From contig OZ245843.1 of NCBI GenBank assembly GCA_965228875.1, positions 2,648,616 through 2,712,615 on the forward strand: a DNA stretch of 64,000 bases. Direction: 5' to 3'. This document shows, one piece after another, positions 1 through 64,000 of this stretch (positions within the stretch are counted from its first letter, which is position 1; every line of letters starts with the position of its first letter). The notes under the pieces were generated by a model that did no database searches, had not been told where the DNA came from, and saw only the letters and a program-made list of their open reading frames with translations. The translations under genes were made by a program, and so were the position numbers. This DNA is from Thalassobaculaceae bacterium (lineage in GTDB: Bacteria > Pseudomonadota > Alphaproteobacteria > Thalassobaculales > Thalassobaculaceae).

Positions 1-200
1 CGAGCTTCGAGATCCGCGCCGACACCCTGCGCGCGGAGTTCGGCGTCTCGACCGTCGAGTTCGCGGTCGTCCTGATCGGCAAGGACGGCGGCGAGAAGCT
101 GCGCCGCGACGCCGCCGTGACCGCCGACGAGCTGTTCGCCACCGTCGATTCCATGCCCATGCGCCAACGCGAAAGGCGCGAACGCGAACAGAAGGCCTAA
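1..200 (+). CDS. DUF4174-family protein, C-terminal part (5' end outside window)
   Basis: Frame 3 reads ...FAVVLIGKDGGEKLRR...LFATVDSMPMRQRE..., stop TAA at 198-200; LIGKDGG and MPMR motifs are typical of DUF4174. Confidence 0.75.
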   Translation, partial: SFEIRADTLRAEFGVSTVEFAVVLIGKDGGEKLRRDAAVTADELFATVDSMPMRQRERREREQKA

Positions 201-436
201 GCGGACAGAAAGGCTGAGCCGAGCCCGGCACCTACCTGCGGAACGGTTGCACGAGCTGCCCGAGGGAGCCACGCGGCATCCGATGAGCGACCGCGACTGT
301 CGACGGCACCCGATAGCCGACTCGTCGAGAATCGCTCCGGCGATCCCTGCCAAGCGGACCGGGGCGCTGTGCGGGAGGCCCGAGGGAACCCAATCATATC
401 CATTGCAAATCAACGCCTTGGTCAGGACCCGCCACG

Positions 437-486
437 AAGCGCACGGCGTGCGCAGAAGGGCCTTGAAAAGCGCACAAAGTGCGCTT
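437..486. promoter_or_regulatory. Two tandem palindromic operator-like sites AAGCGCAC-N3-GTGCGC, adjoining a TTGAAA -35-like hexamer
   Basis: aagcgcac-ggc-gtgcgc at 437-453 and aagcgcac-aaa-gtgcgctt at 468-486, 31 bp apart, just upstream of the RBS and ATG at 509. Confidence 0.5.
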
Positions 487-508
487 AAATCGGCCTAGGG
501 AGGACATC

Positions 509-910
509 ATGGCCGATACCGTTGAACAGAGCCGACCGGCGCCGCGCCTGCGGCTGGTGGGCGGGAACCCGCGTGGCTTCCGTCCGCTGATGGCGATCCA
601 CACGCTCGACCGGCAGCGTGCCGCGATCGACCGGCGGCTGCGTCGGCCCGGCACCGATCCGCAGGTCGACGCGCGCCTGCGCCGCCAACGCGCGCTGATT
701 GCCGCGATCCTGGCCGCACGGCCGTTCGAGCCGCGGCGCGCCCGGAGGCTGGAGCAGGAACTGCGCTGGCTCGTCCGCGCCGACACGACCGGGGTACAAG
801 AGGAACGCACCGGTCTCGGGCGACGCCTCGGACACGGAGTGCGCGCGTTGCTAAGCACTGTTCTGCGCCCTCTTCTGCGTTCGGGCGAAGCCCCCTCCCT
901 CCCCGCCTGA
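509..910 (+). CDS. Small Arg-rich hypothetical protein
   Basis: GGGAGGA RBS before ATG 509; first gene of the apparent operon with CHAD and ParA. Confidence 0.55.
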   Translation: MADTVEQSRPAPRLRLVGGNPRGFRPLMAIHTLDRQRAAIDRRLRRPGTDPQVDARLRRQRALIAAILAARPFEPRRARRLEQELRWLVRADTTGVQEERTGLGRRLGHGVRALLSTVLRPLLRSGEAPSLPA

Positions 911-959
911 CCGGCCCCACGACGGAAGCAAAGACGGAACCAAGGAAAGCGCCAACGCC

Positions 960-2570
960 GTGCTGATGTCCCACGCCAACGCCTTCACCCCGCCGGCCAG
1001 TTGGCCCCGGTCCGAGCGCGAGTTCTCGGCCGCTGTCGAAACCGTGCGCGGACCGTGCGCGGCCGACGCCACGACCACCGAGGCCTGGACCGTCACGCTG
1101 CGCGACACCGCCGATCACCGGGTCGCGCGCGCCGGCTACCGCCTGAGCTGCGCCCCGACCGGCGACCGGCGCGAGGACTGGCGGTTGATCGGCCCTGACG
1201 GCGAGGTGGCGGCGTCCGCCGCTGTCGCACTTCCCGCCGCCGCCTTCGGCGACGAGTTGCCCTCCGGCCCGCTGCAGACGCTGCTGACCGATCTCAGCCG
1301 AGGCCGCGCGCTGCACCCGGTGGCCGAGATGCGGGTCGAGGAGACCGTGACCGCCCTGCGCGACGACGAGGGCAAGATCCGCTGCCGGCTGGTCCTGACC
1401 GTGGCCACCGGATCGGAGGGGACGCGCCGGGTCGAGTTCGGCGTCCGCGCCCTCAAGGGCTACGAGGCCGATGCCCGCCGGGTCCGCGCCCGCATCGCCG
1501 ACCAGTTCGGCTGGCCGGTCCAGTCGGTCCCGGCCGTCGCCCAGGTTCAGGCCGCCATGGTCCCGGCGGCCGGGCTTGCGGGCGGCGACATCAGGGCCGA
1601 CGACCCCGCCGGACCGGCCATGCGCGAGATCCTCTCGGCCCTGCTCGACGTGCTGGAGGACCGGCTGTCCGGCGTGCTCGCCGACCGCCATCCGGACTAT
1701 CTGCATCAGTTCCGCGTCGCCGTCCGCCGCACCCGCTCGGCGCTGTCGCAGCTGTCCGAGGCCATCGCCCTGGAGGGACGGGCCGAAGCCGTGGACGGCT
1801 TCCGCTGGCTCGGCCAGGTGACCAGCGCGGCGCGCGACCTCGACGTCCAACTCATGGACCTCGCCGCCCGCCGGGCCGAACTGGGCGCGGAGGGGGCCAC
1901 GCTCGACCCGCTGGAGAGGCACCTGATCGCGGTGAAGACGGCGGCCCATCGCGACCTGGTCCTGGAGCTGTCCGGTACCCGCTTCCAGACCCTCATCAAC
2001 CACTGGCGGGCGAGTCTGAGCCCGTCCAGCGCCAACTGGACGGCGACCGAGGCCCTGCGCGCGCCGTTCGGCGCCGTCGTCGCGGCCCGCGCCCGCAGGC
2101 TCCTGAACAAAGTGCTGCGCGACGGGCGCCGCATCGGCCCGCACAGCGAGGCGGAGATGCTGCACGACCTGCGCAAGCGCATGAAGAAGCTGCGCTACGT
2201 CACCGAGTTTCTCGCCGAGGTGCTGCCCCGGGCGGAGGTCAAGCCGGCGATCAAGGCGCTGAAGGGGCTGCAGGACGTGCTCGGCCGGGTCCAGGACCGC
2301 GAGATCCAGGTCGAGGCCCTGCGCGGCTACGGACGGGCGCTGGCCGGCCGGTCCGGCGGCTCCGCCGAGGCGCTGATGGCGATCGGCGCGTGGGGCGAGG
2401 AACTCGACCGCGACCGCCGGGTCGCCCGCGCCGAGTTCGCCGACGCCTTCGAACGCTTCGCGGCCAGCGAGACGCAAGCCGTGTTCCATGGCATTTTCGC
2501 CCGGCACGACGACAAGGCGCACGGCGGCAAGGGGCACGGGCGACGAAACCGCCCGGGGGAGAAGCGATGA
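960..2570 (+). CDS. CHAD domain protein with N-terminal CYTH-like region (polyphosphate-binding family)
   Basis: CHAD motifs LHQFRVAVRRTRS, ARDLDV, LHDLRKRMKKLRY and LQDVLGRVQDREIQ; start may be ATG 966. Confidence 0.85.
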   Translation: MLMSHANAFTPPASWPRSEREFSAAVETVRGPCAADATTTEAWTVTLRDTADHRVARAGYRLSCAPTGDRREDWRLIGPDGEVAASAAVALPAAAFGDELPSGPLQTLLTDLSRGRALHPVAEMRVEETVTALRDDEGKIRCRLVLTVATGSEGTRRVEFGVRALKGYEADARRVRARIADQFGWPVQSVPAVAQVQAAMVPAAGLAGGDIRADDPAGPAMREILSALLDVLEDRLSGVLADRHPDYLHQFRVAVRRTRSALSQLSEAIALEGRAEAVDGFRWLGQVTSAARDLDVQLMDLAARRAELGAEGATLDPLERHLIAVKTAAHRDLVLELSGTRFQTLINHWRASLSPSSANWTATEALRAPFGAVVAARARRLLNKVLRDGRRIGPHSEAEMLHDLRKRMKKLRYVTEFLAEVLPRAEVKPAIKALKGLQDVLGRVQDREIQVEALRGYGRALAGRSGGSAEALMAIGAWGEELDRDRRVARAEFADAFERFAASETQAVFHGIFARHDDKAHGGKGHGRRNRPGEKR

Positions 2571-3310
2571 GGATCCTGGCGAGCTACAACATCAAGGGCG
2601 GCGTCGGCAAGACGGCGGCGGCCGTCAACCTCGCCCACGTGGCGGCACAGCGCGGCCACCGGGTCCTGGTCATCGACCTCGACCCCCAGGGGGCGGCGAG
2701 CTTCTACTTCCGGGTCAAGCCGAAGGTGAAGGGCGGCGGCAAGGGCCTGGTCAGCGGCAAGCGCGACCTGGACGACCTGATCAAGGCCACCGACCACGAG
2801 AACCTGGACCTGATCCCCGCCGACTTCCGCTTCCGCAACCTGGACCTGCTGCTGGAGGCGGAGAAGAAGTCGACCAGCCGCCTGCGCAAGCTGCTGAAGC
2901 CGCTGGCGGGCGAGTACGACATCGTCATCCTCGACTGCCCGCCCAGCGTCTCCCTGGTCTCCGAGGCGGTGTTCGAGGCGGCCGACGCCCTGGTCGTCCC
3001 GCTGATCCCGACCACCCTGTCGCTGCGCACCTACGACCAGCTCGAGGACTTCCGCAAGGAGCAGAAGATCAAGAAGCTGAAGCTCCTCCCGTTCTTCTCC
3101 ATGGTCGACCGCCGCAAGGCCCTGCACCGCGAGATCCTCGAGACCTTCCCGAAGGACCACAAGAACACGCTGGGCGTGCCGATCCCCTATGCCAGCGCCG
3201 TCGAGCGCATGGGCGTGGAACGCGAACCGCTGACGGCCTTCGCTCCAAGAACGGCCGTGGCGGGGGCGTATCGCGCGCTCTGGGACGCGGTGGACGCGGC
3301 GACGGGATAG
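2567..3310 (+). CDS. ParA/MinD-family ATPase
   Basis: MRILASYNIKGGVGKT (deviant Walker A), IDLDPQG, ILDCPP; ATGA overlap with the CHAD stop. Confidence 0.92.
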   Translation: MRILASYNIKGGVGKTAAAVNLAHVAAQRGHRVLVIDLDPQGAASFYFRVKPKVKGGGKGLVSGKRDLDDLIKATDHENLDLIPADFRFRNLDLLLEAEKKSTSRLRKLLKPLAGEYDIVILDCPPSVSLVSEAVFEAADALVVPLIPTTLSLRTYDQLEDFRKEQKIKKLKLLPFFSMVDRRKALHREILETFPKDHKNTLGVPIPYASAVERMGVEREPLTAFAPRTAVAGAYRALWDAVDAATG

Positions 3311-3474
3311 CGCTCCGCCAACTCCCGCCTCTCCACACTCCCCGGCCCTGTGCCGGGGCCCACGACGAGGCCGTCCCGTCCCCCCCCCTCAGAACACGCC
3401 CGGAACCCGAGGCGGCTGACGCGTGGATCCCGGGCCAGGTCCGGGAAGTCGTGGAAAGAGCGCTGGAAAACACG

Positions 3475-3966
3475 TCAATCGACGTCGATGCCAGCCCTGT
3501 TCATTGCCAATCTGACGTCGGTAGAAACAGCCATGATAGCCGCGGCCAATGACCGAAGGTGCTCTGACGAAATTGGCTGCTTTTGCCGCCCGCCTTTTCC
3601 TCGGTGCACCTCAACAAACATCTCAGGCACTGTCCTATTTAGAAAGTAGACGCCGTGAACGGCTCTGTTTCTCGGGTCTGAAAGTTCATTCTGGATAGAC
3701 TTCCTAGCCGCTTTCATGGAAACTATAAGTTGATGATCGCATCCTAAATGCTGTCCTAAGTTGATGGCCATGTTGGCCCGGGGGAGAATGTCTAGGCCGC
3801 CTGTGACGATGATACCGGTATCTCGATCTAGATTGAGAAGCCGCCAAATCACGACTGAGAACAGGTATTCGAGGTAAGACCATTGGCGGCAGATATTCCC
3901 GATTGCCAAGAGGATGGCTGGATCGTCGTCGTAGTGGCATTTCTCTGTCACAGTCTCCCGTCCCAA
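3475..3966 (-). CDS. Hypothetical protein in a low-GC islet
   Basis: 163-aa ORF with AIG..WSYLE and RNRAVHG (RxxxxH) motifs; visibly AT-richer than the flanks; start uncertain. Confidence 0.6.
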   Translation of the reverse strand: MGRETVTEKCHYDDDPAILLAIGNICRQWSYLEYLFSVVIWRLLNLDRDTGIIVTGGLDILPRANMAINLGQHLGCDHQLIVSMKAARKSIQNELSDPRNRAVHGVYFLNRTVPEMFVEVHRGKGGRQKQPISSEHLRSLAAAIMAVSTDVRLAMNRAGIDVD

Positions 3967-4112
3967 TGTCAGCTTCTAAGTATCGGGTTTTAAATATAAG
4001 GCGCCGAATGCGACACTCTGACTATGAGCAAAGCATAGAAAGACATTCGCCTGATAGCCGCGAGCACATAGAGCCTGTAGCCGATAAGTAAGACGCTTGC
4101 TTGCGAGGCGCC

Positions 4113-4862
4113 TCAAACCCCAAACACCCTCCCCCACCCCTTGATCCCCGACGCATCCCCGCCCGCCGCGCGGATCGCGCCCCAGAGCGCGACCGAGACG
4201 CTGTCGAGCAGGGTGATGCCGAGGTCGGACTCCAGGCGGTCGGCCAGCGCCGCGCCGCGCAGGTTGGTGCAGAGCACGACCACGGCCTCGGCCCCCTCGG
4301 CGGCGACCTCGCGGGTCATGCGCTCGATCTCGGATTCCGGCACCTCGGCGAAGGCGAAGTTCTCGGTGATGTCGAGCCGGCGGTCGGCGGCGACCGGGAA
4401 GCCTTCCGCCGCGAAATTGGCCCGCACCCGCTCCTGCACCCCGGCCACATAGGGGGTCACCAGGCCGACCCGCTTCCCCGGGAGCGCCGCCAGGGCGTCC
4501 AGGGTCGCCAGCACGGCGGAGGTCGCCGGCACGCCGGTCTGATCGGCGATCGCCCGGCACAGCGCCCGGTCGCGGTCGGGGCCGAGCCAGCCGGCCGAGG
4601 TGCCGTTCCAGCACACCGAGCCGACCCGCGCCTCGGCCAGCAGCGCCGCCGCCTCGACCATGGGTGCGGTGTCGAACTGGGCGGTCGAGCCGGATCCCAG
4701 CGAGATCTCGGTCACCCGGATGCGCGCCGCATGGGCGGTGATCCGCGGCACCCCGGCCAGCAGCCGCGCCGTCATCGGCTCCAGCACGGTGTTGGAGGAC
4801 GGGGTGATCATGCCGAGGCGCAGGTGGGGGCGCATTTGGGAATGCAGGCAGGGTTCGGTCAT
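4113..4862 (-). CDS. Asp/Glu racemase / maleate isomerase / arylmalonate decarboxylase family protein
   Basis: LGMITPSSNTVLEP, WNGTS, GLVTPY and LCTNL motifs. Confidence 0.85.
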   Translation of the reverse strand: MTEPCLHSQMRPHLRLGMITPSSNTVLEPMTARLLAGVPRITAHAARIRVTEISLGSGSTAQFDTAPMVEAAALLAEARVGSVCWNGTSAGWLGPDRDRALCRAIADQTGVPATSAVLATLDALAALPGKRVGLVTPYVAGVQERVRANFAAEGFPVAADRRLDITENFAFAEVPESEIERMTREVAAEGAEAVVVLCTNLRGAALADRLESDLGITLLDSVSVALWGAIRAAGGDASGIKGWGRVFGV

Positions 4863-6109
4863 GTCCCGGTCTCCCCGGCCCCGGTGTGCTCATCATGGTT
4901 CTCGGATGGGCGGGGGCCAACCAGCAGGGTGAGGGCGAAGGCCGCCGTCGCCGCCAGCGCCAGGTAGGTCGCCTGCCAGATGCCGAAGGACACGAGCACC
5001 GGCGCCAGGCCAACCGCCAGCAACGCGGTGCCCCAGGGCCGCCGGCGGGGCTCCATCCGGCCGATCCGCCAGGCGATCGCCGCGACGAAGGCGATGCCGA
5101 GAAGGACGCCGACAAGCCCGCCCTCGATCCAGAGCTGCAGGCCGGCATTGTGCGGGTGCGGTTCCGGCTTGGTCATCTTCCGCGCCCGCTCCAGGCGTTC
5201 GGGCGCGATCGGCCGGTGGTCGAACGCGTCGATCCCCCAGCCCAGCAGCGGCCGTTCCCGCGCCAGCGCCGCCCCGTGGTCCCAGAGCTCCAGGCGGTGG
5301 CGGATCGCCGGGTCCATGGGGACCGCGCGGCTGTCGGCCCAGTCGTAGGCCGCCGGCGCCGCCCAGGGCGCCGACAGCATCTGCAGCGCCACCACGACCA
5401 CCAGAGCGCCCCGCACCAGCCGCTCCGCGACGGCGGAGACGGCGAGTGTCAGCACCGCCAGCAACACGCAGAGCTGCGCCGTCAGGGAGTCGCCGAGCGC
5501 CACCACCGCCCCGGCGAGCGCGAACAGACCCAGCGCCGCCCCTCGTCGCCCGTGCAGCCACAGCCAGGCGGCTGCCGGCACGGTCAGCGCCACGGTCGCC
5601 ACCAGCCCGCGGTTGAACCGCGACAGGGACACGAAGGCTTCGGCCGCCCGCCCGTCCAGCAGCCGGTAGATCGGCGCGTCGAAGGCAAGCTCGACCGCGG
5701 CCACGGCGAGGCCGACCGCCACCCCGGCGACCAGCGCGACGCCGGCGGCCCGCCGGTCGATCCGCGTCGCCGCCACCATGCCACCCGCCGCCAGCGGCAG
5801 CAGCACCAGCACCGATCCCGCCGCCTGCGGCCAGCGCGCCGCGCAGGGCGGACAGGCGGGCGCCAGCGCTATGTCGAGCAGAAAGACCGCCAGCAGGCCG
5901 ACGGCCGGCACCGCGAGGGTGCGACCCGGCCACGGGACCCGACGGCCGGCCAGCATCGCCGCCGCCAGCAGCACGGCGAGCGTCACCGCCAGCGCGCTCA
6001 TCCCGTGCTTGGCCAGGATGCCGACGGTCGGGAAGGCCAGCAGGACCGCGGCCGCCAGCCAGGTCGCCGCGCGCCCGTCGTCGATCCAGCCCGGTAGGCG
6101 TACCGACAT
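4859..6109 (-). CDS. O-antigen ligase (WaaL/Wzy_C)-like membrane protein
   Basis: Multiple hydrophobic segments; HRLELW..., PLLGWG and HPHNAGLQLWIEGGLVG motifs. Confidence 0.85.
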   Translation of the reverse strand: MSVRLPGWIDDGRAATWLAAAVLLAFPTVGILAKHGMSALAVTLAVLLAAAMLAGRRVPWPGRTLAVPAVGLLAVFLLDIALAPACPPCAARWPQAAGSVLVLLPLAAGGMVAATRIDRRAAGVALVAGVAVGLAVAAVELAFDAPIYRLLDGRAAEAFVSLSRFNRGLVATVALTVPAAAWLWLHGRRGAALGLFALAGAVVALGDSLTAQLCVLLAVLTLAVSAVAERLVRGALVVVVALQMLSAPWAAPAAYDWADSRAVPMDPAIRHRLELWDHGAALARERPLLGWGIDAFDHRPIAPERLERARKMTKPEPHPHNAGLQLWIEGGLVGVLLGIAFVAAIAWRIGRMEPRRRPWGTALLAVGLAPVLVSFGIWQATYLALAATAAFALTLLVGPRPSENHDEHTGAGETGT

Positions 6110-6115
6110 CGCCGC

Positions 6116-6919
6116 TCACCGCCCCTTGTAGACGGGCTTGCGCTTCTCGTTGAAGGCGCGCACGCCCTCCAGCCGGTCCTCGGTCGGCACCGTGCGGTTG
6201 TAGGCCTCGATCTCGAAGTCGTAGCCGTTCTTCAGGTCCATCATCTCCGAGGCGTTGATCGACTTCTTGGCCTGACGCACCGAGATCGGGGCGTTGCCGG
6301 CAATCTTGCGCGCGGTCTCCATCGCCGCCTCCAGCAGGGTGCCGTCGGGGCAGACCCGGTTCACCGCGCCCCATTCCAGCGCCTCCTCGGCGGAGAACGG
6401 CGTGCCGGTCAGGATGATCTCCTTGGCCCGGCGCAGGCCGACGGCGCGCGGCAGGTTCTGTGTCCCGGCGGCGCCCGGGATGATGCCGAGAGTCACCTCG
6501 GTCAGCGCGAAGCGGGCGTTGGGAGCCGCGTAGGCGAAGTCGCAGCCGAGCACGATCTCCAGCCCGCCGGCGAAGGCGGCGCCGTTGACCGCCGCGATGA
6601 TCGGCACCGGGCAGTCGAGCTGGGCCTTCACCATCTGCTCGAACAGCGCGTGCTGGCGGCGCCAGTCGGCATCGGTCATGCCGTTGCGCTCCTTCAGGTC
6701 GCCGCCGGCGCAGAAGGCCTTGTCCCCGCGCCCGGTCAGCACGACGCAGCGCACCGCGCCGGCGTCGCGGTACAGATCGGTCCAGAGATCGCGCAGGTCG
6801 AACCCCATCTGGGTGTTCAGCGCGTTGCGCACGTCCGGCCGGTCCAGGGTGGCCAGCAGGATGTGCTCGTCGGCCATCTCCAGGGTCACGGTCTCGAAGC
6901 TCATTCCGTCCACGCTCAT
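6116..6919 (-). CDS. Enoyl-CoA hydratase/isomerase (crotonase family)
   Basis: LDRPDVRNAL, AFCAGGDLKE, AAVNGAAFAGGLE and EVTLGIIPGAAGTQ; start ATG 6919 or 6904. Confidence 0.92.
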   Translation of the reverse strand: MSVDGMSFETVTLEMADEHILLATLDRPDVRNALNTQMGFDLRDLWTDLYRDAGAVRCVVLTGRGDKAFCAGGDLKERNGMTDADWRRQHALFEQMVKAQLDCPVPIIAAVNGAAFAGGLEIVLGCDFAYAAPNARFALTEVTLGIIPGAAGTQNLPRAVGLRRAKEIILTGTPFSAEEALEWGAVNRVCPDGTLLEAAMETARKIAGNAPISVRQAKKSINASEMMDLKNGYDFEIEAYNRTVPTEDRLEGVRAFNEKRKPVYKGR

Positions 6920-7050
6920 GCGAAACAATCCTCTCAATGTGGCGGCCACCATCATGGCGGCGCCGTCGGCGGCCCGTCTACGGACCGCGTGCCTTGCGAC
7001 GTGCAGGGCTATCATGCTCCGTTCGCGCTTTCGACCGACCGGATGCCGCC

Positions 7051-9156
7051 ATGGCCGACACGCCCGCCACCGCCCCGCCCCTTCCCGATCCCTCCGGCGG
7101 ACCATATGCGGCGATCCGGGCGGCGATCCGCGCCGGGCGGACGCACGAGGCCCTGGCGGAAAGCGGACGCGCGCTGGCGGCCGCGCCGGGCGATGCGCTG
7201 CTCTGGCAGCTGCGGGCGGTGGCGATCCGGCGGTCTCCCAGCGCGTCGCCGGACCCCGAGCCCTGTCTGCGCCGGGCGCTTGCCCTCGCCCCGACCGCCG
7301 CCGGCGCCTGGGCCGAGCTCTGCATCGCCCGTCAGCACCGCTCGGACGGCCGCGGCGTCGACCGGGCGCTTTGGCGGGCGCTGCTGTCCGATCCGGCGAA
7401 CGATGCGGTCTGCGCCCTGGCGCTGCGGCTGCACGGCACCGCGCCGGCGACGGTCGCCGCGTTGCGCGCCCTGCGCCCGGACCTGGCCGAACACCATCAC
7501 GCCGCGGCCGTCCTCGACCGGATACGCGGCCGCGACGGCCCCGCCCGCGACGGGTTCCGCCGCACGCTCTGCCTCGAGCCGGGTCACGGCGGCGCGATCC
7601 GGCAGCTGGACCGCGATCCCACGACCCCGCCCGAGGCGCGCGACCGGTTGCGCTGGCTCGACCGGCTGGCCGTTCTGAGCGCGCCGCTTGAGGCGCTCTG
7701 GCTGAAGGCCGGCAGCGCCCAGCCGAGCCTGCTGGAGCGCGAGGAGGACGGCGCCGAGTTCGCCCGCCGCCAGCGCGCCGCGATCCTCGCCCTGCTCGAC
7801 CATCCTGGCGGGGCGACGCACGCGCCGGACGCCGCCCCGATCGCGACCTTCGCCTCGGCCTACTGGGGGATCGACAACACCGATCTGGTCGCGGCCGCCG
7901 GGCGGCTGACCGTCCGCCGCGCCGCCGCCCGTTTCACCACCGCCCGTTTCGCCGGTCCCCCGGCCGCGCCGCTCCCGATCCGCCGGCGACCTTCGAGCCG
8001 TCCCTCCGTCGGCATCGTCACCGCCCACGGCTTCACCCACGCGGTCTGGACCGCCGTCGGCAGCGACTGGGTGGCGCACCTCGCCGGCACCGATGCCTCG
8101 GTGACGCTGTACGACGTCTACGGCCGCGCCGACGCCGCCGTCGCGCGCTCGGTCGACGCGACGATCGCCGGGCCGCGGCCGGTCGCGGCCTGGGTCGAGG
8201 CGGTGGGAGACGCCGGCCACGACATCCTGCTGTATCCCGAGATCGGCATGGACCCGACGACGATGACCCTGGCCGCCCTGCGCCTGGCGCCGCTGCAGGT
8301 GGCCGGCTGGGGCCACCCGACGACCAGCGGCCTGGCAACCGTCGACCGCTACCTCAGCGCCGAGCGGTTCGAGACCGCCGACGCCGACGCCCACTACGTC
8401 GAGCGTCTGATCCGCCTGCCCGGGGTCGGCGTGCGGGTACGCCCCGACCGCCGGCCGGCCGAGCCGCTGCCGCGCGCCGAACTCGGCCTCGGCGAGGGCG
8501 AGGCGGCGGTGGCGCTGACCCAGAGCGTGTTCAAGTACACCCCGGCCTTCGACGCCCTGCTCGCCCGCATCGCCCGGGCCGAGCCCTCGGTGCGCTTCCT
8601 GGTCTTCGCCGCCGGCAGCCCGGACCAGGTGGCGTTCTGGCGGCGACGCGTCGCCACCGCCTTCGCCGCCGAGAGCGTGACGGCGGACCGGGTTCTCCGC
8701 CTGCTGCCGCGGATGCCGATGGCGCGGTTCCGCCGGGCGCTGGCGACGATGGACGCCTATCTCGATCCGCCCGACTTCTCCGGCTACAACACCGGCCTGC
8801 GGGCGCTCGAGACCGGCTGCCCGCTGGTCACCCTGGAGGGGCCGCGCCTGCGCCACCGCCTCGCCGCCGGTCTGCTCCGCGAGGCGGGACTCGGCGCCGG
8901 CTCCAGCGGGGCCGTGGGAGGGACCGGGGGAGGGGCCGGGGACGGATACGCGGCTGGGGCCGATGACCTTGGACCGACCGGCGACGCCGACGCCTACATG
9001 GCCCGGGTGCTGCGCCTGGTCCGCGACCCGCAGGCCCGCGCCGCCGCCCGCGCCGCCCAGCGCGCCGGCCTCGACCGCCTGACCCGCGCCGGCGACGGAA
9101 GCGACGGCCGCCCGGACCTCCGCGCCGCCTTCCTGCGCGCCCTCGACCTGGGATAG
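7051..9156 (+). CDS. TPR-containing O-GlcNAc transferase/SPINDLY-like glycosyltransferase (GT41)
   Basis: DILLYPEIGMD, RLAPLQVAGWGHPTTSGLATVDRYLS, QSVFKY and FSGYNT motifs; degenerate TPR-like N-terminus. Confidence 0.8.
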   Translation: MADTPATAPPLPDPSGGPYAAIRAAIRAGRTHEALAESGRALAAAPGDALLWQLRAVAIRRSPSASPDPEPCLRRALALAPTAAGAWAELCIARQHRSDGRGVDRALWRALLSDPANDAVCALALRLHGTAPATVAALRALRPDLAEHHHAAAVLDRIRGRDGPARDGFRRTLCLEPGHGGAIRQLDRDPTTPPEARDRLRWLDRLAVLSAPLEALWLKAGSAQPSLLEREEDGAEFARRQRAAILALLDHPGGATHAPDAAPIATFASAYWGIDNTDLVAAAGRLTVRRAAARFTTARFAGPPAAPLPIRRRPSSRPSVGIVTAHGFTHAVWTAVGSDWVAHLAGTDASVTLYDVYGRADAAVARSVDATIAGPRPVAAWVEAVGDAGHDILLYPEIGMDPTTMTLAALRLAPLQVAGWGHPTTSGLATVDRYLSAERFETADADAHYVERLIRLPGVGVRVRPDRRPAEPLPRAELGLGEGEAAVALTQSVFKYTPAFDALLARIARAEPSVRFLVFAAGSPDQVAFWRRRVATAFAAESVTADRVLRLLPRMPMARFRRALATMDAYLDPPDFSGYNTGLRALETGCPLVTLEGPRLRHRLAAGLLREAGLGAGSSGAVGGTGGGAGDGYAAGADDLGPTGDADAYMARVLRLVRDPQARAAARAAQRAGLDRLTRAGDGSDGRPDLRAAFLRALDLG

Positions 9157-9162
9157 GCGCGG

Positions 9163-9260
9163 GATGGATCGGAACCGGTGGATCGGAACCGGTGGATCGG
9201 CTCCGGGGGATAGACGCTGGTGGATCGGCTCCGGGGGATAGACGCCGGGGGATGGGTGTT
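9163..9260 (+). repeat. Intergenic tandem repeat of a 14-bp unit (about 7 degenerate copies, 28-bp higher-order dimer)
   Basis: gatggatcggaacc / ggtggatcggaacc / ggtggatcggctcc / gggggatagacgct / ggtggatcggctcc / gggggatagacgcc / gggggatgggtgtt. Confidence 0.85.
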
Positions 9261-9323
9261 TAGTGGCGGGGTATGGGTGCCGGGAGCGGACCGCCGGCGG
9301 CGAGAAAAGTCGCCCGGACGGTC

Positions 9324-9352
9324 TCGACAAACCGAATCCGACCCGCTATAAG
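9324..9352 (+). promoter_or_regulatory. Sigma70-type promoter of tRNA-Lys
   Basis: TCGACA (9324-9329), 17-bp spacer, TATAAG (9347-9352), then a GC-rich discriminator upstream of the tRNA. Confidence 0.6.
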
Positions 9353-9417
9353 GCCGCCTCTCTTGCGGCGCCGCCACGGTTTCCCAGGCACGGGTTTCCA
9401 GGCGGCACCACCCGGAT

Positions 9418-9493
<76 letters not shown>

Positions 9494-9556
9494 TCCGAAT
9501 CAAAGAGTTAGCGAATTATTGGCTGCTAGCAGAATTTCCCACAGTATGGCCTAAAG

Positions 9557-10705
9557 CTACTGCCCGTATTTTCTGAAGTATCTAGCGGAATTGAATGGAG
9601 ATTCTGCGCCAAATAGAAATTTTTTATCAAAATACACCCTCCTCTCATCTAATGCCCTTGTGATTGGGCAATATATATTTTTTCTAAATTCCTCAATCAC
9701 TTCAATGGTATACAGATATCCTTCATTTTCAAACATCGAATGTATCCGATTCGGTATAGTTTTTATTGCGTAGTATAAAATCGGGTTGCTCCATTCTTGC
9801 GTTGCGTCCCTCGACGGCCTCAGCAAGGAAGCGATCTTGATCGGTTCTTCCGTGAGAATCTGTGACGCTATTTGGCTTCCCGTTTGAATGATAAGTTGCT
9901 CGAACACAGCACCAAGATGATCGGTGAGACAGTAGGTAGGCACAGCCTGCCCTCGTTTGGCCTCCCCCTTGGGAAAGGCTTGAATAACGATACCGCGTAC
10001 AAACCCGTCTTCACCAATAACTGGAGCTCCGCTGTCTCCCCCCTCGATCGCAAGGCTGACATTCACGAGGCAACGCAAATTTCGAGTCGTATTGGCTGGA
10101 TCACTTGCGAAAACCATTTTTCCCGGCTCCACAACCGGAACATTTGATGCACGAAAATAGGACTGAACCTCGACGCTCTGCGACTCTTCCGACCATTGAG
10201 TCATATAGAGTCTAAGATGCTGTAGATTCAGATCGCCTTGCCGGTCTTCAATCTGAAGGAGGAGGATGTCCTTGGCGTGTTCATACTCTTGCGGCGTAAG
10301 CGACCGGGTATCACCGTCATTCGATACCGCCCCCTCGACAACGCGGAGCACCTTAGCCCGCACGAAGTCCTGGTCGTGCTCGACTCCGGGAAAGCGCAGC
10401 GCAACACTATCGCCGATCAGGCTCCCGTCGCTTTCGTTCGCCTCTCTTCCCACATGCTTGGCTGTCAAGAGCAAGCCAGCCTTCGCATCGATGACGAACG
10501 CAGTTCCAATGTAATCGATTGCGCGTGGCGGACTTTCCCCTTCGAGGACTCGGTCGTGGTAGACTTGCGCCAGCGCCCGTTCAACGGTGGCCTTGTCGTA
10601 GTCAGGGCGAAACTCATTGTCTCGGCATTCGTACGCCGATCCTGGCGCCGCCATCACCAAACAGGTCCAGAGGACGAGACCGACCGCACACCCTATTCGG
10701 ATCAT
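9557..10705 (-). CDS. Exported trypsin-like serine protease (S1 family), low GC
   Basis: Signal peptide; catalytic triad motifs LLTAKHV (His), DILLLQI (Asp) and GGDSGAPV (Ser). Confidence 0.85.
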   Translation of the reverse strand: MIRIGCAVGLVLWTCLVMAAPGSAYECRDNEFRPDYDKATVERALAQVYHDRVLEGESPPRAIDYIGTAFVIDAKAGLLLTAKHVGREANESDGSLIGDSVALRFPGVEHDQDFVRAKVLRVVEGAVSNDGDTRSLTPQEYEHAKDILLLQIEDRQGDLNLQHLRLYMTQWSEESQSVEVQSYFRASNVPVVEPGKMVFASDPANTTRNLRCLVNVSLAIEGGDSGAPVIGEDGFVRGIVIQAFPKGEAKRGQAVPTYCLTDHLGAVFEQLIIQTGSQIASQILTEEPIKIASLLRPSRDATQEWSNPILYYAIKTIPNRIHSMFENEGYLYTIEVIEEFRKNIYCPITRALDERRVYFDKKFLFGAESPFNSARYFRKYGQ

Positions 10706-11286
10706 TTGAACGTCACCTTGATCGTCTGCACTTCACTGGACGATACCGATCCACCGGCTGCGATCTCAAACGGAGGGAACAACAGTTCAAGGCCACCGTC
10801 GACGCCCCTCACAAGAGCGAAGGCGAGAACGATCTCGATCAGATCCGCATCGAGCTTCGGTTTCCCCTCCCGGGCTACCTTGATCGCATCCAGAGCAGCG
10901 CGCAGAGCAGACGTCAATCCTGTGGTGATTGCGTCGGCCTGGCGAGCGCCCGAAGACGCTTCACGCGGCGGTGGAACCAGCTTCAACCGCACGGACGATG
11001 TCGCTTTGGATTCGCCGCTGCCGCCGACCGACACAACATACAGTGTAAAACCAGACCTTATTGTTCCGGTCGAAACCGTCTTGAGCGTCAATTCGACGCC
11101 TTCAAGCTCTGGCAGTCGATTGTCGTGGATCAGCTTCTGCGTGTCGCGGAGCGCTACCTGTACGCTCTTGATCATTGTGGAGAGTTTGATCCCTCCGCCC
11201 GCCGAGCCACCAGTCGCCAGCGCTTCTACCGGCAAGATGGCCAGAAGCACAACCAGCAAGACGCCTAGGAATCCCCTGGGTCGCAT
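10702..11286 (-). CDS. Exported protein with two tandem Trypco2-like (trypsin-co-occurring) domains
   Basis: Signal peptide; two repeats of helix + VEL/IEI strand + GG-rich hairpin + terminal strand (SSVRLKLVP; QTIKVTFK); ATGA overlap with the protease; RBS GAGGTGG before ATG 11286. Confidence 0.6.
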   Translation of the reverse strand: MRPRGFLGVLLVVLLAILPVEALATGGSAGGGIKLSTMIKSVQVALRDTQKLIHDNRLPELEGVELTLKTVSTGTIRSGFTLYVVSVGGSGESKATSSVRLKLVPPPREASSGARQADAITTGLTSALRAALDAIKVAREGKPKLDADLIEIVLAFALVRGVDGGLELLFPPFEIAAGGSVSSSEVQTIKVTFK

Positions 11287-11535
11287 CGTCCACCTCGCCC
11301 GAAACATCCAACAAGACATCAAAGATTTATCGATGATCCGCATTACAATTTGATCAAGCACAAACTCAAAAAAGGAAAACAATCAATTATAGAATATTCT
11401 CCTCTCTCTATCCAGAGCCTCGACGATCGCACCCCCCCCCCCCGCAAACCTCCCCCACGACATCCCCCGCCGCTTGGCGTATCCTCCCTGTCGACCGCGT
11501 GACCGCGAGCCCGCGACCGGCCCTCGGGGGGTGCC

Positions 11536-12696
11536 GTGCCTCTGCAGGATGTGACCATCGTCGACACCACGCTGCGCGAGGGTGAGCAGTTCGTGCGGGC
11601 CGACTTCTCGTCCGAGGCGAAGCTGGAGCTGGCCCGCGCGCTCTGCGGGTTCGGCGTGCGCTTCCTCGAGGTCACCTCCCCCGCGGCCAGTCCGCGTTCG
11701 CGCCGCGACGCCGAGCGGATCGCCGGTGCCGGGCTGCCGGCCACCGTCGCCGCCCATATCCGCTGCCACCGCGACGACGTCGACATCGCTCTCGATTCCG
11801 GGGTCGGGGCGCTGAACATGGTGATGGCGATCTCGCCGATCCTGCGCCGCGCCAGCCACGGCCGGGCGATCCCCGACGTGGTGCGCACCGCCGCCGAGAT
11901 CGGCGAGTACGTGCGCAGCCGCGCGCCGGACATCGTGCTGCGCTTCTCCAGTGAGGACGCGTTCCGCTGCCCGCTGAACGACCTGCTGAACGTCTACCTG
12001 CCGCTGTCGGAGCTGAAGCTGTTCGACCGGCTGGGCATCGCCGACACCACCGGGGCGGCGACGCCGGACCGGGTCGGCGAGGTGGTCGGCCTGGTGGCGC
12101 GGCTGACCGGGACGCCGGTGGAGTTCCACGGCCACAACGACATCGGCTGCGCCATCGCCAACGCTCACGCCGCCGCCGTCGCCGGCGCCGGCTACATCAA
12201 CACCACCGTGCTCGGCATCGGCGAGCGCAACGGCATCACCTCGCTGGAGGGGCTGATCGCGGTGCTCTACGCCGCCGATCCGCAGCGCACGCGCGCCGCC
12301 TACGACCTGCCCGCCCTGCCCGCGCTCTGCGCCCGCGTGGCCGCGCTCGCCGGGGTCGCGGTGCCGTTCAACGACGTGCTGGTCGGCGAGACCGCGTTCA
12401 GCCACAAGGCGGGCCTGCACACCAAGGCGGTCTACAACGACCCGCGCGCGTACGAGGCGCTGGACCCGGCCGATTTCGGCCTCGAGCGGCACGTGGCGAT
12501 CGGCCACCGGCTGACCGGCTGGAACGCCATCCGGGTGCGCTCGGAGGCGCTCGGCTACCGGCTGCCGCTGGCGGTGCTCAAGGACATCACCCGGCGGATC
12601 AAGGAGACCGGCGACGGCGGCGACCTCGCGGTCGAGCAGGTCGACGCCCTGATCGTCGCCGCGGCGGTCGAGGCCGGCTGCGCGGCCGAGGGGTAG
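11536..12696 (+). CDS. Homocitrate synthase-like enzyme (alpha-aminoadipate-pathway type, DRE-TIM family)
   Basis: DTTLREGEQF, HIRCH, RFSSEDAFR, FHGHNDIGCAIAN, GIGERNGI, HKAGLH and RLTGWNAI; no C-terminal LeuA regulatory domain. Confidence 0.8.
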   Translation: MPLQDVTIVDTTLREGEQFVRADFSSEAKLELARALCGFGVRFLEVTSPAASPRSRRDAERIAGAGLPATVAAHIRCHRDDVDIALDSGVGALNMVMAISPILRRASHGRAIPDVVRTAAEIGEYVRSRAPDIVLRFSSEDAFRCPLNDLLNVYLPLSELKLFDRLGIADTTGAATPDRVGEVVGLVARLTGTPVEFHGHNDIGCAIANAHAAAVAGAGYINTTVLGIGERNGITSLEGLIAVLYAADPQRTRAAYDLPALPALCARVAALAGVAVPFNDVLVGETAFSHKAGLHTKAVYNDPRAYEALDPADFGLERHVAIGHRLTGWNAIRVRSEALGYRLPLAVLKDITRRIKETGDGGDLAVEQVDALIVAAAVEAGCAAEG

Positions 12697-12733
12697 ACCG
12701 CGGCGATTGGAGCGCCGGACCGGACCGCCCCCG

Positions 12734-15145
12734 TCAGGCCGACGCGTTCTCCCGCATGGCGAAGGTGGCCAGCCCATACAGCAGGGCGAAGCCGGCATAG
12801 GCGATGCCGAGCGCCGCCAGCGCCGCCGGATTGTCCGATGCCGCCACCAGGATCAGGCCGACCAGCGCCGGGCCGGAGATGTGGCCGATCCGCTCGAGGA
12901 TCCGGTAGACGGCGATGGTGCGGTCGCGACCGACCGCGCCCGCCGCACCGCCGGCCGCCACCCGGGCGATGATGGGAGCGGCGATCAGCCCCTGCCCGGC
13001 ACCCAGAAGCCCGACCGACAGGGCGATCGCGGCGCCGGTGGCAATGGGCACCGGCACGCCCGCCAGGCCGTCCTGCGCGCTTGCCGCCAGACCGGCCAGC
13101 CAGCCCGGCACCAGCGCCGAGGGGACGCCGTCGCCGGCGCCGGTGATCAGGCCGAGTCCGGCCATGCCGAGGGCCAGCGCCACCATGCCGGCCACCAGCG
13201 CCCGGTCGGTCGAGCCGAACAGCGCGACCAGACGCGGCGCGACCGCCGTCACCAGATAGGTGACGATGGCGAACACCATCAGCGCCTGTCCGACCTCGTC
13301 GTCGCCGTAGCCGGCGCGGTGCAGCACCAGCGGCATGGCGAAGATCGCCACCCCGGCCAGGGCGAATTTCGACGTCACCCCGATCATCGTCAGCAGGGCC
13401 AGGAAGTCGGGGAAGACCAGGACCCGACGCAGGTCGCCGAGGAGCCGGACCGGCTGCGGGTCGTGTTCCTTGACCAGGGACGGCAGGGCGAGGCGGCTGT
13501 AGACCACCGCCAGCAGCGCCACCAGACCGGCCACGGCGATGAAGTCGGTGTCGTCCATGAACACCGCGACCAGACCGCCGATGCCGGTGCCGACGATCAG
13601 CCCGCCGTTGTAGCCGAGCACCTGCGCCGCCGCCGCCTTCACCCGCTGTTCGGGCGCGACGATCTCGAAGGCGTAGGCCTGCACGGTGATGAGCAGCAGG
13701 CCTTGGCCGATGCCGCCGAGCGCCCGGCCGACGCAGAGCGCCCAGAACGTGTCGACCAGCCCGACCAGGAACAGTCCGGCGGCGACGGCCGCGCCGCCCC
13801 CCATGAACAGGGTGCGCAGGTTGATCCGCTCGGTCATGAACGAGGCGGGCACGAGCGCGCCCGTCAGGCCGATGAAGAACAGGCTGAACGGCAGCGACAC
13901 CATGCCGGACGGCAGGCCCTCGACGACCACCCGTTCGTGGCTCAGTTCCGGCAGGACCGAGAGGACCAGGGAATCCGCGAGGATGCCGAGGAAATACGCC
14001 GGTTGCAGCACCGCCAGCCCCGCCTCGCCCCGCGGCCGGTCGCCGGCGGCCGCCAGCGACTGCGACCGCACCGCGCGGAAGAAGATCATCGAGAACAGCA
14101 TGCAGCCGAAGAACAGCGCGACGAAGTTGCGGGCGCCGGCGCCCAGCGCCTCGACCACCACCGACAGCGGCAGTTCCGCCGTCAGGGTCAGCTCGCTCTC
14201 GGGATCGACCGGCTGGGAGAACGCCAGGGTGCCGTCGCCGGCATGGGCCGCCTCGCGGTCCGCCTCGGCCAGGCGGAACAGGACCGCCCCCTCGCGTTCC
14301 AGGGTGATGGCGGCGATCTGCGGGTTGATCCGGCGGTAGTCGGCCAGCGCATCCTCGATGCCGCTCAGCGCTTCGATCGGAATGCCGATCTCGGTCACCG
14401 CCGAGAGCCGCGCCGCCATCGACCGCGCCAGTCCCTCGGCCTGTCCCTCCGTCCCCTTGCGATAGAGGTCGAACATCACGGCGACCAGGACCGCCATCAT
14501 CAGCACCATGACGGTCACGAAGGCCGGCGTGACCCAGCGCCGCGCGGTCTCCCGGCCGCGCCCCGCCAGTCCCGTCTCGACCGCCGCGAACAGCAGGAAC
14601 AGGACGCCGGCGGCCGCGAAGACCGGTAGGAAGGCCGAACCGACCTCGGTCCGCAGCGTGGCCTCATCCACATACAGCAGCAGGTCGCCGACCGTGCCGA
14701 ACTTGTCCTCGACCGGCAACCGCAGGATCCGGCCGCCGCCGGTCTCGGCGATGGTTCCGTCCTGAAGCCCCCGGTGACCGTGGAACGCGCCGGCCTCAGT
14801 CTTCAGCTTTGCCGTACACCCGTCGCCGGCATCGGCGCCGCGAAGGGCAAGACAGGCCACCGCTCCCTCGCCGCCGGCACTGACGACGGCGACGGTGTGG
14901 ATCGACTCGTCGACGCCGCCGAGTTGGCGGGCCCGGCGCTCGAAACCGCTGAACTGGTCGAGCGGAAGACCGCTCTGGGCGAAATAGTTGAGCGAATGCT
15001 GCAGGGTGGCACCGAGTTGGATCACCCTCTGGATCCGCATCTCGGTATAGACGCGCGTCGCCTCGCCGAAGCCGACATAGGCGAACATCAGCAGGCTCAG
15101 CCCCACCAGCGTGACGCCGGGCAGGATGCCGACCAGACGCTTCAT
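12734..15145 (-). CDS. MFS transporter fused to an N-terminal membrane/periplasmic sensor-like region
   Basis: 803 aa; the C-terminal ~400 aa contain about 12 hydrophobic helices with GRALGGIGQG; the N-terminal half has two TM-flanked extracytoplasmic segments. Confidence 0.8.
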   Translation of the reverse strand: MKRLVGILPGVTLVGLSLLMFAYVGFGEATRVYTEMRIQRVIQLGATLQHSLNYFAQSGLPLDQFSGFERRARQLGGVDESIHTVAVVSAGGEGAVACLALRGADAGDGCTAKLKTEAGAFHGHRGLQDGTIAETGGGRILRLPVEDKFGTVGDLLLYVDEATLRTEVGSAFLPVFAAAGVLFLLFAAVETGLAGRGRETARRWVTPAFVTVMVLMMAVLVAVMFDLYRKGTEGQAEGLARSMAARLSAVTEIGIPIEALSGIEDALADYRRINPQIAAITLEREGAVLFRLAEADREAAHAGDGTLAFSQPVDPESELTLTAELPLSVVVEALGAGARNFVALFFGCMLFSMIFFRAVRSQSLAAAGDRPRGEAGLAVLQPAYFLGILADSLVLSVLPELSHERVVVEGLPSGMVSLPFSLFFIGLTGALVPASFMTERINLRTLFMGGGAAVAAGLFLVGLVDTFWALCVGRALGGIGQGLLLITVQAYAFEIVAPEQRVKAAAAQVLGYNGGLIVGTGIGGLVAVFMDDTDFIAVAGLVALLAVVYSRLALPSLVKEHDPQPVRLLGDLRRVLVFPDFLALLTMIGVTSKFALAGVAIFAMPLVLHRAGYGDDEVGQALMVFAIVTYLVTAVAPRLVALFGSTDRALVAGMVALALGMAGLGLITGAGDGVPSALVPGWLAGLAASAQDGLAGVPVPIATGAAIALSVGLLGAGQGLIAAPIIARVAAGGAAGAVGRDRTIAVYRILERIGHISGPALVGLILVAASDNPAALAALGIAYAGFALLYGLATFAMRENASA

Positions 15146-15195
15146 ACCGATCTCCGCCCGTCAGTCACCCCGGCATGCCGGGCAATGCACCGCAC

Positions 15196-16311
15196 TCAGC
15201 CGTCCTTCTTCGGCGCGGTGGCAGCCTGGTGCGAGTCGCTCGGGAAATCATTGAGTTTCGGCTCGATCTCGCGCTGGATCCGGCGCAGATCGCGGACGTG
15301 CCGGGCGTTGTTGCCGTCGTCGAGTTCGACCGCCCGGCGCAGCAGGTCGGCCGCCTTCACCTTGTTGCCGTACTCGGCGAGATGCATCCCGTAGGCGTGA
15401 ACGATACGCGGGAAGTCAGGAGACATGCGGTAAGCCTCCTCGTACTTCTTCGTCGCCTCCTTGATCTTGCCCTGCGCCATCAGCGATTTCGCCCAATAGA
15501 CGATCGCCTCCGGGTAGTGCGGGTCGATCTCCAGTGTCTTCTTGAAGCGGCCGATCGCCTCGTCGTGCATGCCCATCTTCGCCAGCGACTCGCCCCAGCG
15601 CATCATCGGGCGCGGAAACGTCGGGTCCAGCGCCAACGCCTGCCGGTTCTTCATGATCGAGCCTTCGAGATCACCCTCGAAGAACAGGACGTGCGCCCAC
15701 AGGGCGTAGACCCAGGGCAGGTTGCGGCGCGGCGCATGGACCAGCGCGTGGTCGATCGAATTCTTGGTCAGGGTGAATTCGCCCGTCGGGATCTCGTGGC
15801 GGAAGTGGTAGACCGCGATGAGGTAGGGATCGAGTTCCCCCAACAGGGCGATCGCCGCCTCGCGCAGCAGGCCATCGACGTCGTCCTTGCTGCCCCGCTT
15901 CTCCACGATGAAGTGCCAGTACTCGGCGGACTGGCCGCGCACCCGAAGGATCAGTTCGTCGCCATCCTCGACGAACTCCCCGGAGAACGAATACGGCAGG
16001 AAGCCGAGAGCGACCTGGGTCGCGCGGATCGGCTGGGCCAGGCCAAACCAGTCGCTCAAGGCCTCGACCGACTTGGCCTGGGCGGTCTCCTCGGCGACGT
16101 AGGCACCGCGGTTCGTCCCCGCCTCGTCGCTGACCCGCGCGATGCTGTCCGACAGCATGGTGGTCGCCACCTCGGCGGAATAGCCCTGATCCTCCATGGA
16201 GGGCGGGACGGATATGTTCTGGATGACGATGGTGTCAGGACTGATGAAATAGGACACCGCGAAGAACGCGCCGACCGCCAACACCGGAATCGACAGAAGA
16301 TTATCCAGCAC
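15196..16311 (-). CDS. Membrane-anchored tetratricopeptide repeat protein
   Basis: N-terminal TM helix; C-terminal TPRs (ALALDP, LEIDPHYPEA, AYRMSPDF). Confidence 0.8.
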   Translation of the reverse strand: MLDNLLSIPVLAVGAFFAVSYFISPDTIVIQNISVPPSMEDQGYSAEVATTMLSDSIARVSDEAGTNRGAYVAEETAQAKSVEALSDWFGLAQPIRATQVALGFLPYSFSGEFVEDGDELILRVRGQSAEYWHFIVEKRGSKDDVDGLLREAAIALLGELDPYLIAVYHFRHEIPTGEFTLTKNSIDHALVHAPRRNLPWVYALWAHVLFFEGDLEGSIMKNRQALALDPTFPRPMMRWGESLAKMGMHDEAIGRFKKTLEIDPHYPEAIVYWAKSLMAQGKIKEATKKYEEAYRMSPDFPRIVHAYGMHLAEYGNKVKAADLLRRAVELDDGNNARHVRDLRRIQREIEPKLNDFPSDSHQAATAPKKDG

Positions 16312-16452
16312 CGCTACTACCCTCCATATCGCGAGCGCCGCGAGGATACCATTGCCCGGCCCTCCCGCGAACAGACCTCATCCACCCCGCCGGCCACGTG
16401 CCGGCCTCATCCGATCGTCCGGACCGCATCCGCGGCCCGGCGTCCCGTCCTC

Positions 16453-17631
16453 TCAAAAAACCCGCTGTCCGAACGCCACGACCTGGCGACCGTCGAGATC
16501 GTAGACGAAGGTCGACGATTCCAGGAACGAGAACGGAATCTTGATGCCGACCCGGTCCGCGATCAGGAAATTGATCGCCAGGTCCGGCGGCGACACCGTG
16601 CCGACCGGCAGCGTTCCCGGATCGGCCTCGCCGGTGACCACCCGGACCGCATAGACCGCCGACAGGGTCAGCGCGCTGGTCAGGTTCACGCCGATCGACA
16701 GCAGCGCCGACTCCTCGCCGGCACGCACGATGTCCGGCAGCATGGAGATCACCGGCAGCTTTCCGGCGTGGCGATTGATCTGGGCGATTCTCTCGTAGAC
16801 CGCGGTCGACCCCGTGACCAGTAGGAGGCTGCGCGCTCCGTCCGGGTCCAGCGCCCGCATCTCGGCGATCGCCTCGGGCAGCCTTGCGTCCAGTTCCTCG
16901 GCCGCCGAGCCGCGCCCCTGAACGGTGATGTGGACGATGTCGAGGCCTAGCGCGTCCGCCGCCCGAACAAGCGGATTCACCTGGGTGAGAACCGCGCTCG
17001 CGTTGTCTTCCGAATACAGCAGCCCGATGGTCGAGAGGCTGGGAATCATCCGCCGCAGATAGGCGACCAGGGTTCCGGTCTCTACGTTGATCGAGGTGTA
17101 GGCGATGTTGGTCCCGCTGCCGGCCGGATCGTCCAGGTGACCGGAGGCGATCGGATCCTTCGACGCGCTCGTCACCGCCGGAATCGTGTGGCCGCTGTGG
17201 TGTTCGCGCAGGAAGGTCGTGGCCGACGATCCGGCGGACATGATGAGATCGACCGGCTGGCCGTAGGCCCAGTGCAGGGCCTCCTGCGCCACGCTCTCGT
17301 CGCCGTCGTAGTACCAGATGTCGAACCGAGCCGGCACCTGACGGCGGGCGAAGACCTGCAGGATCGTGTTGACCGCCAGCGTATAGGCCTCGACGGAGCG
17401 GCTCGGGATCAGGATCATCACCCGCTTCGACGCGGCCCGGCCGGACGGAACGGCGACGTGGCGGGCGGTGTCGCCGCCATCGGTATCGACCTCATAGGCC
17501 GCCAGCGTCGCCGGGTCGTAGCTCAGCCAGTCCAGGACGGGCCGGTCGGCGGCCAGCGCCGCGGCGTTCGCCCCGGCGGCAAAGCCGAGGGCGAGAAAAA
17601 TCAGAAGTCGGGCGGCCAGTGTCGTCATCAT
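16453..17631 (-). CDS. ABC-type substrate-binding protein (ABC_sub_bind-like), no cognate ABC permease adjacent
   Basis: Signal peptide; GTNIAYTS, IGLLYS..N, GEADPGTLPVG and AINFLIADRVGIKIPFS motifs. Confidence 0.75.
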   Translation of the reverse strand: MMTTLAARLLIFLALGFAAGANAAALAADRPVLDWLSYDPATLAAYEVDTDGGDTARHVAVPSGRAASKRVMILIPSRSVEAYTLAVNTILQVFARRQVPARFDIWYYDGDESVAQEALHWAYGQPVDLIMSAGSSATTFLREHHSGHTIPAVTSASKDPIASGHLDDPAGSGTNIAYTSINVETGTLVAYLRRMIPSLSTIGLLYSEDNASAVLTQVNPLVRAADALGLDIVHITVQGRGSAAEELDARLPEAIAEMRALDPDGARSLLLVTGSTAVYERIAQINRHAGKLPVISMLPDIVRAGEESALLSIGVNLTSALTLSAVYAVRVVTGEADPGTLPVGTVSPPDLAINFLIADRVGIKIPFSFLESSTFVYDLDGRQVVAFGQRVF

Positions 17632-17645
17632 TCCGTCCGCCACCC

Positions 17646-18629
17646 TCAGTAGGGCGCGCCGCCTTCGACCGTCAGCCGGTGCATGACGCGCGCCTCGTCC
17701 GGCGGCGTGAACGTCGCCGAATGGATGATCGACGCATTGTCCCACGCGATCAGATCGCCCTTGCGCCACTTGAAGCGCAGCACCCGTTCGGGGGCCGTCG
17801 CATGGTCGCAGATCCGGCGCAGCAGCGGCAGGGCGTCGGCCTGCTCCATGCCCTCGATGCCGACCATCATCTCCTCGTTCAGATAGAGCGCCTTGCGTCC
17901 GGTCACCGGGTGGGTGCGCGCGATCGGGTGGGCCTGCTCGGGGACGGCATTGCTCTTCTTCTCGGTCGGCGACGGCGCCTCCGCCGCCGCTTCGGCCTCG
18001 CGCTTGCGTTTGAGGGCCTCGATCTCCGCCTTCTGCTCGGCACTCAGGTTGCGCTCTCCGGAGAACACGAACTCCTTGCGCTGATATCGGTGGATCGCGC
18101 GCCGGCCGTCGATCGCCGCCCTGGTCGCGTCGTCGAGCCGGTCGTACGCGTCGTACATGTCGGCGAACAGGGTGTCGCCGCCGCGCGCCGGCACCTCGAC
18201 CCCGTGCAGCAGGGTGACGCTGCTCGGCTTCTCGACGAACGTGCTGTCGCTATGCCAGTGCGTACCGGCCCCGTCGCGACCGATCGGCTTGCCGTCCTTG
18301 CGGACGTTGGACAGCACGTAGATCTGCGGGTGCTCCGGGTGATTGTAGGCGCTGATGAAGAACGGCTCGATCGGCCCGAAGACCTCGGCGAACCGGATGA
18401 AACCCTGTGGCGGGATGTCCTGGCCGCGGATCGCGATCACCTGATGACGGTAGAACAGAGCACGGACACGCTCGGCCTCCGCTGCGGTGAGATCGCGCGA
18501 CAGGTCGAGCCCGGTGATCTCCGCGCCGAGAAACGGCGACAGCGGCACCGCCCCGATCCCAGCCGGATCCGCGCCGGCGGGCACAGCACCGTCCGATACC
18601 GCCTCATTCCGAACCGCTTCGTTCCGCAT
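17646..18629 (-). CDS. TauD/TfdA-family Fe(II)/2-oxoglutarate dioxygenase
   Basis: GAEITGLDL, HWHSDSTF (HxD), GGDTLFAD, HPVTGRKALY, WDNASIIH and RVMHR; RBS before ATG 18629. Confidence 0.9.
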   Translation of the reverse strand: MRNEAVRNEAVSDGAVPAGADPAGIGAVPLSPFLGAEITGLDLSRDLTAAEAERVRALFYRHQVIAIRGQDIPPQGFIRFAEVFGPIEPFFISAYNHPEHPQIYVLSNVRKDGKPIGRDGAGTHWHSDSTFVEKPSSVTLLHGVEVPARGGDTLFADMYDAYDRLDDATRAAIDGRRAIHRYQRKEFVFSGERNLSAEQKAEIEALKRKREAEAAAEAPSPTEKKSNAVPEQAHPIARTHPVTGRKALYLNEEMMVGIEGMEQADALPLLRRICDHATAPERVLRFKWRKGDLIAWDNASIIHSATFTPPDEARVMHRLTVEGGAPY

Positions 18630-18844
18630 CGCCCACCTCCCGTATCGGCCGCCGGGAAACCGCACCGCGACCGCCGCGGCCGATTGCACCCTTCGGCCAG
18701 GAATGATTCTATGGCTTGCCCTTCGGACATCGCCCCAGCGGGGCCGCCCGTCGGGACAGTATCTAGCACGAACCCGGCCGCCGGGTCGCGGGGTCAAGTG
18801 ACTTCGCACGGCGAACGCCGCGCAACCCGCGCCCTGGAGCCGTC

Positions 18845-19726
18845 ATGTCGCCATCCTCATCGTCGGACCCCGCGCACTGGCTGACGACCGACGAGGTCGC
18901 GGTGGATTTCGGGCGCGCCCCAACCGGCGCTCCCGGCGGACGCACGGCGCTGGCGGCAACACCCCTGCTGGTCCTCGTCGGCCTGACCGGAGCGGGCAAG
19001 TCGGCGACGGTCGAGGCCCTGGTGCGCCTCGGCGCCGTTCGAGCGGTGCTGCCGGACCGGCGTGCGCTGACAGACCGGATCATCCTGCCGGCGATGACCG
19101 GCGATCCCGACCGCCGGGTGGCCGATCGGATCGAGCGGTTCCGGCTGACCGCCGCTTTCCGCGAACGTCATCCGGGCGGGATGGGCGCCGTCTTGGCGCA
19201 CCTGTCCATCGAGTCCGCGCTCGCATCGCGGATCGGCACGGGGTGGATCGTCTTCGACGGTGTGCGGGGAGCGGCCGAGGTCGAGGCCGCGGCACGGCTG
19301 CCGCAGACCGTATTCGCGGCACTGCAGGCCCCGCCGGAGATCCGGGTCGCTCGGCTCAGCCTGCGCGGCGACCCGTTCGACCGGGCGGCGCTGACGGAGG
19401 CCGGCGGGCCGCCGGAGACCGGACCGGTCGATGACGACTACGTCCGGGTGCTGATGGAGCAGGGGCTTGAAGACCTGATCGGGCCGTCGGCGCTTCGGCG
19501 GTTGAGCCGGTTGCTGGCCGGGGCTGGCGCCGAGGTTGCGGCGGTGGCCGCCGCCGCCTCGATCGTCGTGGAGGAATCCCGCCACTACGATCCGGCCGAC
19601 GCGCTCGCCGTCCTACGGGAGCGGGTACCGGGCCGGTTGGTCGTCGTCGACACCGCGGAGAACGGCGTCGACGACGTGGTGACACAGATCGTCGCGGAAC
19701 TCGTCCAGCCCCGCGCCGCGTCCTGA
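18845..19726 (+). CDS. P-loop NTPase/kinase-like protein of unknown function
   Basis: LVLVGLTGAGKS Walker A, VFDGVRG, and APPEIRVARL resembling a nucleotide-kinase lid. Confidence 0.7.
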   Translation: MSPSSSSDPAHWLTTDEVAVDFGRAPTGAPGGRTALAATPLLVLVGLTGAGKSATVEALVRLGAVRAVLPDRRALTDRIILPAMTGDPDRRVADRIERFRLTAAFRERHPGGMGAVLAHLSIESALASRIGTGWIVFDGVRGAAEVEAAARLPQTVFAALQAPPEIRVARLSLRGDPFDRAALTEAGGPPETGPVDDDYVRVLMEQGLEDLIGPSALRRLSRLLAGAGAEVAAVAAAASIVVEESRHYDPADALAVLRERVPGRLVVVDTAENGVDDVVTQIVAELVQPRAAS

Positions 19727-20104
19727 TTACTCGCCCGTGTACCAGGCGTCGGCGTACAGACCGCCGCTGACCGCACCGAGCAGGCGCATGCTGCCCCGGA
19801 AGAAGGCATAGCCCGGCGTATGGACCAGCGCGAGGGCGCTGCCCTGACCGAGCGCGCCGATGCTGGAGCCGGTCAGCATGCCGTAGACCGGCAGGATCAG
19901 ACCATCGGTGACGATCGTGGCGACCACCGCACCGCCGACCACGCCGGCGGTCACGGCGACGGCCCGGTAGGCGTCGAAGCCCGACGCCTCGATCGATTCC
20001 GGAACGGCCGGCACACTGCTCTGGGCCTGGGCGCCGGTGGCACCGGCGACGACGAGGCCGAGAACGACCACCAGGGCCCTGGCGAGCATGGAAAGCTTGG
20101 TCAT
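19727..20104 (-). CDS. Exported/membrane glycine-zipper small protein 1
   Basis: Signal peptide (AQA); AGVVGGAVVA and LLGAVSGGLYADAWY GxxxG segments. Confidence 0.7.
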   Translation of the reverse strand: MTKLSMLARALVVVLGLVVAGATGAQAQSSVPAVPESIEASGFDAYRAVAVTAGVVGGAVVATIVTDGLILPVYGMLTGSSIGALGQGSALALVHTPGYAFFRGSMRLLGAVSGGLYADAWYTGE

Positions 20105-20176
20105 GAGGTTTCTCCCTTCAAGGACAGCTCGATTAAAGTGTGCAAGGCGTTCGGTCCGGCACCCGTCGGCCGGGTC

Positions 20177-20578
20177 TCAGTCACGGGCAAAGTAGTTGCC
20201 GGCCAGCCCGCCCCCGAAGGCGACGACGGCCGTTGCGAGTGTGTGGATCGCCATCTCGCCGGCCAGCGGCGCGGTTCCGAGGGCCGCCAGCCATGTGCCG
20301 CCGATGACGTTCGATGTCTGCAGTCCGACGACCGGGGCGAGCGCCGCCCCACCGGTGACGACATTCAGTGCCAAAGCGCCTCCGGCGGCGCCGAGAAACG
20401 AACCGCCGAGCGAACTGACGAGTACGGCGTCAGTGTCCCGCGCGTCGTCGAGCGACTGCACGATGGTCGGGCCGAGCGCGGGCTGGCCCGCCAAGCCGCC
20501 CTGTTGGGCCGCGACGGGCGACGCCACCAGAGCGAGCGCTACCGCGGCGATTGCGAGAATTCCGTTCGTCTTGCCCAC
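20177..20578 (-). CDS. Exported/membrane glycine-zipper small protein 2
   Basis: GTG start after AAGGGGG; signal peptide; LGGSFLGAAGGALALN and AFGGGLAGNYF. Confidence 0.7.
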   Translation of the reverse strand: MGKTNGILAIAAVALALVASPVAAQQGGLAGQPALGPTIVQSLDDARDTDAVLVSSLGGSFLGAAGGALALNVVTGGAALAPVVGLQTSNVIGGTWLAALGTAPLAGEMAIHTLATAVVAFGGGLAGNYFARD

Positions 20579-20954
20579 TTCGCCCCCCTTCGACCTCCGG
20601 CCGGTCCGGCCGATGGCGACCGCCGATTTTCCCGGCTCTATCGGTAACCATACCATATCGATGGCTGTATCACCGCCGACCTCGGCTGCGACATTTGGGC
20701 CCGCGCATCCCACCCCGTCGGACCCGAGCGCCGGGCGCGCCTAGCCTGACACCTTCGAATCCGTGATCGGGAATACCGACCCGACCTCCCAAAGGCTTGA
20801 AAACACCCGTCTTCGATCCTACCGTTCTGCCAATTGGGTGGCAACCGACGGCGGCGGCGCGGGCCATAGACAGCGCCGGGACGCGGCTTGCGCGGACCAT
20901 GCCGGATGGCCCCGCCGAGAGAGATTTCGTTGCCGCACCGCGGAAGGCCGTCCC

Positions 20955-21479
20955 ATGGAGCACAGCGCCGAACAGATCGTCGCGCACTGTAGCGGCGCCT
21001 TCAGCACCCTCACGCTGTTCGAGACGCACCTGGCCATCGACCGCGGCCAGCTCATCTGCGATTTCCACGAGATCGTGTTCCGCTCCCACCCGGTCCGCAA
21101 GAGCCGGATCGAGATCGCCGAGATCACCGATCTCAGCCTCACGGCATCGATGATCCTGCCGCCGCTCTTCGTCATCCGCTATGCCGGTTGCTCGCAGCTC
21201 ACCGGCTCGATCCTGCACGACGCCATTCTTGAAAACGTCCACATGCTCAGCTTCGTTGACAACCGCCCGTTCTACGCGCTGTACCATGCGCTCGACGACA
21301 TGATCTCCGAGTTCCGGTCGCGGGCGTTGGACGAGGGCGACACCGACGCGGCTCCCGCCGGGATCGACGCCCAAGACCCGAGCGACCCGGAACAGAAAGA
21401 CCCGGAACGGACCGAGCCGGACCAGACCGACCCAGGATTGCCCGCACCGGCGCAGTCCGACAGAACAGCGACGACCTGA
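20955..21479 (+). CDS. Hypothetical protein (beta-rich N-terminus, acidic Pro-rich tail)
   Basis: GC3-biased ORF, first gene of the 20955-24179 operon. Confidence 0.65.
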   Translation: MEHSAEQIVAHCSGAFSTLTLFETHLAIDRGQLICDFHEIVFRSHPVRKSRIEIAEITDLSLTASMILPPLFVIRYAGCSQLTGSILHDAILENVHMLSFVDNRPFYALYHALDDMISEFRSRALDEGDTDAAPAGIDAQDPSDPEQKDPERTEPDQTDPGLPAPAQSDRTATT

Positions 21480-21483
21480 TGCC

Positions 21484-22596
21484 ATGACGCTTCGCACTGC
21501 CGCGACCTACCTGTTCTCGCTCGCGATCCTCGGGGCTTTCGCCACCAGCGGGGTCTACGCGTTCCGCGGATCGCCGTTCGGTGGCCAGGAGAACGCCGCC
21601 GAGTTCGTGCGTCCCGACTGGGCGCGCGAGATCAACAACCACGTCGGCTTCCCCGCCTACAGGCTGCGCGACGACGGCTCGTCGGTCGCCATCGGGCGGG
21701 TCGTGATGCTGGGGCCGGAACGCCTCGAGGTTTCGGTGTTCCCCGACGTGCACATGCCGCCGCTGGGCGAGGCGCGGGTGCTGCTGCTGGAGACCAACGC
21801 CCGCTCCCTGCTGGCTCTGGTTCCAGACGCGTCCAGGGCGCAGATGGGGCGGGACATGGAGCGGGTCGCCCGCTCGATGCGCGACCGCTTCGTGTCCATC
21901 GTGCGCGACCCGGCGTTCGACGAGCGGTACCGCACCCGCCTGCAGGATATCGTGGTCGACGCCTACCGCAGGGTCCGGGCCGATCCGGCCCTGGATCTCG
22001 CCACTGACCGGGCGATCGAGATCTATCGCCACGAATACGCTCCCGAACTCAGCAACAGCCTGCTGATCGCCGCCGTGCCACGGATGCGCGCCGCCGCGCT
22101 GGAGATGATGACGCCGAGCTGGCAGAGCATGATCGACCTGATCACCGAAGGCAGGGTCGACTACAGCCCGCTCGGCGACGCCGCTGCCGACCTGCTGCGC
22201 AATGACAGCTTTTTCGACTCGCTCGTCGTCCACGCCCTCGACCTCGGCCGCGACCGGCGGTTCTGGCGGCTCGGCGTGCTGCTGGCCGATGCCTTCATCG
22301 ACGAGATTTCCGACGATCCCCGCACCGAGGCGCTGCTCGACGACATTGCCCGGGATCCGGCCTTCCACACCGAGCTGCAGGTGCTGGAGCGGGAGGCCGC
22401 GACGGCGGCCACGACCATGTTCTCGAGCGTCGTCGGCCGCGGGCCCGAGATGCGCCCGGACACCCTGGCGGTCCGCATCATCCGTTATATCCTGCTGCGC
22501 CGTCCCCGCGTCGTCGCCGTCGTTCTCGAGGAGGGCGCCACGCCGCCCTCCAGCATGCTGGGACGCTTCGCCCCCCTGACCAAGGCCGGATCTTGA
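21484..22596 (+). CDS. Membrane-anchored protein with a long helical region (possible MCE/MlaD analogue)
   Basis: N-terminal TM, short beta-rich segment, then helical region; stop overlaps the start of the MlaF-MlaE fusion. Confidence 0.65.
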   Translation: MTLRTAATYLFSLAILGAFATSGVYAFRGSPFGGQENAAEFVRPDWAREINNHVGFPAYRLRDDGSSVAIGRVVMLGPERLEVSVFPDVHMPPLGEARVLLLETNARSLLALVPDASRAQMGRDMERVARSMRDRFVSIVRDPAFDERYRTRLQDIVVDAYRRVRADPALDLATDRAIEIYRHEYAPELSNSLLIAAVPRMRAAALEMMTPSWQSMIDLITEGRVDYSPLGDAAADLLRNDSFFDSLVVHALDLGRDRRFWRLGVLLADAFIDEISDDPRTEALLDDIARDPAFHTELQVLEREAATAATTMFSSVVGRGPEMRPDTLAVRIIRYILLRRPRVVAVVLEEGATPPSSMLGRFAPLTKAGS

Positions 22597-24179
22597 CCCT
22601 GACTCCGAACGATGTTTCCGGCGGGCCCGTCCTCACGGTCTCGTCGCTCTCGATCACGCAGCCGGCCGGACGGGTCCTGCTGCGCGACGTCGATCTGTCG
22701 CTGAACGCCGGCGAGATCGTCATCCTCGCCGGACCGAGCGGTAGCGGAAAATCCACGTTCATCAACCTGCTGTCCGGCGCGATCGATCCGCGCGAGGACG
22801 GCTGGCAGGCCTCCGGCTCCGTCGCCTACGGCGGCGGCACCTACGACCTGGCCAGCGACCGGGTGGCGATCGGCGGCGTGGTGTTCCAGAACTTCGCGCT
22901 GTTCGACGACCTGTCGATCGCCGACAACCTCGCGATCGCCAGCGATCACAGCGCACCGGTCGGCCAGGGCCTGCGGGAGGCGATCGATCACCTGCTGGAG
23001 GACGTCGACCGGCACCGGCCAGTGGGCGCGGCCAGCGGCGGGCAGCGCCAGCGCGTCGCCATCGCCCGCACCCTGCTGGGCAACCATCCGGTGCTGTTCC
23101 TCGACGAGCCGAACTCCGGTCTCGACGTGTCGTCCTCGCGCCAGCTCGCCCGCCTGCTGCGCGACCTGGTCGACGAGGTCGGGATTCCGCTGGTCATCAT
23201 CGCCCACCACTTCCGCCACCTCATCGACATCGCCGACAGGATGATGGTGCTGGACTCCAACGGACACACCCTGGTCGAGCTTCCGGTCGCCGGCGACGCC
23301 ATCGAGGCGGCCCTGTCGGCGGTGGAGAGCGGCGAGACGGTGACGCCGGCCGAACCGGCGCCGCGACCGGAGCGCAGGGAGCCGGACACGACCGCGGCCG
23401 CAAGTCCGCCATCGGCCCTCGCCAGCCCGGAATGGCGCCTGGAATGGGCGCTGCGGTACTTCTTCGGCTACATCTGGGAGCTGTGCTTCGCCCCGTCGGC
23501 GCTGCTGTTCGTCGGCCTCGGCTGCACCATCGTCGGTTTCGTGACGACCTGGTTCATCTTCATGTACCTGCCGTTCCGCGACTACCTGCTGCCGGTCATT
23601 CATTCCGACGCGCTGGCCGGCCTTGCCTTCGCCGAACTGCGGGTGCTCGCGCCGCTGATGGCGGCGGTGCTGATCAGCGTGCGCAACTGTTCGCTGATCA
23701 CCGCCAATATCGGCCACAAGGTCTATTCCGATCAGATCAAGTCGATGCGCAACCTGAACGTCCCGCACCGGCTCTACCTGAACACCATGATCATGACCGC
23801 GTCCGCGGTGGCGGCGGTGTTCCTGGCGGTCGTCGCGGTCAGCGTCACCGCCTGGATGACGATGATGACCTGGTCCCAGATCTTCCCCGACGGCTCGACC
23901 TACATGTGGCGCGACCAGTTCTTCCAACGCCTGTGGCCCCCGGGCGTGTCCATCATGGTCGGCTGGGACTGGATCCTCGCCAAGAGCGTGCCGTCGATCG
24001 TCGGCGCCGCCGCCATCGCGCTGTATTTCGGGTACCGTCCCAAGAAGGACGTCCTGGACATCAACAGGGCGATCGCCCAGTCGCTGATCTGGGGGCTGTC
24101 CTTCGTCCTGACCTGGCAGTCCATTCTCACGCTCGTCGAATTCAAGCAGGTGTCCGCCCGGCTCGAAGCGACGTTCTGA
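22593..24179 (+). CDS. ABC ATPase fused to an MlaE-type permease
   Basis: GPSGSGKST, VFQNFALF, ASGGQRQR and LFLDEP, followed by the MlaE-like LRVLAPLMAAVLISVRNCSLITANIG...QIKSMRNLNV...YL. Confidence 0.85.
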   Translation: MTLTPNDVSGGPVLTVSSLSITQPAGRVLLRDVDLSLNAGEIVILAGPSGSGKSTFINLLSGAIDPREDGWQASGSVAYGGGTYDLASDRVAIGGVVFQNFALFDDLSIADNLAIASDHSAPVGQGLREAIDHLLEDVDRHRPVGAASGGQRQRVAIARTLLGNHPVLFLDEPNSGLDVSSSRQLARLLRDLVDEVGIPLVIIAHHFRHLIDIADRMMVLDSNGHTLVELPVAGDAIEAALSAVESGETVTPAEPAPRPERREPDTTAAASPPSALASPEWRLEWALRYFFGYIWELCFAPSALLFVGLGCTIVGFVTTWFIFMYLPFRDYLLPVIHSDALAGLAFAELRVLAPLMAAVLISVRNCSLITANIGHKVYSDQIKSMRNLNVPHRLYLNTMIMTASAVAAVFLAVVAVSVTAWMTMMTWSQIFPDGSTYMWRDQFFQRLWPPGVSIMVGWDWILAKSVPSIVGAAAIALYFGYRPKKDVLDINRAIAQSLIWGLSFVLTWQSILTLVEFKQVSARLEATF

Positions 24180-24356
24180 CCGGTCAATCGCGCGACCAGC
24201 GGGTACGGTCGGCCGGAACCGGCAATCCGCGACTGGATTTTCGCGGTCACACGCGTCCTAATGCGCCGCAGCGAGAGCCCGGTGCGCAAGGGCCGGTTCA
24301 CCGATCGGCTCATCGTGGGCCGGCCGGATCAGACGCGACGCACGGGAGCCGAACGG

Positions 24357-25265
24357 ATGCAGCAGTTCCTCGACTTCATGGGCGCCATGCGCGGCGGCCG
24401 GAGGTTCGTTTCCCTGGAGGAGGAGCGCGGGCTGCTTCAGACCGCCACCACCCGCCACGGGATGACCCTGGACGATGCCCGCTCGGCCCTGCTGGTCGGC
24501 GCCCGGCAGTCCGACCTGCTTCTTGAGAGCGAGGTCGCCGACGAGGTAACCGCGTTTCTCTCCGCCCGGATCGGCCAGGACGGCCGGGTGAGCAGGGCGA
24601 ACTTCCGCGCCGCCGTCGACTTCTTCGCCCGGCGCACGGGCAATGCCGTCTCGCCGACGGAGGCCGAGCAGCGCGTGCGCCAGTTGGTGGTTCGCGCCGG
24701 CTGGACCCCGGCGCCCGCCGGCTGGCTGTGGCGCAGCACCGCCTGGTTCGACTCCATCCCGGCCCCGACGCCCCGCGCTCGGCCGATGCCGCCGGGGGTC
24801 GGCCTCGAGCCCGGTACCCTTCATGGCGGCGCTCCCCAGGGCGGCGCACCGATGGCGACCGGCGACCCGGGCTCGGTGCTGTCGACCTGGGCCGCCGCGC
24901 TGCGGTCGCGCAACGTGGAGCGGATCCTCGCCCTGTACACCCAGGACGCGCTGCTGCTGGCGACGGCGGAGCACCGACCGCTGATCGGCCCGCCGCAGAT
25001 CCGGACCTATTTCGACCGCCTGACCTCCTACGAGGGTCTGACCGTCACCTTTCAGGAAGAGTTGCAGCGGCTGAGTTCCGACCGGGCGACAACGATCAGC
25101 GGGCTGTACACCTTCGCCTGGATCGACCCGGCAAGCGGCGCCGAACTGGTCACCCCGGCACGCTACACCTACACCGTGCGGGACGGCGACGGCACGCGGG
25201 CGCGGATCAGCCTGCACCACTCCTCCCGGCTGCCCGGAAACTACCCGGGAGCGACCGAGATCTGA
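24357..25265 (+). CDS. Unknown helical domain fused to an iota-carbonic-anhydrase-like / CaMKII-association (NTF2/SnoaL fold) domain
   Basis: C-terminal W..AL, LY..DA.LL(A)T, IRTYF, SGLYTF, PARYTY and HHSS motifs; alternative start at 24261. Confidence 0.75.
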   Translation: MQQFLDFMGAMRGGRRFVSLEEERGLLQTATTRHGMTLDDARSALLVGARQSDLLLESEVADEVTAFLSARIGQDGRVSRANFRAAVDFFARRTGNAVSPTEAEQRVRQLVVRAGWTPAPAGWLWRSTAWFDSIPAPTPRARPMPPGVGLEPGTLHGGAPQGGAPMATGDPGSVLSTWAAALRSRNVERILALYTQDALLLATAEHRPLIGPPQIRTYFDRLTSYEGLTVTFQEELQRLSSDRATTISGLYTFAWIDPASGAELVTPARYTYTVRDGDGTRARISLHHSSRLPGNYPGATEI

Positions 25266-25320
25266 GCGATCGAGATCAGCCAGATCGGACGGCCAGGGGA
25301 CGAACCGTCCCCCGGCTCGC

Positions 25321-25746
25321 TCAGGTCTGGCGGCCTTCCTCGACGATCTTCACGCCGCCGATCCGCGAGTGGAAGTGGGCGTAGCAGAGGCCGATGCACA
25401 TCACCACGACCAGCGTGAACTGCATGGCGTTGACGAGATCCGTGCGGCTCTCGATCACCACCCACTCCTTGTCGATGGCGAACAGGGCGCCGGCCGAGGT
25501 GGTGATCGTCACCAGAAGCAGTCCGGTGCGCTGCAACGCGACGGCCCCGGTCTCGGTGATGTTGTAGACGGCGAAGCCGAGCATGCCGAAGCAGCAGATC
25601 TTCAGGATGATGTCCTGGTCCGGATAGTCCACGACCCAGTGGTAATACGAGTATCCGCTGGTGTTGTACGAGGCGAACACCACGAAGGCCGGATAGAGCA
25701 GCCGGGCCAGAATCCCGCCGGGGCCGAGGATGAAGTGTCCGTCCAT
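25321..25746 (-). CDS. DUF6524-like small membrane protein
   Basis: VFASYNTSGYSYYHWV motif, four hydrophobic segments, C-terminal HFHSRIGG. Confidence 0.65.
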   Translation of the reverse strand: MDGHFILGPGGILARLLYPAFVVFASYNTSGYSYYHWVVDYPDQDIILKICCFGMLGFAVYNITETGAVALQRTGLLLVTITTSAGALFAIDKEWVVIESRTDLVNAMQFTLVVVMCIGLCYAHFHSRIGGVKIVEEGRQT

Positions 25747-25819
25747 GCGATCCGATCCGCCGTTGGACTGCCGCGCAAGGCCGATACCCTAACCAGCCTG
25801 GGCCGCCGTAGGCAAGCGG

Positions 25820-26791
25820 TCAGCAGGCCGCGGCCACCGTCGGCAGCCGACACAGGGAGGTCGACAGGCGGGCCCTGGCATCGGCGATGGTCAGGTCGCG
25901 CTGCTCGCGAACGACAGCGGTGAGTGCGCCCTCCAGTTCCGGCCGGTTCAGGGCGCTGTCTGCCCAGTTGATCATGTAGTCGGCGCCCCAGAGGCCGGCG
26001 GCCAGCACGCCGGAGAAGAGCGAAGCGCCGACCAGCCCGCCGGCGTCCAGCGTCGCGGCGGCGGCGGCACCGCCGAGGGCCGGGATCACCAGCGGCACGA
26101 CGACCATCCGTGTGGCGGCGCTCAGCATCCGGATCGACAGCGGCCGCGCGGAACGGACCAGCACCCGGTCCGCATGGGGCCGATCGTCGTCACCCACCGC
26201 CGCCACCAGCCGGGCGCCGAGCGCAAGCCGTTCCGGTGCCGGCGGCCGCCACCCCGCCAGCAACGGTTCCGCGAACCGGGATGGCGCCCCCCGATCCGCC
26301 CGCTGACGCGCAAGCCGGCGGTCCAGGCGGCGGAGTTGCTCGACCGTGCCCGCCCAAGCCGTCGCCAGGTCCCGCGCGGCGGTCTCCGGCACGATCACCC
26401 GGTCCTCGAACTCGTCACCCACATAGGTTTCCAGATCGCGGACGACACCGGCACCGTCGATCCGTCCGTCGCGTGCGATCTGGGTCCCGGCGGCCTGGAG
26501 CCCCACGCCGGCCAGCCGCGCGCTGACCTCGATGCTGGACAGCCAGCCGTAGATCCAGCCGCCGTAGTCCGGAATCCGGTCCTCGATCCGCTCGAAGGGC
26601 TGCGCCAGCCGCTTCGCCACCAGGTCGTCGGCCGCCAGCCGCAGCGTGAGGGCATCGCGTGCGACCCAACGTTGGGCCCGAACCTCCGAAACCGCGGCCG
26701 AGGCGCCGCCCGCCGGGTACACGACCGTCCAAAGGATCAGCGCGAAAAGCCCACAGGCAATAGAAATCAACAACCGTTGCGAATATTTCAT
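25820..26791 (-). CDS. Hypothetical membrane protein with a glycine-rich hydrophobic hairpin
   Basis: N-terminal TM, helical middle region (RIPDYGGWIYGW), LGGAAAAA..GGLVGASLFSGVLAAGLWGADY. Confidence 0.65.
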   Translation of the reverse strand: MKYSQRLLISIACGLFALILWTVVYPAGGASAAVSEVRAQRWVARDALTLRLAADDLVAKRLAQPFERIEDRIPDYGGWIYGWLSSIEVSARLAGVGLQAAGTQIARDGRIDGAGVVRDLETYVGDEFEDRVIVPETAARDLATAWAGTVEQLRRLDRRLARQRADRGAPSRFAEPLLAGWRPPAPERLALGARLVAAVGDDDRPHADRVLVRSARPLSIRMLSAATRMVVVPLVIPALGGAAAAATLDAGGLVGASLFSGVLAAGLWGADYMINWADSALNRPELEGALTAVVREQRDLTIADARARLSTSLCRLPTVAAAC

Positions 26792-26966
26792 CTACATAAT
26801 GCCATGCATCATTACCGTTCCGACGCGGTCGTGTCGACGCGCCGGACGCGTCGGATCCGGATCAAGAGACCATAAACGAGGTGACGTTCGAAGACCCTTG
26901 ATGCATTATGTGCACCGCAACAGCCTGACGTCGCCAACCGACCAGAAACGAACGGGAGAATGTGGG

Positions 26967-27413
26967 ATGAAAGCGCTGGCTTACTTGTTGTTTTCCGCCG
27001 GCCTCATGATTGGGTCCGTGTCGGCGGCGTCGGCGCAGCAGACCGCTCCGGCGGCGACACCTCCGGCCGTCGAGAGCGCGGTGTCCTCGGCCGAGGCGGT
27101 CGGCGGCGCGGTCCTGACGCCCGAGCAGCTCGAGAATCTGAACGCCCTTGTCGACCAGATGCAGGACAGCATGGACGACATGGTTCAGGCGGCCCGCGAT
27201 GCGGCGCTGCAGATCGGCAGTGACACCAAGACCGTGGTTCTGACCACCAACGACGTCGTGGCCATCGCCATCGGCTCGGTCGGCGGCGCGCTGGCGGTCG
27301 ACCTGCTGGGCGGCGGTGGCATCGCCACGCTGGCCGGTGCCGTGGTCGGCGGCGTGGGGGCGCACTGGCTGATGACGCGCTCCGACGATCTGTTCGAGCT
27401 GCCGTCGTACTGA
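26967..27413 (+). CDS. Exported/membrane glycine-zipper small protein 3
   Basis: Signal peptide (ASA); AIAIGSVGGALAVDLLGGGGIATLAGAVVGGVGAHW. Confidence 0.7.
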   Translation: MKALAYLLFSAGLMIGSVSAASAQQTAPAATPPAVESAVSSAEAVGGAVLTPEQLENLNALVDQMQDSMDDMVQAARDAALQIGSDTKTVVLTTNDVVAIAIGSVGGALAVDLLGGGGIATLAGAVVGGVGAHWLMTRSDDLFELPSY

Positions 27414-27589
27414 GGATATCGGGCGGCGTCCGGAGCGGGCGCCGCCAAGCCTGCAGGGAAGGGAATTTCGGGGGGTACGGCGGTTCCGACGAATCACCCG
27501 GCGAATCGGTTTCTGATTGCGCCGCGGGCCGTTTGCGTTGATAAAATGGCCCCGATTTCAAGGAATTGCTGAACGGGTAGCGGATATCG

Positions 27590-28036
27590 ATGGCGTCAGA
27601 TTCAGAGACGAGACGGCGGTTCGCCGACATGGTCCGCATCGAGGGGATGAACGGCGGGTTCATCCGCGCCGAGGACGAGCGTCGCCTGCTTCAGGAAGGC
27701 ATGACCCGCTTCAACCTGACCCTCGACGAAGCCAACGGCGCCATGCTGGCGACGGTCAACGATCAGAAGCTGGTGCTTCAACGGGTCGCCGACGAGGGAA
27801 CCCGCGAATTCCTCAACATGCAGGCCAACCGCGGTCGCCAGCGCCGCCTTTCCCGCGACGACTTCCGGCAGGCGGTGGAACTGTACCGGGCCAAGGCCCG
27901 CCAGCGGGTCTCCGAGGACGAGGCCAAGCGGCGGGTGAAGGCCCTGATGCTCGAAGAGGGCATCACCGCGAAGCGGCACGGCTGGTTCATCCGGTCGCGA
28001 CGCTGGTTCAATTCCATTCCGGAACTGCTTGCATAG
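27590..28036 (+). CDS. Stand-alone paralog of the N-terminal domain of the 24357 protein
   Basis: Shared motifs E(E/D)ER.LLQ, TR...TLD(D/E)A, SR..FR.AV, VS..EA..RV and GW..RS..WF.SIP. Confidence 0.75.
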   Translation: MASDSETRRRFADMVRIEGMNGGFIRAEDERRLLQEGMTRFNLTLDEANGAMLATVNDQKLVLQRVADEGTREFLNMQANRGRQRRLSRDDFRQAVELYRAKARQRVSEDEAKRRVKALMLEEGITAKRHGWFIRSRRWFNSIPELLA

Positions 28037-28091
28037 GACATCAGGGGTAAGCCCGCCGGCACCCCGTGGCCCGCAACCCGAGGATAGTGGC

Positions 28092-29789
28092 ATGGCGAAC
28101 CGACCACGGCTTCCCAACGTGGATCCCGAAGACCTTGCGAAGCTGGCGAGCCAGTATCCGGGAAGCCGCACCTCCGGTGAGGCCGATGCGTCTGCCGGCG
28201 GCACGGGATCGGGTGGATCGGGTACCGGCAGCGCCGGGACGAGTGCCGCGGCCGCCTCTCCCGCCGGCACCCCGTCGTCGCGACTTTCCGCCTCCCGTGG
28301 CAGTGGCAGTGGCAGTGGCTCCTCAGCCGCCGGCGGCGCGGCCGGCAGCGGATCGGGCGGCGGTTCGGCCAGCAGGTCGGGCGGAACCTCCGCAACCGGC
28401 ACGCCGCCGCCGGCCAAGGCACGCGGCAGCTGGTCGGCAGCATTCCTGACATTTCTGTTCGCCGTGATCGCGCTCGCCGCCGCCGTCGCCTCGATCGGCG
28501 CGCCCAGCTACCGGGCGGAGATCCGCGCGCTCCTGACTACCTACGTGAAACCCCATCTGGACCTCGAACAGGACACGATCGACATCGTCTCCGGCTACGA
28601 CACCGACCGGCTAGAGGTGACCTACGAAGGTCTGGATCAGCGGATCGAACAGCTCGCCGCCGCCCTCGATCGCGTCGCCGCCACCGACGGCGTATCGGGT
28701 GACGATGTCCGGCAACTGCTGTTCCGCGACGAGACTGCAGACCGGATCGACACCATGGGCGACGGGCTCGACGCCCTGTCGGGACGCGTGGCCACGATCG
28801 CCGACGAGGCCGCCGCGCAGGCGGACCGGATCGACGGCCTCGGCGCCGATCTCGCCGCCACCGGCGAGCGCCTGACGGCGGAGATGACCGGCACCGCCGA
28901 CCGCATGTCGGCCGAACTGGCGACCGCCATCGAAACGGTGCGGACCGAGACGACCGCCGACTTCGAATCCCTGAACGCCGACCTGCAGGAGGCCGTTGCC
29001 CGCGTCGAGGGGTCGATCGCCTCGCTGCAGGACGCGCTGACGGCCGCCCGCGGCGAGATCGATGCCCTGTCCCCCCGCATCGACGGGATCGACACCGCGA
29101 TCGAGAATCAGGTCTCAGTTGATGCGGCGATCGCCGATCGGCTGAACGCGGTGGACGAGCGCGTGGACGGTCTGGTGGGCGACTTCACCGACCTCCTGGA
29201 CCTGAGCGACCAGGTCGCCCAGACGGTCAGCACGTTCAAGAACGAGAACATGCCGATCCTGGCGGTGATCCAGCTGCGCGACGCGATCAACCGCTCCGGC
29301 CCCTACGGCCCCGAGCTTTCCTTCGCCCGCCGGGTCCTGAACGGCGCCCCGGGAATCCAGGCGGCTCTTGAGAAACTGGATTCCAGCGCCTCGGACGGCA
29401 TCGCCTCCGTGCCCGAACTGCGGCGCGATCTGCGGCTGATCGCCCGGAATCTGGGAACCATCGTCGCCCAGGTGGAATCCTGGTCGGATCGGGTGTCCGG
29501 CTGGTTCAACATGCTGGTCGGCGCATCCGCCGTACCCGAGGTCCGGCAGGGCGGCAGCGTGGTCGCGGTCGTGGCGACGATCGACGACGCGCTCGACCGG
29601 GGCAACCTGGAGCTGGTGATCCGCGAAGGCGCGGCGCTTCAGGCCGAGTGGCGGTCGCCGGCTCTCGCCGACTGGCTGCAGGCGGTGGTCGAGCGCATGG
29701 AGGTCACGGCGGCTGTCGGCACGCTCCAGGACGTGGTCTACACCCGTGCGACGACGTCTCAGCCCAAGGGGACGGACAAGGCCCAGTAG
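28092..29789 (+). CDS. Mitofilin/Mic60-like (COG4223) membrane protein A
   Basis: Gly/Ser-rich N-terminus, one TM, long acidic coiled coil, then the C-terminal pattern LRDAINRSGPYGPEL, ASDGIASVPELRRDL, WSDRV, ALDRGNL, ADWL. Confidence 0.75.
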   Translation: MANRPRLPNVDPEDLAKLASQYPGSRTSGEADASAGGTGSGGSGTGSAGTSAAAASPAGTPSSRLSASRGSGSGSGSSAAGGAAGSGSGGGSASRSGGTSATGTPPPAKARGSWSAAFLTFLFAVIALAAAVASIGAPSYRAEIRALLTTYVKPHLDLEQDTIDIVSGYDTDRLEVTYEGLDQRIEQLAAALDRVAATDGVSGDDVRQLLFRDETADRIDTMGDGLDALSGRVATIADEAAAQADRIDGLGADLAATGERLTAEMTGTADRMSAELATAIETVRTETTADFESLNADLQEAVARVEGSIASLQDALTAARGEIDALSPRIDGIDTAIENQVSVDAAIADRLNAVDERVDGLVGDFTDLLDLSDQVAQTVSTFKNENMPILAVIQLRDAINRSGPYGPELSFARRVLNGAPGIQAALEKLDSSASDGIASVPELRRDLRLIARNLGTIVAQVESWSDRVSGWFNMLVGASAVPEVRQGGSVVAVVATIDDALDRGNLELVIREGAALQAEWRSPALADWLQAVVERMEVTAAVGTLQDVVYTRATTSQPKGTDKAQ

Positions 29790-29807
29790 GGCTGCGCCCG
29801 AGCGTCC

Positions 29808-30422
29808 GTGGAACCCGGTGAACTGCTCGCAGCGCTCGGTGCCCGCCTGGTCGGCGGCATCGTCCTGGTCGCTCTGCCCGTGGCCGGATATGTGGTTGCG
29901 AACGCGGTCTGGCGCGTCCACGCCCTTCACTTCTTCCACCGGGTCACCCTGCTGTCGAAGCTGGCGATGGCGACCGGCATCCTGCTCGGCATCGGCGTGA
30001 TCGCCGCGTCGGACGCCCGGCCGTCCTTCGACATCAACGATATCCTCGCCGCAGGCGGAGCCTGGGACCTGCCGTGGCGGAAATTCCTCGCCGATATCGG
30101 CAATCCGGGCCTCTACGACTACGCGCCGCTGTGGATACACCTGACGACCGCCGAACTCGACGGCCCGTGGGTGGTCTACGGTGTCGCGGTCTCCGCGGCC
30201 GGTATCGCGAGCGCCGTCGCCCTGCTCGCGATGCTTCGCGGCGAGGAGTTCCTGATCGGCGTCGTCGCCATGCTGTACGAGATCCTGGTCATGCAGGCGC
30301 TCACCATGTACGCGGTCCTTCTCCTGGCCTACGCCCTGTGCACGTTCAATTTCTGGACGGTGCTGATCGCCCTGATGGTCCTGCAGTATTACAGGTACGT
30401 TAAACATCCGGCCGGGCACTAG
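29808..30422 (+). CDS. Hypothetical integral membrane protein
   Basis: About five hydrophobic segments; lies between the two Mic60-like genes. Confidence 0.7.
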   Translation: MEPGELLAALGARLVGGIVLVALPVAGYVVANAVWRVHALHFFHRVTLLSKLAMATGILLGIGVIAASDARPSFDINDILAAGGAWDLPWRKFLADIGNPGLYDYAPLWIHLTTAELDGPWVVYGVAVSAAGIASAVALLAMLRGEEFLIGVVAMLYEILVMQALTMYAVLLLAYALCTFNFWTVLIALMVLQYYRYVKHPAGH

Positions 30423-30522
30423 AATTTCCAGGGATGCGGCGGTTTGCGCCTCAGCGACCCGATACATTTCACATCGGCTGTAGTATGATCACCGGGAACG
30501 TCTCTCAGCAAAATTATGGGGA

Positions 30523-31902
30523 ATGGTCGTGACGGACGAGGACACCGGCGGCACCGCCAAGACGACGAAGCGCAAGTCCGCCTCGACGGCCTCGCGCTCG
30601 ACCTCCAAGCCCCGGGCGAGAACCGGATCGGCCAAGACAAGTGCCTCCAAATCCGGCGCCACAAAGGCCGGTTCTGCAAAGACCGGTGCCTCGAAGACCG
30701 GTGCCGCGAAGACCGGGTCGGCCAAGGCCGCCTCTACGAAGGCCCCTGAGACCAAGGCCCCTGAAACCAAGACACCCGAGACCAAGACACCTGAGACCAA
30801 AACACCGGCGACGCAGGCCGCCGCCGCCAAGTCGGCAGCCAAGTCCGCCGCTCCCCCGACACCGGAAGCTTCGGTGTCGGACGCCCCCAAGACCGAACCG
30901 ACCAAGACCGACTCCCCGCAACCCGAAACGCCGAAGGCTGCAGCCCCGATGACCGACGCTTCGAAGACTGAGACCCCGAAAACGGATGCTCCGAAGACGA
31001 CGCCGCCCCAGGCTGCCGCGGCGTCCTCCGGCCCCACGACAGGTGGCGGCACGGGTGGATCCGGCAGCGGCGGCGGCGGAGGCTCCTACCCCGCGCCGGC
31101 CGTGGCACCCCAGCCCGCGAGCGGAGGCCTGTTCAGCATGCCGATGGTCCTCAGCCTCGCGGCGATCGTGATCGCGATCCTGATCCCGGTAATCAACCAG
31201 AAGGCCTACGAGCCGGCCATTCAGCCGACCGACATCGCGGCGCTGGAGACGACCCAGGCCGAGCTGGCGGCGTCGGTGGCCGAGATCAAGGCGAGCATCG
31301 ACGCGCTGTCCGTTCAGCAGGACACGCTGCGGAGCTCGATCTCGGCGGTCAGGATTCCGGCCGTGATGATCGCCGCCTCCGACCTGCGGGCCGCGATCGA
31401 GTCCGGCGAGGAATTCGCCGAGCCGCTAACCCTGTTCGAGGCTATCGCCGGCGAGAATGAGGCCGTTGCGTCGGTCTACGAACTCCGGCCCCTGGCCTTG
31501 GGCGGCATCCCGACGGTCAAGGAACTGCAGGCGGCGTTCGGCAATCTGTCGCACGAGGTGGTCGCCAGCTATCAGACCGTCGCCTCCGAAGGCGACCTCG
31601 CCAAGCGGGTGTCAGAGACCATGGCCAATCTGACGGCGGCGACCACGCGGCTGCGTTGGCGCCTGGACGGCACGACCCCGCCGGAAGGGGACTCGCCCCT
31701 GGCGGTGATGGCGCGCGCGGAGATCGCCGCCGCCAAGGCCGATTTCGATGCGGTTGTCGCGGAGATCGAGACCCTGCCGGAAGACCTCAAGGCAATCGCC
31801 GCCGGCTGGATCGAGCAGGTGCAGGCGCAGAAACAGGCGACGACGGCGATCGAGGATCTCGACCTGTTCATGATCGAAACCCTCGCCAGTGCGCGGAAGT
31901 AG
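30523..31902 (+). CDS. Mitofilin/Mic60-like (COG4223) membrane protein B with a Lys/Ala/Thr-rich repetitive N-terminus
   Basis: One TM, coiled coil, then LRAAIESGEEFAEPL, GGIPTVKELQAAF, AVMARAE...ADFDAVVAEIETLP, AGWIEQVQA. Confidence 0.78.
   Translation: MVVTDEDTGGTAKTTKRKSASTASRSTSKPRARTGSAKTSASKSGATKAGSAKTGASKTGAAKTGSAKAASTKAPETKAPETKTPETKTPETKTPATQAAAAKSAAKSAAPPTPEASVSDAPKTEPTKTDSPQPETPKAAAPMTDASKTETPKTDAPKTTPPQAAAASSGPTTGGGTGGSGSGGGGGSYPAPAVAPQPASGGLFSMPMVLSLAAIVIAILIPVINQKAYEPAIQPTDIAALETTQAELAASVAEIKASIDALSVQQDTLRSSISAVRIPAVMIAASDLRAAIESGEEFAEPLTLFEAIAGENEAVASVYELRPLALGGIPTVKELQAAFGNLSHEVVASYQTVASEGDLAKRVSETMANLTAATTRLRWRLDGTTPPEGDSPLAVMARAEIAAAKADFDAVVAEIETLPEDLKAIAAGWIEQVQAQKQATTAIEDLDLFMIETLASARK
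30630..30810 (+). repeat. Coding 15-bp (pentapeptide) tandem repeats KTGAA/KTGSA and KAPET/KTPET
   Basis: aaggcccctgagacc aaggcccctgaaacc aagacacccgagacc aagacacctgagacc..., preceded by aagaccggtgcc units. Confidence 0.8.
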
Positions 31903-31934
31903 GCATCGCCTGCCAGACATCGCAATCACGATCG

Positions 31935-31965
31935 GGACCGGCGTTTGCCGGTCCTGTTTCGTTTT
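31935..31965 (+). terminator. Rho-independent terminator after Mic60-like B
   Basis: ggaccggc-gttt-gccggtcc hairpin followed by tgtttcgtttt. Confidence 0.65.
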
Positions 31966-32001
31966 CGGCCCCGTTTTCCGACCCCGGTGCTTCGGCCCCG
32001 G

Positions 32002-32655
32002 CTAAGCCTCGGAGAAGAGGACCGGCTCGATCTCGCGGGCGAGGTTGCGAATCTCCAGCGCCGCGCGGTTCTTCGGCGCGAGGCTGAGCGGAGAGGCGCC
32101 GTGATAAGAGGCCTCCTGGAACACGACCCGGTCGCCGATCCTGGCGTTCAGCGGCCGCAGGCCAAGCTGTTCGAGGTTGCGTTCCGTGTGGCGGACCACG
32201 GTCGTCATCCGCTTGACCCGATTGAGCACGGAGTGAAACGGGATGTCGCGGCGCGTCAACTTGCTGGCGCTGTCGATCACCTGCTTCATCTTGGCCGCCT
32301 CGAACAGGCTGGCCTCGTCGGGCATGACGGGGACCAGCACCATGTCGGCGACGCCGACCGCATAGACCATCGCCTGGTTGCCGAACCCGGCGGTATCGAC
32401 GATCACGATATCCGCCTCTTCGCCGAGCGCGTAAACGCTCTCGATGATCTCGTGCTCGTTGGAGTTGGCGCTGACGGAGATGTCCTGGAAGCCGGTCCCG
32501 CTCTTGCGGGCCCAGCGCGCCATCGCCTCGTTCGGATCGGTATCCAGAATGGCCACCGTCTTGCCCTGGTCGCGCCAGTAGGAGGCCAGGGCGGCCCCGA
32601 TGGTCGTCTTTCCCGTTCCGCCTTTACTGGTGGCTACCACAAGGATACTGGCCAT
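32002..32655 (-). CDS. Short ParA-family ATPase (type Ib-like), no parB adjacent
   Basis: ATSKGGTGKTT, LDTDPN, IVDTAG, VLNRV and RVVFQEA. Confidence 0.9.
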   Translation of the reverse strand: MASILVVATSKGGTGKTTIGAALASYWRDQGKTVAILDTDPNEAMARWARKSGTGFQDISVSANSNEHEIIESVYALGEEADIVIVDTAGFGNQAMVYAVGVADMVLVPVMPDEASLFEAAKMKQVIDSASKLTRRDIPFHSVLNRVKRMTTVVRHTERNLEQLGLRPLNARIGDRVVFQEASYHGASPLSLAPKNRAALEIRNLAREIEPVLFSEA

Positions 32656-32783
32656 GACCGACAAGACTCTCGTGCAGTGGAACTGCAATGATGGCCGACG
32701 CGTCCTGCCGACGATAGCGCGATGTTGCCCGGCGTCGGGATTTCCGCTTTAGTGCGCCGGTGTCCTGGCAGGCGGATCCTCTG

Positions 32784-33377
32784 ATGAACGCTCGGAAATC
32801 CTCGAACAACCGCAGGTTCCTGCGGAGTACGGTCTGTGTAGCCGCGCTGGCGGCGGCACTCGCCGTGGCCCAGCCGACGCCCGCCAGGGCCGGCCTGGTC
32901 AGCGACGCGCTGGGCACGATGGCGCGCTGGGTATCGGGAATCGAACAGATCATCACCGAATGGTTCGACGCGACCATCGGCACGATCAAGGTGATGGACC
33001 GCGAGGAGAGCGCGGCCCGCGCCGTCGCCGAGATGGCGTTGCAGGATCCGACCACCCTGGCCGAGATCGCCGGCCGTGCCGGGTTCCGTCTCTCCACTGT
33101 CAGTTTCGCGGACGGCGGCAGGCACGTCGACGGTCTGAGCTTCGCCTACGAGCAGATGATCCCGCGGGAAGGCCGCCTCGCTCTCTGGCGCGATGTGCTC
33201 GAGGTCGAGGACACGCCCTTCCGTCCGGAGATGGAACTGGTCCGTCTGCTGCTGAACGCCTCCGACATGCAGGAGAACCGGGCTCCGGCGGGTCTCACGC
33301 TGGCCGGCGTCGCGATCGCCCTCGACGACGACACCCTCTCCGCCTCATGGCGGTTCGAGCCGCTGCCGACCGAGTAG
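32784..33377 (+). CDS. Exported protein with a probable Tat signal
   Basis: NRRFL followed by a hydrophobic stretch and ARA cleavage site. Confidence 0.65.
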   Translation: MNARKSSNNRRFLRSTVCVAALAAALAVAQPTPARAGLVSDALGTMARWVSGIEQIITEWFDATIGTIKVMDREESAARAVAEMALQDPTTLAEIAGRAGFRLSTVSFADGGRHVDGLSFAYEQMIPREGRLALWRDVLEVEDTPFRPEMELVRLLLNASDMQENRAPAGLTLAGVAIALDDDTLSASWRFEPLPTE

Positions 33378-33407
33378 CGGCGCCTCCCTGGCCGGTGGCG
33401 CCCGGCC

Positions 33408-34199
33408 CTATCGCATCACGTTGAGGAAGGCCGTCGGACTGATCGACGCGTCTCCGATGAACGGATAGCTCAGCTGCAGCACCATCAGGAGGTGCAGCAT
33501 GAGGAACGACGTGAGCAGCGCCGACATGAACGTCTGCGACATCACGTTCACCGTCCCAAAGAACCACGGGAACATGATCGCCAGCAGCGTCCCGCTGATC
33601 AGCACCGCCCAGACCAGGGCGATCAGCGAGCGCGACACCGTCGTCAGGCGCAGGGCCCGGTACTCGTTGATCTGACTGACCCAGTCGACGGTGTTCTGCT
33701 GCAGCGATTTCTGCGCCTCGGTGGCCGGTTCGACCCGCATGAAGGTGTCGTTCATGTCGGCCAGGCGGGTCGACACGTCCGGATCGGCGAGACCGTAGCT
33801 CATCACCCGCCATTCCTTCTCGACCACCGTGCGGGCGTATTCCTGAACGGCACGGCGCATCGCCGCCCGGTCGTCCGCCTGTTGCGGCAGATCGTAGGTG
33901 TCGGCGGCATAGGAGAGCGAGGCCAGCGTCGCCGCCTCGCGCTGGGCGTTGGTCTGCGCGGTGGTGAAATGGTCGAAGGCCCCGATCATGGCGAGGCCGA
34001 GCGTCACGGCATAGACCTCGCCGAGAAAGCCGAACTTGGCACCGCCGACCAGGTTGTTCGGCTCCAACTCCAGCGGTGTGAAAACCGAGTTGACCAGCCA
34101 TGACCCCAGAATGGACAGCAGGATGCCGACGGCTATGGCGAAGGGTATCGCCGTCGTCAGAGGGATGCTCGCGAGCTGCAGACCGATATCGTAGGTCAT
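33408..34199 (-). CDS. DUF4239 (bestrophin-like) membrane protein
   Basis: GEVYAVTLGL, AQREAATL, YARTVVEKEW, R.LR and QLSYPFIGDASISPTAF pattern with 2+2 TM helices. Confidence 0.75.
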   Translation of the reverse strand: MTYDIGLQLASIPLTTAIPFAIAVGILLSILGSWLVNSVFTPLELEPNNLVGGAKFGFLGEVYAVTLGLAMIGAFDHFTTAQTNAQREAATLASLSYAADTYDLPQQADDRAAMRRAVQEYARTVVEKEWRVMSYGLADPDVSTRLADMNDTFMRVEPATEAQKSLQQNTVDWVSQINEYRALRLTTVSRSLIALVWAVLISGTLLAIMFPWFFGTVNVMSQTFMSALLTSFLMLHLLMVLQLSYPFIGDASISPTAFLNVMR

Positions 34200-34244
34200 C
34201 GACGTCTGGTTCCCCCTGCCCGTTCCGCGTGGATGCGGTCGCCG

Positions 34245-34655
34245 TCAGTGATGCTCGCCCTCAAGCTCGCCCTTGCCCGCGTGGACCTCGCCGTCCCTGG
34301 TCCTGATGCGGATGACAGCATCTACCCCATCCGGCAGGTGATCGTCGAGCCGGCCGATCAGCGCACCCTCTGCGACCACCAGCGACACCCGGGTCGGTCG
34401 GCCGCCGATCAGCAGCACCACGTCGCCGCCGGTGGCCTCGCCGGTCAGGTCCTTGCCCTCATGTTCGAACAGCCGAACCTCAAGCTCCTCGTCATGAACC
34501 ACGATCTCGGCGTCATACGGGCCGACGGCGATGATCTGCCCACCGTTCGGCCCCTCATCGTGCTCGCCATGGGCGTGCTGAGCCAGGGTGGGAGAGGCGG
34601 CAGCGACGGTGCCGGCGACGAGGGCGGCTGCCACGAGATCACGAACGAGACGCAT
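34245..34655 (-). CDS. Exported His/acidic-rich putative metal-binding protein
   Basis: Signal peptide, then QHAHGEHDEGPNGGQ; C-terminal GEHH. Confidence 0.7.
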   Translation of the reverse strand: MRLVRDLVAAALVAGTVAAASPTLAQHAHGEHDEGPNGGQIIAVGPYDAEIVVHDEELEVRLFEHEGKDLTGEATGGDVVLLIGGRPTRVSLVVAEGALIGRLDDHLPDGVDAVIRIRTRDGEVHAGKGELEGEHH

Positions 34656-34930
34656 GGTCCTGGTCCTTTCGGTTCCGACTGACGGGACGTCCCCGGGAGC
34701 GTCGTCCGGCCCCGGCGCGCGACTGCACGATCTGCCGCCATCCGCCCGACGCCCGACGCCCGCGGGCGGCAAGATGACCGAAGTCCGGCCGCGACGGAAC
34801 AGGGTATTCCCGGCGCCCCCGACTGCAGGCCCGTCCGCGGGCATCGCGCGCCGGTAACCGCACTTGGATCGCGGCGTCCGAGGGGCTAGCCTGCCGAAAC
34901 CCGTCCATGGCGAGACACAGGGCTCTTTAG

Positions 34931-36067
34931 ATGTCGGCGCGCGCCCCCTTGGATCTGGCTGCCTACGATAAGGTACAACAGGCGCTCGAACGCGCTCTGG
35001 CCGATCCGCTCGCTACCAGTTCCGCCGCGCGGGCCGCGGCGGGCTGTGCCGACGGCCATCGCGAAGCCAGTCGGCGGGCGCTCGCCCAGGGTGGCGCCCT
35101 GCGCCGGGCGGCTGAGCAGGGTCGGCTCCGTGTCCGTCAGTGCCTGCGGGACACGGCCCTTCCCGCCATCGACCGGTTCTTCGCCGGCCTGGCCACACGA
35201 TCCTGGCAGGACGATGGCGCCAGCCTCTCCATCGAGGACGTGACCCCGCAGGAGGCGGCCGTCCTGCTTCGGGCCCTGGCCGAGTGGGAACGCTCGGGCT
35301 CGACCGATACCGAGGTGAACGCCCTGGTGTCGAAGGTCTGCACCAGGATGACGGCCGATGCGAAGACCTGCGTCGACCGCTTCAAGGCGGAACAGTCGCC
35401 GGAGGATGCCCCGGACTATCGGGCCGTCGCCACGACCCTGGTCATGTTCGAGGCGATGATCTATCTCGCCGCCCATCTCCGGCGGGACGCCGCCGCCGCC
35501 GAGATCGGCCGCCAGCGCGACCACTACGCCAAGACCGCCCTGCTCGCCGCGCTGTCGGTGATCCAGCGGGCGGAAGAGACGACGGACATGTTCGTGCATT
35601 TCGACATCGCCGCCATGCTGGTTTCGGTGGAGAACGTGGTCGTCGTCATCTCCCGCACCATCGCCGTCATCGACCGCGAGCGCGACCAGTCCCACCCCTT
35701 CGTCGAGACGGTCAGCGAGCACGTGGTCCGCGATTTCGCCAACGGCCTCAAGCGTCTGGCGCCCACCTATCTGCGCATGCTGCGCAACGCCACGGCGCGC
35801 GACAATGCCGTGCCGCAGTTCGCGTTCTCGGTGGTCCAAGTTCTCGTGCAGCTCGCCCGTCTGCTTCGCATCCTGCACCACCTCCTTCAGGACCCGGCAT
35901 TGGCGGCGGGAGCGGACGAGATCGGCGCCGACGTCGGCGCGATGGGCGAGCGTCTGCGCCAGATCGCCGCCGGCGATCCGGATCAGCTCGGGCGCCTGGA
36001 CGGGGCCATTGACGCGCTGGGTTCCACGCCGGAAATGACGCGCCCCGTGCCGGCGGCGCCCGCCTGA
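34931..36067 (+). CDS. Hypothetical all-helical protein
   Basis: 378-aa GC3-biased ORF; stop overlaps the next start (TGATG). Confidence 0.65.
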   Translation: MSARAPLDLAAYDKVQQALERALADPLATSSAARAAAGCADGHREASRRALAQGGALRRAAEQGRLRVRQCLRDTALPAIDRFFAGLATRSWQDDGASLSIEDVTPQEAAVLLRALAEWERSGSTDTEVNALVSKVCTRMTADAKTCVDRFKAEQSPEDAPDYRAVATTLVMFEAMIYLAAHLRRDAAAAEIGRQRDHYAKTALLAALSVIQRAEETTDMFVHFDIAAMLVSVENVVVVISRTIAVIDRERDQSHPFVETVSEHVVRDFANGLKRLAPTYLRMLRNATARDNAVPQFAFSVVQVLVQLARLLRILHHLLQDPALAAGADEIGADVGAMGERLRQIAAGDPDQLGRLDGAIDALGSTPEMTRPVPAAPA

Positions 36068-36615
36068 TGTCCTCGCGGAACCGTCCCGCCCTGCTCGGCG
36101 CGGCCCTAACCGGACGCATCGCCGCAGCGCTCGACCGCCTGTGCCGGGGAATCCGGCGACCCGCCGCCGCGCCTGCGACATCGCCGGCGACGCTCCATCT
36201 CTCGGCCGCCAACCGGATCGGGGAACTCGACCGGCTCGCAACGGTGATCGGGGAATTCGCCGAGGCCAATAGCCTGCCGCAGCGTCAGGCCATGCACCTG
36301 GACCTGGCGATCGAGGAGATCGTATCGAATGTCATCAAGTACGGCTTCGAGCCGGGTGACGAGCGGGACGACGCGGTCGACATCACGCTCGTCCTCGACG
36401 GCAGGCGGCTCGCCATCAGGATCCGCGACCGCGGCCGGCCGTTCGATCCGCTGGCCGACGCGCCGGAGCCGGATACCGATGCCGGGGTGGCCGACCGCAG
36501 GATCGGCGGCCTCGGCGTGCATTTCGTGAAGCGGCTGATGGCCGACCTGCGCTACAGACGCGAGGGCGACAGCAATGTCCTGGAGATGGTGCTGGACCTG
36601 AACGGGCCGTCATGA
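36067..36615 (+). CDS. Anti-sigma factor / Ser kinase (RsbW/SpoIIAB-like, HATPase_c_2)
   Basis: LAIEEIVSNVIKYG, IRDRGRPFDP and IGGLGVHFVK. Confidence 0.88.
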   Translation: MSSRNRPALLGAALTGRIAAALDRLCRGIRRPAAAPATSPATLHLSAANRIGELDRLATVIGEFAEANSLPQRQAMHLDLAIEEIVSNVIKYGFEPGDERDDAVDITLVLDGRRLAIRIRDRGRPFDPLADAPEPDTDAGVADRRIGGLGVHFVKRLMADLRYRREGDSNVLEMVLDLNGPS

Positions 36616-36673
36616 CGCCGACACCAGGACCGGTGTAGACTCGCCCTCCGGCCGACAGAAGGAAAGCAGAGCA

Positions 36674-37006
36674 ATGCAGATCGAGACCGCGACCCATGGT
36701 GACCTGCTGGTCATCGCGCCGAAGGGACGGGTGGACAGCAACACCTCGCCGGCTCTCGAGGCCGCGCTGCTGGAGCGGATAGAGGCGGGCGACACGCGGG
36801 TGAGCATCGATTTCTCCGGCGTCGACTACATCTCGAGCGCCGGGTTGCGGGTTCTGCTCATGGCAGCGAAGCGCGCCGGCTCGGCCAAGGGGGCGTTCTC
36901 CATGCACGCGCTGTCGCCGCAGATCCGCGAGGTGTTCGAGATCAGTGGCTTCCTGTCGATCCTCAAGGTCCATGACGGGCTGGAGGACGTCCTGGCGAGC
37001 CGCTGA
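36674..37006 (+). CDS. STAS anti-sigma factor antagonist (RsbV/SpoIIAA-like)
   Basis: GRVDS, DFSGVDYISSAGLRVL and VFEISGF. Confidence 0.92.
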   Translation: MQIETATHGDLLVIAPKGRVDSNTSPALEAALLERIEAGDTRVSIDFSGVDYISSAGLRVLLMAAKRAGSAKGAFSMHALSPQIREVFEISGFLSILKVHDGLEDVLASR

Positions 37007-38164
37007 TCAGTCTTCCTCGATGCCGGCGCGGGCGATCCGCACGTCGCGGTGGATCGAGACGCCGAGAAGCAGGCCGAGCCCGATCATCATCGTCAGCATC
37101 GCCGTGCCGCCGTAGCTGATCATCGGCAGCGGCACGCCGACGACGGGGATCAGCCCCATCACCATCGCGACATTGATGAACAGATACAGAAACAGCGTGG
37201 TGGTCACGCCGAGGGCGACGAGCCGGCCGAACTGGCTGCGCGCCCGGATGGCGATGGCGAAGCCGTAGGCCAGCACCAGCACGTAGAGCCCGATCAGGGC
37301 CGACGCCCCCACCATGCCGAACTCCTCGGCCAACATGGTGAAGATGAAATCGGTCTGCTTCTCCGGCAGGAAGTTCAGATGGCTCTGGCTGCCCATCAGG
37401 AACCCCTTCCCGAAGATGCCGCCGGAGCCCAGCGCGATCTTGGACTGCAGAATGTGATAGCCGGATCCGAGCGGGTCGCTTTCCGGATTGAGGAAGGTGA
37501 GGATGCGCTTCTGCTGGTATTCGCGCAGGAACTGCCAGACGATCGGCACCGCCGCGACGCCGGCGAAGATCAGCGTCAGGAACTTCCAGATCCGCACCCC
37601 GGCGAGGAAGAAGATCGCCCCCGATCCGGCGATCATCATGAGCGCGGTGCCGAGATCCGGCTGCTTCAGCACCAGAAGGGCCGGAAGTCCGACCATCAGC
37701 AGCGGCACCACCAGATTGAGCGGATTGCCGACCTCCTCGTAGGTCAGGCCGTTGAAGTAGCGCGCCAGGGCCAGCACCAGGGCGATCTTCATCACCTCCG
37801 ACGGCTGGAGCTGGAATACCCCGAGATCGATCCAGCGCTGTGCACCCATGCCGATCTCCCCCATGACCTCGACCAGGCCGAGGAGCACAAGCGCCACGAA
37901 GTAGCCGAGATAGGCGGTGCGCATCCAGAAGCGGATGTCGACCAGCGCGATCGCCAGCATGACCGTCAGCCCCACGGCGAACCGCAGGGCGTGACGATAG
38001 GCCCAGGGCATCCAGTCGCCGTTCGCCGCGGAGTACAGCATCAGGCAGCCGACGCCGGCGATCATCACGATCAGCAGCACCAGCAGCCAGTTCATCGACA
38101 CCAGCTTCTGGCCGATCGTCATCTCGGGCGGGTTCAGCCCGTCGGAGCGGAAGGAGATCGCCAT
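37007..38164 (-). CDS. rodA: Rod shape-determining protein RodA
   Basis: GAQRWI, QPSEVMK, KQPDLGT, GYHILQSKIALGSGG and LPEKQTDFIF. Confidence 0.96.
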   Translation of the reverse strand: MAISFRSDGLNPPEMTIGQKLVSMNWLLVLLIVMIAGVGCLMLYSAANGDWMPWAYRHALRFAVGLTVMLAIALVDIRFWMRTAYLGYFVALVLLGLVEVMGEIGMGAQRWIDLGVFQLQPSEVMKIALVLALARYFNGLTYEEVGNPLNLVVPLLMVGLPALLVLKQPDLGTALMMIAGSGAIFFLAGVRIWKFLTLIFAGVAAVPIVWQFLREYQQKRILTFLNPESDPLGSGYHILQSKIALGSGGIFGKGFLMGSQSHLNFLPEKQTDFIFTMLAEEFGMVGASALIGLYVLVLAYGFAIAIRARSQFGRLVALGVTTTLFLYLFINVAMVMGLIPVVGVPLPMISYGGTAMLTMMIGLGLLLGVSIHRDVRIARAGIEED

Positions 38165-40179
38165 CACTCGCTCCCGCGCGCCACGTCGCGCACCGCATCC
38201 ACTCCCGTGGCGGCGGCCGTCTGTCCCGGCGCCGGCGACCGCGGGTCGATCCGCAACGCCTCCCGCAGGACGTCGGCGGCGATCGGTGCGGCCATCGTCG
38301 ACCCGCCCCCGCCATGCTCGACGACCACCGACACGGCGTAGCGCGGGGCCTCGACCGGCCCGAATCCGACGAAGAGCGCATGATCGCGATAGCGCCACGG
38401 CTTCTCGTCCTTGTGGGTACCCGCCAGACGTTCGGCCATGGTGATCCGGCGCACCTGCGCCGTCCCGGTCTTGCCGGCGATCCGGACCTCGCCGTCGCCG
38501 CCGCGAACCTTCCGGGCGGTGCCGCGTTCGCCGTTCACCACCTCGGACATGGCGACGCGCACGGCCTCCAGATGACGGCTGTCGATCGCGAGGTCCTCGA
38601 TCGGCTCCGCAGGGCCGGCGCGGACCTCCAGACGCGGAGACACGGCCTTGCCGCCATTGACCAGGCGGGCGGTCATCACCGCCAGCTGCAGCGGCGTGCC
38701 GAGGGTGAACCCCTGCCCGATCGCGGCGACCAGCGTCTCGCCCATCTGCCAGGGAACGCCGCGTGTGGCGAGCTTCCACTCCCGGGTCGGGATCAGGCCC
38801 CGCCGTTCGCCCGGCAGATCGACGCCAGTCACGTCGCCCAGGCCGAACCGCCTCGCCATGGCCGAAATCCGGTCGATGCCGATCCGCTTCGCCAGTTCGT
38901 AGAAATAGACGTCGCAGCTCTCGGCAATCGCCTGCTTCATGTCGAGCCAGCCGTGCCCCGTCCCTTTCCAGCAGTGGAACCGGGTATCGCCGAGCTCGAG
39001 ATGGCCGGGGCAGTAGAACCGGGTGTCGGAACCGGCCAGCCCGGACTCCATCGCCGCCAGCATGACGATCATCTTGAAGGTCGATCCCGGCGGGTACTGT
39101 CCGCCGACCGCCTTGTTGTTGAGAGGCCCACGCGGATTGGCCAGCAGTTCCTCCCAGTCCTTCGCCGAGAGGCCGCGGTTGAACGGGTTCGGATCGTAGC
39201 CGGGAACCGACGCCAGGGCCCGCAGTTCGCCGGTATGCACGTCCATGACGACCACGGACCCGCTCTCCGCCTCGACGACCCGGCCGTCCTCATCGACCAG
39301 CACGGTGGGCCGGTCGGCATAGGCGTCGCGCAACGGCGGTTCGGCCTGGGACAGTGCGAGTTGCGCGCGCGGATCCTCGATCGGCAGCCGATCCGCCTTG
39401 CCGCGCGACAGCCGTTCGGTGGCGAAGCGCTGCAGGTTGATGTCGAGCGTGAGCCGGATGTCCCGTCCCGGCTCCCCCTCCTCGCCGGGGAGCTTGCGGA
39501 TGATCCGGCCGAGCGCGTTGACCTCGACCTGGCGGCGGCCCGCGGTGCCGCGCATCTCCAGATCGTGCAGCTTCTCCACACCGCTCTTGCCGATGCGGAA
39601 GTCCGGAAGCTCCAGGACCGGATCGCCGGTCAGTTCGCTCTCCGATACGGCGGCGACGTAGCCGGTGATGTGAACCGCGGTATCCGCGAAGGGATAGCGC
39701 CGGGACCGCCCGACCTCGATGCGGATACCCGGGAGGTACGGCGCGTTCACCGCGACCCGCGCGATCTCCTCGCGGGTCAGGTTCTCGACCACAGTGACCG
39801 GCACGAAGGCGCGTTTGCGCTTCACCTCCTTCATCACCCGTCGCACGTCCCAATCCGGCACGTCGATGATCGAGCGCAGGGCCGACAGGGTCGCCGCCAC
39901 GTCGTCGGTCTGCTCGCGCACGATCTCGACACGGAAGTTGTCCTGGTTGTCGGCCAGGGCCACGCCGTTGCGGTCGAGGATGCGACCGCGGGTCGGCGGC
40001 AGAAGCTCCAGGTTGAACTGGTTGTCGCGCGACAGCAGCTCGTACCGGTCGGCCTCGACGACCTGCAGGTAGTACAGCCGGGCGCCGAGGGCGCCGATCA
40101 GGCCGAGCTTGCCGCCGGCCAGCACCAGGGCCCGACGGGTGAAGACCTTCTGGACGTCCTGTTCGCTCGCCTTGAGCAT
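38164..40179 (-). CDS. mrdA: Penicillin-binding protein 2
   Basis: RGRILDRNG, YPPGSTFK (SxxK), SCDVYFY, AGKTGTAQ; located in the mre operon. Confidence 0.96.
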   Translation of the reverse strand: MLKASEQDVQKVFTRRALVLAGGKLGLIGALGARLYYLQVVEADRYELLSRDNQFNLELLPPTRGRILDRNGVALADNQDNFRVEIVREQTDDVAATLSALRSIIDVPDWDVRRVMKEVKRKRAFVPVTVVENLTREEIARVAVNAPYLPGIRIEVGRSRRYPFADTAVHITGYVAAVSESELTGDPVLELPDFRIGKSGVEKLHDLEMRGTAGRRQVEVNALGRIIRKLPGEEGEPGRDIRLTLDINLQRFATERLSRGKADRLPIEDPRAQLALSQAEPPLRDAYADRPTVLVDEDGRVVEAESGSVVVMDVHTGELRALASVPGYDPNPFNRGLSAKDWEELLANPRGPLNNKAVGGQYPPGSTFKMIVMLAAMESGLAGSDTRFYCPGHLELGDTRFHCWKGTGHGWLDMKQAIAESCDVYFYELAKRIGIDRISAMARRFGLGDVTGVDLPGERRGLIPTREWKLATRGVPWQMGETLVAAIGQGFTLGTPLQLAVMTARLVNGGKAVSPRLEVRAGPAEPIEDLAIDSRHLEAVRVAMSEVVNGERGTARKVRGGDGEVRIAGKTGTAQVRRITMAERLAGTHKDEKPWRYRDHALFVGFGPVEAPRYAVSVVVEHGGGGSTMAAPIAADVLREALRIDPRSPAPGQTAAATGVDAVRDVARGSE

Positions 40180-40185
40180 GGCGGC

Positions 40186-40698
40186 CTACCGGACCACGTA
40201 GCGGTGGACCCGCACGAACACCCAGGCCACCACCGGGAAGCCGAGCACCGTCACCAGGTACTGGAAGAAGGCCGGTTCCGGGCCGATCACCCGAAACTGC
40301 AGCGCCGACATCATCCCCCAGGCCAGCACCGCGATCGGCAGTTGGATCACCACGAAGCCGAGCCAGGTCAGCAGGAACGGCTTGGTGACCAGCGCCCGGC
40401 GCTGGGACAGGGCCAACGCGTGCAGCAGCAGCAGGCTGACGGCGGTCAGCCCCAGTGGCGTGCCGGTCAGGATGTCCTGCAGCACGCCGATCAGGAACAG
40501 GGCGGAGGCGGGCTGCAGGTCGGGACGGAACACCGCCCAGTAGAACGTCGCCATCGCCGTGTAGCCCGGCACCACCGCGGCGTAGCCGGGAATGCCGACG
40601 GTGACCACCGACAGCACCGCCAGCACCGCCGTCAGGGCCATCGGCGTCGCCTGGCGCAGCCAGAGGTCGAGGCGCTGGGTCGCCGTCGGGCGCATCAT
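40186..40698 (-). CDS. mreD: Rod shape-determining protein MreD
   Basis: FYWAVFRP and FLIGVLQDILTGTPLG; between mreC and mrdA. Confidence 0.9.
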   Translation of the reverse strand: MMRPTATQRLDLWLRQATPMALTAVLAVLSVVTVGIPGYAAVVPGYTAMATFYWAVFRPDLQPASALFLIGVLQDILTGTPLGLTAVSLLLLHALALSQRRALVTKPFLLTWLGFVVIQLPIAVLAWGMMSALQFRVIGPEPAFFQYLVTVLGFPVVAWVFVRVHRYVVR

Positions 40699-41615
40699 TG
40701 CCGCGTCCCGGCCGTCCGTGGCGCGGCGGTCGAGCCCATGACCGAGAACGGCGGAAGGTTGGCGCTCTCGGGCAGGACGACGCCGTCGGTGCCGGTCATC
40801 AGCAGGCGGACATACTCTAGCCGCTCCCAATCGACGAACGGCGTGATGCGGATCGCGCCGTCGGTGATGGTTGTCACCATGCCGACGGCGAGCCCCGGCG
40901 GGAACACGCCGCCATGTCCGGAGGTGACGATCCGATCGCCGGGAACGACCTGGGCGTTCTGCGGCAGGTAGACGAGGCGGGGCGCCCGGGTGTTGTCGCC
41001 GGCCAGCACCGCCGGATCCCGCGTCCGCTCGACCACCACCGGGATCTGCGAGTTCAGGTCGGTGATCAGCAGCACCCGGCTGTACTCGTCGCCGACCTCG
41101 ACCACGCCGCCGACAAGGCCCTCGCCACTGACCGCGGCATTGCCGAGCGCGACGCCGTGGCGCTCGCCGGCGGTGATCATCACGCTGCGCACGAAGGCTC
41201 CGCCGCCGTCGGCGATCACCCGCGCGCTGACGAACTCGACATCCCGGGGCGGCACGAAGTTGGTGAGCGCCCGCAGGGCCCGGTTCTCCGCCTCCAGCCG
41301 CCGGGCGACATGCTGCCAGCGCTCGAGCCGGTCGTTCTCGACCGCCAGCCTGGCATTCTCCGCCCGCAGGTAGCGAAGGTCGCGGACGTTATCCATCATG
41401 TCCGACACCGCCTCGGCGGGACGGGCCACGACCTCGATCACCGGCGCCAGCGCGTCGAGAACGACGACGCGGGCGCGCTCGACCAGGAGCACGTCGGCCT
41501 TGCCCATCAGCATCAGCCCGAAAGCGGCGGCGATCAGCGTCGCGAAGGCAAACCGGCTCCACAGCGAGCGCACGGGCTGCGCCACATTGCTGAACGATCC
41601 GGGTCGCTTCGCCAT
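40695..41615 (-). CDS. mreC: Rod shape-determining protein MreC
   Basis: LRAENARL, ARVIAD, GLVG.V, VLLITD and VTSGHGGVFPPGL. Confidence 0.95.
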   Translation of the reverse strand: MAKRPGSFSNVAQPVRSLWSRFAFATLIAAAFGLMLMGKADVLLVERARVVVLDALAPVIEVVARPAEAVSDMMDNVRDLRYLRAENARLAVENDRLERWQHVARRLEAENRALRALTNFVPPRDVEFVSARVIADGGGAFVRSVMITAGERHGVALGNAAVSGEGLVGGVVEVGDEYSRVLLITDLNSQIPVVVERTRDPAVLAGDNTRAPRLVYLPQNAQVVPGDRIVTSGHGGVFPPGLAVGMVTTITDGAIRITPFVDWERLEYVRLLMTGTDGVVLPESANLPPFSVMGSTAAPRTAGTRQ

Positions 41616-41673
41616 GGTCGCCGATCACCTCACGGAACGACGCAAACGCCGATCTCGGTCACATTGCCTGCGG

Positions 41674-42723
<1,050 letters not shown>

Positions 42724-42965
42724 TCAGTCCCGTTCGATGTTGCGGCACATCCCATGTCCCCACGGCGGCCGGCGATTTCGAATCCCTGCATGGCCGACGC
42801 CCGCATGGCGCGCGGCCCGACTCCTGTTCAGCGTGTCGACGCGTCAGCCCCGCATTCTGGGTCTCGCGTGCGTCGTCCCGTCCGCTTTGCGCTGCTCCGA
42901 TACGCTATATCTAGAACAGTATCAGGATTCGCAGACGGTTACAAAGCGCCGTTGGCGGCGATTCG

Positions 42966-43928
42966 CTACAAAATCTCCCCCGATTCCGGCGAAAGAACGG
43001 CAGCCGGGCCGGGCGGCAGCGCGAGCCGTTCGACCGGCCGCGCGAGCGCCGCGAAGCGGGAGAAGGCGGCGCTGTCGCGCACCGGGCCCGCCGGCGAACG
43101 GAAGGCCGCGAACGCTTCGGCGATCTCCCGGCGATCCGCCGGTCCGGCGCGCGCCACGCCGAGTTCGGGGTCCAGTCCCTGGCGCCGAAGCGCCGCCAGA
43201 GCGGCCTCGGTCATCCAGTCGGGCATCCGGTCGCCGCCATCGCGCAGCCCGTCCCAATAGTCCTCGGCCGGCCGGAACCCGCCGAGGATCGCGTGCGCCA
43301 TCAGCGGCCTCTGGGTCGGCGCAAGGCGAAGCTCGTTGTCGGTCCAGACCAGCAGCGGGAAGATCGGAAACAGCGCCGGGATCAGCGTGTTCGTGTAGAC
43401 CGGCGCGTTCCAGTAGTGGGCGACCACCGCGGCGAAATGGCCAGGCGTACGCAGCGGACGCATGCCGGACTCGGTCAGCGGCAGGATCTCCACCTTCGGC
43501 TTCGTGACATCGACGGTGTCATTGGCCGCGTCGACATACAGCGAGCCGAGTTGGATCGCGTTCTGCAGGTATACGCCGCGCAGGTCGCCCCAGAGCGGCT
43601 TGACCAGGCCGCCGGCCCGGATGAAGTCGGCGACCGGGTGGCGTCGGGTCGCGCCCGTGCCCGACATTTCCCGCCGCAGACGCGCCAGGACATCGTTCCG
43701 GATCTCCCGGCAGTAGCCCTCCGGATACGCCTTGGCGCCCGTCCAGTCGCGCCGTCCCGCCGCCACGTCGGCGTCGGTCTCGGCCCGCAGCGCCAGGAAG
43801 AACCGTTCCACCGCCTCCAGATGCGGCTTCAGGAACCGTTCCGTCAGGGTGCGCTGACGACGGTTCGGCTCGCGCGGTTCGCACGCGTCGATCCATCCTG
43901 TCAGCATCGTCTTCAGGGCGGCATCCAT
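42966..43928 (-). CDS. Hypothetical protein
   Basis: 320-aa ORF with YPEGYCREI and WGDLRGVYLQNAIQLGSLYVDAANDTV. Confidence 0.7.
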   Translation of the reverse strand: MDAALKTMLTGWIDACEPREPNRRQRTLTERFLKPHLEAVERFFLALRAETDADVAAGRRDWTGAKAYPEGYCREIRNDVLARLRREMSGTGATRRHPVADFIRAGGLVKPLWGDLRGVYLQNAIQLGSLYVDAANDTVDVTKPKVEILPLTESGMRPLRTPGHFAAVVAHYWNAPVYTNTLIPALFPIFPLLVWTDNELRLAPTQRPLMAHAILGGFRPAEDYWDGLRDGGDRMPDWMTEAALAALRRQGLDPELGVARAGPADRREIAEAFAAFRSPAGPVRDSAAFSRFAALARPVERLALPPGPAAVLSPESGEIL

Positions 43929-43949
43929 GGCCCAACCCTACCCCGTGAA

Positions 43950-43982
43950 CGAAATGCGGCGCCGGAGGATCCGGCGCCGCAT
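43950..43982 (-). terminator. Probable terminator after ilvC
   Basis: atgcggcgccgga-gga-tccggcgccgcat perfect hairpin just downstream of the ilvC stop. Confidence 0.6.
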
Positions 43983-44006
43983 CGGGTTTCGATCCGCGAC
44001 CGCGCC

Positions 44007-45708
<1,702 letters not shown>

Positions 45709-45832
45709 GTCTGGTCTCCGAAAGGCGGGCGGCGGCGCGGAAACGCGGTTCGGCGTCCGGCGCCCTGTCAGGGTTTGGCTGGGACGGCGCGGCGACGCGG
45801 CCGGCGGCGGATACCGGCGGCCGCGGTTGCCG

Positions 45833-47644
<1,812 letters not shown>

Positions 47645-47773
47645 CGTTCCGCTCCTTCACTGTTGCGATCTCGGTTTCGGCACCGGACGCACCCGGCCGC
47701 CGAGGGGGATCAGGGTTGATAAAGACGCGTGCGGCGCGGGGACTTCCCGCGCCGGCCGCCGGAACCTAGTCGC

Positions 47774-48739
47774 TCAGGAATCGGGCGTCAACACGAAGCT
47801 GCGAATTTCCGAAAAGATTTCCGCGAACCTGCTTTTCGAATATTGCGCATCGATCCGGATATCAGACACGAACTGATGGCGAAACCAGGTCCTCTGGCGC
47901 TTGGCATACTGCCGGGTGGCGATGACCGCCATTTCGACCGCTGCCTCGAGCGTCTTCTTTCCTTCCATGTAATCAATGAGTTGCGGAACGCCGATCGCCC
48001 GCATCGCCGGCAGGGAACGGTCGAGGCCCAGCGCGGCGAGGTGCCGCACCTCCTCCAGCGCGCCCTGCTCGATCATTCGGCGGAAGCGCGCATCCACCGC
48101 CTCGGCGGAGACCGGGCGCGGCGGGAACAGAAGGACCCGCCGCCAGAGCAGGTCGTCGCGTCCGCCGGTCGGTTCCGCCTGCCAGTCCGACAGCGCCCGC
48201 CCGGTCGCCCGCGCGACCGCCCAGGCCCTTTGCAGACGCTGGGAGTCGCCGGGTTCGAGCCGCCCGCCGAGCACCGGATCGAGGTCCAGAACCTCCTCCC
48301 GGAAGGCCTCGCCGCCGATTGCCGCGTAGCGCGCGATCGCCGCCGCCACCATCTCGGGCGGCACCGGGGGAACGTCGGCCAGGCCGTGGATCAGGGCGTT
48401 CAGGTAGAGCCCCGTTCCGCCGCACAGGATCGGCGTCCGGCCCTCGGCCAGCGCCCGGTCGATCTCGGCCGACGCGGCGTCGCGCCACCACGCCGCCGAC
48501 CCACGCTCGGCCGCCGGCAGAACGCCGAACAGCCGGTGCGGCGCCCGCGCCTCGTCCCACGGGTCCGGCCGATCGGTCAGGATCCACAGCTCGCGGTAGA
48601 CCTGCATGCTGTCGGCGTTGATGACCACGCCGCCCAGCGCCTCGGCAAGATCGATGGCAAGCGCGGTCTTGCCGCTGGCGGTCGGCCCGGCGATGACCAG
48701 GACGGTTTTCTCCGGCAGATGGGTCGCGGCGCTGGACAT
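47774..48739 (-). CDS. miaA: tRNA dimethylallyltransferase
   Basis: GPTASGKT, NADSMQVY, GGTGLY and TRQYAKRQRTWF. Confidence 0.96.
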   Translation of the reverse strand: MSSAATHLPEKTVLVIAGPTASGKTALAIDLAEALGGVVINADSMQVYRELWILTDRPDPWDEARAPHRLFGVLPAAERGSAAWWRDAASAEIDRALAEGRTPILCGGTGLYLNALIHGLADVPPVPPEMVAAAIARYAAIGGEAFREEVLDLDPVLGGRLEPGDSQRLQRAWAVARATGRALSDWQAEPTGGRDDLLWRRVLLFPPRPVSAEAVDARFRRMIEQGALEEVRHLAALGLDRSLPAMRAIGVPQLIDYMEGKKTLEAAVEMAVIATRQYAKRQRTWFRHQFVSDIRIDAQYSKSRFAEIFSEIRSFVLTPDS

Positions 48740-48768
48740 CGTTCGGCGCTACGCGATAAGTCCGCGCC

Positions 48769-49662
48769 ATGCAACAGGTTCTGACACTCTGCGCCGCCCC
48801 CGGTGCGCTCGCCGCCGACCGTCTCGCCATCGCCGTCCGCCTGCTGGTCGAGGCCGGCGCGCAGGTCGGCGACCCGGCCTGGCTGGCCCCGGACGAGGCC
48901 GCCGACATTCCCTACACCGCCGGCGACCCGGACGCGGTCCTCGCCCGGATCCGCGACGCGCTGGCCGAGGCGCCCGTCGACGTGAATGCGGGTCCGACCG
49001 AGAACCGGCGCAAGCGCCTGCTGATCGCCGACATGGACAGCACCATCATCGTCGGCGAGTCGCTCGACGAACTGGCCGAACATGCCGGGATCGGCGAGAG
49101 GATCTCCGCGATCACCGCCCGGGCGATGCGCGGCGAACTGGACTTCGAGGGCGCGCTGAAGGAACGGGTCGGCATGCTCAAGGGCCTGCCCGCGGAAACC
49201 ATCGACACGGTCGTGCGCGGTCTGACGCTCACCGCGGGCGCGGCCGAGCTGGTGGCGACGATGAAGGCCGCCGGCGCCTACTGCGCGCTGGTGTCAGGCG
49301 GGTTCAAGCCGATGACCGGTGCGATCCGCCAGCGGGTCGGCTTCGACGAGGACCGCTCGAACACCCTGCACCTGGCCGACGGCGTGCTCACCGGCACCGT
49401 CGGCGAGCCGATCCTCGGCCGCGACGCCAAGCTGGCGACCCTGAGAGAGCTCTGCGCCGCACGGGGGATCGCGCCGGATGCCGCGGTCGCGGTGGGCGAC
49501 GGGGCCAACGACCTGGCGATGCTGGGGGCGGCGGGCATGGGCGTGGCCTTCCGGGCCAAGCCGGCGGTTCGCGAAGCCGCCCGGTACCGCATCGACCACG
49601 CGGATCTGCGCGGCCTCCTCTATCTCCAGGGGTACTCGGCGGCGGAAATCGCCGCGCTCTGA
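48769..49662 (+). CDS. serB: Phosphoserine phosphatase
   Basis: DMDSTII, AMRGELDF, VSGGF and GDGANDL. Confidence 0.95.
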   Translation: MQQVLTLCAAPGALAADRLAIAVRLLVEAGAQVGDPAWLAPDEAADIPYTAGDPDAVLARIRDALAEAPVDVNAGPTENRRKRLLIADMDSTIIVGESLDELAEHAGIGERISAITARAMRGELDFEGALKERVGMLKGLPAETIDTVVRGLTLTAGAAELVATMKAAGAYCALVSGGFKPMTGAIRQRVGFDEDRSNTLHLADGVLTGTVGEPILGRDAKLATLRELCAARGIAPDAAVAVGDGANDLAMLGAAGMGVAFRAKPAVREAARYRIDHADLRGLLYLQGYSAAEIAAL

Positions 49663-49665
49663 CGC

Positions 49666-50133
49666 CTACTGCGGATAGCGGGCCAGCGGCAAACCGCGGT
49701 TCAGCCATCCGGGCGCGTCGCCGGTCTCGTCGACCCGACCAAACATGCCTTCCTTGACGTTGAAGACCTGCGTGAAGCCGGCCTCCGTCAACCAGGCCTG
49801 GGCCCGCGTCGATCGCACGCCAGTCGTGGCGATGGTCGCGATCGGCCGGCTGCGGTCGCCGCCGACCGCTTCCAGCGCATCGGCGATGAAGGCCTCCCTG
49901 CCGCCGGGCTGATGGATGCTGGCGCCGCGCGCGCCCATCGGCATGCCGGTCTCCCGCCATTCCCGTTCGGTTCGCACGTCGACGATCCGTATCTCGCCGC
50001 GGCTCGCAAGGTCGTACGCCTCGGTCGCGGACAGGCGGCCGCCGCTCGGCGCGAGGACCCGTGCGGCCACGAAGCCGCCGGACGCGATGAGAACGACGAC
50101 GAGCGAGGTCAGGAGGAGGCGCCGGCTGATCAT
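49666..50133 (-). CDS. Membrane-anchored/exported rhodanese-like protein
   Basis: VDVRTEREW, TGVRS and GFTQVFNVKEGM; no Cys in the protein. Confidence 0.8.
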   Translation of the reverse strand: MISRRLLLTSLVVVLIASGGFVAARVLAPSGGRLSATEAYDLASRGEIRIVDVRTEREWRETGMPMGARGASIHQPGGREAFIADALEAVGGDRSRPIATIATTGVRSTRAQAWLTEAGFTQVFNVKEGMFGRVDETGDAPGWLNRGLPLARYPQ

Positions 50134-50200
50134 GCGGGCAGCCTACCGGATTTCCCCGGCGACGCGAGGGGGATTCTCCGGATCGAGAAATGCCGCGCGC

Positions 50201-50238
50201 AAACAGGAACGGCGCCGGTTCACATGGAACCGGCGCCG
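50201..50238 (-). terminator. Terminator after the DegP-family gene
   Basis: ggcgccggttc-acatg-gaaccggcgcc hairpin followed on the minus strand by gttcctgttt. Confidence 0.6.
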
Positions 50239-50277
50239 CCTCCTCGCTCCGCGATAAGGGCCTGGGGGGCGGGGGGA

Positions 50278-51807
50278 TCAGCCCTTGTCGATACGGAGCG
50301 GGATAAACCGCTGTTCACCCTGTCTGTTGACCAGGAGCAGGATGGTTTTCTTCCCGTTGGAACGATGATTTTCGACCAGCCGGCGCACATCCTCGAGCGA
50401 GCGGACTTCGTCCTGGGCGACTTCGACGATCACGTCGCCCTCCCGCACTCCCTTGTCGGCGGCATCGACCGTGTCATCCACCTCGGTGACCACGACACCG
50501 TCGATCTCCTCACCGATCGCATATTGCTCACGCAATTGCGGCGTAAGAGTGGCGAGCGAGAGGCCGAGCGAGTCGACCCGCCCCTCATCCGAGGGGCCCG
50601 GCGTCGCCGAAGTGTTCAACAGCCGCGCCTCCTCGGCCTGTTCCAGCTCGCCGAGGGTCGCCATCACCGTGACCGCGGCCCCGTCGCGCCAGACCTCGAC
50701 CGGCACCTCGCGGCCGACCCGGGTCTCGGCGACGATGCGCGGCAGGCTGCGCATCTCGTCGACCTCCTGGCCGTTGAAGCCGGTGATGACGTCGCCCGGC
50801 TGGATGCCAGCCGCCTCGGCCGGACCTTCCGGCGTCACGTCGGCCACCAGGGCGCCGCGGGCGGTATCGAGGCCGAGCGACTCGGCGATCTCCGGGCTGA
50901 CCTGCTGGATGCGGACGCCAAGCCATCCGCGCCGCGTGCGTCCGAACTCCCGCAGTTGCTCGACCACGCCGGTCGCGAGATCGGAGGCGATCGCGAAGCC
51001 GATCCCGACCGAGCCGCCGGTCTGCGAGAAGATGGCGGTGTTGATGCCCACCACCTCGCCGTCGAGGTTGAACAGCGGACCGCCGGAATTTCCCCGGTTG
51101 ATCGAGGCGTCGGTCTGGATGAAATCGTCATACGGACCCTGGCCGATGTCGCGGCCGCGGGCCGACACGATTCCGGCCGTCACCGTACCGCCGAGGCCGA
51201 ACGGATTTCCGATCGCCACGACCCAGTCGCCGACCCGCAGACCGCTCGAATCGCCGAAGCGCACGAACGGAAGTTCCCGGTCGCCGGGATCGATCGACAG
51301 GACGGCGACGTCGGTCTTCGGATCCTTGCCGATCAGCGTCGCCTCGTACTCGGTGTCGTCCTGCAGGCGGACCTTGATCTCGTCCGCATCGGCGATGACG
51401 TGGTTATTGGTCACCACGATGCCCAGCGGGTCGACGATGAAGCCGGATCCCAGGGATTGGGCCGAGCGCGGACGCTGCGGTCGCTGCCCCTGGTTGCGCT
51501 CGAAGAAATCGCGAAAGAACTCCTCGAACGGCGAGCCCGGCGGAAACTGCGGCATGTCCGGCATGCGCGAGGCGTCGACGGTCTGCGTGGTGGCGATGTT
51601 AACCACCGCGGGCAGCAGACGTTCCGCCAGATCGGCGAAACTCTCCGGCGGCGCCTTGGCACCGGCCGGCGAGGCCAGCACGAGGCCCAAGGCCATGATC
51701 GCTGCGGCGGCACCCGCCATCGCCACGCGATACAGGCCGGCCGCCGCGTCGTCCCGGTCGACAGCGGAGCGTGCGCGCGCCCTGGAGGCCGCATTGGAAG
51801 TGGTCAT
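50278..51807 (-). CDS. degP: DegP/DegQ (Do) family serine protease with two PDZ domains
   Basis: SLGSGFI, TNNHV, TDVAVL, QTDASINRGNSGGPL and RGWLGV; start uncertain. Confidence 0.93.
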   Translation of the reverse strand: MTTSNAASRARARSAVDRDDAAAGLYRVAMAGAAAAIMALGLVLASPAGAKAPPESFADLAERLLPAVVNIATTQTVDASRMPDMPQFPPGSPFEEFFRDFFERNQGQRPQRPRSAQSLGSGFIVDPLGIVVTNNHVIADADEIKVRLQDDTEYEATLIGKDPKTDVAVLSIDPGDRELPFVRFGDSSGLRVGDWVVAIGNPFGLGGTVTAGIVSARGRDIGQGPYDDFIQTDASINRGNSGGPLFNLDGEVVGINTAIFSQTGGSVGIGFAIASDLATGVVEQLREFGRTRRGWLGVRIQQVSPEIAESLGLDTARGALVADVTPEGPAEAAGIQPGDVITGFNGQEVDEMRSLPRIVAETRVGREVPVEVWRDGAAVTVMATLGELEQAEEARLLNTSATPGPSDEGRVDSLGLSLATLTPQLREQYAIGEEIDGVVVTEVDDTVDAADKGVREGDVIVEVAQDEVRSLEDVRRLVENHRSNGKKTILLLVNRQGEQRFIPLRIDKG

Positions 51808-52004
51808 CAGGCCCATCTTTCGTCTTGTCCCTCGCATCTCGAAACGACATCCGATGACAGCATCGCGGGTATCGCACCCTCGCACAACAGGTGGGCTCTC
51901 GACGGCGACAGTCAACGGTAGGCGTGCCCCCGTCCTGCCCCCGTTGCGTGCCCCTGATCGGGATATGGTGCTGATTGAACGCGCACACGCTCACATTCCG
52001 GCGA

Positions 52005-52190
52005 TCAGCCGCGAATGAACCAGAGCAGTAGGATTCCAAGGCTCGCGGCAGCGAGCCCGGCGATGCGCATGGCGCCGGGCGGCTGCGTCAAAACGACCGC
52101 CATGGCCCGCCGGAGCGCTTCGGGCGCCGCGGCGTAGAGCAGGCCCTCGATCACCAGGACAAGCGCCAGGGCGGCGAGGAAATCGGTCAC
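52005..52190 (-). CDS. DUF2065 family protein
   Basis: LALVLVIEGLLYAAAP; typical position after hflC. Confidence 0.88.
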   Translation of the reverse strand: MTDFLAALALVLVIEGLLYAAAPEALRRAMAVVLTQPPGAMRIAGLAAASLGILLLWFIRG

Positions 52191-52247
52191 GATCCGATCT
52201 CCCCGCCCCCGGGACGCCTACCGGTCTGCACAGGCACCGGATGCCCG

Positions 52248-53141
52248 TCAGCGGGTCGGGGAGGCCGACCCGCCGGTGATCGAGTTGAAGTACCGGAAGA
52301 AGTCGCTGTTCGGGGACAGCACCATCGTGGTGTCGCCATTGCCGTCGCCGACCGCCCGCTTGTAGGCCTGCATAGACCGGTAGAAGGCGAAGAAGTCCGG
52401 ATCCTTGCCGAACGCGTCGGCGTAGATCTTGATCGCCTGGGCGTCGCCCTCACCGCGCAGGGTCTCGGCCTGCTTCTGCGCCTCGGCCACGATGACCGTG
52501 CGCTGCTTGTCGGCATCGGCGCGGATCTTCTGCGCCTGCTCGTTACCCTGGGCGCGGAACTCGCGGGCTTCGCGCTCACGCTCGGAAGTCATGCGGTCGA
52601 AGATGTTCTGACGGGTGGCGTCCGGGTAGTCGGCGCGGCGGATGCGCACCTCGATGATCTCGACGCCGAAGCGCTCGGCGGCGGTGGAGTTCACCTCGGA
52701 CTTGATGTTCGCCATGATGCCGGCACGCTTCTCCGACAGCACGTCGAACAGGGTCTGGTTGCCGAGCACGCGACGCAACGACGAGTTGATGACGACCGAC
52801 AGCCGCGACGACGCCTCCCGCTCGGTCCGCACCGCCCGGAAGAACTGCAGCGGATCGACGATCTTGTAACGGGCGTAGCTGTCGACATCGAGACGCTTCT
52901 GGTCCGACAGGATGACCTGCTGGCGCGGCGGATCGACGTCCAGCGCACGCGCCTCGTAATAGACCGTGTTCTGGATAAACGGGAGCTTGACGTTCAGGCC
53001 CGGCTCCGTCACCTCGCGGCGCGGCTCACCGAACTGCAGGACCAGGGCCTGCTGGGTCTCGTCGACGACGAAGAGCGACTGGCTGATGAGCACGCCCGCG
53101 GCGACGACCACGGCACCGAGAATGGCCAACATACGGTTCAT
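52248..53141 (-). CDS. hflC: FtsH modulator HflC
   Basis: QALVLQFGEP, PGLNVKLPFIQ and DPDFFAFYRSMQAY. Confidence 0.95.
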   Translation of the reverse strand: MNRMLAILGAVVVAAGVLISQSLFVVDETQQALVLQFGEPRREVTEPGLNVKLPFIQNTVYYEARALDVDPPRQQVILSDQKRLDVDSYARYKIVDPLQFFRAVRTEREASSRLSVVINSSLRRVLGNQTLFDVLSEKRAGIMANIKSEVNSTAAERFGVEIIEVRIRRADYPDATRQNIFDRMTSEREREAREFRAQGNEQAQKIRADADKQRTVIVAEAQKQAETLRGEGDAQAIKIYADAFGKDPDFFAFYRSMQAYKRAVGDGNGDTTMVLSPNSDFFRYFNSITGGSASPTR

Positions 53142-54310
53142 CAGTTGGTCTCCCTCTGGGTGGCGGCGTTGGAGCGCTTCTGGACTTCCGGCAACGGCAG
53201 ATACGGGACCACACCCGAACCGCCGGCGTCATCGTCGATGATGACCTTGTTCACGTTCGGCAGGATCTCCTCCAGCGTCTCCAGATAGATCCGCTTGGTG
53301 GTCACGTCCTTGTCCTGGACATAGGCGTTGTAGACCGAGTTGAAGCGGTTGGCGTCACCCTCGGCGCGGTTGACCACCTCCTGGCGGTAGGCGTCGGCGC
53401 CTTCGACAAGCTGCGCCGCCTCGCCTCGGGCCCGGGGCACCACGTCGTTGCGGTAGGCCTCGGCCTCGTTCTTGAGACGCTCGAGATCCTGGCGCGCACG
53501 CTGAACCTCGTTGAAGGCGTCGATCACCTGGGACGGCGGGTCGACCTGATCCAGCTGAACCGAACGGATGTCGATGCCGGCGCCGTACTCGTCGACCAGG
53601 TTCTGCAACTGATCCTGTGCCGCGACCTCGATCTCGCCTCGACGTTCGGTCAGCGCGTCCTGAATTCGCATGGAGCCGATGATATCGCGCATCACCGCTT
53701 CGGCGGCGACCTTCACCGTCTGCTCCGGATTCTGCAGGTTGAACAGGAAGTCGCCGGCGTTGCGGATGCGCCAGAACACCACGAAGTCGATGTCGATGAT
53801 GTTCTCGTCGCCGGTGATCATCTGGCTTTCTTCGGCGATGTCCCGGCCACTGCCGCTGCGGGAGTCGACGCCGGAGCGGAAGCCGACCTCGATGCGGTTT
53901 TCCCGCGTCACGTCCGGCCGGTAGACCTCGCCGATCGGCGACGGCCAGTTCCAGTGAAGGCCGGGCTCCGTCGGAACGCCGAGATAGCTGCCGAAGACGA
54001 GCTCCACGCCCTGCTGGTTCGGCTGCACCCGGTAGAGGCCGCTGAAGCCCCAGACGGCCAGAACCACGACCACCGCGAGCGCGATCAGCTTGGGACCACC
54101 GAAACCGCCGGGGATCATGCCTTTGAATTTCTGCTGCTGACGGCGCAGCATGTCCTCGATGTCCTTGGGGCTCGGCCCCTGGCCACCGCCGCCGCCTCCG
54201 CCGCCACGCGGACGCCCCCAGGGCGAATTGCCGCGGCCGCCGCCATTGTTGCCGCCACCGCCGCCGCCCCATGGGCCCTGACCGCGTCCCCCTTGATCGC
54301 TCCAAGGCAT
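53141..54310 (-). CDS. hflK: FtsH modulator HflK
   Basis: MPWSDQGG Gly-rich N-terminus, MITGDENI, VPRARGEA and RIYLET. Confidence 0.95.
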   Translation of the reverse strand: MPWSDQGGRGQGPWGGGGGGNNGGGRGNSPWGRPRGGGGGGGGQGPSPKDIEDMLRRQQQKFKGMIPGGFGGPKLIALAVVVVLAVWGFSGLYRVQPNQQGVELVFGSYLGVPTEPGLHWNWPSPIGEVYRPDVTRENRIEVGFRSGVDSRSGSGRDIAEESQMITGDENIIDIDFVVFWRIRNAGDFLFNLQNPEQTVKVAAEAVMRDIIGSMRIQDALTERRGEIEVAAQDQLQNLVDEYGAGIDIRSVQLDQVDPPSQVIDAFNEVQRARQDLERLKNEAEAYRNDVVPRARGEAAQLVEGADAYRQEVVNRAEGDANRFNSVYNAYVQDKDVTTKRIYLETLEEILPNVNKVIIDDDAGGSGVVPYLPLPEVQKRSNAATQRETN

Positions 54311-54456
54311 GGCTTGTCCTCTCTGTTCGATGCCGCCGGGGACGTAGCATGCCACTGGCGCGTTGCAAAGCGCGGCCCGGCACTCTATGTCCCGCTTGCC
54401 TGCGGGAAACTTTGTTACGTCCCGCTATGTTGTCGAGATTGCGGGAATTTCAAGCG

Positions 54457-55608
54457 ATGACGATGGTTGACGAACAGACCGTGCGCGGCGCTCTGGCCGG
54501 GGTGACCGACCCGGCGTCCGGCGCCGCCCTGTCGGCACTCGCCACGGTCTCCGGCCTCGTGATCAAGGCGGGCAATGTCGGCTTCTCCCTGGAGGTCGAT
54601 CCGGCCAAGGGTCCGTCGCTCGATGGTCTGCGGGTCGCGGCCGAGGCGGCGGTCCTGGCGCTGGAGGGGGTGACCTCGGCGACCGCGGTACTCACGGCCC
54701 ATCGCACCGCCCCGACCGGCGGCCAGCCCGACGGCGCGGCCCCGACGCGCCCGGCCCAAACGCGGCCGGGACCGGAGCGGCCCCAGGGACGCATGCCGTC
54801 GCGCCCCGATCTGCCCGGGATCAAGGCGATCGTCGCCGTCGCCTCCGGCAAGGGCGGGGTCGGCAAGTCGACGGTCGCCACCAACCTCGCCCTGGCGCTC
54901 GCCGGACAGGGACTGGAGGTCGGCCTGCTCGATGCTGACGTCTACGGACCGTCCCTGCCGCGCATGATGGGCATCGACCGCAAGCCGGAGAGCCGGGACG
55001 GCAAGACCCTGATCCCGCTGGAAAACCACAACGTCAAATGCATGTCGATCGGCTTCCTGGTGGCCGAGGACACGCCGACGATCTGGCGCGGCCCCATGGT
55101 CATGAGCGCGCTGGAGCAGATGCTGCGCGACGTCGAATGGGGCGAGCTCGACGTGCTGGTGGTCGACATGCCGCCGGGCACCGGCGACGCCCAGCTCACC
55201 ATGGCCCAGCGCGTGCCGCTGGCCGGCGCGGTCATCGTCTCCACCCCCCAGGACATCGCCCTGCTGGATGCCCGCAAGGGGCTGAACATGTTCCGCCGGG
55301 TCGACGTGCCTGTCCTCGGCATCGTCGAGAACATGAGCTACTTCCTGTGTCCGCATTGCGGCGAGCGCAGCGACATCTTCGGCCATGGCGGCGCCCGGGC
55401 CGAGGCCGAGAGGCTGCAGGTGCCGTTTCTCGGCGAGGTGCCGCTGCATCTCGACATCCGCCTCGCCGGCGATGGCGGCACGCCCATCGTGGCCGCCGAC
55501 CCCGCCGGCCCGCACGCCGACGCCTTCGCGGCCATCGCGGCGCAGGTTCGGGCCTCCTTGGACGGTTCGAACACCCAGCGCGCGGCGCCCAGCATCGTGT
55601 TCGAGTGA
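54457..55608 (+). CDS. apbC: Mrp/ApbC/NBP35 Fe-S cluster carrier ATPase
   Basis: SGKGGVGKST, DADVYGPS, WRGPM, DMPPGTGD and ENMSYFLCPHCG. Confidence 0.94.
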   Translation: MTMVDEQTVRGALAGVTDPASGAALSALATVSGLVIKAGNVGFSLEVDPAKGPSLDGLRVAAEAAVLALEGVTSATAVLTAHRTAPTGGQPDGAAPTRPAQTRPGPERPQGRMPSRPDLPGIKAIVAVASGKGGVGKSTVATNLALALAGQGLEVGLLDADVYGPSLPRMMGIDRKPESRDGKTLIPLENHNVKCMSIGFLVAEDTPTIWRGPMVMSALEQMLRDVEWGELDVLVVDMPPGTGDAQLTMAQRVPLAGAVIVSTPQDIALLDARKGLNMFRRVDVPVLGIVENMSYFLCPHCGERSDIFGHGGARAEAERLQVPFLGEVPLHLDIRLAGDGGTPIVAADPAGPHADAFAAIAAQVRASLDGSNTQRAAPSIVFE

Positions 55609-55630
55609 CGGCGACCGGACCGGGCCCGTC

Positions 55631-56134
55631 TCAGACCCTCACATAGTCGGCGAAGGTGAAGGCCGGGCGACCGTCGGCCGCCGGGTGAGCCTCGCGCCAG
55701 GTCTCGCGCCAGGTTCTCCAGTCGACCTCGGGGAAGGTCACCTCCCCCGCCGCGTCCAGGTGGACGTGTGTCAGCCGAAGCCGCCCCGCATGGGCCATGG
55801 CGAGGGCGTAGATCTCGCCGCCGCCGGCGATGAAGACCTCGCCCTCGCCCTCCGCGCCCGTCGCCGTCGCCGCGAGCGCCTGCGACAGGGAGCCGGCGCG
55901 CTCGACCCCCGGCGGCGCCGGCCAGTTGGGATTGCGGCTGACGACGACCGTCCGCCGCCCCGGCAGCGGTCGGCCGATCGCCTCGAAGGTACGGCGCCCC
56001 ATGACCAGCGTGTGCCCCCAGGTCACCCGCCGGAACCGCGCAAGGTCCGCCGGAAGCGACCACGGCATCCTTCCGTCCCGGTGGCCGATCACGCCGTTAT
56101 CGGCGACGGCGGCGATCATCGTCAGTTCGGGCAT
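55631..56134 (-). CDS. folA: Dihydrofolate reductase
   Basis: IAAVADNGVIG, MPWSLPADL, MGRRTFEAIGRPLPGR and IAGGGEIY. Confidence 0.92.
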   Translation of the reverse strand: MPELTMIAAVADNGVIGHRDGRMPWSLPADLARFRRVTWGHTLVMGRRTFEAIGRPLPGRRTVVVSRNPNWPAPPGVERAGSLSQALAATATGAEGEGEVFIAGGGEIYALAMAHAGRLRLTHVHLDAAGEVTFPEVDWRTWRETWREAHPAADGRPAFTFADYVRV

Positions 56135-56202
56135 GCCAAATCCCACATGATAAGCGTGCGCCCAAGGTGACATTGCAGCGGCGACTCGGGCAAGATCGCG
56201 GC

Positions 56203-57753
56203 ATGGGATCGGGGACGGAGAACACGGCGAGCCTGCCGCCCGGACTTGCCCGGGCACGCGCCCTGGCAAGACGCGGCGACCTGAGGAGCGCGATCCGTCA
56301 TCTGGAGACCCTGGCGGCGACCGGCCCCGACCCGGCCCCGGCGGTGTTCGAGATCGGCAACCTGACCCGGGCGGCCGGTCTGCTGGACCAGGCGGAAGCG
56401 GCGTTCCGCAAGGTGATGGAGCTACGCCCCGGATCGGTGGAGGGCGCCACGAACCTGGCCAATGTCCTGGCCGCCAAGGGCCAGACAGCCGCGGCGATCG
56501 CCATTCTGACCAACGTCCGCTCGGTCCTGCCCGGAAGTCCCCTGGTCGAGCTGTCGCTGGCCGACGCGCTGTTCGCCGACGACCGCATCGACGCGGCCCT
56601 GGCGGAGTACGACCGCCTGGCCGGACTCTACCCCGAGATCCCCGCCGTGCACGCCAACCGTGGCGAGGCGCTGGCGAGGCTCGGCCGGCACGCGGCGGCG
56701 ATCGCTGCCCTGGACCGCGCCGCCGCCCTCGACCCCGCGAACCCGGATATCGCCCGCAACCGGGCCTTCAGCCGGCTGGCGACAGACGATCTGGCGGGCG
56801 GCTTCGCCGACTACGAGGCCCGTCTGAACCCGGACCTGCCGGGCGCGCCCGTGCGTACCAATCTGAGCGTTCCGCGCTGGGACGGCGCGGTGCCGCTCGA
56901 CGGCCCGCTCCTGGTCGTCGCCGAACAGGGGCTGGGCGACGAGATCCGCTTCGCCGCCGCCATCCCGCGGCTGATCGCGCAGGCCGGCCCGGTGATCCTG
57001 GAATGCGATGCGCGTCTGGTCGGACTGTTCGCCGACAGCCTGCCGGACGCCGAGGTGATCGCCTACGACCGGCGGCGCGACGGTGCCCGGGCGGTGTTCG
57101 ACTACGCCCATCTGAGCGATCGTGCCGGCGCGCCCCCCGCCGCCTGGATCGAGGCCGGCAGTCTGCCGCATTTCCTGCGGATGCCCGATGCCGAAGCCCT
57201 GGCGCCACGCGGGTACCTCGCGGCCAACACAATGCGCGCCTGTCTGATGCGCGCCCGTCTCAAGACCGAGGGCGCGGGCCGGCCCCTGGTCGGCTTCAGC
57301 TGGGGCAGCGGCGCCGCCGAGCGGCCGAGAGAACGCTTCTACCCGCCGCTCGCCGCATGGCTTCCCGTGCTCAGAGGACTGAACGCGACCTTCGTCGACC
57401 TGCAATACATGACCTCGGATGCCGACCGGGCGGCCCTGCGGAAGACGAGCGGGGCGGAGATCATCGCCACCGACGAACTGGACAAGCGCAACGACATGTC
57501 AACCGCCGCCTGCCTCGCCGCGGCGATGGACGCGGTGGTCGGAGTGTCCAGTTCCGTCGCCGCGATGGCGGGCGCCGTCGGCACGCCGACGGTCGAGGTC
57601 ACGCCGGAACGCACCTGGGTCCCGCAGATCGGCGGGAGGGACGCCTGGCTCGGGCCGGTCATCCCGGCCTACCCGGACACGCCCGGCGACTGGGACCAAG
57701 CGATGGGGCGGACCCTGGCGGCCCTGCGCGGGATCGTCGGCGCCGCCGGGTAA
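56203..57753 (+). CDS. TPR + GT-B glycosyltransferase-like protein
   Basis: N-terminal TPRs; YEAR, PRWDG, EQGLGDEIRF and VGFSW. Confidence 0.8.
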   Translation: MGSGTENTASLPPGLARARALARRGDLRSAIRHLETLAATGPDPAPAVFEIGNLTRAAGLLDQAEAAFRKVMELRPGSVEGATNLANVLAAKGQTAAAIAILTNVRSVLPGSPLVELSLADALFADDRIDAALAEYDRLAGLYPEIPAVHANRGEALARLGRHAAAIAALDRAAALDPANPDIARNRAFSRLATDDLAGGFADYEARLNPDLPGAPVRTNLSVPRWDGAVPLDGPLLVVAEQGLGDEIRFAAAIPRLIAQAGPVILECDARLVGLFADSLPDAEVIAYDRRRDGARAVFDYAHLSDRAGAPPAAWIEAGSLPHFLRMPDAEALAPRGYLAANTMRACLMRARLKTEGAGRPLVGFSWGSGAAERPRERFYPPLAAWLPVLRGLNATFVDLQYMTSDADRAALRKTSGAEIIATDELDKRNDMSTAACLAAAMDAVVGVSSSVAAMAGAVGTPTVEVTPERTWVPQIGGRDAWLGPVIPAYPDTPGDWDQAMGRTLAALRGIVGAAG

Positions 57754-57759
57754 CCCGGA

Positions 57760-59349
57760 TCAGCCGCCGTCCAGGGCGCGCCGCATCTGGTTCACCGCCC
57801 GCTTCCACGACCCGTCATGGTCCTGCCAGTACAGTCGCGTGGTCGGGTACCAGGGAGTGCGGGCCTTACCCAACCCCCAGCGCGCGTCGGCGCCGTTATC
57901 GAGAAGAACCCGGGTGTCGATGCCGAGCGCGGCCCCGAGATGGGCGACCAGGGAATCGACCGTGACGACAACGTCGCAAGCGGCGACCCGGGAGGCGACC
58001 GCGTCCACGTCGCTGGGGTCGGGATCCGGCTCCAGGAGAACCTTCTCCGACACCATGTCGCGTTCCTCGGGCGTCATCCCCCGCTGCAGTGAGACGACCA
58101 CCCGCCCCGGTATGGCCACGGCGTCCAGGACCTCGGAAAGCGGTATCGACCGCCTCGACGCCTCGGGATCGGGATGGCGCCAGGCGAGGCCGATGATGCG
58201 GTCGCTGCCGCTGGCCCAGCGGTCGCGCCATGACGCGACCTTGGCCATATCGGCCTCGAGATAGGCCTTGGCCAGGTTGGCGTAGCCGCCCTCGTACGCC
58301 TTGGTCCTCAGGGCGAGGCCGCCGATCGCCGTCTGCCAGTGGACCAGCCCCTCGGTGATCGCCGCATCCGGCGGCGAGGTGCGGGCCACCACCGTGGCGC
58401 CGTCGAACGAGCGCTCGAACAGCGTCTTGAGGCGGGAGTCACATTCCAGAAATAGCGGGCTGGGGTCCTGCCGGATCATCTCCGGAATCATGGCGGCGAA
58501 ACGGATCTCGTCCGACGGCGACCCCTCGCCCCATACCAGAAGCGACTTGTCCTTGAGGGAACTGCCGTCCCAGACCGGCATGTCGAAATCCCGCGCCTTG
58601 GCGCCGATCCGGCGGTCGAGGTTGTTCGCATCGAACCTCGCCTCATACGCGGCCCACCCCTCGCTGTCGCGGCCGATGGCGAGCAGCGCATGACCGAGAA
58701 TGGTCCGCGCGACCGGGTCGGAGCCGGAGAGTTCGACCGCCTTCTCGCCGGCCTCGATGGCCTCGTCCGGCCGGCCGAGCTTCAGACAGACATCGGCGAT
58801 CCCGGCCAGAGCCCGAACGGATTCCGGTTCGAGATCGGTCGTGTTGCGGTAGGCGTCCTCGGCCTCGTCCAACCGGTCGAGCGAGGTCAGCACATGCCCG
58901 AGGGCAAGCCACAGGGTCGGCTCGCGCGGATCTGAGCGCAGGGCGGCGCGCAGGTCGTTGTAGGCCTCGACCGGTTTCTTGCCGGCCATCAGGGCCTCGG
59001 CCCGTTCCGCCTGAGCCTGTGCCCAGAGAGGGTCGCCCCGACGGATTCGGTCGAGACAGGCAAGCGAGTCGTCGACCGCACCTACGCGCCAGGCGATCCG
59101 CCCCATCAGCAGCAGCGCCTCCGGTGCGTCCGGCGCGATGCGCCACGCCTCCTCGGCGAGGACGAAGGCCTGATCGGGCTGGCCGAGTTCGAGCGCCATG
59201 TCGGCGGCACGGGCACGCGCCGTGATCGGGGCGCCGTCGATCGCCGCCTTGAACTGGGCGAGGGCTGCTTTCGCATTGCCCGCCTCTGCCAGGCGCTCAC
59301 CCTCCTGAAGGGGGTCAGCCGCGCCGGTCACGGTCGTCGCTTTGTTCAC
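57760..59349 (-). CDS. TPR + GT-B glycosyltransferase-like protein (paralog)
   Basis: TPRs; GWAAYEARF, PVWDG, DEIRF, VAHLGAALG and PWYPTTRLYWQ. Confidence 0.8.
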   Translation of the reverse strand: MNKATTVTGAADPLQEGERLAEAGNAKAALAQFKAAIDGAPITARARAADMALELGQPDQAFVLAEEAWRIAPDAPEALLLMGRIAWRVGAVDDSLACLDRIRRGDPLWAQAQAERAEALMAGKKPVEAYNDLRAALRSDPREPTLWLALGHVLTSLDRLDEAEDAYRNTTDLEPESVRALAGIADVCLKLGRPDEAIEAGEKAVELSGSDPVARTILGHALLAIGRDSEGWAAYEARFDANNLDRRIGAKARDFDMPVWDGSSLKDKSLLVWGEGSPSDEIRFAAMIPEMIRQDPSPLFLECDSRLKTLFERSFDGATVVARTSPPDAAITEGLVHWQTAIGGLALRTKAYEGGYANLAKAYLEADMAKVASWRDRWASGSDRIIGLAWRHPDPEASRRSIPLSEVLDAVAIPGRVVVSLQRGMTPEERDMVSEKVLLEPDPDPSDVDAVASRVAACDVVVTVDSLVAHLGAALGIDTRVLLDNGADARWGLGKARTPWYPTTRLYWQDHDGSWKRAVNQMRRALDGG

Positions 59350-59440
59350 GGAATCCGTACCCGAGGTTTATTTCCACGCAGGATCGCCCCCTGTCTCGCA
59401 CATCGACCCTTTAACAGTTGTTAATAAGGGCTTATATCCT

Positions 59441-59785
59441 GAGCTGTCGGCTTTGGTCGACTATGGCGATAAACGGCGCTCGGAATAAGCGTTGCGGACC
59501 CGGGGGCAGTACCCGGCGCCTCCACCAAATCCCCGTCTGGGCGGCCCCGTGCCGTTTGGCTCGGTTCATGGGGGCGAAACAGGATCGACGCGCGTGGTAA
59601 AGGACCGCTTTTCGCTCGGCATGGTTCCGCCGTTATCGGGCCGTATGATAGTTGCGAACGACAACTATGCTGAGGCTCGCCTGGCTGCTTAATGCAGCTC
59701 GGTAACCTCGATTAATCCGTTGCGGTTTGCATCGTAACGTGGGGCTCGCGGGCCGCCTAGCAACAGAAGGCTCGCACCCACTCCC
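59441..59785 (+). ncRNA. ssrA: Two-piece (circularly permuted) tmRNA
   Basis: Acceptor piece ends CGCCTCCACCA at 59527; coding piece starts GGGGGCGAAACAGGATCGAC at 59570 (G3-U70 pair); tag ANDNYAEARLAA* at 59654-59692; outer ends approximate. Confidence 0.93.
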
Positions 59786-59868
59786 GTTCCCCAGCCCCGG
59801 CATTTTTCCCTTGAAGCCCGACAGGACCGTGGTGTTCATTGGCCGGACGTCCAATGCTCGGGATCCCG

Positions 59869-60357
59869 ATGGCTGACGATCTTTTCCGATACGACCTGAT
59901 GGTCGAGACGGCCCTGCGCGGGGTGGTGCGCGATGCCTTGAAGCGAGCCGCCGAACGCGGTCTGCCGGGCAATCACCACTTCTACATCACCTTCAAGACG
60001 CGGGCGCCGGGGGTGCGGATCCCCGACTACCTGGTCGAACGTTATCCGGATGAGATGACGATCGTGTTGCAGTTCCAGTTCTGGGATCTGGAGATCGACG
60101 AGGAGAAGTTCGCGGTCACGCTGAGCTTCAACGACATCCGCGAGCCGCTGACGATTCCGTTCGAGGCGCTCACCGGTTTCGCCGACCCGTCGGTTCAGTT
60201 CGGACTGCAGTTCCAGCAGACGGCCAACGGCGATGCGCCGAAGGACGATGACGACCCCGAGGGCGGCGACGCCAACGAGGAAGCGGAAGAGACGCCCGAC
60301 GAGGCCGGAGGAACCGGCGAGGTCGTTTCACTCGATCAGTTCCGCAAGAAAAAATAA
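59869..60357 (+). CDS. sspB: ClpXP adaptor SspB (alphaproteobacterial type)
   Basis: [33 protein letters not shown] and C-terminal [10 protein letters not shown]; adjacent to ssrA. Confidence 0.93.
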
Positions 60358-60425
60358 GACCTAGCCATGCCGGTGCCGACCGGTTCGGCACCTGTGCGAT
60401 GCCGCAGACCGGAGAGGATGCCCCT

Positions 60426-62036
<1,611 letters not shown>

Positions 62037-62043
62037 GCCGCCG

Positions 62044-62418
62044 ATGGCCGACCCCGCCTTCGCCGCCGTCCCGATCCTGCGGATCTTCGACGAGGCGAAG
62101 GCGCTTGCCTTCTATCGCGACTGGCTCGGCTTCACCGTCGACTGGCAGCACCGGTTCGAGCCGGGGACGCCGCTCTACATGCAGGTCTCGCGCGGCGGGA
62201 TGATCCTGCACCTGAGCGAGCACCATGGCGACTGCACGCCGGGCTCGACCGTGTTCGTCAACACATCGGATCTCGCCGGTTTCCACGCCGAGATCACGGC
62301 CCGGGACTATCCGTTCAACCGACCCGGCCTCGACCCGGCCCCCTGGGGCGGGCGGGTGATGGAGGCGACGGATCCGTTCGGCAACCGGCTGCGGTTCTGG
62401 GAAGACGCGGAAGCCTGA
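62044..62418 (+). CDS. Glyoxalase/bleomycin-resistance superfamily protein
   Basis: PILRIFDEAKA, LHLSEHHGD and DPFGNRLRF. Confidence 0.88.
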   Translation: MADPAFAAVPILRIFDEAKALAFYRDWLGFTVDWQHRFEPGTPLYMQVSRGGMILHLSEHHGDCTPGSTVFVNTSDLAGFHAEITARDYPFNRPGLDPAPWGGRVMEATDPFGNRLRFWEDAEA

Positions 62419-62422
62419 GTGG

Positions 62423-63463
62423 TCAGACCCGGGTCTTGCTGTCCAGCTTGAGGGCTTCGGCCAGATCGAGAATGCTCGACAGGTCCGCGAAGACCCGCTC
62501 GACCGACTCCGGGGCGCACAGGGTCTTGCCGTCGCCGATCTCGAAGGGATCGGACCGCGTGTCGAACAGCAGCGTCAGGTGGCTGTCGACGCAGACGAAA
62601 TGGGCGGCGTCGCAGCCGATGATCCCGGTCATCTCGACAAGCCGCTCCATGAACGCGGGGGTGAGCAGATAGCGGGCGCCCACCTGATCGGTGGCGTACA
62701 CCGTGAACCTCGCCTCGAACTCCGCCGATTCCAGATCGACCGGTTGGAAATCCGGCCGCTCATCCGTCCCGATCCAGACCGGTCCCGTGGCTTTGCGGAA
62801 GAATGTCCGGCGGCCGATGCCGACCAGATCGCCGCCGATCGTCTTCCGCGTCGGCGCGATGCGGACAACCAGCCCTTCGAACGGCGTGTTCTGATCGCGC
62901 ACGTCGGGCCCGTACTGGCTGACTACCAGATCCCAGACATCGACGGCATAACCGTCACCGTCCCTATGCAGCCCTTCGGACCAGTGAGACTGTTCCGGTT
63001 CGTAGGGCAGCATGCCAGCATCGCGCAGATCCGCCCTCGCGGCGGCCGCCGCGGCGCCGGCCGCGTCCGGGAGATAGGTGAAACCGAGAAACCCGGCGAT
63101 ATCGGAAACGACCTGCTTCTCGATCGCCTTCGCCTTGGCCACCCGTTCGGCCGGTTGCCCGGATCCCGTCACCGCCCCGATGACGAACATGACGATGATA
63201 CCGAGGAAAAAGACCGGAAACACCATGAGGGGGTGGATCGTCGCGGAGCCCAGGACCACCAGGATGAACCCGCCGAAGAACGTCGCCGCGTGAATGTAGC
63301 GTTTTCGATAGTCCGGCCTGTCACGCCCCTCATAGGTGGCGTCCAGCGCCTGGATCTTCGGCCAGAGGGTCCCCCGCACGAAGGCCCGCGCGCCTTTCAG
63401 CCACGGCCGGTCCTCGGCGATGGAGGGAGGTCGGCCGGCCGGCATTTGACCACGCCCGGTCAC
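62423..63463 (-). CDS. DUF3137-like membrane protein
   Basis: Two N-terminal TMs; LESAEFEARFTVYATDQVGARYLLTPAFMERL; downstream of lemA. Confidence 0.8.
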   Translation of the reverse strand: MTGRGQMPAGRPPSIAEDRPWLKGARAFVRGTLWPKIQALDATYEGRDRPDYRKRYIHAATFFGGFILVVLGSATIHPLMVFPVFFLGIIVMFVIGAVTGSGQPAERVAKAKAIEKQVVSDIAGFLGFTYLPDAAGAAAAAARADLRDAGMLPYEPEQSHWSEGLHRDGDGYAVDVWDLVVSQYGPDVRDQNTPFEGLVVRIAPTRKTIGGDLVGIGRRTFFRKATGPVWIGTDERPDFQPVDLESAEFEARFTVYATDQVGARYLLTPAFMERLVEMTGIIGCDAAHFVCVDSHLTLLFDTRSDPFEIGDGKTLCAPESVERVFADLSSILDLAEALKLDSKTRV

Positions 63464-64000
63464 CCGAAATGCCTGGCGACGTCCACCGCGTCCCGGGTTG
63501 CGTCGTCGGTCTCGAAATACGGCAGCGGCAGCGATCCCATCTGCGGGGCGAGGATGTTCCCCGGGAAGGTCTGGATGACGTTACGGTGCTGCATGACCGA
63601 GGCATTGTAGTAGCGCCGGGCGGCGGCGATGTTGCCTTCGACCTCCTCCAGGGTTTCCTGCACCCGCGTCATGCTCTCGTCGGATTTGAGCTCCGGATAC
63701 GACTCGGCCAGGCTGAACAGCTGGCGGAACTCGGATTGCAGGGCGCGCTCCGTCTCCAGATGGGACGCGACCTCCGCGGCCCGGGTCTTGTCGTAGGGCG
63801 CCGATGCCCTGGCCCGCAGCTCCGTCACACGTTCGAGGAGCGCGGCCTCGTGACTCATGAACCTCCTGGCCGTGGCGACCACCTGGGGCACGAGATCGTG
63901 ACGCTTGCGCAGTTGCACATCGACCGAAGCGAGCGCCTGCTCCGCCTCATTTCGGGTCACGACGATGCGGCTGTGGGTCCGGTAGACGACGAAGACGCCG
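63460..64000 (-). CDS. lemA: LemA family protein (5' end outside window)
   Basis: VDVQLRKRHDLVP, AESYPELKS, IAAARRYYN and FPGNILA. Confidence 0.9.
   Translation of the reverse strand, partial: GVFVVYRTHSRIVVTRNEAEQALASVDVQLRKRHDLVPQVVATARRFMSHEAALLERVTELRARASAPYDKTRAAEVASHLETERALQSEFRQLFSLAESYPELKSDESMTRVQETLEEVEGNIAAARRYYNASVMQHRNVIQTFPGNILAPQMGSLPLPYFETDDATRDAVDVARHFG

Follow-up and report, generated by a model that had tools for sequence, protein, structure and literature searches.

Mic60 is the crista-shaping protein. A precedent for the locus analyzed here is the magnetosome island of Magnetospirillum, which contains mic60 and orf52 paralogs whose loss results in fewer, larger magnetosomes (bioRxiv 10.1101/2022.06.14.496148). 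The magnetosome marker MamA scored above its cut-off in none of the five distant genomes that carry the cluster described below.

Extent and gene content of the locus

The window is a 64,000-nucleotide stretch of the genome of a Thalassobaculaceae bacterium, in which gene calls were based on GC3 frame bias and then scanned against Pfam (Table 1; relatives and their loci are designated by G and L numbers, respectively). A sequence-only reading had proposed an organelle-like cluster spanning positions 11536 to 37006, between a tRNA-Lys and rodA. Both flanks were found, RodA being followed by PBP2, MreC and MreB, and the gene list was largely borne out. The interval contains a single functional module of about twenty co-inherited genes, although both of the proposed edges are too generous. 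In the congener G008, whose locus lacks HCS, TPR and the block from Gz1 to u378, the genes for MFS, SBP, TauD, AAA18, RsbW, STAS and RodA are kept at the same place; because this core-less congener retains MFS, SBP, TauD, AAA18 and RsbW/STAS, we delimit the specific unit as HCS, TPR and positions 19727-36067.

Table 1. Features in and next to the analyzed interval, in order along the window
Feature	Position	Strand	Description and evidence
tRNA-Lys	9418-9493		flank
HCS	11536-12696	+	homocitrate/isopropylmalate-synthase-like; Pfam HMGL-like 196.7 bits, HCS_D2 96.1 bits
MFS	12734-15145	-	transporter, ~340-aa N-terminal extension; MFS_1 76.3 bits, residues 383-678
TPR	15196-16311	-	membrane-anchored; unassigned N-domain ~1-200 and TPR repeats (Pfam TPR_2 and related families)
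SBP	16453-17634	-	exported ABC_sub_bind-family binding protein, 52.7 bits (Pfam); conserved neighbor
TauD	17646-18632	-	Fe/2-oxoglutarate dioxygenase family; Pfam TauD 215.2 bits; conserved neighbor
AAA18	18845-19726	+	P-loop kinase-like; AAA_18 27.5 bits, under 29.4 cut-off; conserved neighbor
Gz1	19727-20104	-	small exported Gly/Ala-rich; N-terminal hydrophobic segment; orthologs 45-82% in other genera
Gz2	20177-20578	-	small exported Gly/Ala-rich; conserved from ~residue 45 of ORF 20177-20713
u238	20763-21479	+	soluble; conserved core ~residues 58-185; orthologs 28-78%
u370	21484-22596	+	N-terminally anchored; small beta domain and long helical bundle (model pLDDT 77.8)
ABC-MlaE	22593-24179	+	fused ABC ATPase and MlaE-type permease; ABC_tran 88.3 bits, MlaE 56.3 bits
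N-SnoaL	24261-25265	+	u148-like domain (~34-165), Pro-rich linker, iota-CA-like NTF2 domain ending HHSS
DUF6524	25321-25746	-	small polytopic membrane protein; PF20134 101 bits
u323	25820-26791	-	N-terminal TM and C-terminal Gly/Ala-rich hydrophobic pair; segments 7-25, 218-236, 230-248
Gz3	26964-27413	+	exported, Gly-rich hydrophobic region at the C terminus; conserved portion of the longer ORF 26646-27413
u148	27590-28036	+	stand-alone scaffold domain; two tandem three-helix repeats (model pLDDT 88.8)
cc586	28092-29789	+	Mic60 paralog; hhalign vs canonical Mic60 99.3%, E 1.9e-20, 297 columns
m204	29808-30422	+	polytopic membrane protein; several hydrophobic segments
Mic459	30523-31902	+	Mic60 paralog; hhalign vs canonical Mic60 99.2%, E 2e-19
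ParA	32002-32655	-	ParA-family ATPase, short form without N-terminal DNA-binding extension; Pfam CbiA, AAA_31, MipZ
u205	32760-33377	+	exported; hydrophobic N-terminal segment 20-38
Best	33408-34199	-	bestrophin-like (DUF4239) membrane protein, putative anion channel; PF14023 153.8 bits
His199	34245-34655	-	small exported His-rich protein; 9 His residues
u378	34931-36067	+	fast-evolving; orthologs 49-53%, same-genus loci only
RsbW	36067-36615	+	anti-sigma kinase-like; HATPase_c_2 82.3 bits
STAS	36674-37006	+	STAS antagonist; 64.4 bits
RodA	37007-38164		flank

The genes at the margins differ in their attachment to the module. HCS (362 bits against NCBIfam TIGR02146, under the cut-off of 413.55) adjoins MFS and Best in a locus from another genus (L168; 74%) and is absent at the core-less congener locus L169. 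The membrane TPR protein was correctly predicted, its hydrophobic segment comprising residues 1-19; it is syntenic in G012 and G020 (57-69%), is lost from between MFS and SBP in G008, and has homologs (26-27%, E 1e-31 to 1e-40) beside DUF6524, m204 and u148 in the distant genomes G420 and G080. MFS, retained in G008 with 68% identity and adjacent in G012 (54%), is a conserved neighbor that is not cluster-specific. SBP, whose start was set at the signal peptide beginning MMTT, is syntenic in G012 and G020 and retained in G008 (80%), and an ABC_sub_bind protein lies beside TPR, MlaA and DUF6524 in G420. The MFS and SBP genes had been described as a pair; both exist, but the TPR gene separates them. 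TauD-SBP-TPR travels as a block in G012, and AAA18 is syntenic in G020 and G016. TauD, the AAA_18 P-loop protein and the homocitrate-synthase-like gene likewise lie within 11536 to 37006. At the other margin, the u378 stop overlaps the RsbW start by 1 nt. The anti-sigma/STAS pair was correctly recognized as genes; the two adjoin rodA in G008, were not found beside the cluster in the other genera examined, and are neighbors outside the specific unit.

Much of the unit encodes small membrane and exported proteins. Three of these (Gz1-3) had been singled out as GxxxG-rich, a claim that did not hold: they contain 4, 6 and 3 such motifs versus 2.8, 5.3 and 2.0 expected from their glycine content, and the glycine-zipper enrichment is compositional. 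They matched no glycine-zipper or other family in Pfam and have no detectable similarity to one another; tblastn conservation covers residues ~44-178 of the Gz2 ORF and begins at ~residue 100 of the Gz3 ORF, which has hydrophobic segments. DUF6524 is present in all versions of the cluster (up to three copies in G420), and, of 401 alphaproteobacterial genomes, 19 encode a member of its family that scores above cut-off. Three further proteins, u323, m204 and u205, lack a family match in Pfam and NCBIfam. Orthologs of u323 (27-58%) extend to the lake-MAG locus L042 (30%), m204 is kept in the Thalassobaculaceae loci and in G420, G080, G235/G059 and L042, and u205 belongs to a ParA-u205-Best block retained in G019, G020 and G012.

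Mic60 paralogs and their ParA neighbor

The two mitofilin-like proteins of the sequence-only reading are, by profile comparison with an alignment of canonical alphaproteobacterial Mic60, true Mic60 paralogs. The cc586 protein consists of an invariant N-terminal peptide (MANRPRLPNVDPEDL...), a Gly/Ser-rich linker, a single transmembrane segment (138-156 of the long ORF), a coiled coil and a mitofilin-like C-domain; the N-terminal peptide is invariant over seven sequences, with the invariant positions starting at M22. Mic459 has a basic low-complexity N-tail of ~200 residues, one transmembrane segment (206-224), a short coiled coil and a mitofilin-like C-domain, and the two families match each other at 98.4% in hhalign. 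The Pfam Mitofilin model is less sensitive: it does not match cc586 of the window and matches one of seven members of that family, while Mic459 of the window reaches 17.3 bits, under the cut-off of 27.4. Nevertheless, nine of ten Mic459-family members match at E<=0.1 (best 3.9e-10), and orthologs surpass the cut-off, one in G012 with 40.5 bits and one in G003 with 32.5 bits. The canonical mic60 gene is located elsewhere in the genome. Canonical Mic60 occurs in 10/10 same-genus genomes and a second Mitofilin match only in those bearing the cluster, and in a phylogenetic tree the cluster paralogs split from the canonical clade (support 87/86).

The predicted ParA was confirmed as a ParA-family ATPase with a deviant Walker A motif, KGGTGKT, read directly from the sequence. 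It scores 144 bits against NCBIfam ParA_partition, under the cut-off of 180, and a class-level survey of 401 genomes found matches at E<=1e-40 in two of them; judged from its homologs, this ParA is dedicated to the cluster. Mic459 always adjoins the parA gene except in G019, where ParA has no Mic60-like neighbor. In L041, L042, L043 and G420, parA is immediately followed on its own strand by a Mic60-like gene, where a parB gene would sit; the protein from G420 matches Mic60 at 80.9% (E 1.2e-5). The N-termini of the Mic60-like proteins carry K/R motifs, including a nearly invariant R17 and the sequence MVKRTKKKS. ParA-type ATPases recognize their partners through basic peptides at the N-terminus, and by analogy the cluster ParA probably binds the N-tails of the Mic60 paralogs.

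Mla-like transporter and carbonic-anhydrase-like proteins

An operon u238-u370-ABC/MlaE-CA forms another part of the unit. Its first gene, u238, which has no matches in Pfam, NCBIfam or PADLOC, is separated by 4 nt from u370; u370 in turn runs into the next gene, its stop overlapping the ABC-MlaE start. The proposed MlaF-MlaE fusion is indeed encoded in a single gene, the third and divergent MlaE copy of the genome (58.9 bits in this comparison, where the other two score 264 and 255 bits), with identities of 60-81% inside the family and of 35-51% at distant loci. At every locus where tblastn detected it, u370 lies directly upstream of the fusion; it went undetected at three fusion-bearing loci (L040, L042, L043), of which L042 and L043 begin at or inside the fusion gene. 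On this genomic evidence u370 is an obligate partner gene of the fusion. A fold search with the u370 structure model gave no match, and profile comparison revealed no resemblance of u370 to the MlaD proteins of this genome (probability below 1%). The lipoprotein MlaA joins the cluster in three distant loci (L042, L043, G420). Since MCE/MlaD, MlaB and MlaC are absent from the cluster and u370 is unlike MlaD, the evidence for a lipid role is confined to the MlaE domain and the MlaA neighbors.

The N-SnoaL protein and its claimed paralog are both present, but the domain shared with u148 is the N-terminal one, not the carbonic anhydrase (CA)-like domain. Searched against the PDB, the N-SnoaL family profile matched 3h51_A (E 6.1e-29) and the iota-CA 7c5x_A (E 4.3e-10), so by profile the HHSS domain is a homolog of the iota-CAs; T235, Y250, H320, S321 and S322 are nearly invariant. 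In a study of such proteins, 3H51 is 38-42% identical to characterized iota-CAs, CA activity is unproven even in this closest solved relative, and most bacterial relatives carry a signal peptide (PMC8132391), unlike N-SnoaL, in which both a signal peptide and a hydrophobic segment are absent.

Among 1.84 billion proteins, 217 representatives match the u148 domain, with its conserved C-terminal motif SRRW(F/Y)N, at E<=1e-3, and the model of the domain yielded no significant fold match. CaMKII_AD/SnoaL/DUF4440 domains are found on 11 of the 12 C-extended members of the family; among ten N-extended members, five match Pro_CA_2 or Pro_CA (two above cut-off). In the distant version at L042, the u148-type scaffold is joined to an unrelated beta-CA-like domain (Pro_CA_2 34 bits, above the cut-off of 30). 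The fusion of two unrelated CA-like folds to the same scaffold domain strengthens the carbonic anhydrase link suggested earlier, although the scaffold is not CA-specific, because two of the ten N-extended proteins carry TIR domains instead. The anticipated DUF4239 protein, Best, has orthologs (47-70%) linked to ParA-u205 in other genera. Beside it in other genera are orthologs (31-78%) of His199, the expected His-rich exported protein, which has no Pfam family and whose start was set at the signal peptide beginning MRLV inside ORF 34245-34844 on the reverse strand.

Distribution and possible function of the module

Among 41 relatives, u370 occurs in 12 and a ParA ortholog (E<=1e-50) in exactly the same 12, identical profiles that overstate independence because the relatives are kin; u148 is found in 13, namely these 12 and G027. 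G019 still retains parA, although 4.3 Mb separates it there from the main cluster. Gene order is intact or block-rearranged in other genera (G012, G019, G020, G016; loci L030-L039), and reduced versions exist in distant families (G420, G080, G235, G059) and lake-MAG loci (L041-L043). With this co-occurrence and block order, a mere scatter of homologs is excluded. The cluster is rare and was found only in some Alphaproteobacteria. No description of it was found in the literature searched, which agrees with the earlier impression that it is not a described system.

We propose, with a probability of roughly 0.4, that the module is an inner-membrane-anchored machine with four arms that builds an organized membrane domain or invagination. 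In the shaping arm, the positive-inside rule would place the coiled coil and mitofilin domain of cc586 and Mic459 in the periplasm and the long disordered N-tails, each beginning with a conserved basic or invariant peptide, in the cytoplasm, where the dedicated ParA, probably by binding these tails, would space or localize the complex. The lipid arm would consist of the MlaF-MlaE-type ABC fusion with its private, translationally coupled partner u370, to which distant versions would add outer-membrane MlaA. A CO2/bicarbonate arm may comprise the cytoplasmic u148 scaffold, free or fused to an iota-CA-like (distantly, beta-CA-like) domain, together with the bestrophin-like putative anion channel and the His-rich exported protein, and DUF6524, m204, u323, Gz1-3, u205 and TPR would form a structural arm.

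Alternatively, an envelope-level or envelope-spanning system without an internal structure would fit the data as well as an organelle such as the intracellular compartment, putatively for carbonate or ion storage, that the sequence-only reading had proposed: MlaA, an outer-membrane lipoprotein, is within the cluster at three distant loci, and RND/HlyD pumps lie beside two of the reduced versions. Under the reading of an inner-membrane-anchored machine, the cluster looks like an undescribed membrane-organizing system, the product of which would most likely be a spatially organized, specialized membrane domain or inner-membrane invagination.

Gene content of the interval

Because the G+C content of the window is about 66–74%, genes were called via third-position G+C bias and then scanned against Pfam and NCBIfam. 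The interval between tRNA-Lys and rodA holds at least five transcription units on both strands, with the stop codon of u370 overlapping the start of the ABC/MlaE fusion gene and that of u378 overlapping the start of RsbW. Given this content, the gene inventory of the sequence-only reading was essentially right, with corrections. DUF6524 is recognized by PF20134 at 101 bits (cut-off 27), and the bestrophin-like protein Best by PF14023, formerly DUF4239, at 153.8 bits (cut-off 32), its role as a channel being putative. Many cluster members carry a signal peptide or a single N-terminal anchor. The NCBIfam scan of the unlabelled cluster proteins returned no name above cut-off; u323 as PuhC (17.6 bits) and Gz3 as Spy (17.4 bits), both far under the NCBIfam cut-offs, were rejected. 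The earlier suggestion that the exported proteins Gz1, Gz2 and Gz3 carry glycine zippers did not hold up, as GxxxG motifs number 4, 6 and 3 against 2.8, 5.3 and 2.0 expected and no Pfam zipper family is matched at E ≤ 0.01.

Features of the window, listed from left to right in window coordinates
Feature	Position	Strand	Description
tRNA-Lys	9418-9493		left boundary of the interval
Trypsin-like/Trypco2 pair	9557-11382	-	low G+C
HCS	11536-12696		homocitrate-synthase-like
MFS	12734-15145	-	follows HCS
TPR		-	TPR protein
SBP		-	ABC_sub_bind
TauD		-	
AAA18			AAA_18 P-loop protein
Gz1, Gz2			two small exported Gly/Ala-rich proteins
u238			opens operon u238-u370-ABC/MlaE-CA fusion
u370			second gene of this operon
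ABC/MlaE	22593-24179		fused ABC ATPase and MlaE permease
CA fusion	24261-25265		scaffold (u148-like) domain and iota-CA-like domain; ends the operon
DUF6524, u323		-	
Gz3			opens operon Gz3-u148-cc586-m204-Mic459
u148			second gene of this operon
cc586	28092-29789		Mic60 paralog
m204			fourth gene of this operon
Mic459	30523-31902		Mic60 paralog; ends the operon
Hairpin	31933-31956		G+C-rich stem, then T-run
parA	32002-32655	-	convergent with Mic459
u205			follows parA
Best		-	bestrophin-like
His199		-	His-rich exported protein
u378, RsbW, STAS			last genes before rodA
rodA	37007-38164		right boundary of the interval
tmRNA	59433-59783	+	permuted, two-piece

A promoter and terminator scan of the cluster gave site counts no better than those of shuffled sequence. 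Its sole notable site was the hairpin between the convergent Mic459 and parA genes, which is likely a bidirectional terminator. Two sequence runs (X19 and X20, presumably of RNA and possibly of DNA) from a near-identical strain yielded short contigs across the cluster, which carry no levels.

Three further observations concern the cluster's surroundings. At its N-terminus the MFS protein is extended by ~340 conserved aa, which include three hydrophobic segments and match no family; the protein is kept at 68–75% in congeners, one of them without the cluster. Directly after tRNA-Lys, a Trypsin_2 peptidase (36.8 bits) is paired with a Trypco2 protein (57.9 bits) in the stretch of lowest G+C in the window (0.606 for 10001–12000); the pair has the look of a small insertion, a conflict or mobile island with no relation to the cluster. 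The tmRNA encodes the tag peptide ANDNYAEARLAA, and its permuted form, typical of Alphaproteobacteria, agrees with placement in that class.

Co-occurrence, synteny and reach of the cluster

Among 41 sampled relatives, u370 is present in 12, namely in six of the 10 same-genus genomes, in five other genera of the family and in none of 16 other families. A ParA ortholog (E ≤ 1e-50) occurs in exactly those 12 genomes, and the u148 domain in those 12 and one more. Synteny was followed by tblastn of all window proteins against the fetched neighbourhoods. At same-genus loci the whole order from HCS to His199 is kept; in other genera the cluster genes are still linked, with their order reshuffled in blocks. 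Thus in G012 the series TauD-SBP-TPR-MFS-HCS-Best-His199 lies across u205 from its place in the window, in G020 the set is divided between two contigs, and in G019 ParA-u205-Best is 4.3 Mb away from the remaining cluster genes, ParA being retained there without a Mic60-like neighbour. At locus L028 a Mic459 ortholog, for which the tblastn table had no row, was found by direct reading. In G006 and G009 (loci L012/L013 to L024), His199 and u378 are ~6 kb apart, with other DNA between them, and u378 stays beside RsbW-STAS and not beside the cluster.

The limits of the unit are drawn by G008, a genome of the same genus without the core, which retains g00, MFS, SBP, TauD, AAA18, RsbW, STAS and RodA in order while lacking HCS, TPR (the MFS-SBP gap measures 47 nt) and the entire block from Gz1 to u378. 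Since exactly these are absent from the G008 locus, the specific unit is HCS, TPR and 19727-36067; MFS, SBP, TauD and AAA18 are habitual neighbours, and RsbW and STAS are bystanders. The view of the sequence-only reading that the neighbourhood forms one unit is thereby borne out, by co-occurrence in the 41 relatives, by synteny and by the co-loss in G008.

Beyond the family, a profile search with the ABC/MlaE fusion over one genome per species recovered 19 true loci, those closest to the window being from Thalassobaculum or Thalassobaculaceae. At three lake-MAG loci (L041-L043, 35–38% identity), ABC/MlaE is kept together with ParA (47%) and a Mic60-like gene; L042 adds DUF6524, u323, m204, a protein with a u148 domain and a second Mic60-like gene. 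In Azospirillum halopraeferens (L040) the ABC/MlaE homolog (41%) stands alone, with no other cluster gene within 10 kb. At the class level, DUF6524 exceeds its cut-off in 19 of 401 genomes and the ParA subfamily (E ≤ 1e-40) is found in two of 401; the system is rare. Divergent DUF6524 copies mark reduced modules in four distant genomes: SBP, TPR, MlaA, three DUF6524 genes, a Gz1-like gene, m204, u148, ParA and a Mic60-like gene in G420; TPR, two DUF6524 genes, m204 and u148 in G080; and u370, ABC/MlaE, DUF6524 and m204 in G235 and G059. Around the high-scoring DUF6524 genes checked (G025, G326, G065, G287, G134) there was no cluster.

Two neighbours of the distant loci were noted in passing. 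At L042:2443-3570(-) and L043:1865-3001(-), the gene immediately downstream of the Mic60-like one encodes a PBP_like_2 (phosphate-binding-protein-like) protein, and the Thalassobaculaceae loci have no such neighbour at this position. In two unrelated reduced versions, those of G420 and G080 (L148:13435-19056 and L150:3153-8667), genes for a long HlyD-like adaptor and an RND pump of the AcrB type lie beside DUF6524, TPR, m204 and u148, and may stand in place of the window's MFS.

Mic60 paralogs, ParA and the associated Mla-like and carbonic-anhydrase-like genes

Mic60 is the only subunit of MICOS known to have come down to mitochondria from their alphaproteobacterial ancestor, and the known roles of bacterial Mic60 are so far tied to photosynthetic intracytoplasmic membranes and, via paralogs, to magnetosomes. 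The canonical mic60 of the genome (58.1 bits) lies 1.2 Mb off, at G000:C1:3895178, and is followed by a HemY_N/Orf52-like gene. Against the Pfam Mitofilin family (PF09731), Mic459 scores 17.3 bits (cut-off 27.4) and cc586 gives no match; the family is matched by 9 of 10 Mic459 relatives and by 1 of 7 cc586 relatives, orthologs over the gathering score reaching 40.5, 32.5, 35.2 and 29.2 bits. The C-terminal BLASTP match of cc586 to Mic459 is not significant (E 3.4), and profiles were therefore needed. Compared profile to profile, the two families match at 98.4% (E 9.8e-15), and in hhalign comparisons with an alignment of canonical alphaproteobacterial Mic60 the values are 99.2% (E 2e-19) for Mic459 and 99.3% (E 1.9e-20) for cc586. 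In a tree of the C-terminal 230 residues, the 18 cluster rows are split from the nine canonical ones (support 87/86) and cc586 forms a clade at 100/99; the tree is to be taken with caution because several branches are long. Canonical Mic60 is present in all 10 same-genus genomes, a second Mitofilin match only in those that bear the cluster.

The canonical protein, cc586 and Mic459 have in common an N-terminal transmembrane segment, a coiled coil and a C-terminal mitofilin domain. A single strong hydrophobic segment is found at residues 138–156 of cc586 and 206–224 of Mic459, and coiled-coil families match cc586. Unlike canonical Mic60, the cluster paralogs carry a low-complexity tail of about 115–200 aa before this anchor, predicted to be cytoplasmic. 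In Mic459 the tail is Lys/Thr/Pro-rich, beginning ...TAKTTKRK..., with a nearly invariant R17; in cc586 it is Gly/Ser-rich and stands behind the N-terminal peptide MANRPRLPNVDPEDLAKLASQYPGS, which is invariant in seven cc586 sequences that are just 31–64% identical overall. The cluster copies further differ in gene context, in their own branch of the tree and in having no Orf52-like partner: for the canonical context hemC-hemD-mic60-orf52, a HemY_N/Orf52-like neighbour was found only at G000:C1:3895178 and none at the cluster copies. As the canonical context is absent, cc586 and Mic459 are, on these comparisons, Mic60 paralogs and not the canonical gene. The TPR protein was considered as an Orf52 paralog and rejected (E 0.044).

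The ParA protein is short, with a deviant Walker A motif whose signature lysine (KGGTGKT) is read from the translation. It exceeds the cut-offs of Pfam CbiA, AAA_31 and MipZ, also matches the VirC1 and BcsQ models, and scores 144 bits against NCBIfam ParA_partition, under the cut-off of 180. Its gene is convergent with Mic459 in the Thalassobaculaceae, and in L041, L042, L043 and G420 it is followed at about 40–90 nt by a co-directional Mic60-like gene. The G420 protein (P0001) starts with MVKRTKKKS, has one transmembrane segment and matches canonical Mic60 at 80.9% (E 1.2e-5). In ParA/MinD systems, the partner protein has its gene next to that of the ATPase and activates the enzyme with a short basic peptide at its N-terminus; by analogy, we infer that the candidate point of contact for ParA is the cytoplasmic tail of each Mic60 paralog.

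The ABC/MlaE fusion combines in one polypeptide an MlaE permease (56.3 bits, cut-off 22.5) and an ABC_tran ATPase (88.3 bits). It is the third and most divergent MlaE of the genome (58.9 bits, against 264 and 255 bits). The two MlaD copies and the single MlaA of the genome are encoded elsewhere, with no MlaA in the window's cluster; in three distant loci the cluster includes an MlaA gene (113.3 bits in L042, 79.2 bits in L043, 161.7 bits in G420). Of the two canonical MlaE/MlaD sets, the one at G000:C1:2725892-2727690 happens to be ~13–15 kb past the right end of the window and ~55 kb from ABC/MlaE. Relative to the Mla system (MlaFEDB, MlaC, MlaA), the cluster is alike in its MlaE-type permease and ABC ATPase and, in the three distant loci, in MlaA, but it differs in the fusion of ATPase and permease and in that no MlaD/MCE, MlaB or MlaC gene is recognized in it, the canonical Mla genes being elsewhere in the genome. 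The position of MlaD is occupied by u370, which precedes the fusion in all loci where it is detected. Its model (pLDDT 77.8) has a transmembrane helix, a small β domain and a long helical bundle. A PDB sequence profile search gave a best E of 0.078, and Foldseek gave no match at E ≤ 1e-3, its weak rows including the MlaD chains 6zy2_A, 7ch8_B and 7cha_B at E 0.3–0.6; the wide VIA search returned only generic helical bundles (Z ≤ 7.6) and the ESM Atlas only 'hypothetical protein' clusters. An identity as MlaD was rejected on profile comparison with the genome's two MlaD proteins (probabilities 0.2% and 0.5%). With the fold searches at noise and the MlaD profile comparison negative, u370 is a stand-in for MlaD by position.

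The C-terminal domain of the CA fusion protein falls in the CaMKII-AD-like NTF2 group. Its profile finds 3h51_A over the full domain at E 6.1e-29 and the solved iota-CA 7c5x_A at E 4.3e-10, its HHSS motif being aligned with the HHSS of both. Residues T235, Y250, H320, S321 and S322 are nearly invariant in the family, and T235 and Y250 align with a Thr and a Tyr of 3h51; by sequence alignment, these residues are candidate equivalents of the catalytic Thr, Tyr, His and Ser (in all2909, Thr106, Tyr124, His197 and Ser199). According to PMC8132391, 3H51 shares 38–42% identity with iota-CAs from T. pseudonana and B. territorii, the iota-CA active site is lined by Thr, Tyr, His and Ser, most bacterial members of this type bear signal peptides, and CO2 hydration is unconfirmed even for 3H51. 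The cluster domain thus resembles iota-CAs of the COG4875 and COG4337 types in NTF2-domain homology, HHSS and near-invariant candidate catalytic residues, but differs in its fusion to a scaffold domain, its setting among membrane proteins and the lack of a signal peptide, none being found in the fusion protein. It is, by profile, an iota-CA homolog with putative CO2 hydration activity.

The N-terminal half of the fusion is a paralog of u148, whose model (pLDDT 88.8) consists of two tandem three-helix units. Neither a PDB sequence profile nor Foldseek (E ≤ 1e-3) found anything for u148, and assignments as an ENT, TIC110 or TerB-like three-helix unit were rejected, the VIA matches (best Z 6.8) all lying within noise and the ESM leads to TerB and ENT scoring only 0.77–0.80. 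A scan of 1.84 billion representatives yielded 217 family members at E ≤ 1e-3, and of the best 150 a set of 26 (22 long ones and four others) was scanned for fusions. Eleven of the 12 C-terminally extended proteins carry CaMKII_AD/SnoaL/DUF4440 domains; the 10 N-terminally extended ones divide into five with Pro_CA_2 or Pro_CA (two above cut-off), two with TIR_2, two with a weak other match and one with none. In L042, too, a u148-like domain is fused to Pro_CA_2 (β-CA-like; 34 bits, cut-off 30) instead of the iota-like domain. Because two unrelated CA-like folds are attached to one scaffold, we argue that CO2/bicarbonate conversion probably belongs to the system, and because TIR fusions exist, the scaffold is not exclusive to that conversion. 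The two TIR_2 domains (79.8 and 41.3 bits, in P0132 and P0136) are N-terminal, where others have the CA-like domain. In other genera, the bestrophin-like protein and the His-rich exported protein move with ParA-u205.

Relation to known systems and possible function

The magnetosome island of Magnetospirillum likewise has Mic60 paralogs amid transporters, small membrane proteins and a TPR protein. Paralogs of mic60 and orf52 are described in that island, and their loss alters organelle number and size (bioRxiv 10.1101/2022.06.14.496148); the island thus sets a precedent for Mic60 paralogs within an organelle cluster. No Mam protein was recognized in the cluster: with MamA as proxy, the TPR protein scores 34.6 bits against NF040959 (cut-off 200), with only generic TPR matches otherwise, and MamA exceeds its cut-off in none of five distant cluster-bearing genomes. 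Whereas magnetosome positioning relies on an actin-like protein, positioning here would be by ParA. This recalls the McdA/McdB system of carboxysomes, in which an orphan ParA-family ATPase is likewise encoded beside a presumed cargo adaptor with a charged N-terminus and CA function is likewise linked to the cargo. However, McdB is soluble, while the presumed adaptor here would be a transmembrane Mic60 paralog whose binding is predicted; the cluster ParA differs from McdA/McdB-type pairs in keeping the signature lysine; and the Pfam scan of the cluster detected neither RuBisCO nor any shell or carboxysome gene. PADLOC matched two of 20 cluster proteins, an ABC ATPase and a coiled coil, both generic. 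The cluster is therefore not a Mic60-Orf52 pair, an Mla operon, a magnetosome cluster, a carboxysome/McdAB set or a PADLOC defence system. The literature searched, which covers open full text, contains no description of an alphaproteobacterial cluster of Mic60 with ParA, no mention of DUF6524 and only unrelated papers on DUF4239; the accessible portions of the literature on Mic60 paralogs and intracellular carbonate do not describe the cluster either. Since the membership tests fail for each known system and no description was found, we rate the cluster as new as a system, with parts of known kinds and a putative function.

As a general model, to which we give a probability of about 0.4, the cluster would encode a membrane-organizing machine of four parts. 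The Mic60 paralogs would act as shaping or contact elements, held by ParA via their cytoplasmic tails; a private Mla-type pump would form the lipid arm; the scaffolded CA would work together with a putative anion channel; and the small membrane and exported proteins would make up the fourth part. The physical product would be an organized inner-membrane domain or invagination.

A somewhat doubtful alternative is an envelope system with no compartment, a contact or lipid machine of the inner and outer membranes. By analogy with MICOS and the mitochondrial outer membrane, the Mic60 paralogs would form inner–outer-membrane contact sites; phospholipids would pass between the two membranes by way of MlaE-ABC and u370, joined in other lineages by MlaA; TPR, SBP and the exported Gly-rich proteins would serve in the periplasm or at the outer membrane; and the ParA-like ATPase would just localize the apparatus, for example to a pole, as the ParA/MinD-family proteins BcsQ, VirC1 and CpaE localize envelope machines. 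This is favoured by the MlaA genes inside the three distant clusters and by the AcrB and HlyD-type genes beside the reduced versions in G420 and G080, and it accords with the signal peptides or anchors on many members, the weak Foldseek rows of u370 to MlaD and the ParA matches to VirC1 and BcsQ. It is weakened because it leaves unexplained a cytoplasmic CA-like enzyme on a dedicated scaffold, swapped elsewhere for another CA-like fold. In addition, the Thalassobaculaceae clusters have no MlaA, the genome already has canonical MlaE (two genes) and MlaD (also two), u370 does not resemble MlaD in profile comparison, and exported topology cannot tell a periplasm from a periplasm-derived lumen.

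An organelle, with such a periplasm-derived, lipid-bounded lumen, a neck of Mic60 paralogs, Mla-like lipid supply, bicarbonate and possibly mineral loaded through CA and the bestrophin-like protein, and ParA partitioning via the Mic60 tails, would be an unlikely product. Less likely still is the carbonate or ion store proposed from sequence at the outset, whose lumen would gather bicarbonate and cations as carbonate or another mineral inclusion: the CA-like enzyme would make bicarbonate, the bestrophin-like channel would pass it, and the His-rich and Gly-rich exported proteins, with a homocitrate-type carboxylate exported by MFS, would control nucleation. In favour, CA-like domains of two folds are tied to the cluster, the bestrophin-like and His-rich proteins are linked to ParA-u205 across genera, and HCS, in G012 linked to MFS and Best, is missing from G008 along with the core. 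According to PMC11773610, no molecular determinants of intracellular Ca-carbonate are known in Pseudomonadota, where the cyanobacterial marker ccyA is missing. A niche for such a system is thus open. Against this, inclusions are not known to have been reported in Thalassobaculum; the known carbonate-forming alphaproteobacteria described there are magnetotactic Azospirillaceae (PMC11773610), yet MamA falls short in the distant cluster-bearing genomes; no Ca2+ or other cation transporter is recognizable in the cluster by Pfam and NCBIfam; the glycine-zipper enrichment is compositional; and every step from CA to mineral is inferred.

A membrane-associated stress or conflict system of the Ter type or in a TIR-bearing manner, in which the effectors would be the ABC and membrane proteins and u148 a sensor or adaptor, is very improbable. 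The TIR_2 domains in two of 10 N-extended u148-family proteins, a weak vWA-TerF-like match in one, the weak TerB leads (ESM score 0.77; 2ou3 at Z 5.7) and the trypsin/Trypco2 pair just upstream would suit it, but the TerB leads are under any meaningful threshold, PADLOC made only generic matches, the cluster G+C is the genome's normal, and the core of Mic60 paralogs, ParA and MlaE has no counterpart in known defence systems. That the genes are a chance neighbourhood of unrelated accessory genes, as their five or more transcription units on both strands and the persistence of MFS, SBP, TauD, AAA18, RsbW and STAS without the core might suggest, is hardly credible in view of the phyletic profile that three genes of unlinked families share across the 41 relatives, the linkage that survives rearrangements across genera and partly across families, the three separate co-deletions in G008 and protein identities of 35–70%, which exclude near-clonality of the compared genomes.

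The cluster ties two further Mic60 paralogs to a dedicated ParA, an Mla-type transporter and CA-like enzymes in a bacterium for which we know of no internal membranes. If the general model holds, it would put Mic60-based membrane shaping to a new use and would be the first ParA system with a Mic60-family membrane protein as cargo adaptor; it would also connect inorganic-carbon chemistry with lipid supply and with membrane contact or curvature in a genetically tractable way. If the organelle exists, free-living bacteria would have their own equivalent of a crista-like compartment, complete with a dedicated segregation system, and the cluster would be a candidate genetic basis for intracellular carbonate in Pseudomonadota; should it underlie such carbonate, it would answer a question that PMC11773610 describes as open for this phylum. 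At least 10 of the member families are unannotated, and therefore even a modest phenotype would name them.

Follow-up and report, generated by a model that had tools for sequence, protein, structure and literature searches.

Iota-carbonic anhydrases (iota-CAs) are the newest class of carbonic anhydrases (CAs), and their algal members are plastid-targeted proteins made of repeated domains, whereas the known bacterial ones have a single domain and an export presequence. Two groups of these enzymes are relevant for comparison with the locus described here. One is COG4875, which includes the diatom enzyme LCIP63 (tp-iota-CA) and BteCA-iota of Burkholderia territorii. The other is COG4337, whose metal-free members, Anabaena all2909 and Bigelowiella natans Bn86287 (structures 7C5V-7C5Y), are periplasmic or plastid-located proteins. 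In the present analysis, likeness to LCIP63 and BteCA-iota was judged indirectly, by means of published descriptions and of the structure 3H51, the "putative CaMKII association domain" of Xanthomonas campestris. According to the excerpted text of PMC8132391, 3H51 shares 38-42% identity with those iota-CAs of diatom and Burkholderia origin that have been assayed, and mutagenesis of all2909 identified Thr106, Tyr124, His197 and Ser199 as required or important. For the diatom tp-iota enzyme, the corresponding excerpt of PMC8395977 gives Thr62, Tyr77, His139 and Ser141 in each repeat. As far as the available part of PMC8425729 describes them, bacterial iota-CAs are characterized by an N-terminal presequence of at least 19 residues and by one or two repeated domains, and the motif consensus is written (H)HHSS.

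Within a window of 64,000 nucleotides (the whole stretch of DNA analysed; GCA_965228875.1, OZ245843.1:2648616-2712615) from the complete 4.96-Mb genome of a Thalassobaculaceae bacterium, a single gene joins an iota-CA-like domain to an unrelated N-terminal domain. We rate its product as a new architecture of a known enzyme kind, built on an undescribed domain family and embedded in an uncharacterised conserved cluster. The gene and its parts, in window coordinates, are as follows.

24344..24348, plus strand: GGGAG, a ribosome-binding-like element read from the sequence, 8 nt 5' of the ATG at 24357
24357..25265, plus strand: target gene, 302 aa and a stop codon, with N-domain, linker and iota-CA-like C-domain
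24357..24767, plus strand: N-domain (aa 1-137), all-helical with two short strands, pLDDT 74-93, of an unnamed family
24768..24866, plus strand: Pro/Gly-rich disordered linker (aa 138-170), 45% P+G, pLDDT below 50 at residues 140-169
24867..25262, plus strand: C-domain (aa 171-302), NTF2-like, of COG4875/3H51 type and iota-CA-like
24957..24965, plus strand: L-A-T (aa 201-203), Thr203 being by alignment the equivalent of the iota-CA catalytic Thr
25008..25013, plus strand: Tyr218-Phe219, Tyr218 being by alignment the equivalent of the catalytic/proton-shuttle Tyr
25215..25226, plus strand: H-H-S-S (aa 287-290), the iota-CA signature, with His287 and Ser289 at the mutagenesis-tested positions

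The target gene encodes a real, conserved, leaderless two-domain protein. An initial interpretation, made from the DNA alone (hereafter the sequence-only reading), had given positions 24357..25265, and the 302-aa open reading frame on the plus strand has exactly these boundaries. The frame has a GC3 of 0.90, matching the neighboring genes, and the start MQQF is common to all 18 homologue clusters retrieved from a collection of 5.8 billion proteins, which share the two-domain layout at 45-67% identity. The chance that the fusion is an artefact of annotation or assembly, with two genes joined or a wrong frame chosen, is practically nil: no support for it was found (a longer ORF starting from an upstream ATG at 24261 exists), and against it one open frame containing both domains occurs in six independent genome loci and in about 30 protein clusters. 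Same-frame fusions in independent loci, together with the shared MQQF start, refute this explanation. A promoter and terminator scan of positions 24000-25900 returned none.

The AlphaFold2 model of the target, computed from a 19-sequence family alignment (mean pLDDT 75), is composed of three parts: a helical region at residues 1-137, a stretch of pLDDT below 50 at 140-169, and a helix with a curved sheet at 171-290. The helical N-domain and the Pro/Gly linker had both been anticipated from the sequence, and the model agrees with them, with the addition of the two short strands in the former. The linker varies in length and sequence among homologues, and it is the sole part of the protein with insertions and deletions and without conservation.

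The predicted lack of a signal peptide was likewise borne out. The highest 12-residue Kyte-Doolittle hydropathy in residues 1-40 of the target is 0.19, that is, there is no hydrophobic leader, compared with values of at least 1.9 by the same measure in 39 of 58 single-domain relatives. The absence of a hydrophobic leader points to a cytoplasmic location for the protein. In this respect the target differs both from the COG4875 enzymes, as it carries no signal or transit peptide, and from the bacterial iota-CAs in the available description (PMC8425729), as it has no N-terminal presequence. Since 14 of the 58 single-domain relatives of the C-domain are also leaderless, a presequence is a typical and not a defining feature of the iota-CA group. 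Further differences from the COG4875 enzymes concern architecture: the target adds an unrelated N-terminal domain of 137 aa and a disordered linker, it has one CA-like domain and not two to four repeats, and its family has its own C-terminal tail, PGNYPGA..I.

Sequence comparison places the C-domain in the COG4875/3H51 group, to which iota-carbonic anhydrases belong. The best phmmer match of this domain among all PDB sequences is 3H51 (E 7.2e-11, residues 171-293, 30% identity), followed at a distance by a ketosteroid isomerase (KSI; E 0.095), while the solved iota-CA 7C5X is found at E 0.13, with the HHSS strand aligned in all three of its repeats. A profile built from 30 single-domain relatives (29 free-standing proteins and one fragment of the fused family) gave clearer scores against the PDB: 3.6e-40 (140 bits) for 3H51, 1.1e-15 over all three repeats for 7C5X, and at best 8.7e-6 for ketosteroid isomerases, the others being weaker and none exceeding 29 bits. 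The COG4875/CaMKII-association-type placement given by the sequence-only reading is therefore upheld; closer similarity to non-CA SnoaL/NTF2 proteins, which had been named as one half of its refutation, was not found on sequence with either phmmer or the relatives' profile, as the 3H51 and 7C5X scores lie far ahead of those of KSI. When the same profile was run against the 4.96-Mb genome, it retrieved the target gene only (E 2e-37, 129.8 bits).

The C-domain has the NTF2/CaMKII-association-domain-like alpha+beta cone fold, which it shares with the COG4875 enzymes, alongside the roughly 30% identity to their proxy 3H51. A Foldseek search with the target model ranked 3H51 first (E 3e-10, 30% identity), the other matches listed having 11-19% identity. 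The COG4337 enzymes are of the same fold class and have the same HHSS strand; they belong to a different COG, and at the sequence level only the C-terminal third aligns. As for SnoaL_2, DUF4440, SgcJ/EcaC (TIGR02246), KSI and the CaMKII hub, which were compared at the level of whole families, identities are 8-19% among the structural matches listed, and the E-values for such NTF2-like families are many orders weaker than that for 3H51.

An exhaustive HMMER search of 1.84 billion representatives, with a profile of 306 positions spanning both domains, retrieved about a dozen further fused forms and many proteins whose match is confined to the C-domain. The latter include proteins with three, four and six repeats, and those multi-repeat relatives that carry a name come from eukaryotic algae (a EukProt entry and Chlamydomonas sp. 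UWO 241). The three- to six-repeat algal relatives match the architecture reported for algal iota-CAs in the available parts of PMC8132391, PMC8395977 and PMC8425729. Among 22 C-type relatives scanned against Pfam, PF08332 (CaMKII_AD) occurs in 20 and ranks first in 16, and the ESM Atlas cluster nearest to the C-domain is 81% PF08332. The target itself gives no match to PF08332 at E-values up to 1 and does not reach the gathering score, and only five of the 19 fused-family members match it at E 0.01 or below. As a whole-genome scan with PF08332 misses the target gene, absences of this family from other genomes mean little. A FastTree phylogeny of 128 C-domains, from which seven rows with fewer than 100 filled columns had been left out, is poorly resolved: the fused forms require four label changes, one origin is possible, and neither a sister group nor a single fusion origin can be recovered from these 128 domains.

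By alignment, Thr203, Tyr218, His287 and Ser289 make up the iota-CA catalytic set, and this set is conserved. All motifs on which the sequence-only reading had relied are present, namely LYTQDALLLAT (193-203), IRTYF (215-219), SGLYTF (248-253), PARYTY (267-272) and LHHSS (286-290). The HHSS motif of the target aligns to 3H51 as well as to the three 7C5X repeats, and the (H)HHSS signature with Thr, Tyr, His and Ser is common to the target and the COG4875 enzymes as these are described in the excerpts cited above; the spacing of 15 residues from Thr203 to Tyr218 is the same as that between Thr62 and Tyr77 of the diatom enzyme (PMC8395977, in part). Within the fused family (19 members, down to 45% identity), Thr203, Tyr218, His288, Ser289 and Ser290 do not vary; a single member has Gln in place of His287, so that the complete HHSS occurs in 18 of 19. 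Moreover, the T/Y/H/S set is retained in the more divergent fused forms, in all nine whose C-domain is complete. In a wider alignment of 118 C-type domains from 82 non-fused proteins, drawn from the best 150 matches and including one row that is a fused-form fragment, the full set is found in 102 domains, with Thr in 108 and Tyr in 117. Other residues conserved throughout the family are also retained in the target: Y194, G249, Y251, F253, A268, R269, I284 and P293.

Two features that had been singled out as deviations from the iota-CA pattern do not hold as such. The triplet ending at the catalytic Thr, LAT in the target in place of LPT, is LPT in 40 of the 118 related domains, LAT in 31 and something else in 47. 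The residue preceding HHSS, Leu in the target where HHHSS had been expected, is Glu in 29 of these domains, His in 24, Asp in 18 and, among the remainder, N, S, T, Q, A, V or another residue, in line with the optional first His of the consensus as quoted from PMC8425729. Accordingly, both supposed deviations represent ordinary family variation. Leu before an HHSS-type motif is found among the 118 domains only in four degenerate LHNSG rows.

The target gene is part of a block of about 20 kb, at about 15.2-34.8 kb of the window, in which synteny holds for every gene across five Thalassobaculaceae records (L004-L008). Its principal members besides the target are listed below.

22593..24179, plus strand: fusion of an ABC ATPase with an MlaE-type permease, immediately upstream of the target with a 177-bp gap
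25321..25746, minus strand: DUF6524 membrane protein, convergent with the target with a 55-bp gap; PF20134, E 5.6e-29; single copy
27590..28036, plus strand: free-standing N-domain paralogue, 148 aa, pI 10.7; its 3' end overlaps the next gene by 8 nt
28029..29789, plus strand: 586-aa protein after the free-standing paralogue, with a disordered N-terminus, one TM segment and a long coiled coil
32002..32688, minus strand: ParA-family ATPase; NF041546, E 4e-42
33408..34199, minus strand: bestrophin-like membrane protein, possibly an anion channel; PF14023, E 7e-45; single copy

Other products of the block are a TPR protein, an ABC substrate-binding-like protein and a P-loop protein, an unknown protein of 370 aa, a number of small and multi-pass membrane proteins (among them one of 204 aa, at 29808-30422), and a second TM-plus-coiled-coil protein, of 459 aa, with a weak Mitofilin match. 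Both the fusion and the free-standing N-domain gene are present in all five Thalassobaculaceae loci. In a distant alphaproteobacterial MAG (L009), the contig ends at the stop codon of the target homologue, and the comparison thus covers the upstream half of the block; this half is syntenic, the target homologue is 46% identical, and the ABC ATPase and MlaE segments lie upstream in the same order, with the matched segments 65 bp apart.

The free-standing paralogue of the N-domain lies 2.3 kb downstream of the target. The two are 42% identical (E 3e-25) and are the only copies of this domain in the genome, both within this locus. The sequence-only reading had described the N-domain as unknown, and this description stands: searches of Pfam, NCBIfam and PDB sequences gave no match, and when 56 members of the family were scanned against Pfam, no family was matched by more than one of them. 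The weak leads returned by two tools (ENT, TerB, Tic110-like helical domains and RecX-type three-helix repeats) all fall within noise, meaning the range of scores that these tools give to unrelated helical proteins. The exhaustive search found dozens more free-standing members (137-177 aa), for which "hypothetical protein" is the only name, and one ESM Atlas cluster of the family has 2,473 members and no Pfam family. A model based on 56 sequences (pLDDT 94, pTM 0.85) contains six main helices, a pair of short strands and, at the C-terminus, a GW...W hairpin; the family-invariant E, L, EA..RV, GW and W are retained in the target. The two halves of the domain (helix-strand-helix-helix) look alike in the model; an internal duplication is unsupported by sequence, as hhalign of the halves gave only 13% probability over 20 columns.

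Comparison of the two copies indicates that the fused N-domain arose by duplication of the conserved free-standing protein and has since diverged. The free-standing paralogue is 88-92% identical among Thalassobaculum-level relatives and 88-89% in the five syntenic loci, in which the fusion protein reaches 63-65% and is hence the less conserved of the two. The free-standing protein is also the more basic, with a pI of 10.7 against 8.9 for the fused N-domain. The CA-like fusion is the only multi-domain architecture found for this domain, and the only one among proteins of 166-529 aa; a search with the free-standing paralogue for fusions in proteins of 358-2000 aa, weak by the tool's own note, returned none.

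Taken as a whole, these observations are best explained by a cytoplasmic enzyme of the iota-CA group that is docked, via its N-domain, at a membrane-associated assembly, a reading to which we give a probability of roughly 0.5. Specifically, the target would be a cytoplasmic two-domain protein whose C-domain forms an NTF2-like cone, with a pocket predicted to be lined by Thr203, Tyr218, His287 and Ser289. To judge from these conserved residues, the C-domain would most likely interconvert CO2 and bicarbonate without the classical metal triad, and we infer that it hydrates CO2. The N-domain, as a duplicate of a small, basic, conserved free-standing protein, would bring the C-domain to whatever the free-standing paralogue binds, with the flexible linker allowing the enzyme to dock where that paralogue normally does. 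Its family is tied by genome context to DUF6524 and to genes of the envelope or of lipid transport (the ABC-MlaE fusion, long coiled-coil membrane proteins, TPR and ParA proteins), and the site of docking may be a membrane-associated assembly at which interconversion of CO2, bicarbonate and protons would serve local supply or removal. The genome encodes elsewhere one beta-CA and one alpha-CA, and the needs of the bulk cytoplasm could be served by the beta-CA. If so, a leaderless iota-CA-like domain joined to a docking-type domain would imply that bacteria place such an enzyme at a defined intracellular site.

The assignment of CA activity has to be weighed against the functional breadth of the fold. 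The C-domain might be an NTF2-like protein with another pocket chemistry, or one that binds a small molecule, in the manner of SnoaL, KSI, SgcJ/EcaC or DUF4440 proteins; it could then be an isomerase, dehydratase, hydrolase or ligand sensor whose function the N-domain couples to the cluster. We consider this somewhat unlikely, though with a real minority chance, as several profile and structure comparisons lean towards it. The best Pfam matches of the target are SnoaL_2 (28.1 bits, above the cut-off of 27, a clan-level membership that is silent on function) and DUF4440 (24.3 bits, just below the cut-off of 25.2), both of which match all 19 fused-family members with weak scores, and the only NCBIfam match is a sub-threshold one to SgcJ/EcaC (17.6 bits against a cut-off of 33.95, residues 174-223 only). 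A second structure ranking (VIA) favours KSI and designed NTF2 proteins, and neither 3H51 nor 7C5X is among its top 50. Iota-CAs and other NTF2 proteins are not told apart by fold ranking, and Pfam alone is ambiguous. In addition, the excerpted PMC8425729 notes the wide functional divergence of NTF2-fold proteins, and 3H51 itself is given without confirmed CA activity in the part of PMC8132391 available. Against this alternative, sequence and profile searches favour 3H51 and 7C5X over every KSI or SnoaL structure by 5 to 30 orders of magnitude, and all four residues required in the solved iota-CAs are conserved across the family. In public databases the fused proteins are named "DUF4440 domain-containing" or "SnoaL-like domain-containing protein", an annotation that hides probable CAs.

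The C-domain could also act mainly as an oligomerisation hub, like the CaMKII association domain or the 3H51 dimer, with the N-domain as the functional part; the product would be a di- or multimeric N-domain, for instance a bivalent adaptor or regulator that would compete with the free-standing, monomeric form. The fold family indeed takes its name from a domain that oligomerises, the excerpt of PMC8395977 describes pairing by way of the beta-sheets for 3H51 and for iota-CA domains, and the free-standing N-domain is far more conserved than the fusion across the family-level loci, as detailed above. Oligomerisation alone, however, needs no invariant buried T/Y/H/S set down to 45% identity, which makes this explanation improbable as the main role, and oligomerisation and CA activity are in any case compatible.

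The reading of the target as a docked cytoplasmic iota-CA-group enzyme can be extended to the cluster as a whole. The block of about 20 kb might encode an undescribed membrane or envelope machine in which the N-domain protein is a core soluble subunit, and to which the Thalassobaculaceae would have recruited a metal-independent CA by fusing it to a duplicate of that subunit ("paralogue mimicry"). The putative parts of such a machine would be the ABC-MlaE fusion, DUF6524, the two long coiled-coil membrane proteins, the multi-pass membrane proteins, the TPR and ParA proteins and the bestrophin-like channel. This extension is speculative and, in our estimate, rather unlikely; if true, the target would be the first iota-CA to have a docking domain of its own, and it would give the first hint that the machine of the cluster handles bicarbonate, CO2 or protons. 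More generally, the CA-like domain would provide a functional handle, through bicarbonate/CO2/proton chemistry, on a cluster that includes DUF6524 and an N-domain family for which a single ESM Atlas cluster counts about 2,500 members. A literature search found nothing on DUF6524 (PF20134), and no CA of this kind for Thalassobaculum. Complex prediction for a single pair, the DUF6524 protein with the free-standing N-domain protein, gave a score of 0.00, which speaks neither for nor against their association.

The genomic context of the N-domain outside the Thalassobaculaceae links this family to DUF6524 and to membrane and envelope-transport genes. Of 401 alphaproteobacterial genomes sampled, seven have the N-domain family and 19 have DUF6524; six of the seven N-domain genomes also have DUF6524, two of these six being from one family and therefore not independent. 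At the level of loci, five of six distant cases have DUF6524 no more than a few kb from the N-domain gene, and in one of them (L010) it is located 69 bp downstream on the same strand. No other gene shows as consistent a link to the N-domain family. Searches with PF08332 and with the relatives' profile found a COG4875-type gene in none of five distant N-domain genomes, which indicates that the N-domain system works without the CA-like domain and that the CA-like fusion is a lineage-specific addition to a wider system.

Homologues of other cluster members recur in some of the distant loci, namely the TPR protein, the 204-aa membrane protein, the ParA and bestrophin-like proteins and the ABC-MlaE pair. 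For example, a ParA homologue in one locus (L019) is 46% identical, and in another (L014) a bestrophin-like homologue of 42% identity adjoins the N-domain gene. The bestrophin-like family is present in only two of five distant N-domain genomes; a link to a bicarbonate channel is accordingly weak, and the bestrophin-like protein was set aside as a core component. Two distant loci also contain RND pumps together with long HlyD-like proteins, and one of them MlaA.

The gene for the fused protein (24357-25265, forward strand), which joins a helical N-domain to an iota-CA-like C-domain, lies within a block of about 20 kb that consists mostly of uncharacterised genes and is syntenic across five Thalassobaculaceae records. 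Portions of this block are found again around N-domain genes in distant alphaproteobacteria. The relevant features of the block and its surroundings, in window coordinates, are the following:

960-2570: CHAD-domain protein, about 22 kb from the fused protein
12734-15145, reverse strand: 803-aa protein, with an MFS transporter domain starting only at about residue 380
15196-34844: the block, containing TPR, ABC-MlaE fusion, DUF6524, coiled-coil membrane, ParA and bestrophin-like proteins
22593-24179: ABC ATPase and MlaE-type permease in one polypeptide
25233-25262: C-terminal tail PGNYPGA..I (aa 293-302) of the fused protein, after its HHSS strand
30523-31902: 459-aa protein that has a low-complexity N-terminus, a single TM segment and a weak match to Mitofilin/Mic60
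34931-37006: bordering the cluster, a 378-aa unknown protein and, after it, an RsbW-like HATPase_c_2 and a STAS-domain protein

The N-domain also occurs as a free-standing paralogue (27590-28036), whose conservation, as judged from sequence comparison, is extreme. Among genus-level relatives its identity amounts to 88-92%, whereas the fused protein of the same genomes reaches only 63-65%. The paralogue gene overlaps by 8 nt the start of the gene encoding a 586-aa TM/coiled-coil protein (28029-29789), and this overlap suggests translational coupling of the two genes. A parallel arrangement is observed at the distant alphaproteobacterial locus L019, where the gene after an N-domain gene encodes a protein of 652 aa that matches HlyD weakly. 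Concerning the fused protein itself, the tail that follows the HHSS strand is kept among the Thalassobaculaceae fused proteins, and it may serve as a docking peptide.

As for the other proteins of the block, homologues of the ABC ATPase-MlaE permease fusion in related loci share 66-81% identity, and locus L020 holds a split or partial version of it. In the 459-aa protein, the low-complexity N-terminus is built of repeated T-K-T-P-E-like units, while the Mitofilin/Mic60 match is C-terminal (E 0.0025). DUF6524, present in 19 of the 401 alphaproteobacterial genomes sampled, seems to divide into two groups: one high-scoring and single-copy (E 1e-47 to 1e-54), in genomes without the N-domain family, the other lower-scoring and often multi-copy (E 1e-23 to 1e-44), in N-domain genomes.

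At the edge of the block, the genes at 34931-37006, taken as a set, resemble a partner-switching regulatory module. On the opposite side, the N-terminal half of the 803-aa protein gave no Pfam match. CHAD domains, such as that encoded at 960-2570, are associated with polyphosphate granules. Finally, the only alpha-CA of the genome (C1:2728506-2729126) is located about 16 kb past the window end, fairly near the locus of the fused protein.

Follow-up and report, generated by a model that had tools for sequence, protein, structure and literature searches.

The open reading frame at 27590-28036 of the window (the whole 64,000-nucleotide stretch of Thalassobaculaceae DNA analysed here) encodes a real, unnamed small protein domain, which occurs a second time at the N-terminus of a carbonic anhydrase (CA)-like protein, and its stand-alone gene is a core member of an undescribed cluster of membrane-protein genes. 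We slightly favour the reading in which the domain works as an adaptor in the cytoplasm: it would dock on a membrane structure for which the cluster is responsible and bring the CA to it. Cluster and domain most likely serve to locate CO2/bicarbonate chemistry at an internal membrane of its own, which may be a compartment where a mineral forms. The domain copies and the enzyme part are located as follows:

27590-28036, + strand: stand-alone copy of the domain, 148 aa, soluble, net charge +7, in no Pfam or NCBIfam family (BLASTP, AlphaFold)
24357-24767, + strand: second copy of the domain, forming the N-terminus of the fusion protein (BLASTP, alignment)
24867-25235, + strand: iota-type (COG4875-like) CA domain of the fusion protein (gene 24357-25265, 302 aa), assigned by SnoaL_2, 3H51 and motif

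The stand-alone frame opens with an ATG, and BLASTP aligned residues 20-144 of its product with residues 11-135 of the 24357 protein, with 54 of 128 positions identical (42%, E 3e-25). The sequence-only reading of this DNA had proposed exactly this relationship from five pairs of short motifs, all of which were found, in register. The local score of the two copies was 213, compared to a mean of 30 (SD 5.3) and a maximum of 63 in 500 shuffles, which rules out chance similarity. The duplication is an old one, because at the DNA level the copies could be matched over just 136 nt, at 68%. A profile built from relatives found exactly two copies in the complete genome, the 27590 and 24357 genes, and the closest named database matches are Thalassobaculum proteins with 60-91% identity. 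The position directly upstream of Mic60-like A, also read from the letters, is correct, with a gap of 55 nt to the ATG at 28092. The two copies may associate with each other; in complex prediction the stand-alone domain with the fused one scored 0.27 and 0.28, against a mark of 0.32, which speaks neither for nor against such an association.

A match to a known, unrelated family, which would have undermined the idea of a new domain, was found neither in Pfam nor in NCBIfam nor in the PDB: the window protein gave no Pfam match at cut-off and no NCBIfam match, 112 family members gave no consistent Pfam match, and the profile search of PDB sequences found no relative (best E 0.086). The family is nevertheless large, as 226 representatives (50% identity clusters) among the 1.84 billion searched match the domain profile at E <= 0.001, and an unnamed Atlas cluster of 2473 members, at 0.93, is probably the same family. 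In the AlphaFold model (pLDDT 96, 112 sequences) the domain consists of two three-helix lobes, with predicted helices at 2-19, 27-40 and 45-58 in lobe 1 and at 64-79, 89-102 and 109-122 in lobe 2, loops that hold short strands, a short helix at the terminus and a Trp/Arg tail; an acidic member from Thioploca has the same predicted fold. The two internal units already noticed in the letters were recovered by profile comparison, half 1 matching half 2 with a probability of 63% (E 7e-5, 54 columns) compared to 0.3% in the reversed control and 6% in the acidic subset alone, and the halves are therefore a probable internal repeat. Trp139 is invariant and Glu30 and Phe92 nearly so. A tail window of 16 residues contains on average 5.2 hydrophobic and 3.7 basic residues, and no TM segment is predicted in the domain. 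Foldseek of the model against the PDB returned nothing at E <= 0.001, and wide searches with VIA-align gave best Z values of 7.1 and 6.2, none reaching 8, with single lobes matched only (Tic110 6.6, ENT 6.8 and TerB 5.6, all at background level); such single-lobe matches to a predicted model establish neither a new fold nor the absence of TerB kinship. The family splits into a basic group (n=222, mean net charge +6.7), to which both window copies belong, and an acidic group (n=157, mean -1.3).

The C-terminal part of the 24357 protein has a SnoaL/CaMKII-AD fold, with Pfam SnoaL_2 over cut-off, and matches PDB 3H51 with E 7e-11; the Thr, the Tyr and the HHSS in which the domain ends are kept and aligned with those of 3H51. 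Judged by its sequence, it has the features that define iota-CAs, namely an NTF2/CaMKII-AD-like domain, kinship to COG4875 and the HHSS, Thr and Tyr residues. These residue types are described as required in COG4337 iota-CAs in PMC8132391, according to which CO2 hydration activity was not confirmed for 3H51 itself. The protein thus shares the NTF2-like barrel and the HHSS, Thr and Tyr with the iota-CAs of COG4875 and COG4337 (X. campestris 3H51, B. territorii BteCA-iota, Anabaena all2909). According to PMC8425729, an N-terminal pre-sequence is the general start of bacterial iota-CAs; by contrast, in the 24357 protein, which has no hydrophobic N-terminal segment, the new domain takes the place of the pre-sequence, and the fusion is predicted to be cytoplasmic for this reason.

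The attachment of a CA to the domain recurs. In the order Thalassobaculales 17 of 63 genomes are positive, each with exactly two copies, and in all 14 of these 17 for which the second copy was fetched it is an iota-type CA fusion. The Thr..Tyr..HHSS pattern is found in 13/14 fusions of the order and in 25/27 database fusions. Among the 150 representatives listed of 226, 21 proteins are at least 227 aa long: 12 are iota-type fusions (2 of them cut off inside the CA part), 5 carry a beta-type CA, and the remaining four contain, one each, HEAT, vWA-TerF-like, TPR and unassigned sequence. The beta-type CA sits N-terminal of the domain and the iota-type C-terminal. The Cys-x-Asp-x-Arg..His-x-x-Cys motif is intact in 35/35 beta proteins (mostly near-copies) and in 3/3 genomic copies, so that by sequence these fusions would have the zinc site expected of a beta-CA; Pro_CA_2 is over cut-off in 2/5 beta-type representatives. 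In another alphaproteobacterial family (f55), 5/12 genomes match the domain, and the iota-type enzyme of the same cluster is swapped for the beta-type. In one genome (G590) the beta fusion lies 5.7 kb from a stand-alone gene, inside a parallel cluster that comprises bestrophin-like, NFW, Mic60-like, DUF6524, MlaA, ParA and ABC-MlaE genes besides the stand-alone domain, and the genomes G458, G588 and G591 have the same block. For iota and beta fusions alike, a stand-alone copy lies nearby wherever the length of the contig allows it to be seen.

When 69 domains were placed in a tree, a single branch held the iota and beta fusion copies, with two stand-alone entries nested in it; its support (91/84) is moderate, not strong. 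The fusions may thus go back to one recruitment followed by an enzyme swap, instead of two independent events, and the simplest history is that of a single paralogue carrying a CA, in which the enzyme and the order of fusion were altered. Whether there was one recruitment or two, the attachment of a CA appears to be what is kept. The address tag that recruits the enzyme, as the sequence-only reading had imagined it, hence gains strong comparative support, since an iota-CA and a non-homologous beta-CA are both carried, while the membrane binding that it added is plausible. As separate observations, one genome (G533) has an alpha-CA gene 2.4 kb from the domain gene, a single case, and in the genome studied here an alpha-CA-like gene (G000:C1:2728149-2729147) is located close to an MlaD-family gene, about 15 kb past the window's end.

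Around the two domain genes, the window contains the following cluster members:

15196-16311, - strand: membrane-anchored TPR protein, a conserved cluster member (locus comparison)
19727-20104, - strand: small glycine-rich membrane protein 1 (locus comparison)
20177-20575, - strand: small glycine-rich membrane protein 2 (locus comparison)
20955-21479, + strand: conserved soluble protein of no known family (locus comparison)
21484-22596, + strand: conserved protein of no known family, usually directly upstream of ABC-MlaE, with no MlaD likeness
22593-24179, + strand: ABC ATPase fused to an MlaE-type permease (Pfam)
25321-25746, - strand: DUF6524 membrane protein (Pfam E 6e-29), present in 17/17 positives of the order
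25820-26791, - strand: conserved membrane-anchored protein of no known family (locus comparison)
26967-27413, + strand: small glycine-rich membrane protein 3 (locus comparison)
28092-29789, + strand: Mic60/mitofilin-like A, with N-terminal peptide, linker, one TM, coiled coil and mitofilin-like C-terminus
29808-30422, + strand: 4-5-TM protein with an 'NFW' motif, of no family, the commonest neighbour of the domain (24/24 loci)
30523-31902, + strand: Mic60/mitofilin-like B (Mitofilin E 0.0025, below cut-off)
32002-32655, - strand: short ParA-family ATPase (NF041546 E 4e-42, below cut-off)
32784-33377, + strand: conserved exported or anchored protein of no known family (locus comparison)
33408-34199, - strand: bestrophin-like membrane protein (PF14023, E 7e-45)
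34245-34655, - strand: small exported His-rich protein, a relative of which adjoins a CusA-type RND gene in another genome (G026)

Both Mic60-like proteins have the Mic60 architecture; the 28092 protein itself has no Pfam match, one of its cluster relatives passes the Mitofilin cut-off, and the cluster Mic60 profile finds the canonical Mic60, with E 8e-25, elsewhere in this genome. Ordinary MlaD genes are likewise located elsewhere in the genome, and comparison of four cluster proteins of no known family revealed no MlaD partner for the ABC-MlaE protein. An Atlas search with the 29808 protein returned nothing. In Mic60-like A, a conserved N-terminal peptide of 25 aa precedes a low-complexity linker, the one TM and the coiled coil; over these first ~25 residues (window 28092-28170) the family is 68-84% identical, which is not the case for the linker behind. 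The peptide is basic and contains Leu-Pro; it is a candidate motif for binding or for the stimulation of ParA.

The conservation of the cluster was evaluated in 24 alphaproteobacterial genomes, whose loci were read over about 8-60 kb, with gene families defined by all-against-all BLAST and profiles built from the loci themselves. The NFW gene was found at all 24 loci, DUF6524 at 20, a Mic60-like gene at 16, ABC-MlaE at 13, the bestrophin-like gene at 7, any CA at 7 and ParA at 6, so that the commonest neighbour of the domain is the 29808 protein and not Mic60-like A; MlaA, the TPR protein, CusA/HlyD-type RND genes and small glycine-rich membrane proteins recur as well. Within the order, DUF6524 is over cut-off in 17/17 positive and 1/46 negative genomes, and the bestrophin-like gene is present in 16/17 and 1/46, respectively. 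As these genomes are kin, the counts are not independent and show a block that is passed on or lost as a whole. When the class was sampled evenly, 6/401 genomes had the domain and 19/401 had DUF6524 over cut-off, 14 of the 19 without the domain; in these 14 (L051-L060, L062, L067-L069) DUF6524 has no cluster gene within 1.5 kb and no domain match accompanies it.

Among Azospirillaceae 35/130 genomes have the domain, nearly all in single copy, and most Azospirillum clusters have no CA nearby. The named carriers are A. cavernae, A. melinis, A. palustre, A. halopraeferens, Azospirillum sp. B510 and Skermanella aerolata; cultured ones are Thalassobaculum spp., A. cavernae, A. melinis, S. aerolata and Azospirillum sp. 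B510, where the cluster is on plasmid pAB510b. Several loci depart from the common arrangement. In one (G054, L046:6768-11720) an insertion of about 5.7 kb, made up of unrelated genes, separates the CA fusion from DUF6524, and in another (G534, L117:9564-10538) a divergent domain copy is fused to a long Asp/Glu-rich region; the second, weak match of this genome is an acidic 325-aa protein without CA. In a group of Azospirillaceae loci (L115-L119, L127), which includes two magnetochrome-bearing genomes (G530, G531), the domain gene adjoins AMP-binding, ATP-grasp, PP2C-like and kinase genes, and three short Gly-rich peptide ORFs, possibly precursor peptides, are located at L119:14801-16131.

The mechanism that we propose for the adaptor would be the following. 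The basic-aromatic tail, or a membrane partner, for which the 29808 protein is the best candidate, would bind the domain to the cytoplasmic face of the membrane structure. The extra Mic60 paralogues and the glycine-rich membrane proteins would shape this structure, ABC-MlaE and, in relatives, MlaA would supply it with lipid, and ParA would position it. The fused copy, through the same address, would hold the CA at the structure, where it would produce HCO3-/H+ beside the bestrophin-like putative anion channel, a role that is assumed from the family name of PF14023. The likeliest product would be an invagination or vesicle that stores ions or carbonate. As reported in bioRxiv 10.1101/2022.06.14.496148, intracytoplasmic membranes and magnetosomes owe their shape to Mic60 and its magnetosome-island paralogue. 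The CA would be a recurrent cargo of the machine and not its core: 17/24 loci have no CA of the classes covered (iota, beta and alpha) within the 8-60 kb read, which, like the distant acidic relatives without the cluster, speaks against a pure carbonate role. Against the mechanism as a whole stand the bestrophin-like gene and ParA, found in just 7/24 and 6/24 loci.

A more far-reaching interpretation, which we put forward tentatively and hold to be doubtful, is that the cluster is the gene set of an unrecognised membrane-bounded organelle storing carbonate or another mineral, with the domain as its cytoplasmic coat and address label. It would be patchily distributed in culturable Thalassobaculum, Azospirillum, Skermanella and some magnetotactic Azospirillaceae, with CAs of different classes attached, and in vacuolated Beggiatoaceae the tandem paralogues would form this coat on a different internal membrane. 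The magnetosome island, with a Mic60 paralogue, the TPR protein MamA and small Gly-rich membrane proteins, resembles the cluster in its Mic60 paralogues, TPR protein, Gly-rich proteins and ion transporters; ferrosome fez clusters are another type of membrane-organelle cluster. By contrast with these systems, there is no P-type ATPase here, and CA, bestrophin-like and ABC-MlaE genes are present instead. In a scan of 20 window proteins, no NCBIfam magnetosome model reached its cut-off (MamA, 34.6 bits compared to 200). As for carbonate, the intracellular amorphous Ca-carbonate (iACC) inclusions of magnetotactic Azospirillaceae are bounded by a bilayer, lack known genes and occur without ccyA, the calcyanin gene of cyanobacteria; this follows from PMC11773610, whose supplements could list genes of the cluster. 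The domain is present in 4/7 magnetochrome-bearing Azospirillaceae, in versions that look reduced, compared to 31/123 others, the carbonate formers among the 7 not being told apart; the other 3/7 (98-100% completeness) have neither the domain nor DUF6524. Unlike the iACC bearers, the domain carriers were not found to have a reported carbonate phenotype, and the link of the domain to carbonate inclusions gave a mixed result. Few bacterial organelle gene clusters have been described, and this one unites membrane-shaping, lipid-transport, positioning and inorganic-carbon parts; it occurs in cultured strains, and was not found in some of their relatives of the same genus or family. Should there be no organelle, the domain would still be a new targeting module, to which a CA stays attached although enzyme class and fusion order change, and domain and cluster give a context to DUF6524 and several unnamed families.

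A simpler arrangement, which we regard as unlikely, would do without any compartment: the cluster would encode a complex for envelope contact sites or lipid traffic, seated on the ordinary inner membrane, to which the domain tethers the CA for local bicarbonate or pH buffering, to the benefit of, for example, carboxylases or the transporters. The ABC-MlaE, MlaA and Mic60-like genes are indeed more constant than the CA or the bestrophin-like gene, and inclusions in these hosts were not found in the literature searched (titles and abstract openings). Nevertheless, the Gly-rich membrane proteins, the 2-3 extra Mic60 paralogues and the cluster-linked ParA fit a shaped and positioned structure better, and the retention of ordinary Mic60 and MlaD genes elsewhere in the genome also tells against it.

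Relatives of the domain outside the cluster were found in the acidic group, whose hosts are Beggiatoaceae-type genomes, Gemmataceae and Hormoscilla. At the Beggiatoaceae-type loci (L136-L170, L200) the domain genes form tandem arrays, with 2-4 paralogues in 28/36 loci; as a side observation, HAD phosphatase and DUF6901 genes often follow these arrays. The Gemmataceae copies lie beside rpsR and an MFS gene, sometimes with a Na/Ca exchanger, and in Hormoscilla (L172:9480-10414, L175) the domain gene directly follows terB in a ter-type cluster. A genome scan with two peptide patterns, which fit the acidic clade alone, listed no Achromatium record and so carries no weight on the absence of the domain there. 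No CA and no cluster-specific gene was present at 65 acidic-clade loci, where generic matches only (TPR 13, ParA 1, MlaA 1) were recorded; since the domain family works without them, its sequences suggest a general role that the alphaproteobacterial cluster uses, and this role is probably structural, given the tandem paralogues.

These relatives bear on the likeness of the helix-loop-helix units to EF-hand and TerB loops. The EF-hand half of this earlier suggestion is not supported for the window copies: a PROSITE-style pattern for a loop of 12 residues whose positions 1, 3, 5 and 12 hold acidic ligands is found in 0/379 members, window copies included, and a weak Pfam EF-hand match occurs in 1/112 members (E 0.0025). 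The domain shares helix-loop-helix units with EF-hand proteins, and acidic loops are seen in the Beggiatoaceae/Gemmataceae clade, whereas the loops of the window copies and their clade are basic (MNGGFIRAEDE, RGRQRRLSRDDF) and, in the window copies, without acidic ligands. The TerB half persists as a weak signal, half 1 matching TerB in HHalign with a probability of 40% (E 3e-4, 42 columns; low-diversity set of 35 TerB-family sequences). The window protein has no match to PF05099 (TerB), and TerB is absent among the 25 listed of the 39 Pfam families matched by the 112 members. The TerB/DjlA N-terminal fold (PF05099, 2OU3) and the Tic110 repeat (4BM5) are likewise built of two helix-loop-helix units, I-x-x-x-E standing at the end of a loop, and lobe 1 of the domain superposes on them with Z 5.6-6.6. 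TerB differs in that only one domain lobe aligns with it (2OU3, Z 5.6, rmsd 2.7 over 58 residues; Z 4.8 in the second search) and in that its metal-site loops, of the form [AS]DG..E, are nearly missing from the family (3/379, none of them a window copy). To our knowledge, neither a Trp/Arg tail nor CA fusions are features of TerB.

That the domain is a TerB-like metal (Ca2+)-sensing or stress module, whose fusion couples the CA to a metal signal, is in our view quite improbable. It would agree with the acidic loops of about 40% of the family (DDxYIDxxEE-type in 157/379, the acidic group; DGx[IV]DxxEF-type in 140/379), the JGI label 'EF-hand superfamily' on 6 among the 120 acidic members listed, the Hormoscilla copy directly 3' of terB, the Na/Ca exchanger near some Gemmataceae copies, the TerB profile match and the Atlas neighbours at 0.77, which include TerB, ENT and Tic110 clusters. 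The window clade, however, has basic loops and its mean net charge of +6.7, the EF-hand and [AS]DG patterns are missing or nearly so in the family, and the fit of 2OU3 to one lobe is within background.

The same basic charge could point to a polyanion instead of a membrane, the domain tethering CA and membrane complex to DNA/nucleoid or polyphosphate, a possibility to which we give very little weight. Besides the net charge of +7, the nucleic-acid-binding three-helix folds among the best lobe neighbours (homeodomain, L11-C, RecX; Z 5-7), a UniRef label RecX on one member, the ParA of the cluster and the Na/Pi and phosphate-binding genes that flank the cluster in one genome (G427) would agree with it, but Z 5-7 is background for helical models, the acidic clade retains fold and tail without the charge, and the neighbours are almost all membrane proteins. 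In that genome genes for a Na/Pi cotransporter and for a phosphate-binding protein continue the cluster on one side (L043:15674-19949), and ZnuA/ABC-3 and CusA-type genes lie on the other.

A role in a RuBisCO CO2-concentrating mechanism or in photosynthetic membrane biogenesis, suggested by the pairing of CA with bestrophin-like proteins that is reportedly used in algal CO2 concentration, is barely credible and largely refuted, as RuBisCO is over cut-off in 0/17 positives and absent from this complete genome, and reaction-centre genes, found in 7/17 positives and 4/46 negatives, are missing in 10/17 and in this genome. The usual reasons for having a CA next to internal membranes thereby fall away, and the handling of ions, pH or minerals is left for the docked enzyme.

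Domain and cluster were assigned to no known family or system, because by sequence the domain does not qualify as EF-hand or TerB, nor the cluster as a magnetosome or carboxysome one; their novelty is meant as the absence of a described family, and their function is proposed conditionally, as above. The literature search, judged by titles and abstract openings, with subscription papers and supplements outside its scope, found no description of the cluster and no mention of DUF6524.

Some further genes were observed at the borders of the cluster and in the rest of the window. Next to the cluster, at 12734-19726, lie genes for an MFS fusion, an ABC substrate-binding protein, TauD and a P-loop kinase-like protein, and in Azospirillum sp. 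B510 an MFS gene and substrate-binding genes flank it likewise. On the other side (34931-37006), a 378-aa gene of no known family precedes genes for an anti-sigma-type HATPase and a STAS protein, so that a partner-switch regulator may adjoin the cluster. Finally, at 960-3310, a CHAD-domain gene (E 1e-47) is followed by a ParA-like gene, possibly a polyphosphate-granule pair, given the role in such granules that we presume for CHAD.

Follow-up and report, generated by a model that had tools for sequence, protein, structure and literature searches.

The genes A and C in the window, which is the whole 64-kb stretch of DNA that was analysed, code for anciently diverged paralogues of alphaproteobacterial Mic60 (mitofilin/COG4223), as shown by profile comparisons and a tree of their domains, and they come in addition to the canonical hem-linked Mic60 of the same genome. 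Two very divergent extra copies of Mic60 in a conserved envelope cluster of this marine alphaproteobacterium hint at a second, specialised membrane-organising machine, and the explanation that we favour, on balance, is that A and C belong to a second, specialised MICOS-like envelope module.

Identity of A and C as Mic60 paralogues

Gene A (28092..29789, plus strand) was identified by ORF call, profile methods, and a hydropathy scan as coding for a cryptic Mic60 paralogue of 565 aa, and GAGGA is found 9 nt 5' of its ATG. The protein begins with a conserved N-terminal peptide (residues 1-25) that reads MANRP(R)LPNVDP..L..LA.(Q/R)YP; the G/S that trails it differs in the two orthologues that are most distant. 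This is followed by a G/S/A-rich linker (residues ~26-111; residues 26-112 are 75% G/S/A), a TM helix at residues 112-140 that is the sole hydrophobic segment, a conserved juxtamembrane region (residues ~141-215), a coiled coil of varying length (residues ~215-385), and a C-terminal mitofilin-type domain (residues ~385-550; 29244..29741, plus strand). In Pfam and NCBIfam the middle of A, residues ~170-390, matched generic coiled-coil families only. Gene C (30523..31902, plus strand), found by the same three approaches, codes for a divergent paralogue of 459 aa with a K/T/S/A/P-rich low-complexity tail that contains repeats (residues 1-198; residues 1-204 are rich in A/T/S/K/P/G and their coding DNA has 15-bp tandem repeats), a TM helix at residues 199-229 that is again the sole hydrophobic segment, a helix at residues ~235-280, and a mitofilin domain at residues ~283-450 (31369..31872, plus strand). 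The canonical Mic60 of this genome also has one hydrophobic segment, at 111-141, by the same scan. A sequence-only reading had described both proteins as having a low-complexity N-terminus, one TM, a coiled coil, and a mitofilin-type C-terminus, and this is borne out by composition, hydropathy, coiled-coil matches, and hhalign. As these analyses and the motifs described below show, A and C keep the layout of Mic60, namely, an N-terminal tail, one TM, a coiled coil, an LBS1-like motif, and the mitofilin domain.

The Pfam Mitofilin family (PF09731) gave no match to A at E≤0.1, nor did NCBIfam, and when 17 orthologues of A were searched Mitofilin was absent among the 25 families listed of the 110 matched at E≤1. 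C matched PF09731 with an E of 0.0025 and 17.3 bits, which is under the cut-off of 27.4 bits; 10 of 13 C orthologues matched at E≤1 (best E 5.2e-9), and of the places where C orthologues lie seven were above the cut-off and seven were not. Thus, the Pfam search proposed in the sequence-only reading fell short for C and gave nothing for A, and it was by profile-profile comparison that the homology was established. In the databases C orthologues are already named "COG4223 family protein"; those of A are mostly "hypothetical protein". By BLASTP against the canonical Mic60 of the same genome A gave an E of 5e-7 (27% over 377 residues) and C an E of 8e-8 (28% over 236 residues), and both alignments were colinear to the C-terminus. 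When compared by hhalign with 17 canonical Mic60 proteins of the family, the C-terminal domain of A matched at 98.2% (E 3.8e-14, 178 columns), that of C at 99.1% (E 1.3e-18, 214 columns), and full-length A matched canonical Mic60 at 99.1% over 305 columns. An HMM of the A C-terminus searched against 1.84 billion representatives gave 14 matches at E≤1e-30, then a gap, and then 467 at E≤1e-10; among 60 of these next-best matches that were sampled, 57 had the Pfam Mitofilin domain and five had a fused HemD. The 400 other genomes searched in the class yielded no A-type protein. In the PDB the best sequence match of both domains was 7pv1_A, Mic60 fused to Mic19 (E 9.3e-4 for A and 5.5e-5 for C), and under E 0.1 only Mic60 was matched. 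The claim that both proteins are homologues of Mic60 therefore holds: homology is clear for C and, through the profile methods only (hhalign and the A-domain HMM), is supported for A.

The Arg/aromatic motif, read from the alignments, is LRDAINRSGPYGPEL in A and LRAAIESGEEFAEPL in C, the second motif is GIASVPEL in A and GIPTVKEL in C, and the conserved Trp is in ADWLQ in A and in AGWIEQ in C. The pattern L-R-x-A...[FY]..(E/P)L is kept in all rows of the alignments of the two domains (A3, A4), and a consensus built from 60 Mic60 proteins (A6) has it as well. The signatures that had been proposed from the sequence alone fit approximately: the motifs are present, but in A the Gly is shifted by one residue, and in C EL is replaced by PL. 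In 10.1101/2025.01.31.635831 a conserved aromatic residue of a helix and an Arg upstream of it form the residue pair of lipid-binding site 1 (LBS1), and judged from the alignments this region of A and C would correspond to that site. The AF2 models have long helices in both proteins, the C-terminal domain of A being all-helical with a pLDDT of 78 and the mitofilin domain of C having a pLDDT of 86. Five fold searches with these models, run with Foldseek, VIA second look, and VIA wide, gave generic helical bundles (best Z 10.0 for A and 7.8 for C) and listed no chain of Mic60; the chains of Mic60 that have been solved are short fusion constructs.

These fold searches, which gave generic bundles alone, and the coiled-coil families that are the only Pfam matches of A raise the question whether these might be membrane proteins with a generic coiled coil that resemble Mic60 in composition only and owe their neighbourhood to coincidence. 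Ala/Leu-rich helices at ~68% G+C can indeed inflate profile scores. However, the matches are found outside the coiled coil, in the C-terminal domain, run colinear to the very C-terminus, and carry family-specific motifs; the A-domain HMM specifically finds Mitofilin proteins, some of them fused to HemD; the sole PDB sequence match under E 0.1 is Mic60; and synteny holds at 26-35% identity across genera. We therefore consider this explanation highly improbable. From the comparisons given here, the likeness of the C-termini is true homology and not chance.

In the domain tree A and C fall into two clades, neither of which is sister to the other, and both branch apart from the clade that holds the canonical Mic60 proteins of the family. 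Both clades show the same within-genus groups, namely, the g1 loci with L031 nearby, and L029, L030, and L032 (g3). Direct BLASTP of A against C gave low-complexity matches only, and hhalign between them (96.0%, E 4.6e-9) was weaker than that of either with canonical Mic60. That A and C are recent tandem duplicates was therefore rejected.

Alphaproteobacterial Mic60 is described in 10.1101/2022.06.14.496148 as typically single-copy and adjacent to hemC/hemD/orf52, in agreement with the sequence-only reading, and a precedent for paralogues, in the magnetosome island of Magnetospirillum, is also given there. A search for a separate hem-linked copy in the genome found the canonical hemC-hemD-mic60-orf52 (hemY_N) locus at ~3.892-3.897 Mb (G000:C1), which is ~1.2 Mb from the window at 2.649-2.713 Mb. 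As had been claimed, no hem genes are nearby, because tblastn at E≤0.01 found no homologue of hemC, hemD, or orf52/hemY in the 64-kb window; a partner of the Orf52/HemY_N type was not found in the A-B-C cluster by Pfam or tblastn. Among 61 sampled genomes of the family, second mitofilin matches were confined to genomes that also have A.

The conserved cluster and its genes

A and C are parted, as had been noticed earlier, by one membrane protein. This protein, B (29808..30422, plus strand), is a multi-pass inner-membrane protein of 204 aa with ~4-5 hydrophobic segments, has no known family, and carries the conserved loop GG.WD..W..FL....DP.LY.Y. In 11 of 12 loci B has A on one side and a C-type gene on the other, the remaining locus being cut by a contig end, and B-like proteins are also found in the clusters of two distant families. 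Directly upstream of A is p148 (27590..28036, plus strand), which codes for a small soluble basic protein with no TM segment. It is the best conserved protein of the cluster (47-89% identity), present in all 12 loci and always directly 5' of A, and had no significant match in Pfam or NCBIfam, the sole Pfam row being SgrR_N with an E of 0.039, under the cut-off. Its nearest Atlas cluster has no name and 2473 members. The genes p148, A, B, and C are co-directional, the gaps between them measuring 55, 18, and 100 nt, and p148 is probably the first gene of a p148-A-B-C unit. A consensus scan placed a terminator-like hairpin of 10 pairs (8 G-C) followed by a T-run at 31933..31956 (plus strand), 31 nt past the stop of C. 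It likely marks the end of this transcription unit, although the number of such sites in the region is not above that in shuffled sequence.

Convergent with C is a gene for a small ParA-family ATPase (32002..32688, minus strand; Pfam AAA_31, CbiA, VirC1, and MipZ). Its product scored 144 bits against NCBIfam NF041546 (ParA_partition), under the cut-off of 180 bits, with an alignment that covers model positions 1-203 of 203, and no ParB-like gene was recognised beside it with Pfam and NCBIfam. By these matches it is a ParA/MinD-superfamily ATPase that scores below the threshold for ParA partition proteins. The gene adjoins C in nine of 12 loci; it was not found in L033 and L034, and L010 is cut.

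The whole conserved cluster, as delimited by tblastn synteny over 12 loci in six genera, has 15 genes in ~13.6 kb (19727..33377, on both strands). It begins with two glycine-rich small membrane proteins (19727..20104 and 20177..20713, both minus strand), followed on the plus strand by u238 (20763..21479), a 370-aa anchored protein (21484..22596), a fusion of an ABC-ATPase with an MlaE permease (22593..24179; PF00005 and PF02405), and a p148-domain/SnoaL protein of 334 aa (24261..25265), which has the p148 domain as its N-terminus and is in this part paralogous to p148. Then come DUF6524 (25321..25746) and a 323-aa membrane protein (25820..26791) on the minus strand, and a secreted Gly-zipper protein (26967..27413) on the plus strand; beyond the ParA-like gene a secreted 205-aa protein (32760..33377, plus strand) is last. 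Many of the cluster proteins are small membrane proteins without a known family by Pfam, NCBIfam, and TM scan. Since A, B, and C are open frames in the 12 fetched loci of six genera at 26-75% identity, they are real genes, and the cluster of envelope proteins is inherited as a block in these six genera of the family. Within the same genus the complete genomes G053 and G060 lack the cluster, which is therefore dispensable.

An association of this kind is met again in a genome of a distant family (G456). Here the gene for a cryptic mitofilin protein of 327 aa, which matched broad Mic60 by hhalign at 96.9% (E 1.7e-10), directly follows a ParA-like gene (45.6% identity, 206 aligned residues). The cluster begins with an MlaA lipoprotein (PF04333, E 2.2e-47), and the 20-kb stretch also holds B-like, p148-like, and three DUF6524 genes. 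Judged by these matches, G456 appears to be an independent recurrence of the mitofilin/ParA/B-like association, and it supports the explanation that we favour. An unrelated AcrB/HlyD efflux pair was also seen in this stretch.

Possible functions of the cluster

How might A and C act? In the module that we favour, their TM helices would anchor both proteins in the inner membrane, as for canonical Mic60; the low-complexity N-terminal tails would lie on the cytoplasmic side, and the coiled coil and the mitofilin domain on the periplasmic side. A and C, joined by the multi-pass B, would form a second, specialised MICOS-like assembly that bends the inner membrane, or tethers the outer membrane to the inner, at particular sites. 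This assembly may cooperate with the Mla-like ABC/permease fusion and with the small membrane proteins of the cluster, and would thus have to do with the organisation of the envelope or its lipids. The tails in the cytoplasm would be the handle by which p148 and/or the ParA-like ATPase places the assembly, the handle being the conserved 25-residue peptide in A and the K/R-rich tail in C. A role of A and C at membrane junctions, as proposed in the sequence-only reading, would follow from their family membership, and a hetero-oligomer of the two with B as partner is putative. Against the module count the generic bundles of the fold searches, the lack of an Orf52/HemY_N-type partner in the cluster, the missing ParA gene in L033 and L034, and the absence of the cluster from G053 and G060; nor are intracytoplasmic membranes known to be reported for this genus.

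The ABC-ATPase/MlaE-permease fusion, which the cluster retains at 60-80% identity, suggests a different role, in which A and C would span the periplasm as struts of an Mla-like route for phospholipids, stand in for the missing MlaD/MCE component as bridge or tether between the membranes, and have no part in curvature. An MCE/MlaD domain was not found in the cluster, an MlaA lipoprotein heads the cluster of G456, and Mic60 makes contacts between inner and outer membrane according to PMC5460017. However, the ABC/MlaE gene is in another, upstream transcription unit with two minus-strand genes between it and A, and no transporter gene accompanies A, B, and C in the stretches that were fetched for L031 and L033. 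We regard such a lipid-transport scaffold as unlikely.

ParA-type ATPases space other cargos along the cell. This leads to a further explanation, that the cluster gives rise to a discrete membrane compartment inside the cell and sets its position, with A and C shaping the neck and the ParA-like ATPase spacing the compartments. It would fit the ParA gene adjoining in nine of 12 loci and again beside the cryptic mitofilin gene in G456, and the numerous small membrane proteins without known family. It would also fit the mic60 and orf52 paralogues of the Magnetospirillum magnetosome island, which affect magnetosome number and size according to 10.1101/2022.06.14.496148. Yet neither cargo enzymes nor shell proteins, photosynthesis genes, or biomineralisation genes were found in the cluster with Pfam and NCBIfam, two genera keep A and B without ParA, and no such compartment was met in a limited search of those parts of the Thalassobaculum literature that were accessible. 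An organelle is therefore quite improbable in our view.

Beyond the MICOS-like module proposed here, one may speculate, with little confidence, that Mic60 has repeatedly spawned Pfam-invisible paralogues that form the core of an undescribed envelope system which includes a ParA-type ATPase. If this is the case, the system would consist of the mitofilin proteins, B, the soluble p148, DUF6524, and Mla-type lipid-transport parts, and its hosts would be non-phototrophic, non-magnetotactic marine alphaproteobacteria of six genera and, independently, of at least one distant family, that of G456. It would then join those of photosynthetic ICMs and magnetosomes as a third kind of MICOS-like machinery in bacteria, and the invariant N-terminal peptide of A would be a docking site that couples a cytoplasmic positioning ATPase to a periplasmic membrane-shaping complex.

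Comparison with known systems

A and C resemble canonical Mic60 (PF09731/COG4223) in having one TM, a coiled coil, an Arg/aromatic LBS1-like motif, and the mitofilin domain. Unlike canonical Mic60 they do not have hem/orf52 neighbours, their cytoplasmic tails are long and distinctive, and their cluster partners are from families that are not known. With the Mla system (MlaFEDB-MlaC-MlaA) the cluster shares the MlaE-type permease, here fused to the ABC ATPase, and G456 has MlaA; on the other hand, Pfam detected no MlaD/MCE, MlaC, or MlaB domain in the cluster, and the link to A and C is one of neighbourhood only.

The mic60 of the Magnetospirillum magnetosome island is similarly, by its description, a second copy of Mic60 that lies, in a Rhodospirillales-type bacterium, in a cluster dedicated to a specialised membrane structure (10.1101/2022.06.14.496148). 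That paralogue keeps its orf52 partner among the magnetosome genes, whereas the present cluster has two paralogues and neither an orf52-like gene nor any cargo gene that could be recognised. Mic34 and Mic40 of Euglenozoa, cryptic MICOS subunits with a mitofilin domain, are likewise two paralogues, which have diverged so far from one another and from Mic60 that standard family models missed them and only profile-profile methods found them, and like A and C they retain the LBS1 Arg/aromatic pair (10.1101/2025.01.31.635831). They are, however, eukaryotic and soluble and replace Mic60, whereas A and C are bacterial, membrane-anchored, and present alongside canonical Mic60.

Two Mic60-family proteins besides the hem-linked copy

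Three co-directional open reading frames, A, B, and C, were found in the 4.96-Mb single-contig genome (G000, ~68% G+C) at the positions proposed by the sequence-only reading. The window is G000:C1:2648616-2712615, and the source names of its closest homologues put it within or beside Thalassobaculum. A (28092..29789, + strand) codes for 565 aa and has GAGGA 9 nt upstream of its ATG; a TTG at 28029 is an alternative longer start, and the orthologues all start at MANRP. By hydropathy scan, B (29808..30422, + strand, 204 aa) has several TM-like segments and C (30523..31902, + strand, 459 aa) has one. A and B are separated by 18 nt, B and C by 100 nt. The small soluble ORF p148 (27590..28036, + strand) precedes A by 55 nt, and a terminator-like hairpin, found by consensus scan only, lies 3' of C at 31933-31956. 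Short contigs in two possible RNA runs cover parts of p148, A, B, and C, and this is not evidence of transcription.

A low-complexity N-terminus and a single TM segment had been described for both A and C, and the hydropathy scan bore this out: each protein has one TM-like segment, at residues 112-140 of A, 199-229 of C, and 111-141 of canonical Mic60, the hem-linked copy of this genome. The low-complexity region ahead of this segment is G/S/A-rich in A and K/T/S/A/P-rich in C, where it carries 15-bp tandem repeats. Three tandem-repeat arrays with periods of 15, 15, and 30 bp, encoding KTG/KTPET-type repeats, lie in the C tail within 30653..30998; the length of this tail is very unequal between species, the shortest C-type protein having 263 aa and the longest 459 aa. 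Residues 1-25 of A (28092..28166), MANRP(R)LPNVDP..L..LA.(Q/R)YP, are nearly invariant in 13/13 A sequences, with the trailing G/S varying in the two most distant orthologues, and this peptide is unique within G000. Since it stands ahead of a G/S-rich linker that is hypervariable in length and sequence, it looks like a short docking motif for a cytoplasmic partner.

The Pfam Mitofilin family PF09731 matches two places in G000. The stronger match (58.9 bits) is at 3.895 Mb in the tsaD / hemC-hemD-mic60-hemY_N(orf52) arrangement, while the G000 hemC, hemD, and orf52 proteins gave no tblastn match in the window at E<=0.01. The sequence-only reading was thus right in placing A and C outside the hem context, and the separate hem-linked copy that it proposed to look for does exist. 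Because the canonical copy is elsewhere and the window has no hem genes, A and C are supernumerary.

The Pfam check that had been proposed for both proteins held only in part. The Mitofilin profile matched C below its cut-off (E 0.0025, 17.3 bits against 27.4), aligning residues 240-443 to profile positions 401-606 of 614, and A matched only generic coiled-coil families. Among orthologues, Mitofilin was found at E<=1 in 10/13 C proteins (best 5.2e-9), and in a whole-genome scan seven places of C orthologues were above the Pfam cut-off and seven below it; for the 17 A orthologues Mitofilin was not among the 25 families listed of the 110 matched. NCBIfam gave no specific match with A or C, and direct BLASTP of A against C gave matches in low-complexity sequence only. 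At NCBI the C orthologues are named 'COG4223 family protein', several with a precomputed PF09731. The A orthologues are called 'hypothetical protein', the single exception being a 'COG4223 family' label in UniRef.

More sensitive methods gave consistent results for both. In BLASTP with the 572-aa canonical Mic60 of G000, C (E 8e-8) and A (E 5e-7) were each colinear to the C-terminus. Alignments were made of A orthologues (A1, 17 rows), C orthologues (A2, 13 rows), the C-termini of C (A3, 11 rows), the C-termini of A (A4, 13 rows), and 17 canonical Mic60 sequences of the family (A5). With hhalign, A5 was matched by A3 (99.1%, E 1.3e-18, 214 columns), by A4 (98.2%, E 3.8e-14, 178 columns), and by A1 (99.1%, E 1.2e-18, 305 columns), and A1 matched A2 (96.0%, E 4.6e-9, 155 columns). 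A HMMER search of 1.84 billion representatives with A4 returned 14 proteins of the A type at E<=1e-30; after a gap in E-value from 1.6e-36 to 7.4e-22 the number rose to 467 at E<=1e-10 and to 3187 at E<=0.001. Among 60 of the next-best matches, sampled after short fragments were dropped, 57 had Pfam Mitofilin and five a fused HemD. The only PDB sequence match below E 0.1 for both A3 (5.5e-5) and A4 (9.3e-4) was 7pv1, 'MIC60 fused to MIC19'.

The motif L-R-x-A...[F/Y]..(E/P)-L opens the mitofilin domain in all A3 and A4 rows and is also in the consensus of 60 diverse Mic60. Lipid-binding site 1 has been described as an aromatic residue with an upstream Arg (10.1101/2025.01.31.635831), and by sequence the motif of A and C appears to correspond to these residues. 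AF2 models of both C-terminal parts were all-helical and confident (pLDDT 78 and 86); Foldseek against PDB (both models) and VIA-align (a wide search for C, a second look for both) returned only generic helical bundles for them and no Mic60 chain, the solved Mic60 structures being short fusion constructs. An alternative is that A and C are without real Mic60 homology, with which the generic coiled-coil matches of A and the generic bundles would agree. Against this stand the BLASTP, hhalign, A4 search, and 7pv1 results, which upheld the proposed mitofilin-like C-termini, and we consider the alternative extremely improbable. Profile methods place A and C in the Mic60 family, and they are very probably true homologues.

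A conserved cluster around A, B, and C

Synteny was examined by tblastn of window proteins on 20-kb stretches around A orthologues at 12 loci in six genera, and one conserved block was found, with identities down to 26%. In order, the block codes for two glycine-rich small membrane proteins, u238, a 370-aa anchored protein, an ABC-ATPase/MlaE-permease fusion (PF00005 + PF02405), a protein that joins a p148-like N-terminus to a SnoaL/NTF2 C-terminus, DUF6524, a 323-aa membrane protein, a secreted glycine-zipper protein, p148, A, B, C, an oppositely oriented small ParA-family ATPase (32002..32688, - strand; 144 bits with NF041546, below its cut-off of 180), and a secreted 205-aa protein. A is flanked by p148 and B in 12/12 loci. 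Next after B, 11 of the 12 have a C-type gene; the twelfth is truncated at a contig end, and a likely C is on another contig of the same genome. The cluster genes are all single-copy in G000. A TauD gene borders the block at one end in one genus and at the other end in another, which fits the block behaving as a unit.

Several further features of the cluster were observed. The fusion ORF (22593..24179, + strand) has the ABC ATPase at residues 30-174 and the MlaE-type domain at residues 304-514, and there is a 4-nt overlap between this ORF and the stop of the 370-aa anchored ORF before it. The cluster has two copies of the p148 domain, one on its own and one N-terminal in the SnoaL/NTF2-like protein (24261..25265, + strand); the two copies are about 42% identical and both are conserved across genera. 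The ESM Atlas cluster closest to p148 has 2473 members and no name, and a search with B gave no usable match. Three small proteins (19727..20104 and 20177..20713, - strand; 26967..27413, + strand) start with a signal-like sequence and carry hydrophobic, glycine-rich segments of glycine-zipper type at the C-terminus; they are conserved along with the cluster. A defence system was considered and rejected, as PADLOC on the 15 cluster proteins gave generic coiled-coil and ABC matches only.

The Mla-type fusion, near which no MlaD/MCE domain was seen, raises the alternative that A and C are purely struts for lipid transport. We regard this alternative as unlikely. The ParA-like ATPase raises another, an internal compartment positioned by ParA. 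The gene is present in 9/12 loci, was not found in two (L033 and L034), and one stretch (L010) is cut; this lineage is not known for internal membranes, and such a compartment is distinctly unlikely. In L034 (G009:C1:5310500-5330499) p148, A, and B are kept and no ParA was found beside the C-type gene, whose product is a very divergent protein of 263 aa without the long tail.

Distribution, history, and recurrence

In a sample of 61 genomes of the family the A1 profile gave strong full-length matches in 16 and any match in 22. The strong matches were in genera g1 (6/10, including G000) and g3 (6/6), with one each in g7, g9, g10, and g11. A weak match fell on the canonical Mic60 place in G015, G025, G033, G040, and G003, and G005 had two weak matches away from that place (E about 2e-4 to 4e-4). 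PF09731 matched in 47/61 genomes, and a second match was found only in genomes with A. Since A and the second mitofilin match are absent from G053 and G060, both complete and of the same genus as G000, the genus has the cluster as an accessory feature. Another pair of genomes labelled as the same genus, G017 and G026, are listed at only about 1.5 Mb. Across another 400 genomes of the class, from about 200 families, there was no A-type match at E<=1e-25, the one match in 401 being G000 itself.

In a quick, unrooted maximum-likelihood tree, built from 181 columns of 104 mitofilin domains with SH-aLRT as the only support, there were three separate groups, A (23 rows, support 96), C (11 rows, 100), and the canonical copies of the family (30 rows, 98). 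A and C are not sisters and neither lies inside the canonical clade. They are therefore not a recent tandem pair; either the duplications are old or the copies evolve fast. We read no more than this from the tree, given that it has no root, covers a short domain, and shows two C rows on very long branches. The A and C clades are alike in their within-genus groupings (the g1 loci with L031 near, and three g3 loci), as is expected if the pair was inherited together. A mobile island was rejected, given the even G+C over the window and these same groupings.

DUF6524 was found in 19/401 genomes of the class. Within 1.5 kb on either side of it, in 12 other families, no queried cluster gene adjoined except ParA in G456. 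In this genome of a distant family, the stretch L081 (G456:C2:72000-91999) has three DUF6524 genes and codes for an MlaA lipoprotein (E 2.2e-47) and a small glycine-rich protein. It also codes for a B-like protein (E 5.8e-10 with the A7 HMM against the small ORF set of the stretch), a p148-like protein (36% identity), and a ParA-like protein (45.6% identity across 206 aligned residues). The gene immediately following ParA codes for a 327-aa protein (15806..16786) that has no Pfam match and aligned to a broad Mic60 alignment with hhalign (96.9%, E 1.7e-10); G456, which is 95% complete, has no PF09731 match in its genome. ParA, B, p148, DUF6524, and Mla parts are thus found around a cryptic mitofilin protein outside the family as well, in a single clear case rather than a survey. 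An RND efflux pair, AcrB and HlyD, is in the middle of L081. In another stretch, L083 (G116:C1:1226000-1245000), two adjacent DUF6524 genes stand beside p148-like and B-like genes and a gene for a 355-aa TPR protein, which recalls Orf52, the TPR protein that partners canonical Mic60; that stretch showed no mitofilin protein.

A possible second MICOS-like assembly

The most likely reading, in which we have moderate confidence, is that A, C, and B would form a second, specialised MICOS-like assembly tied to the organization of the envelope and its lipids. The sequence-only reading had proposed a hetero-oligomer of A and C with the membrane protein B as partner; a complex prediction of A (105-565), C (195-459), and B scored 0.00 and 0.00, which speaks neither for nor against it. 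How such an assembly would work is more tentative. Since A and C have no signal peptide, their long N-terminal tails would stay cytoplasmic, and the TM helix would be the anchor in the inner membrane. The coiled coil and the mitofilin domain would be periplasmic, where they might bind the membrane and bend it, or form a bridge to the outer membrane, and p148 and/or the ParA-like ATPase might place or regulate the assembly from the cytoplasm via the tails. This topology and membrane role are those suggested for the Mic60 family in the literature (10.1101/2022.06.14.496148; PMC5379949; PMC5460017).

The surprise lies not in the mere existence of Mic60 paralogues but in two deeply diverged ones sharing a conserved envelope cluster with Mla-type parts and a ParA-like ATPase, in a lineage that is not known for internal membranes. 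If A and C were ordinary redundant Mic60 copies, the value of these findings would be limited to better annotation. The A3 and A4 profiles do detect mitofilin proteins that Pfam misses, the 327-aa protein of G456 being an example.

Of the MICOS subunits, Mic60 alone was passed down by the bacterial ancestor of mitochondria, and its function in bacteria bears on the origin of cristae. Its bacterial roles have so far been linked with photosynthetic intracytoplasmic membranes and, via a paralogue, with magnetosomes. A marine lineage of chemoheterotroph type with A and C would offer a tractable system for mitofilin domains outside bioenergetic membranes. Literature searches turned up nothing on this cluster or on additional copies of Mic60 in Thalassobaculum and its family; the per-taxon Mic60 counts behind Fig. 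1B of 10.1101/2022.06.14.496148 may list them. In Magnetospirillum, according to that source, a Mic60 paralogue lies in a dedicated island. In Euglenozoa, twin cryptic mitofilin proteins are described in 10.1101/2025.01.31.635831. The trypanosome proteins Mic34 and Mic40 have such a two-paralogue arrangement, and A and C would be its bacterial counterpart.
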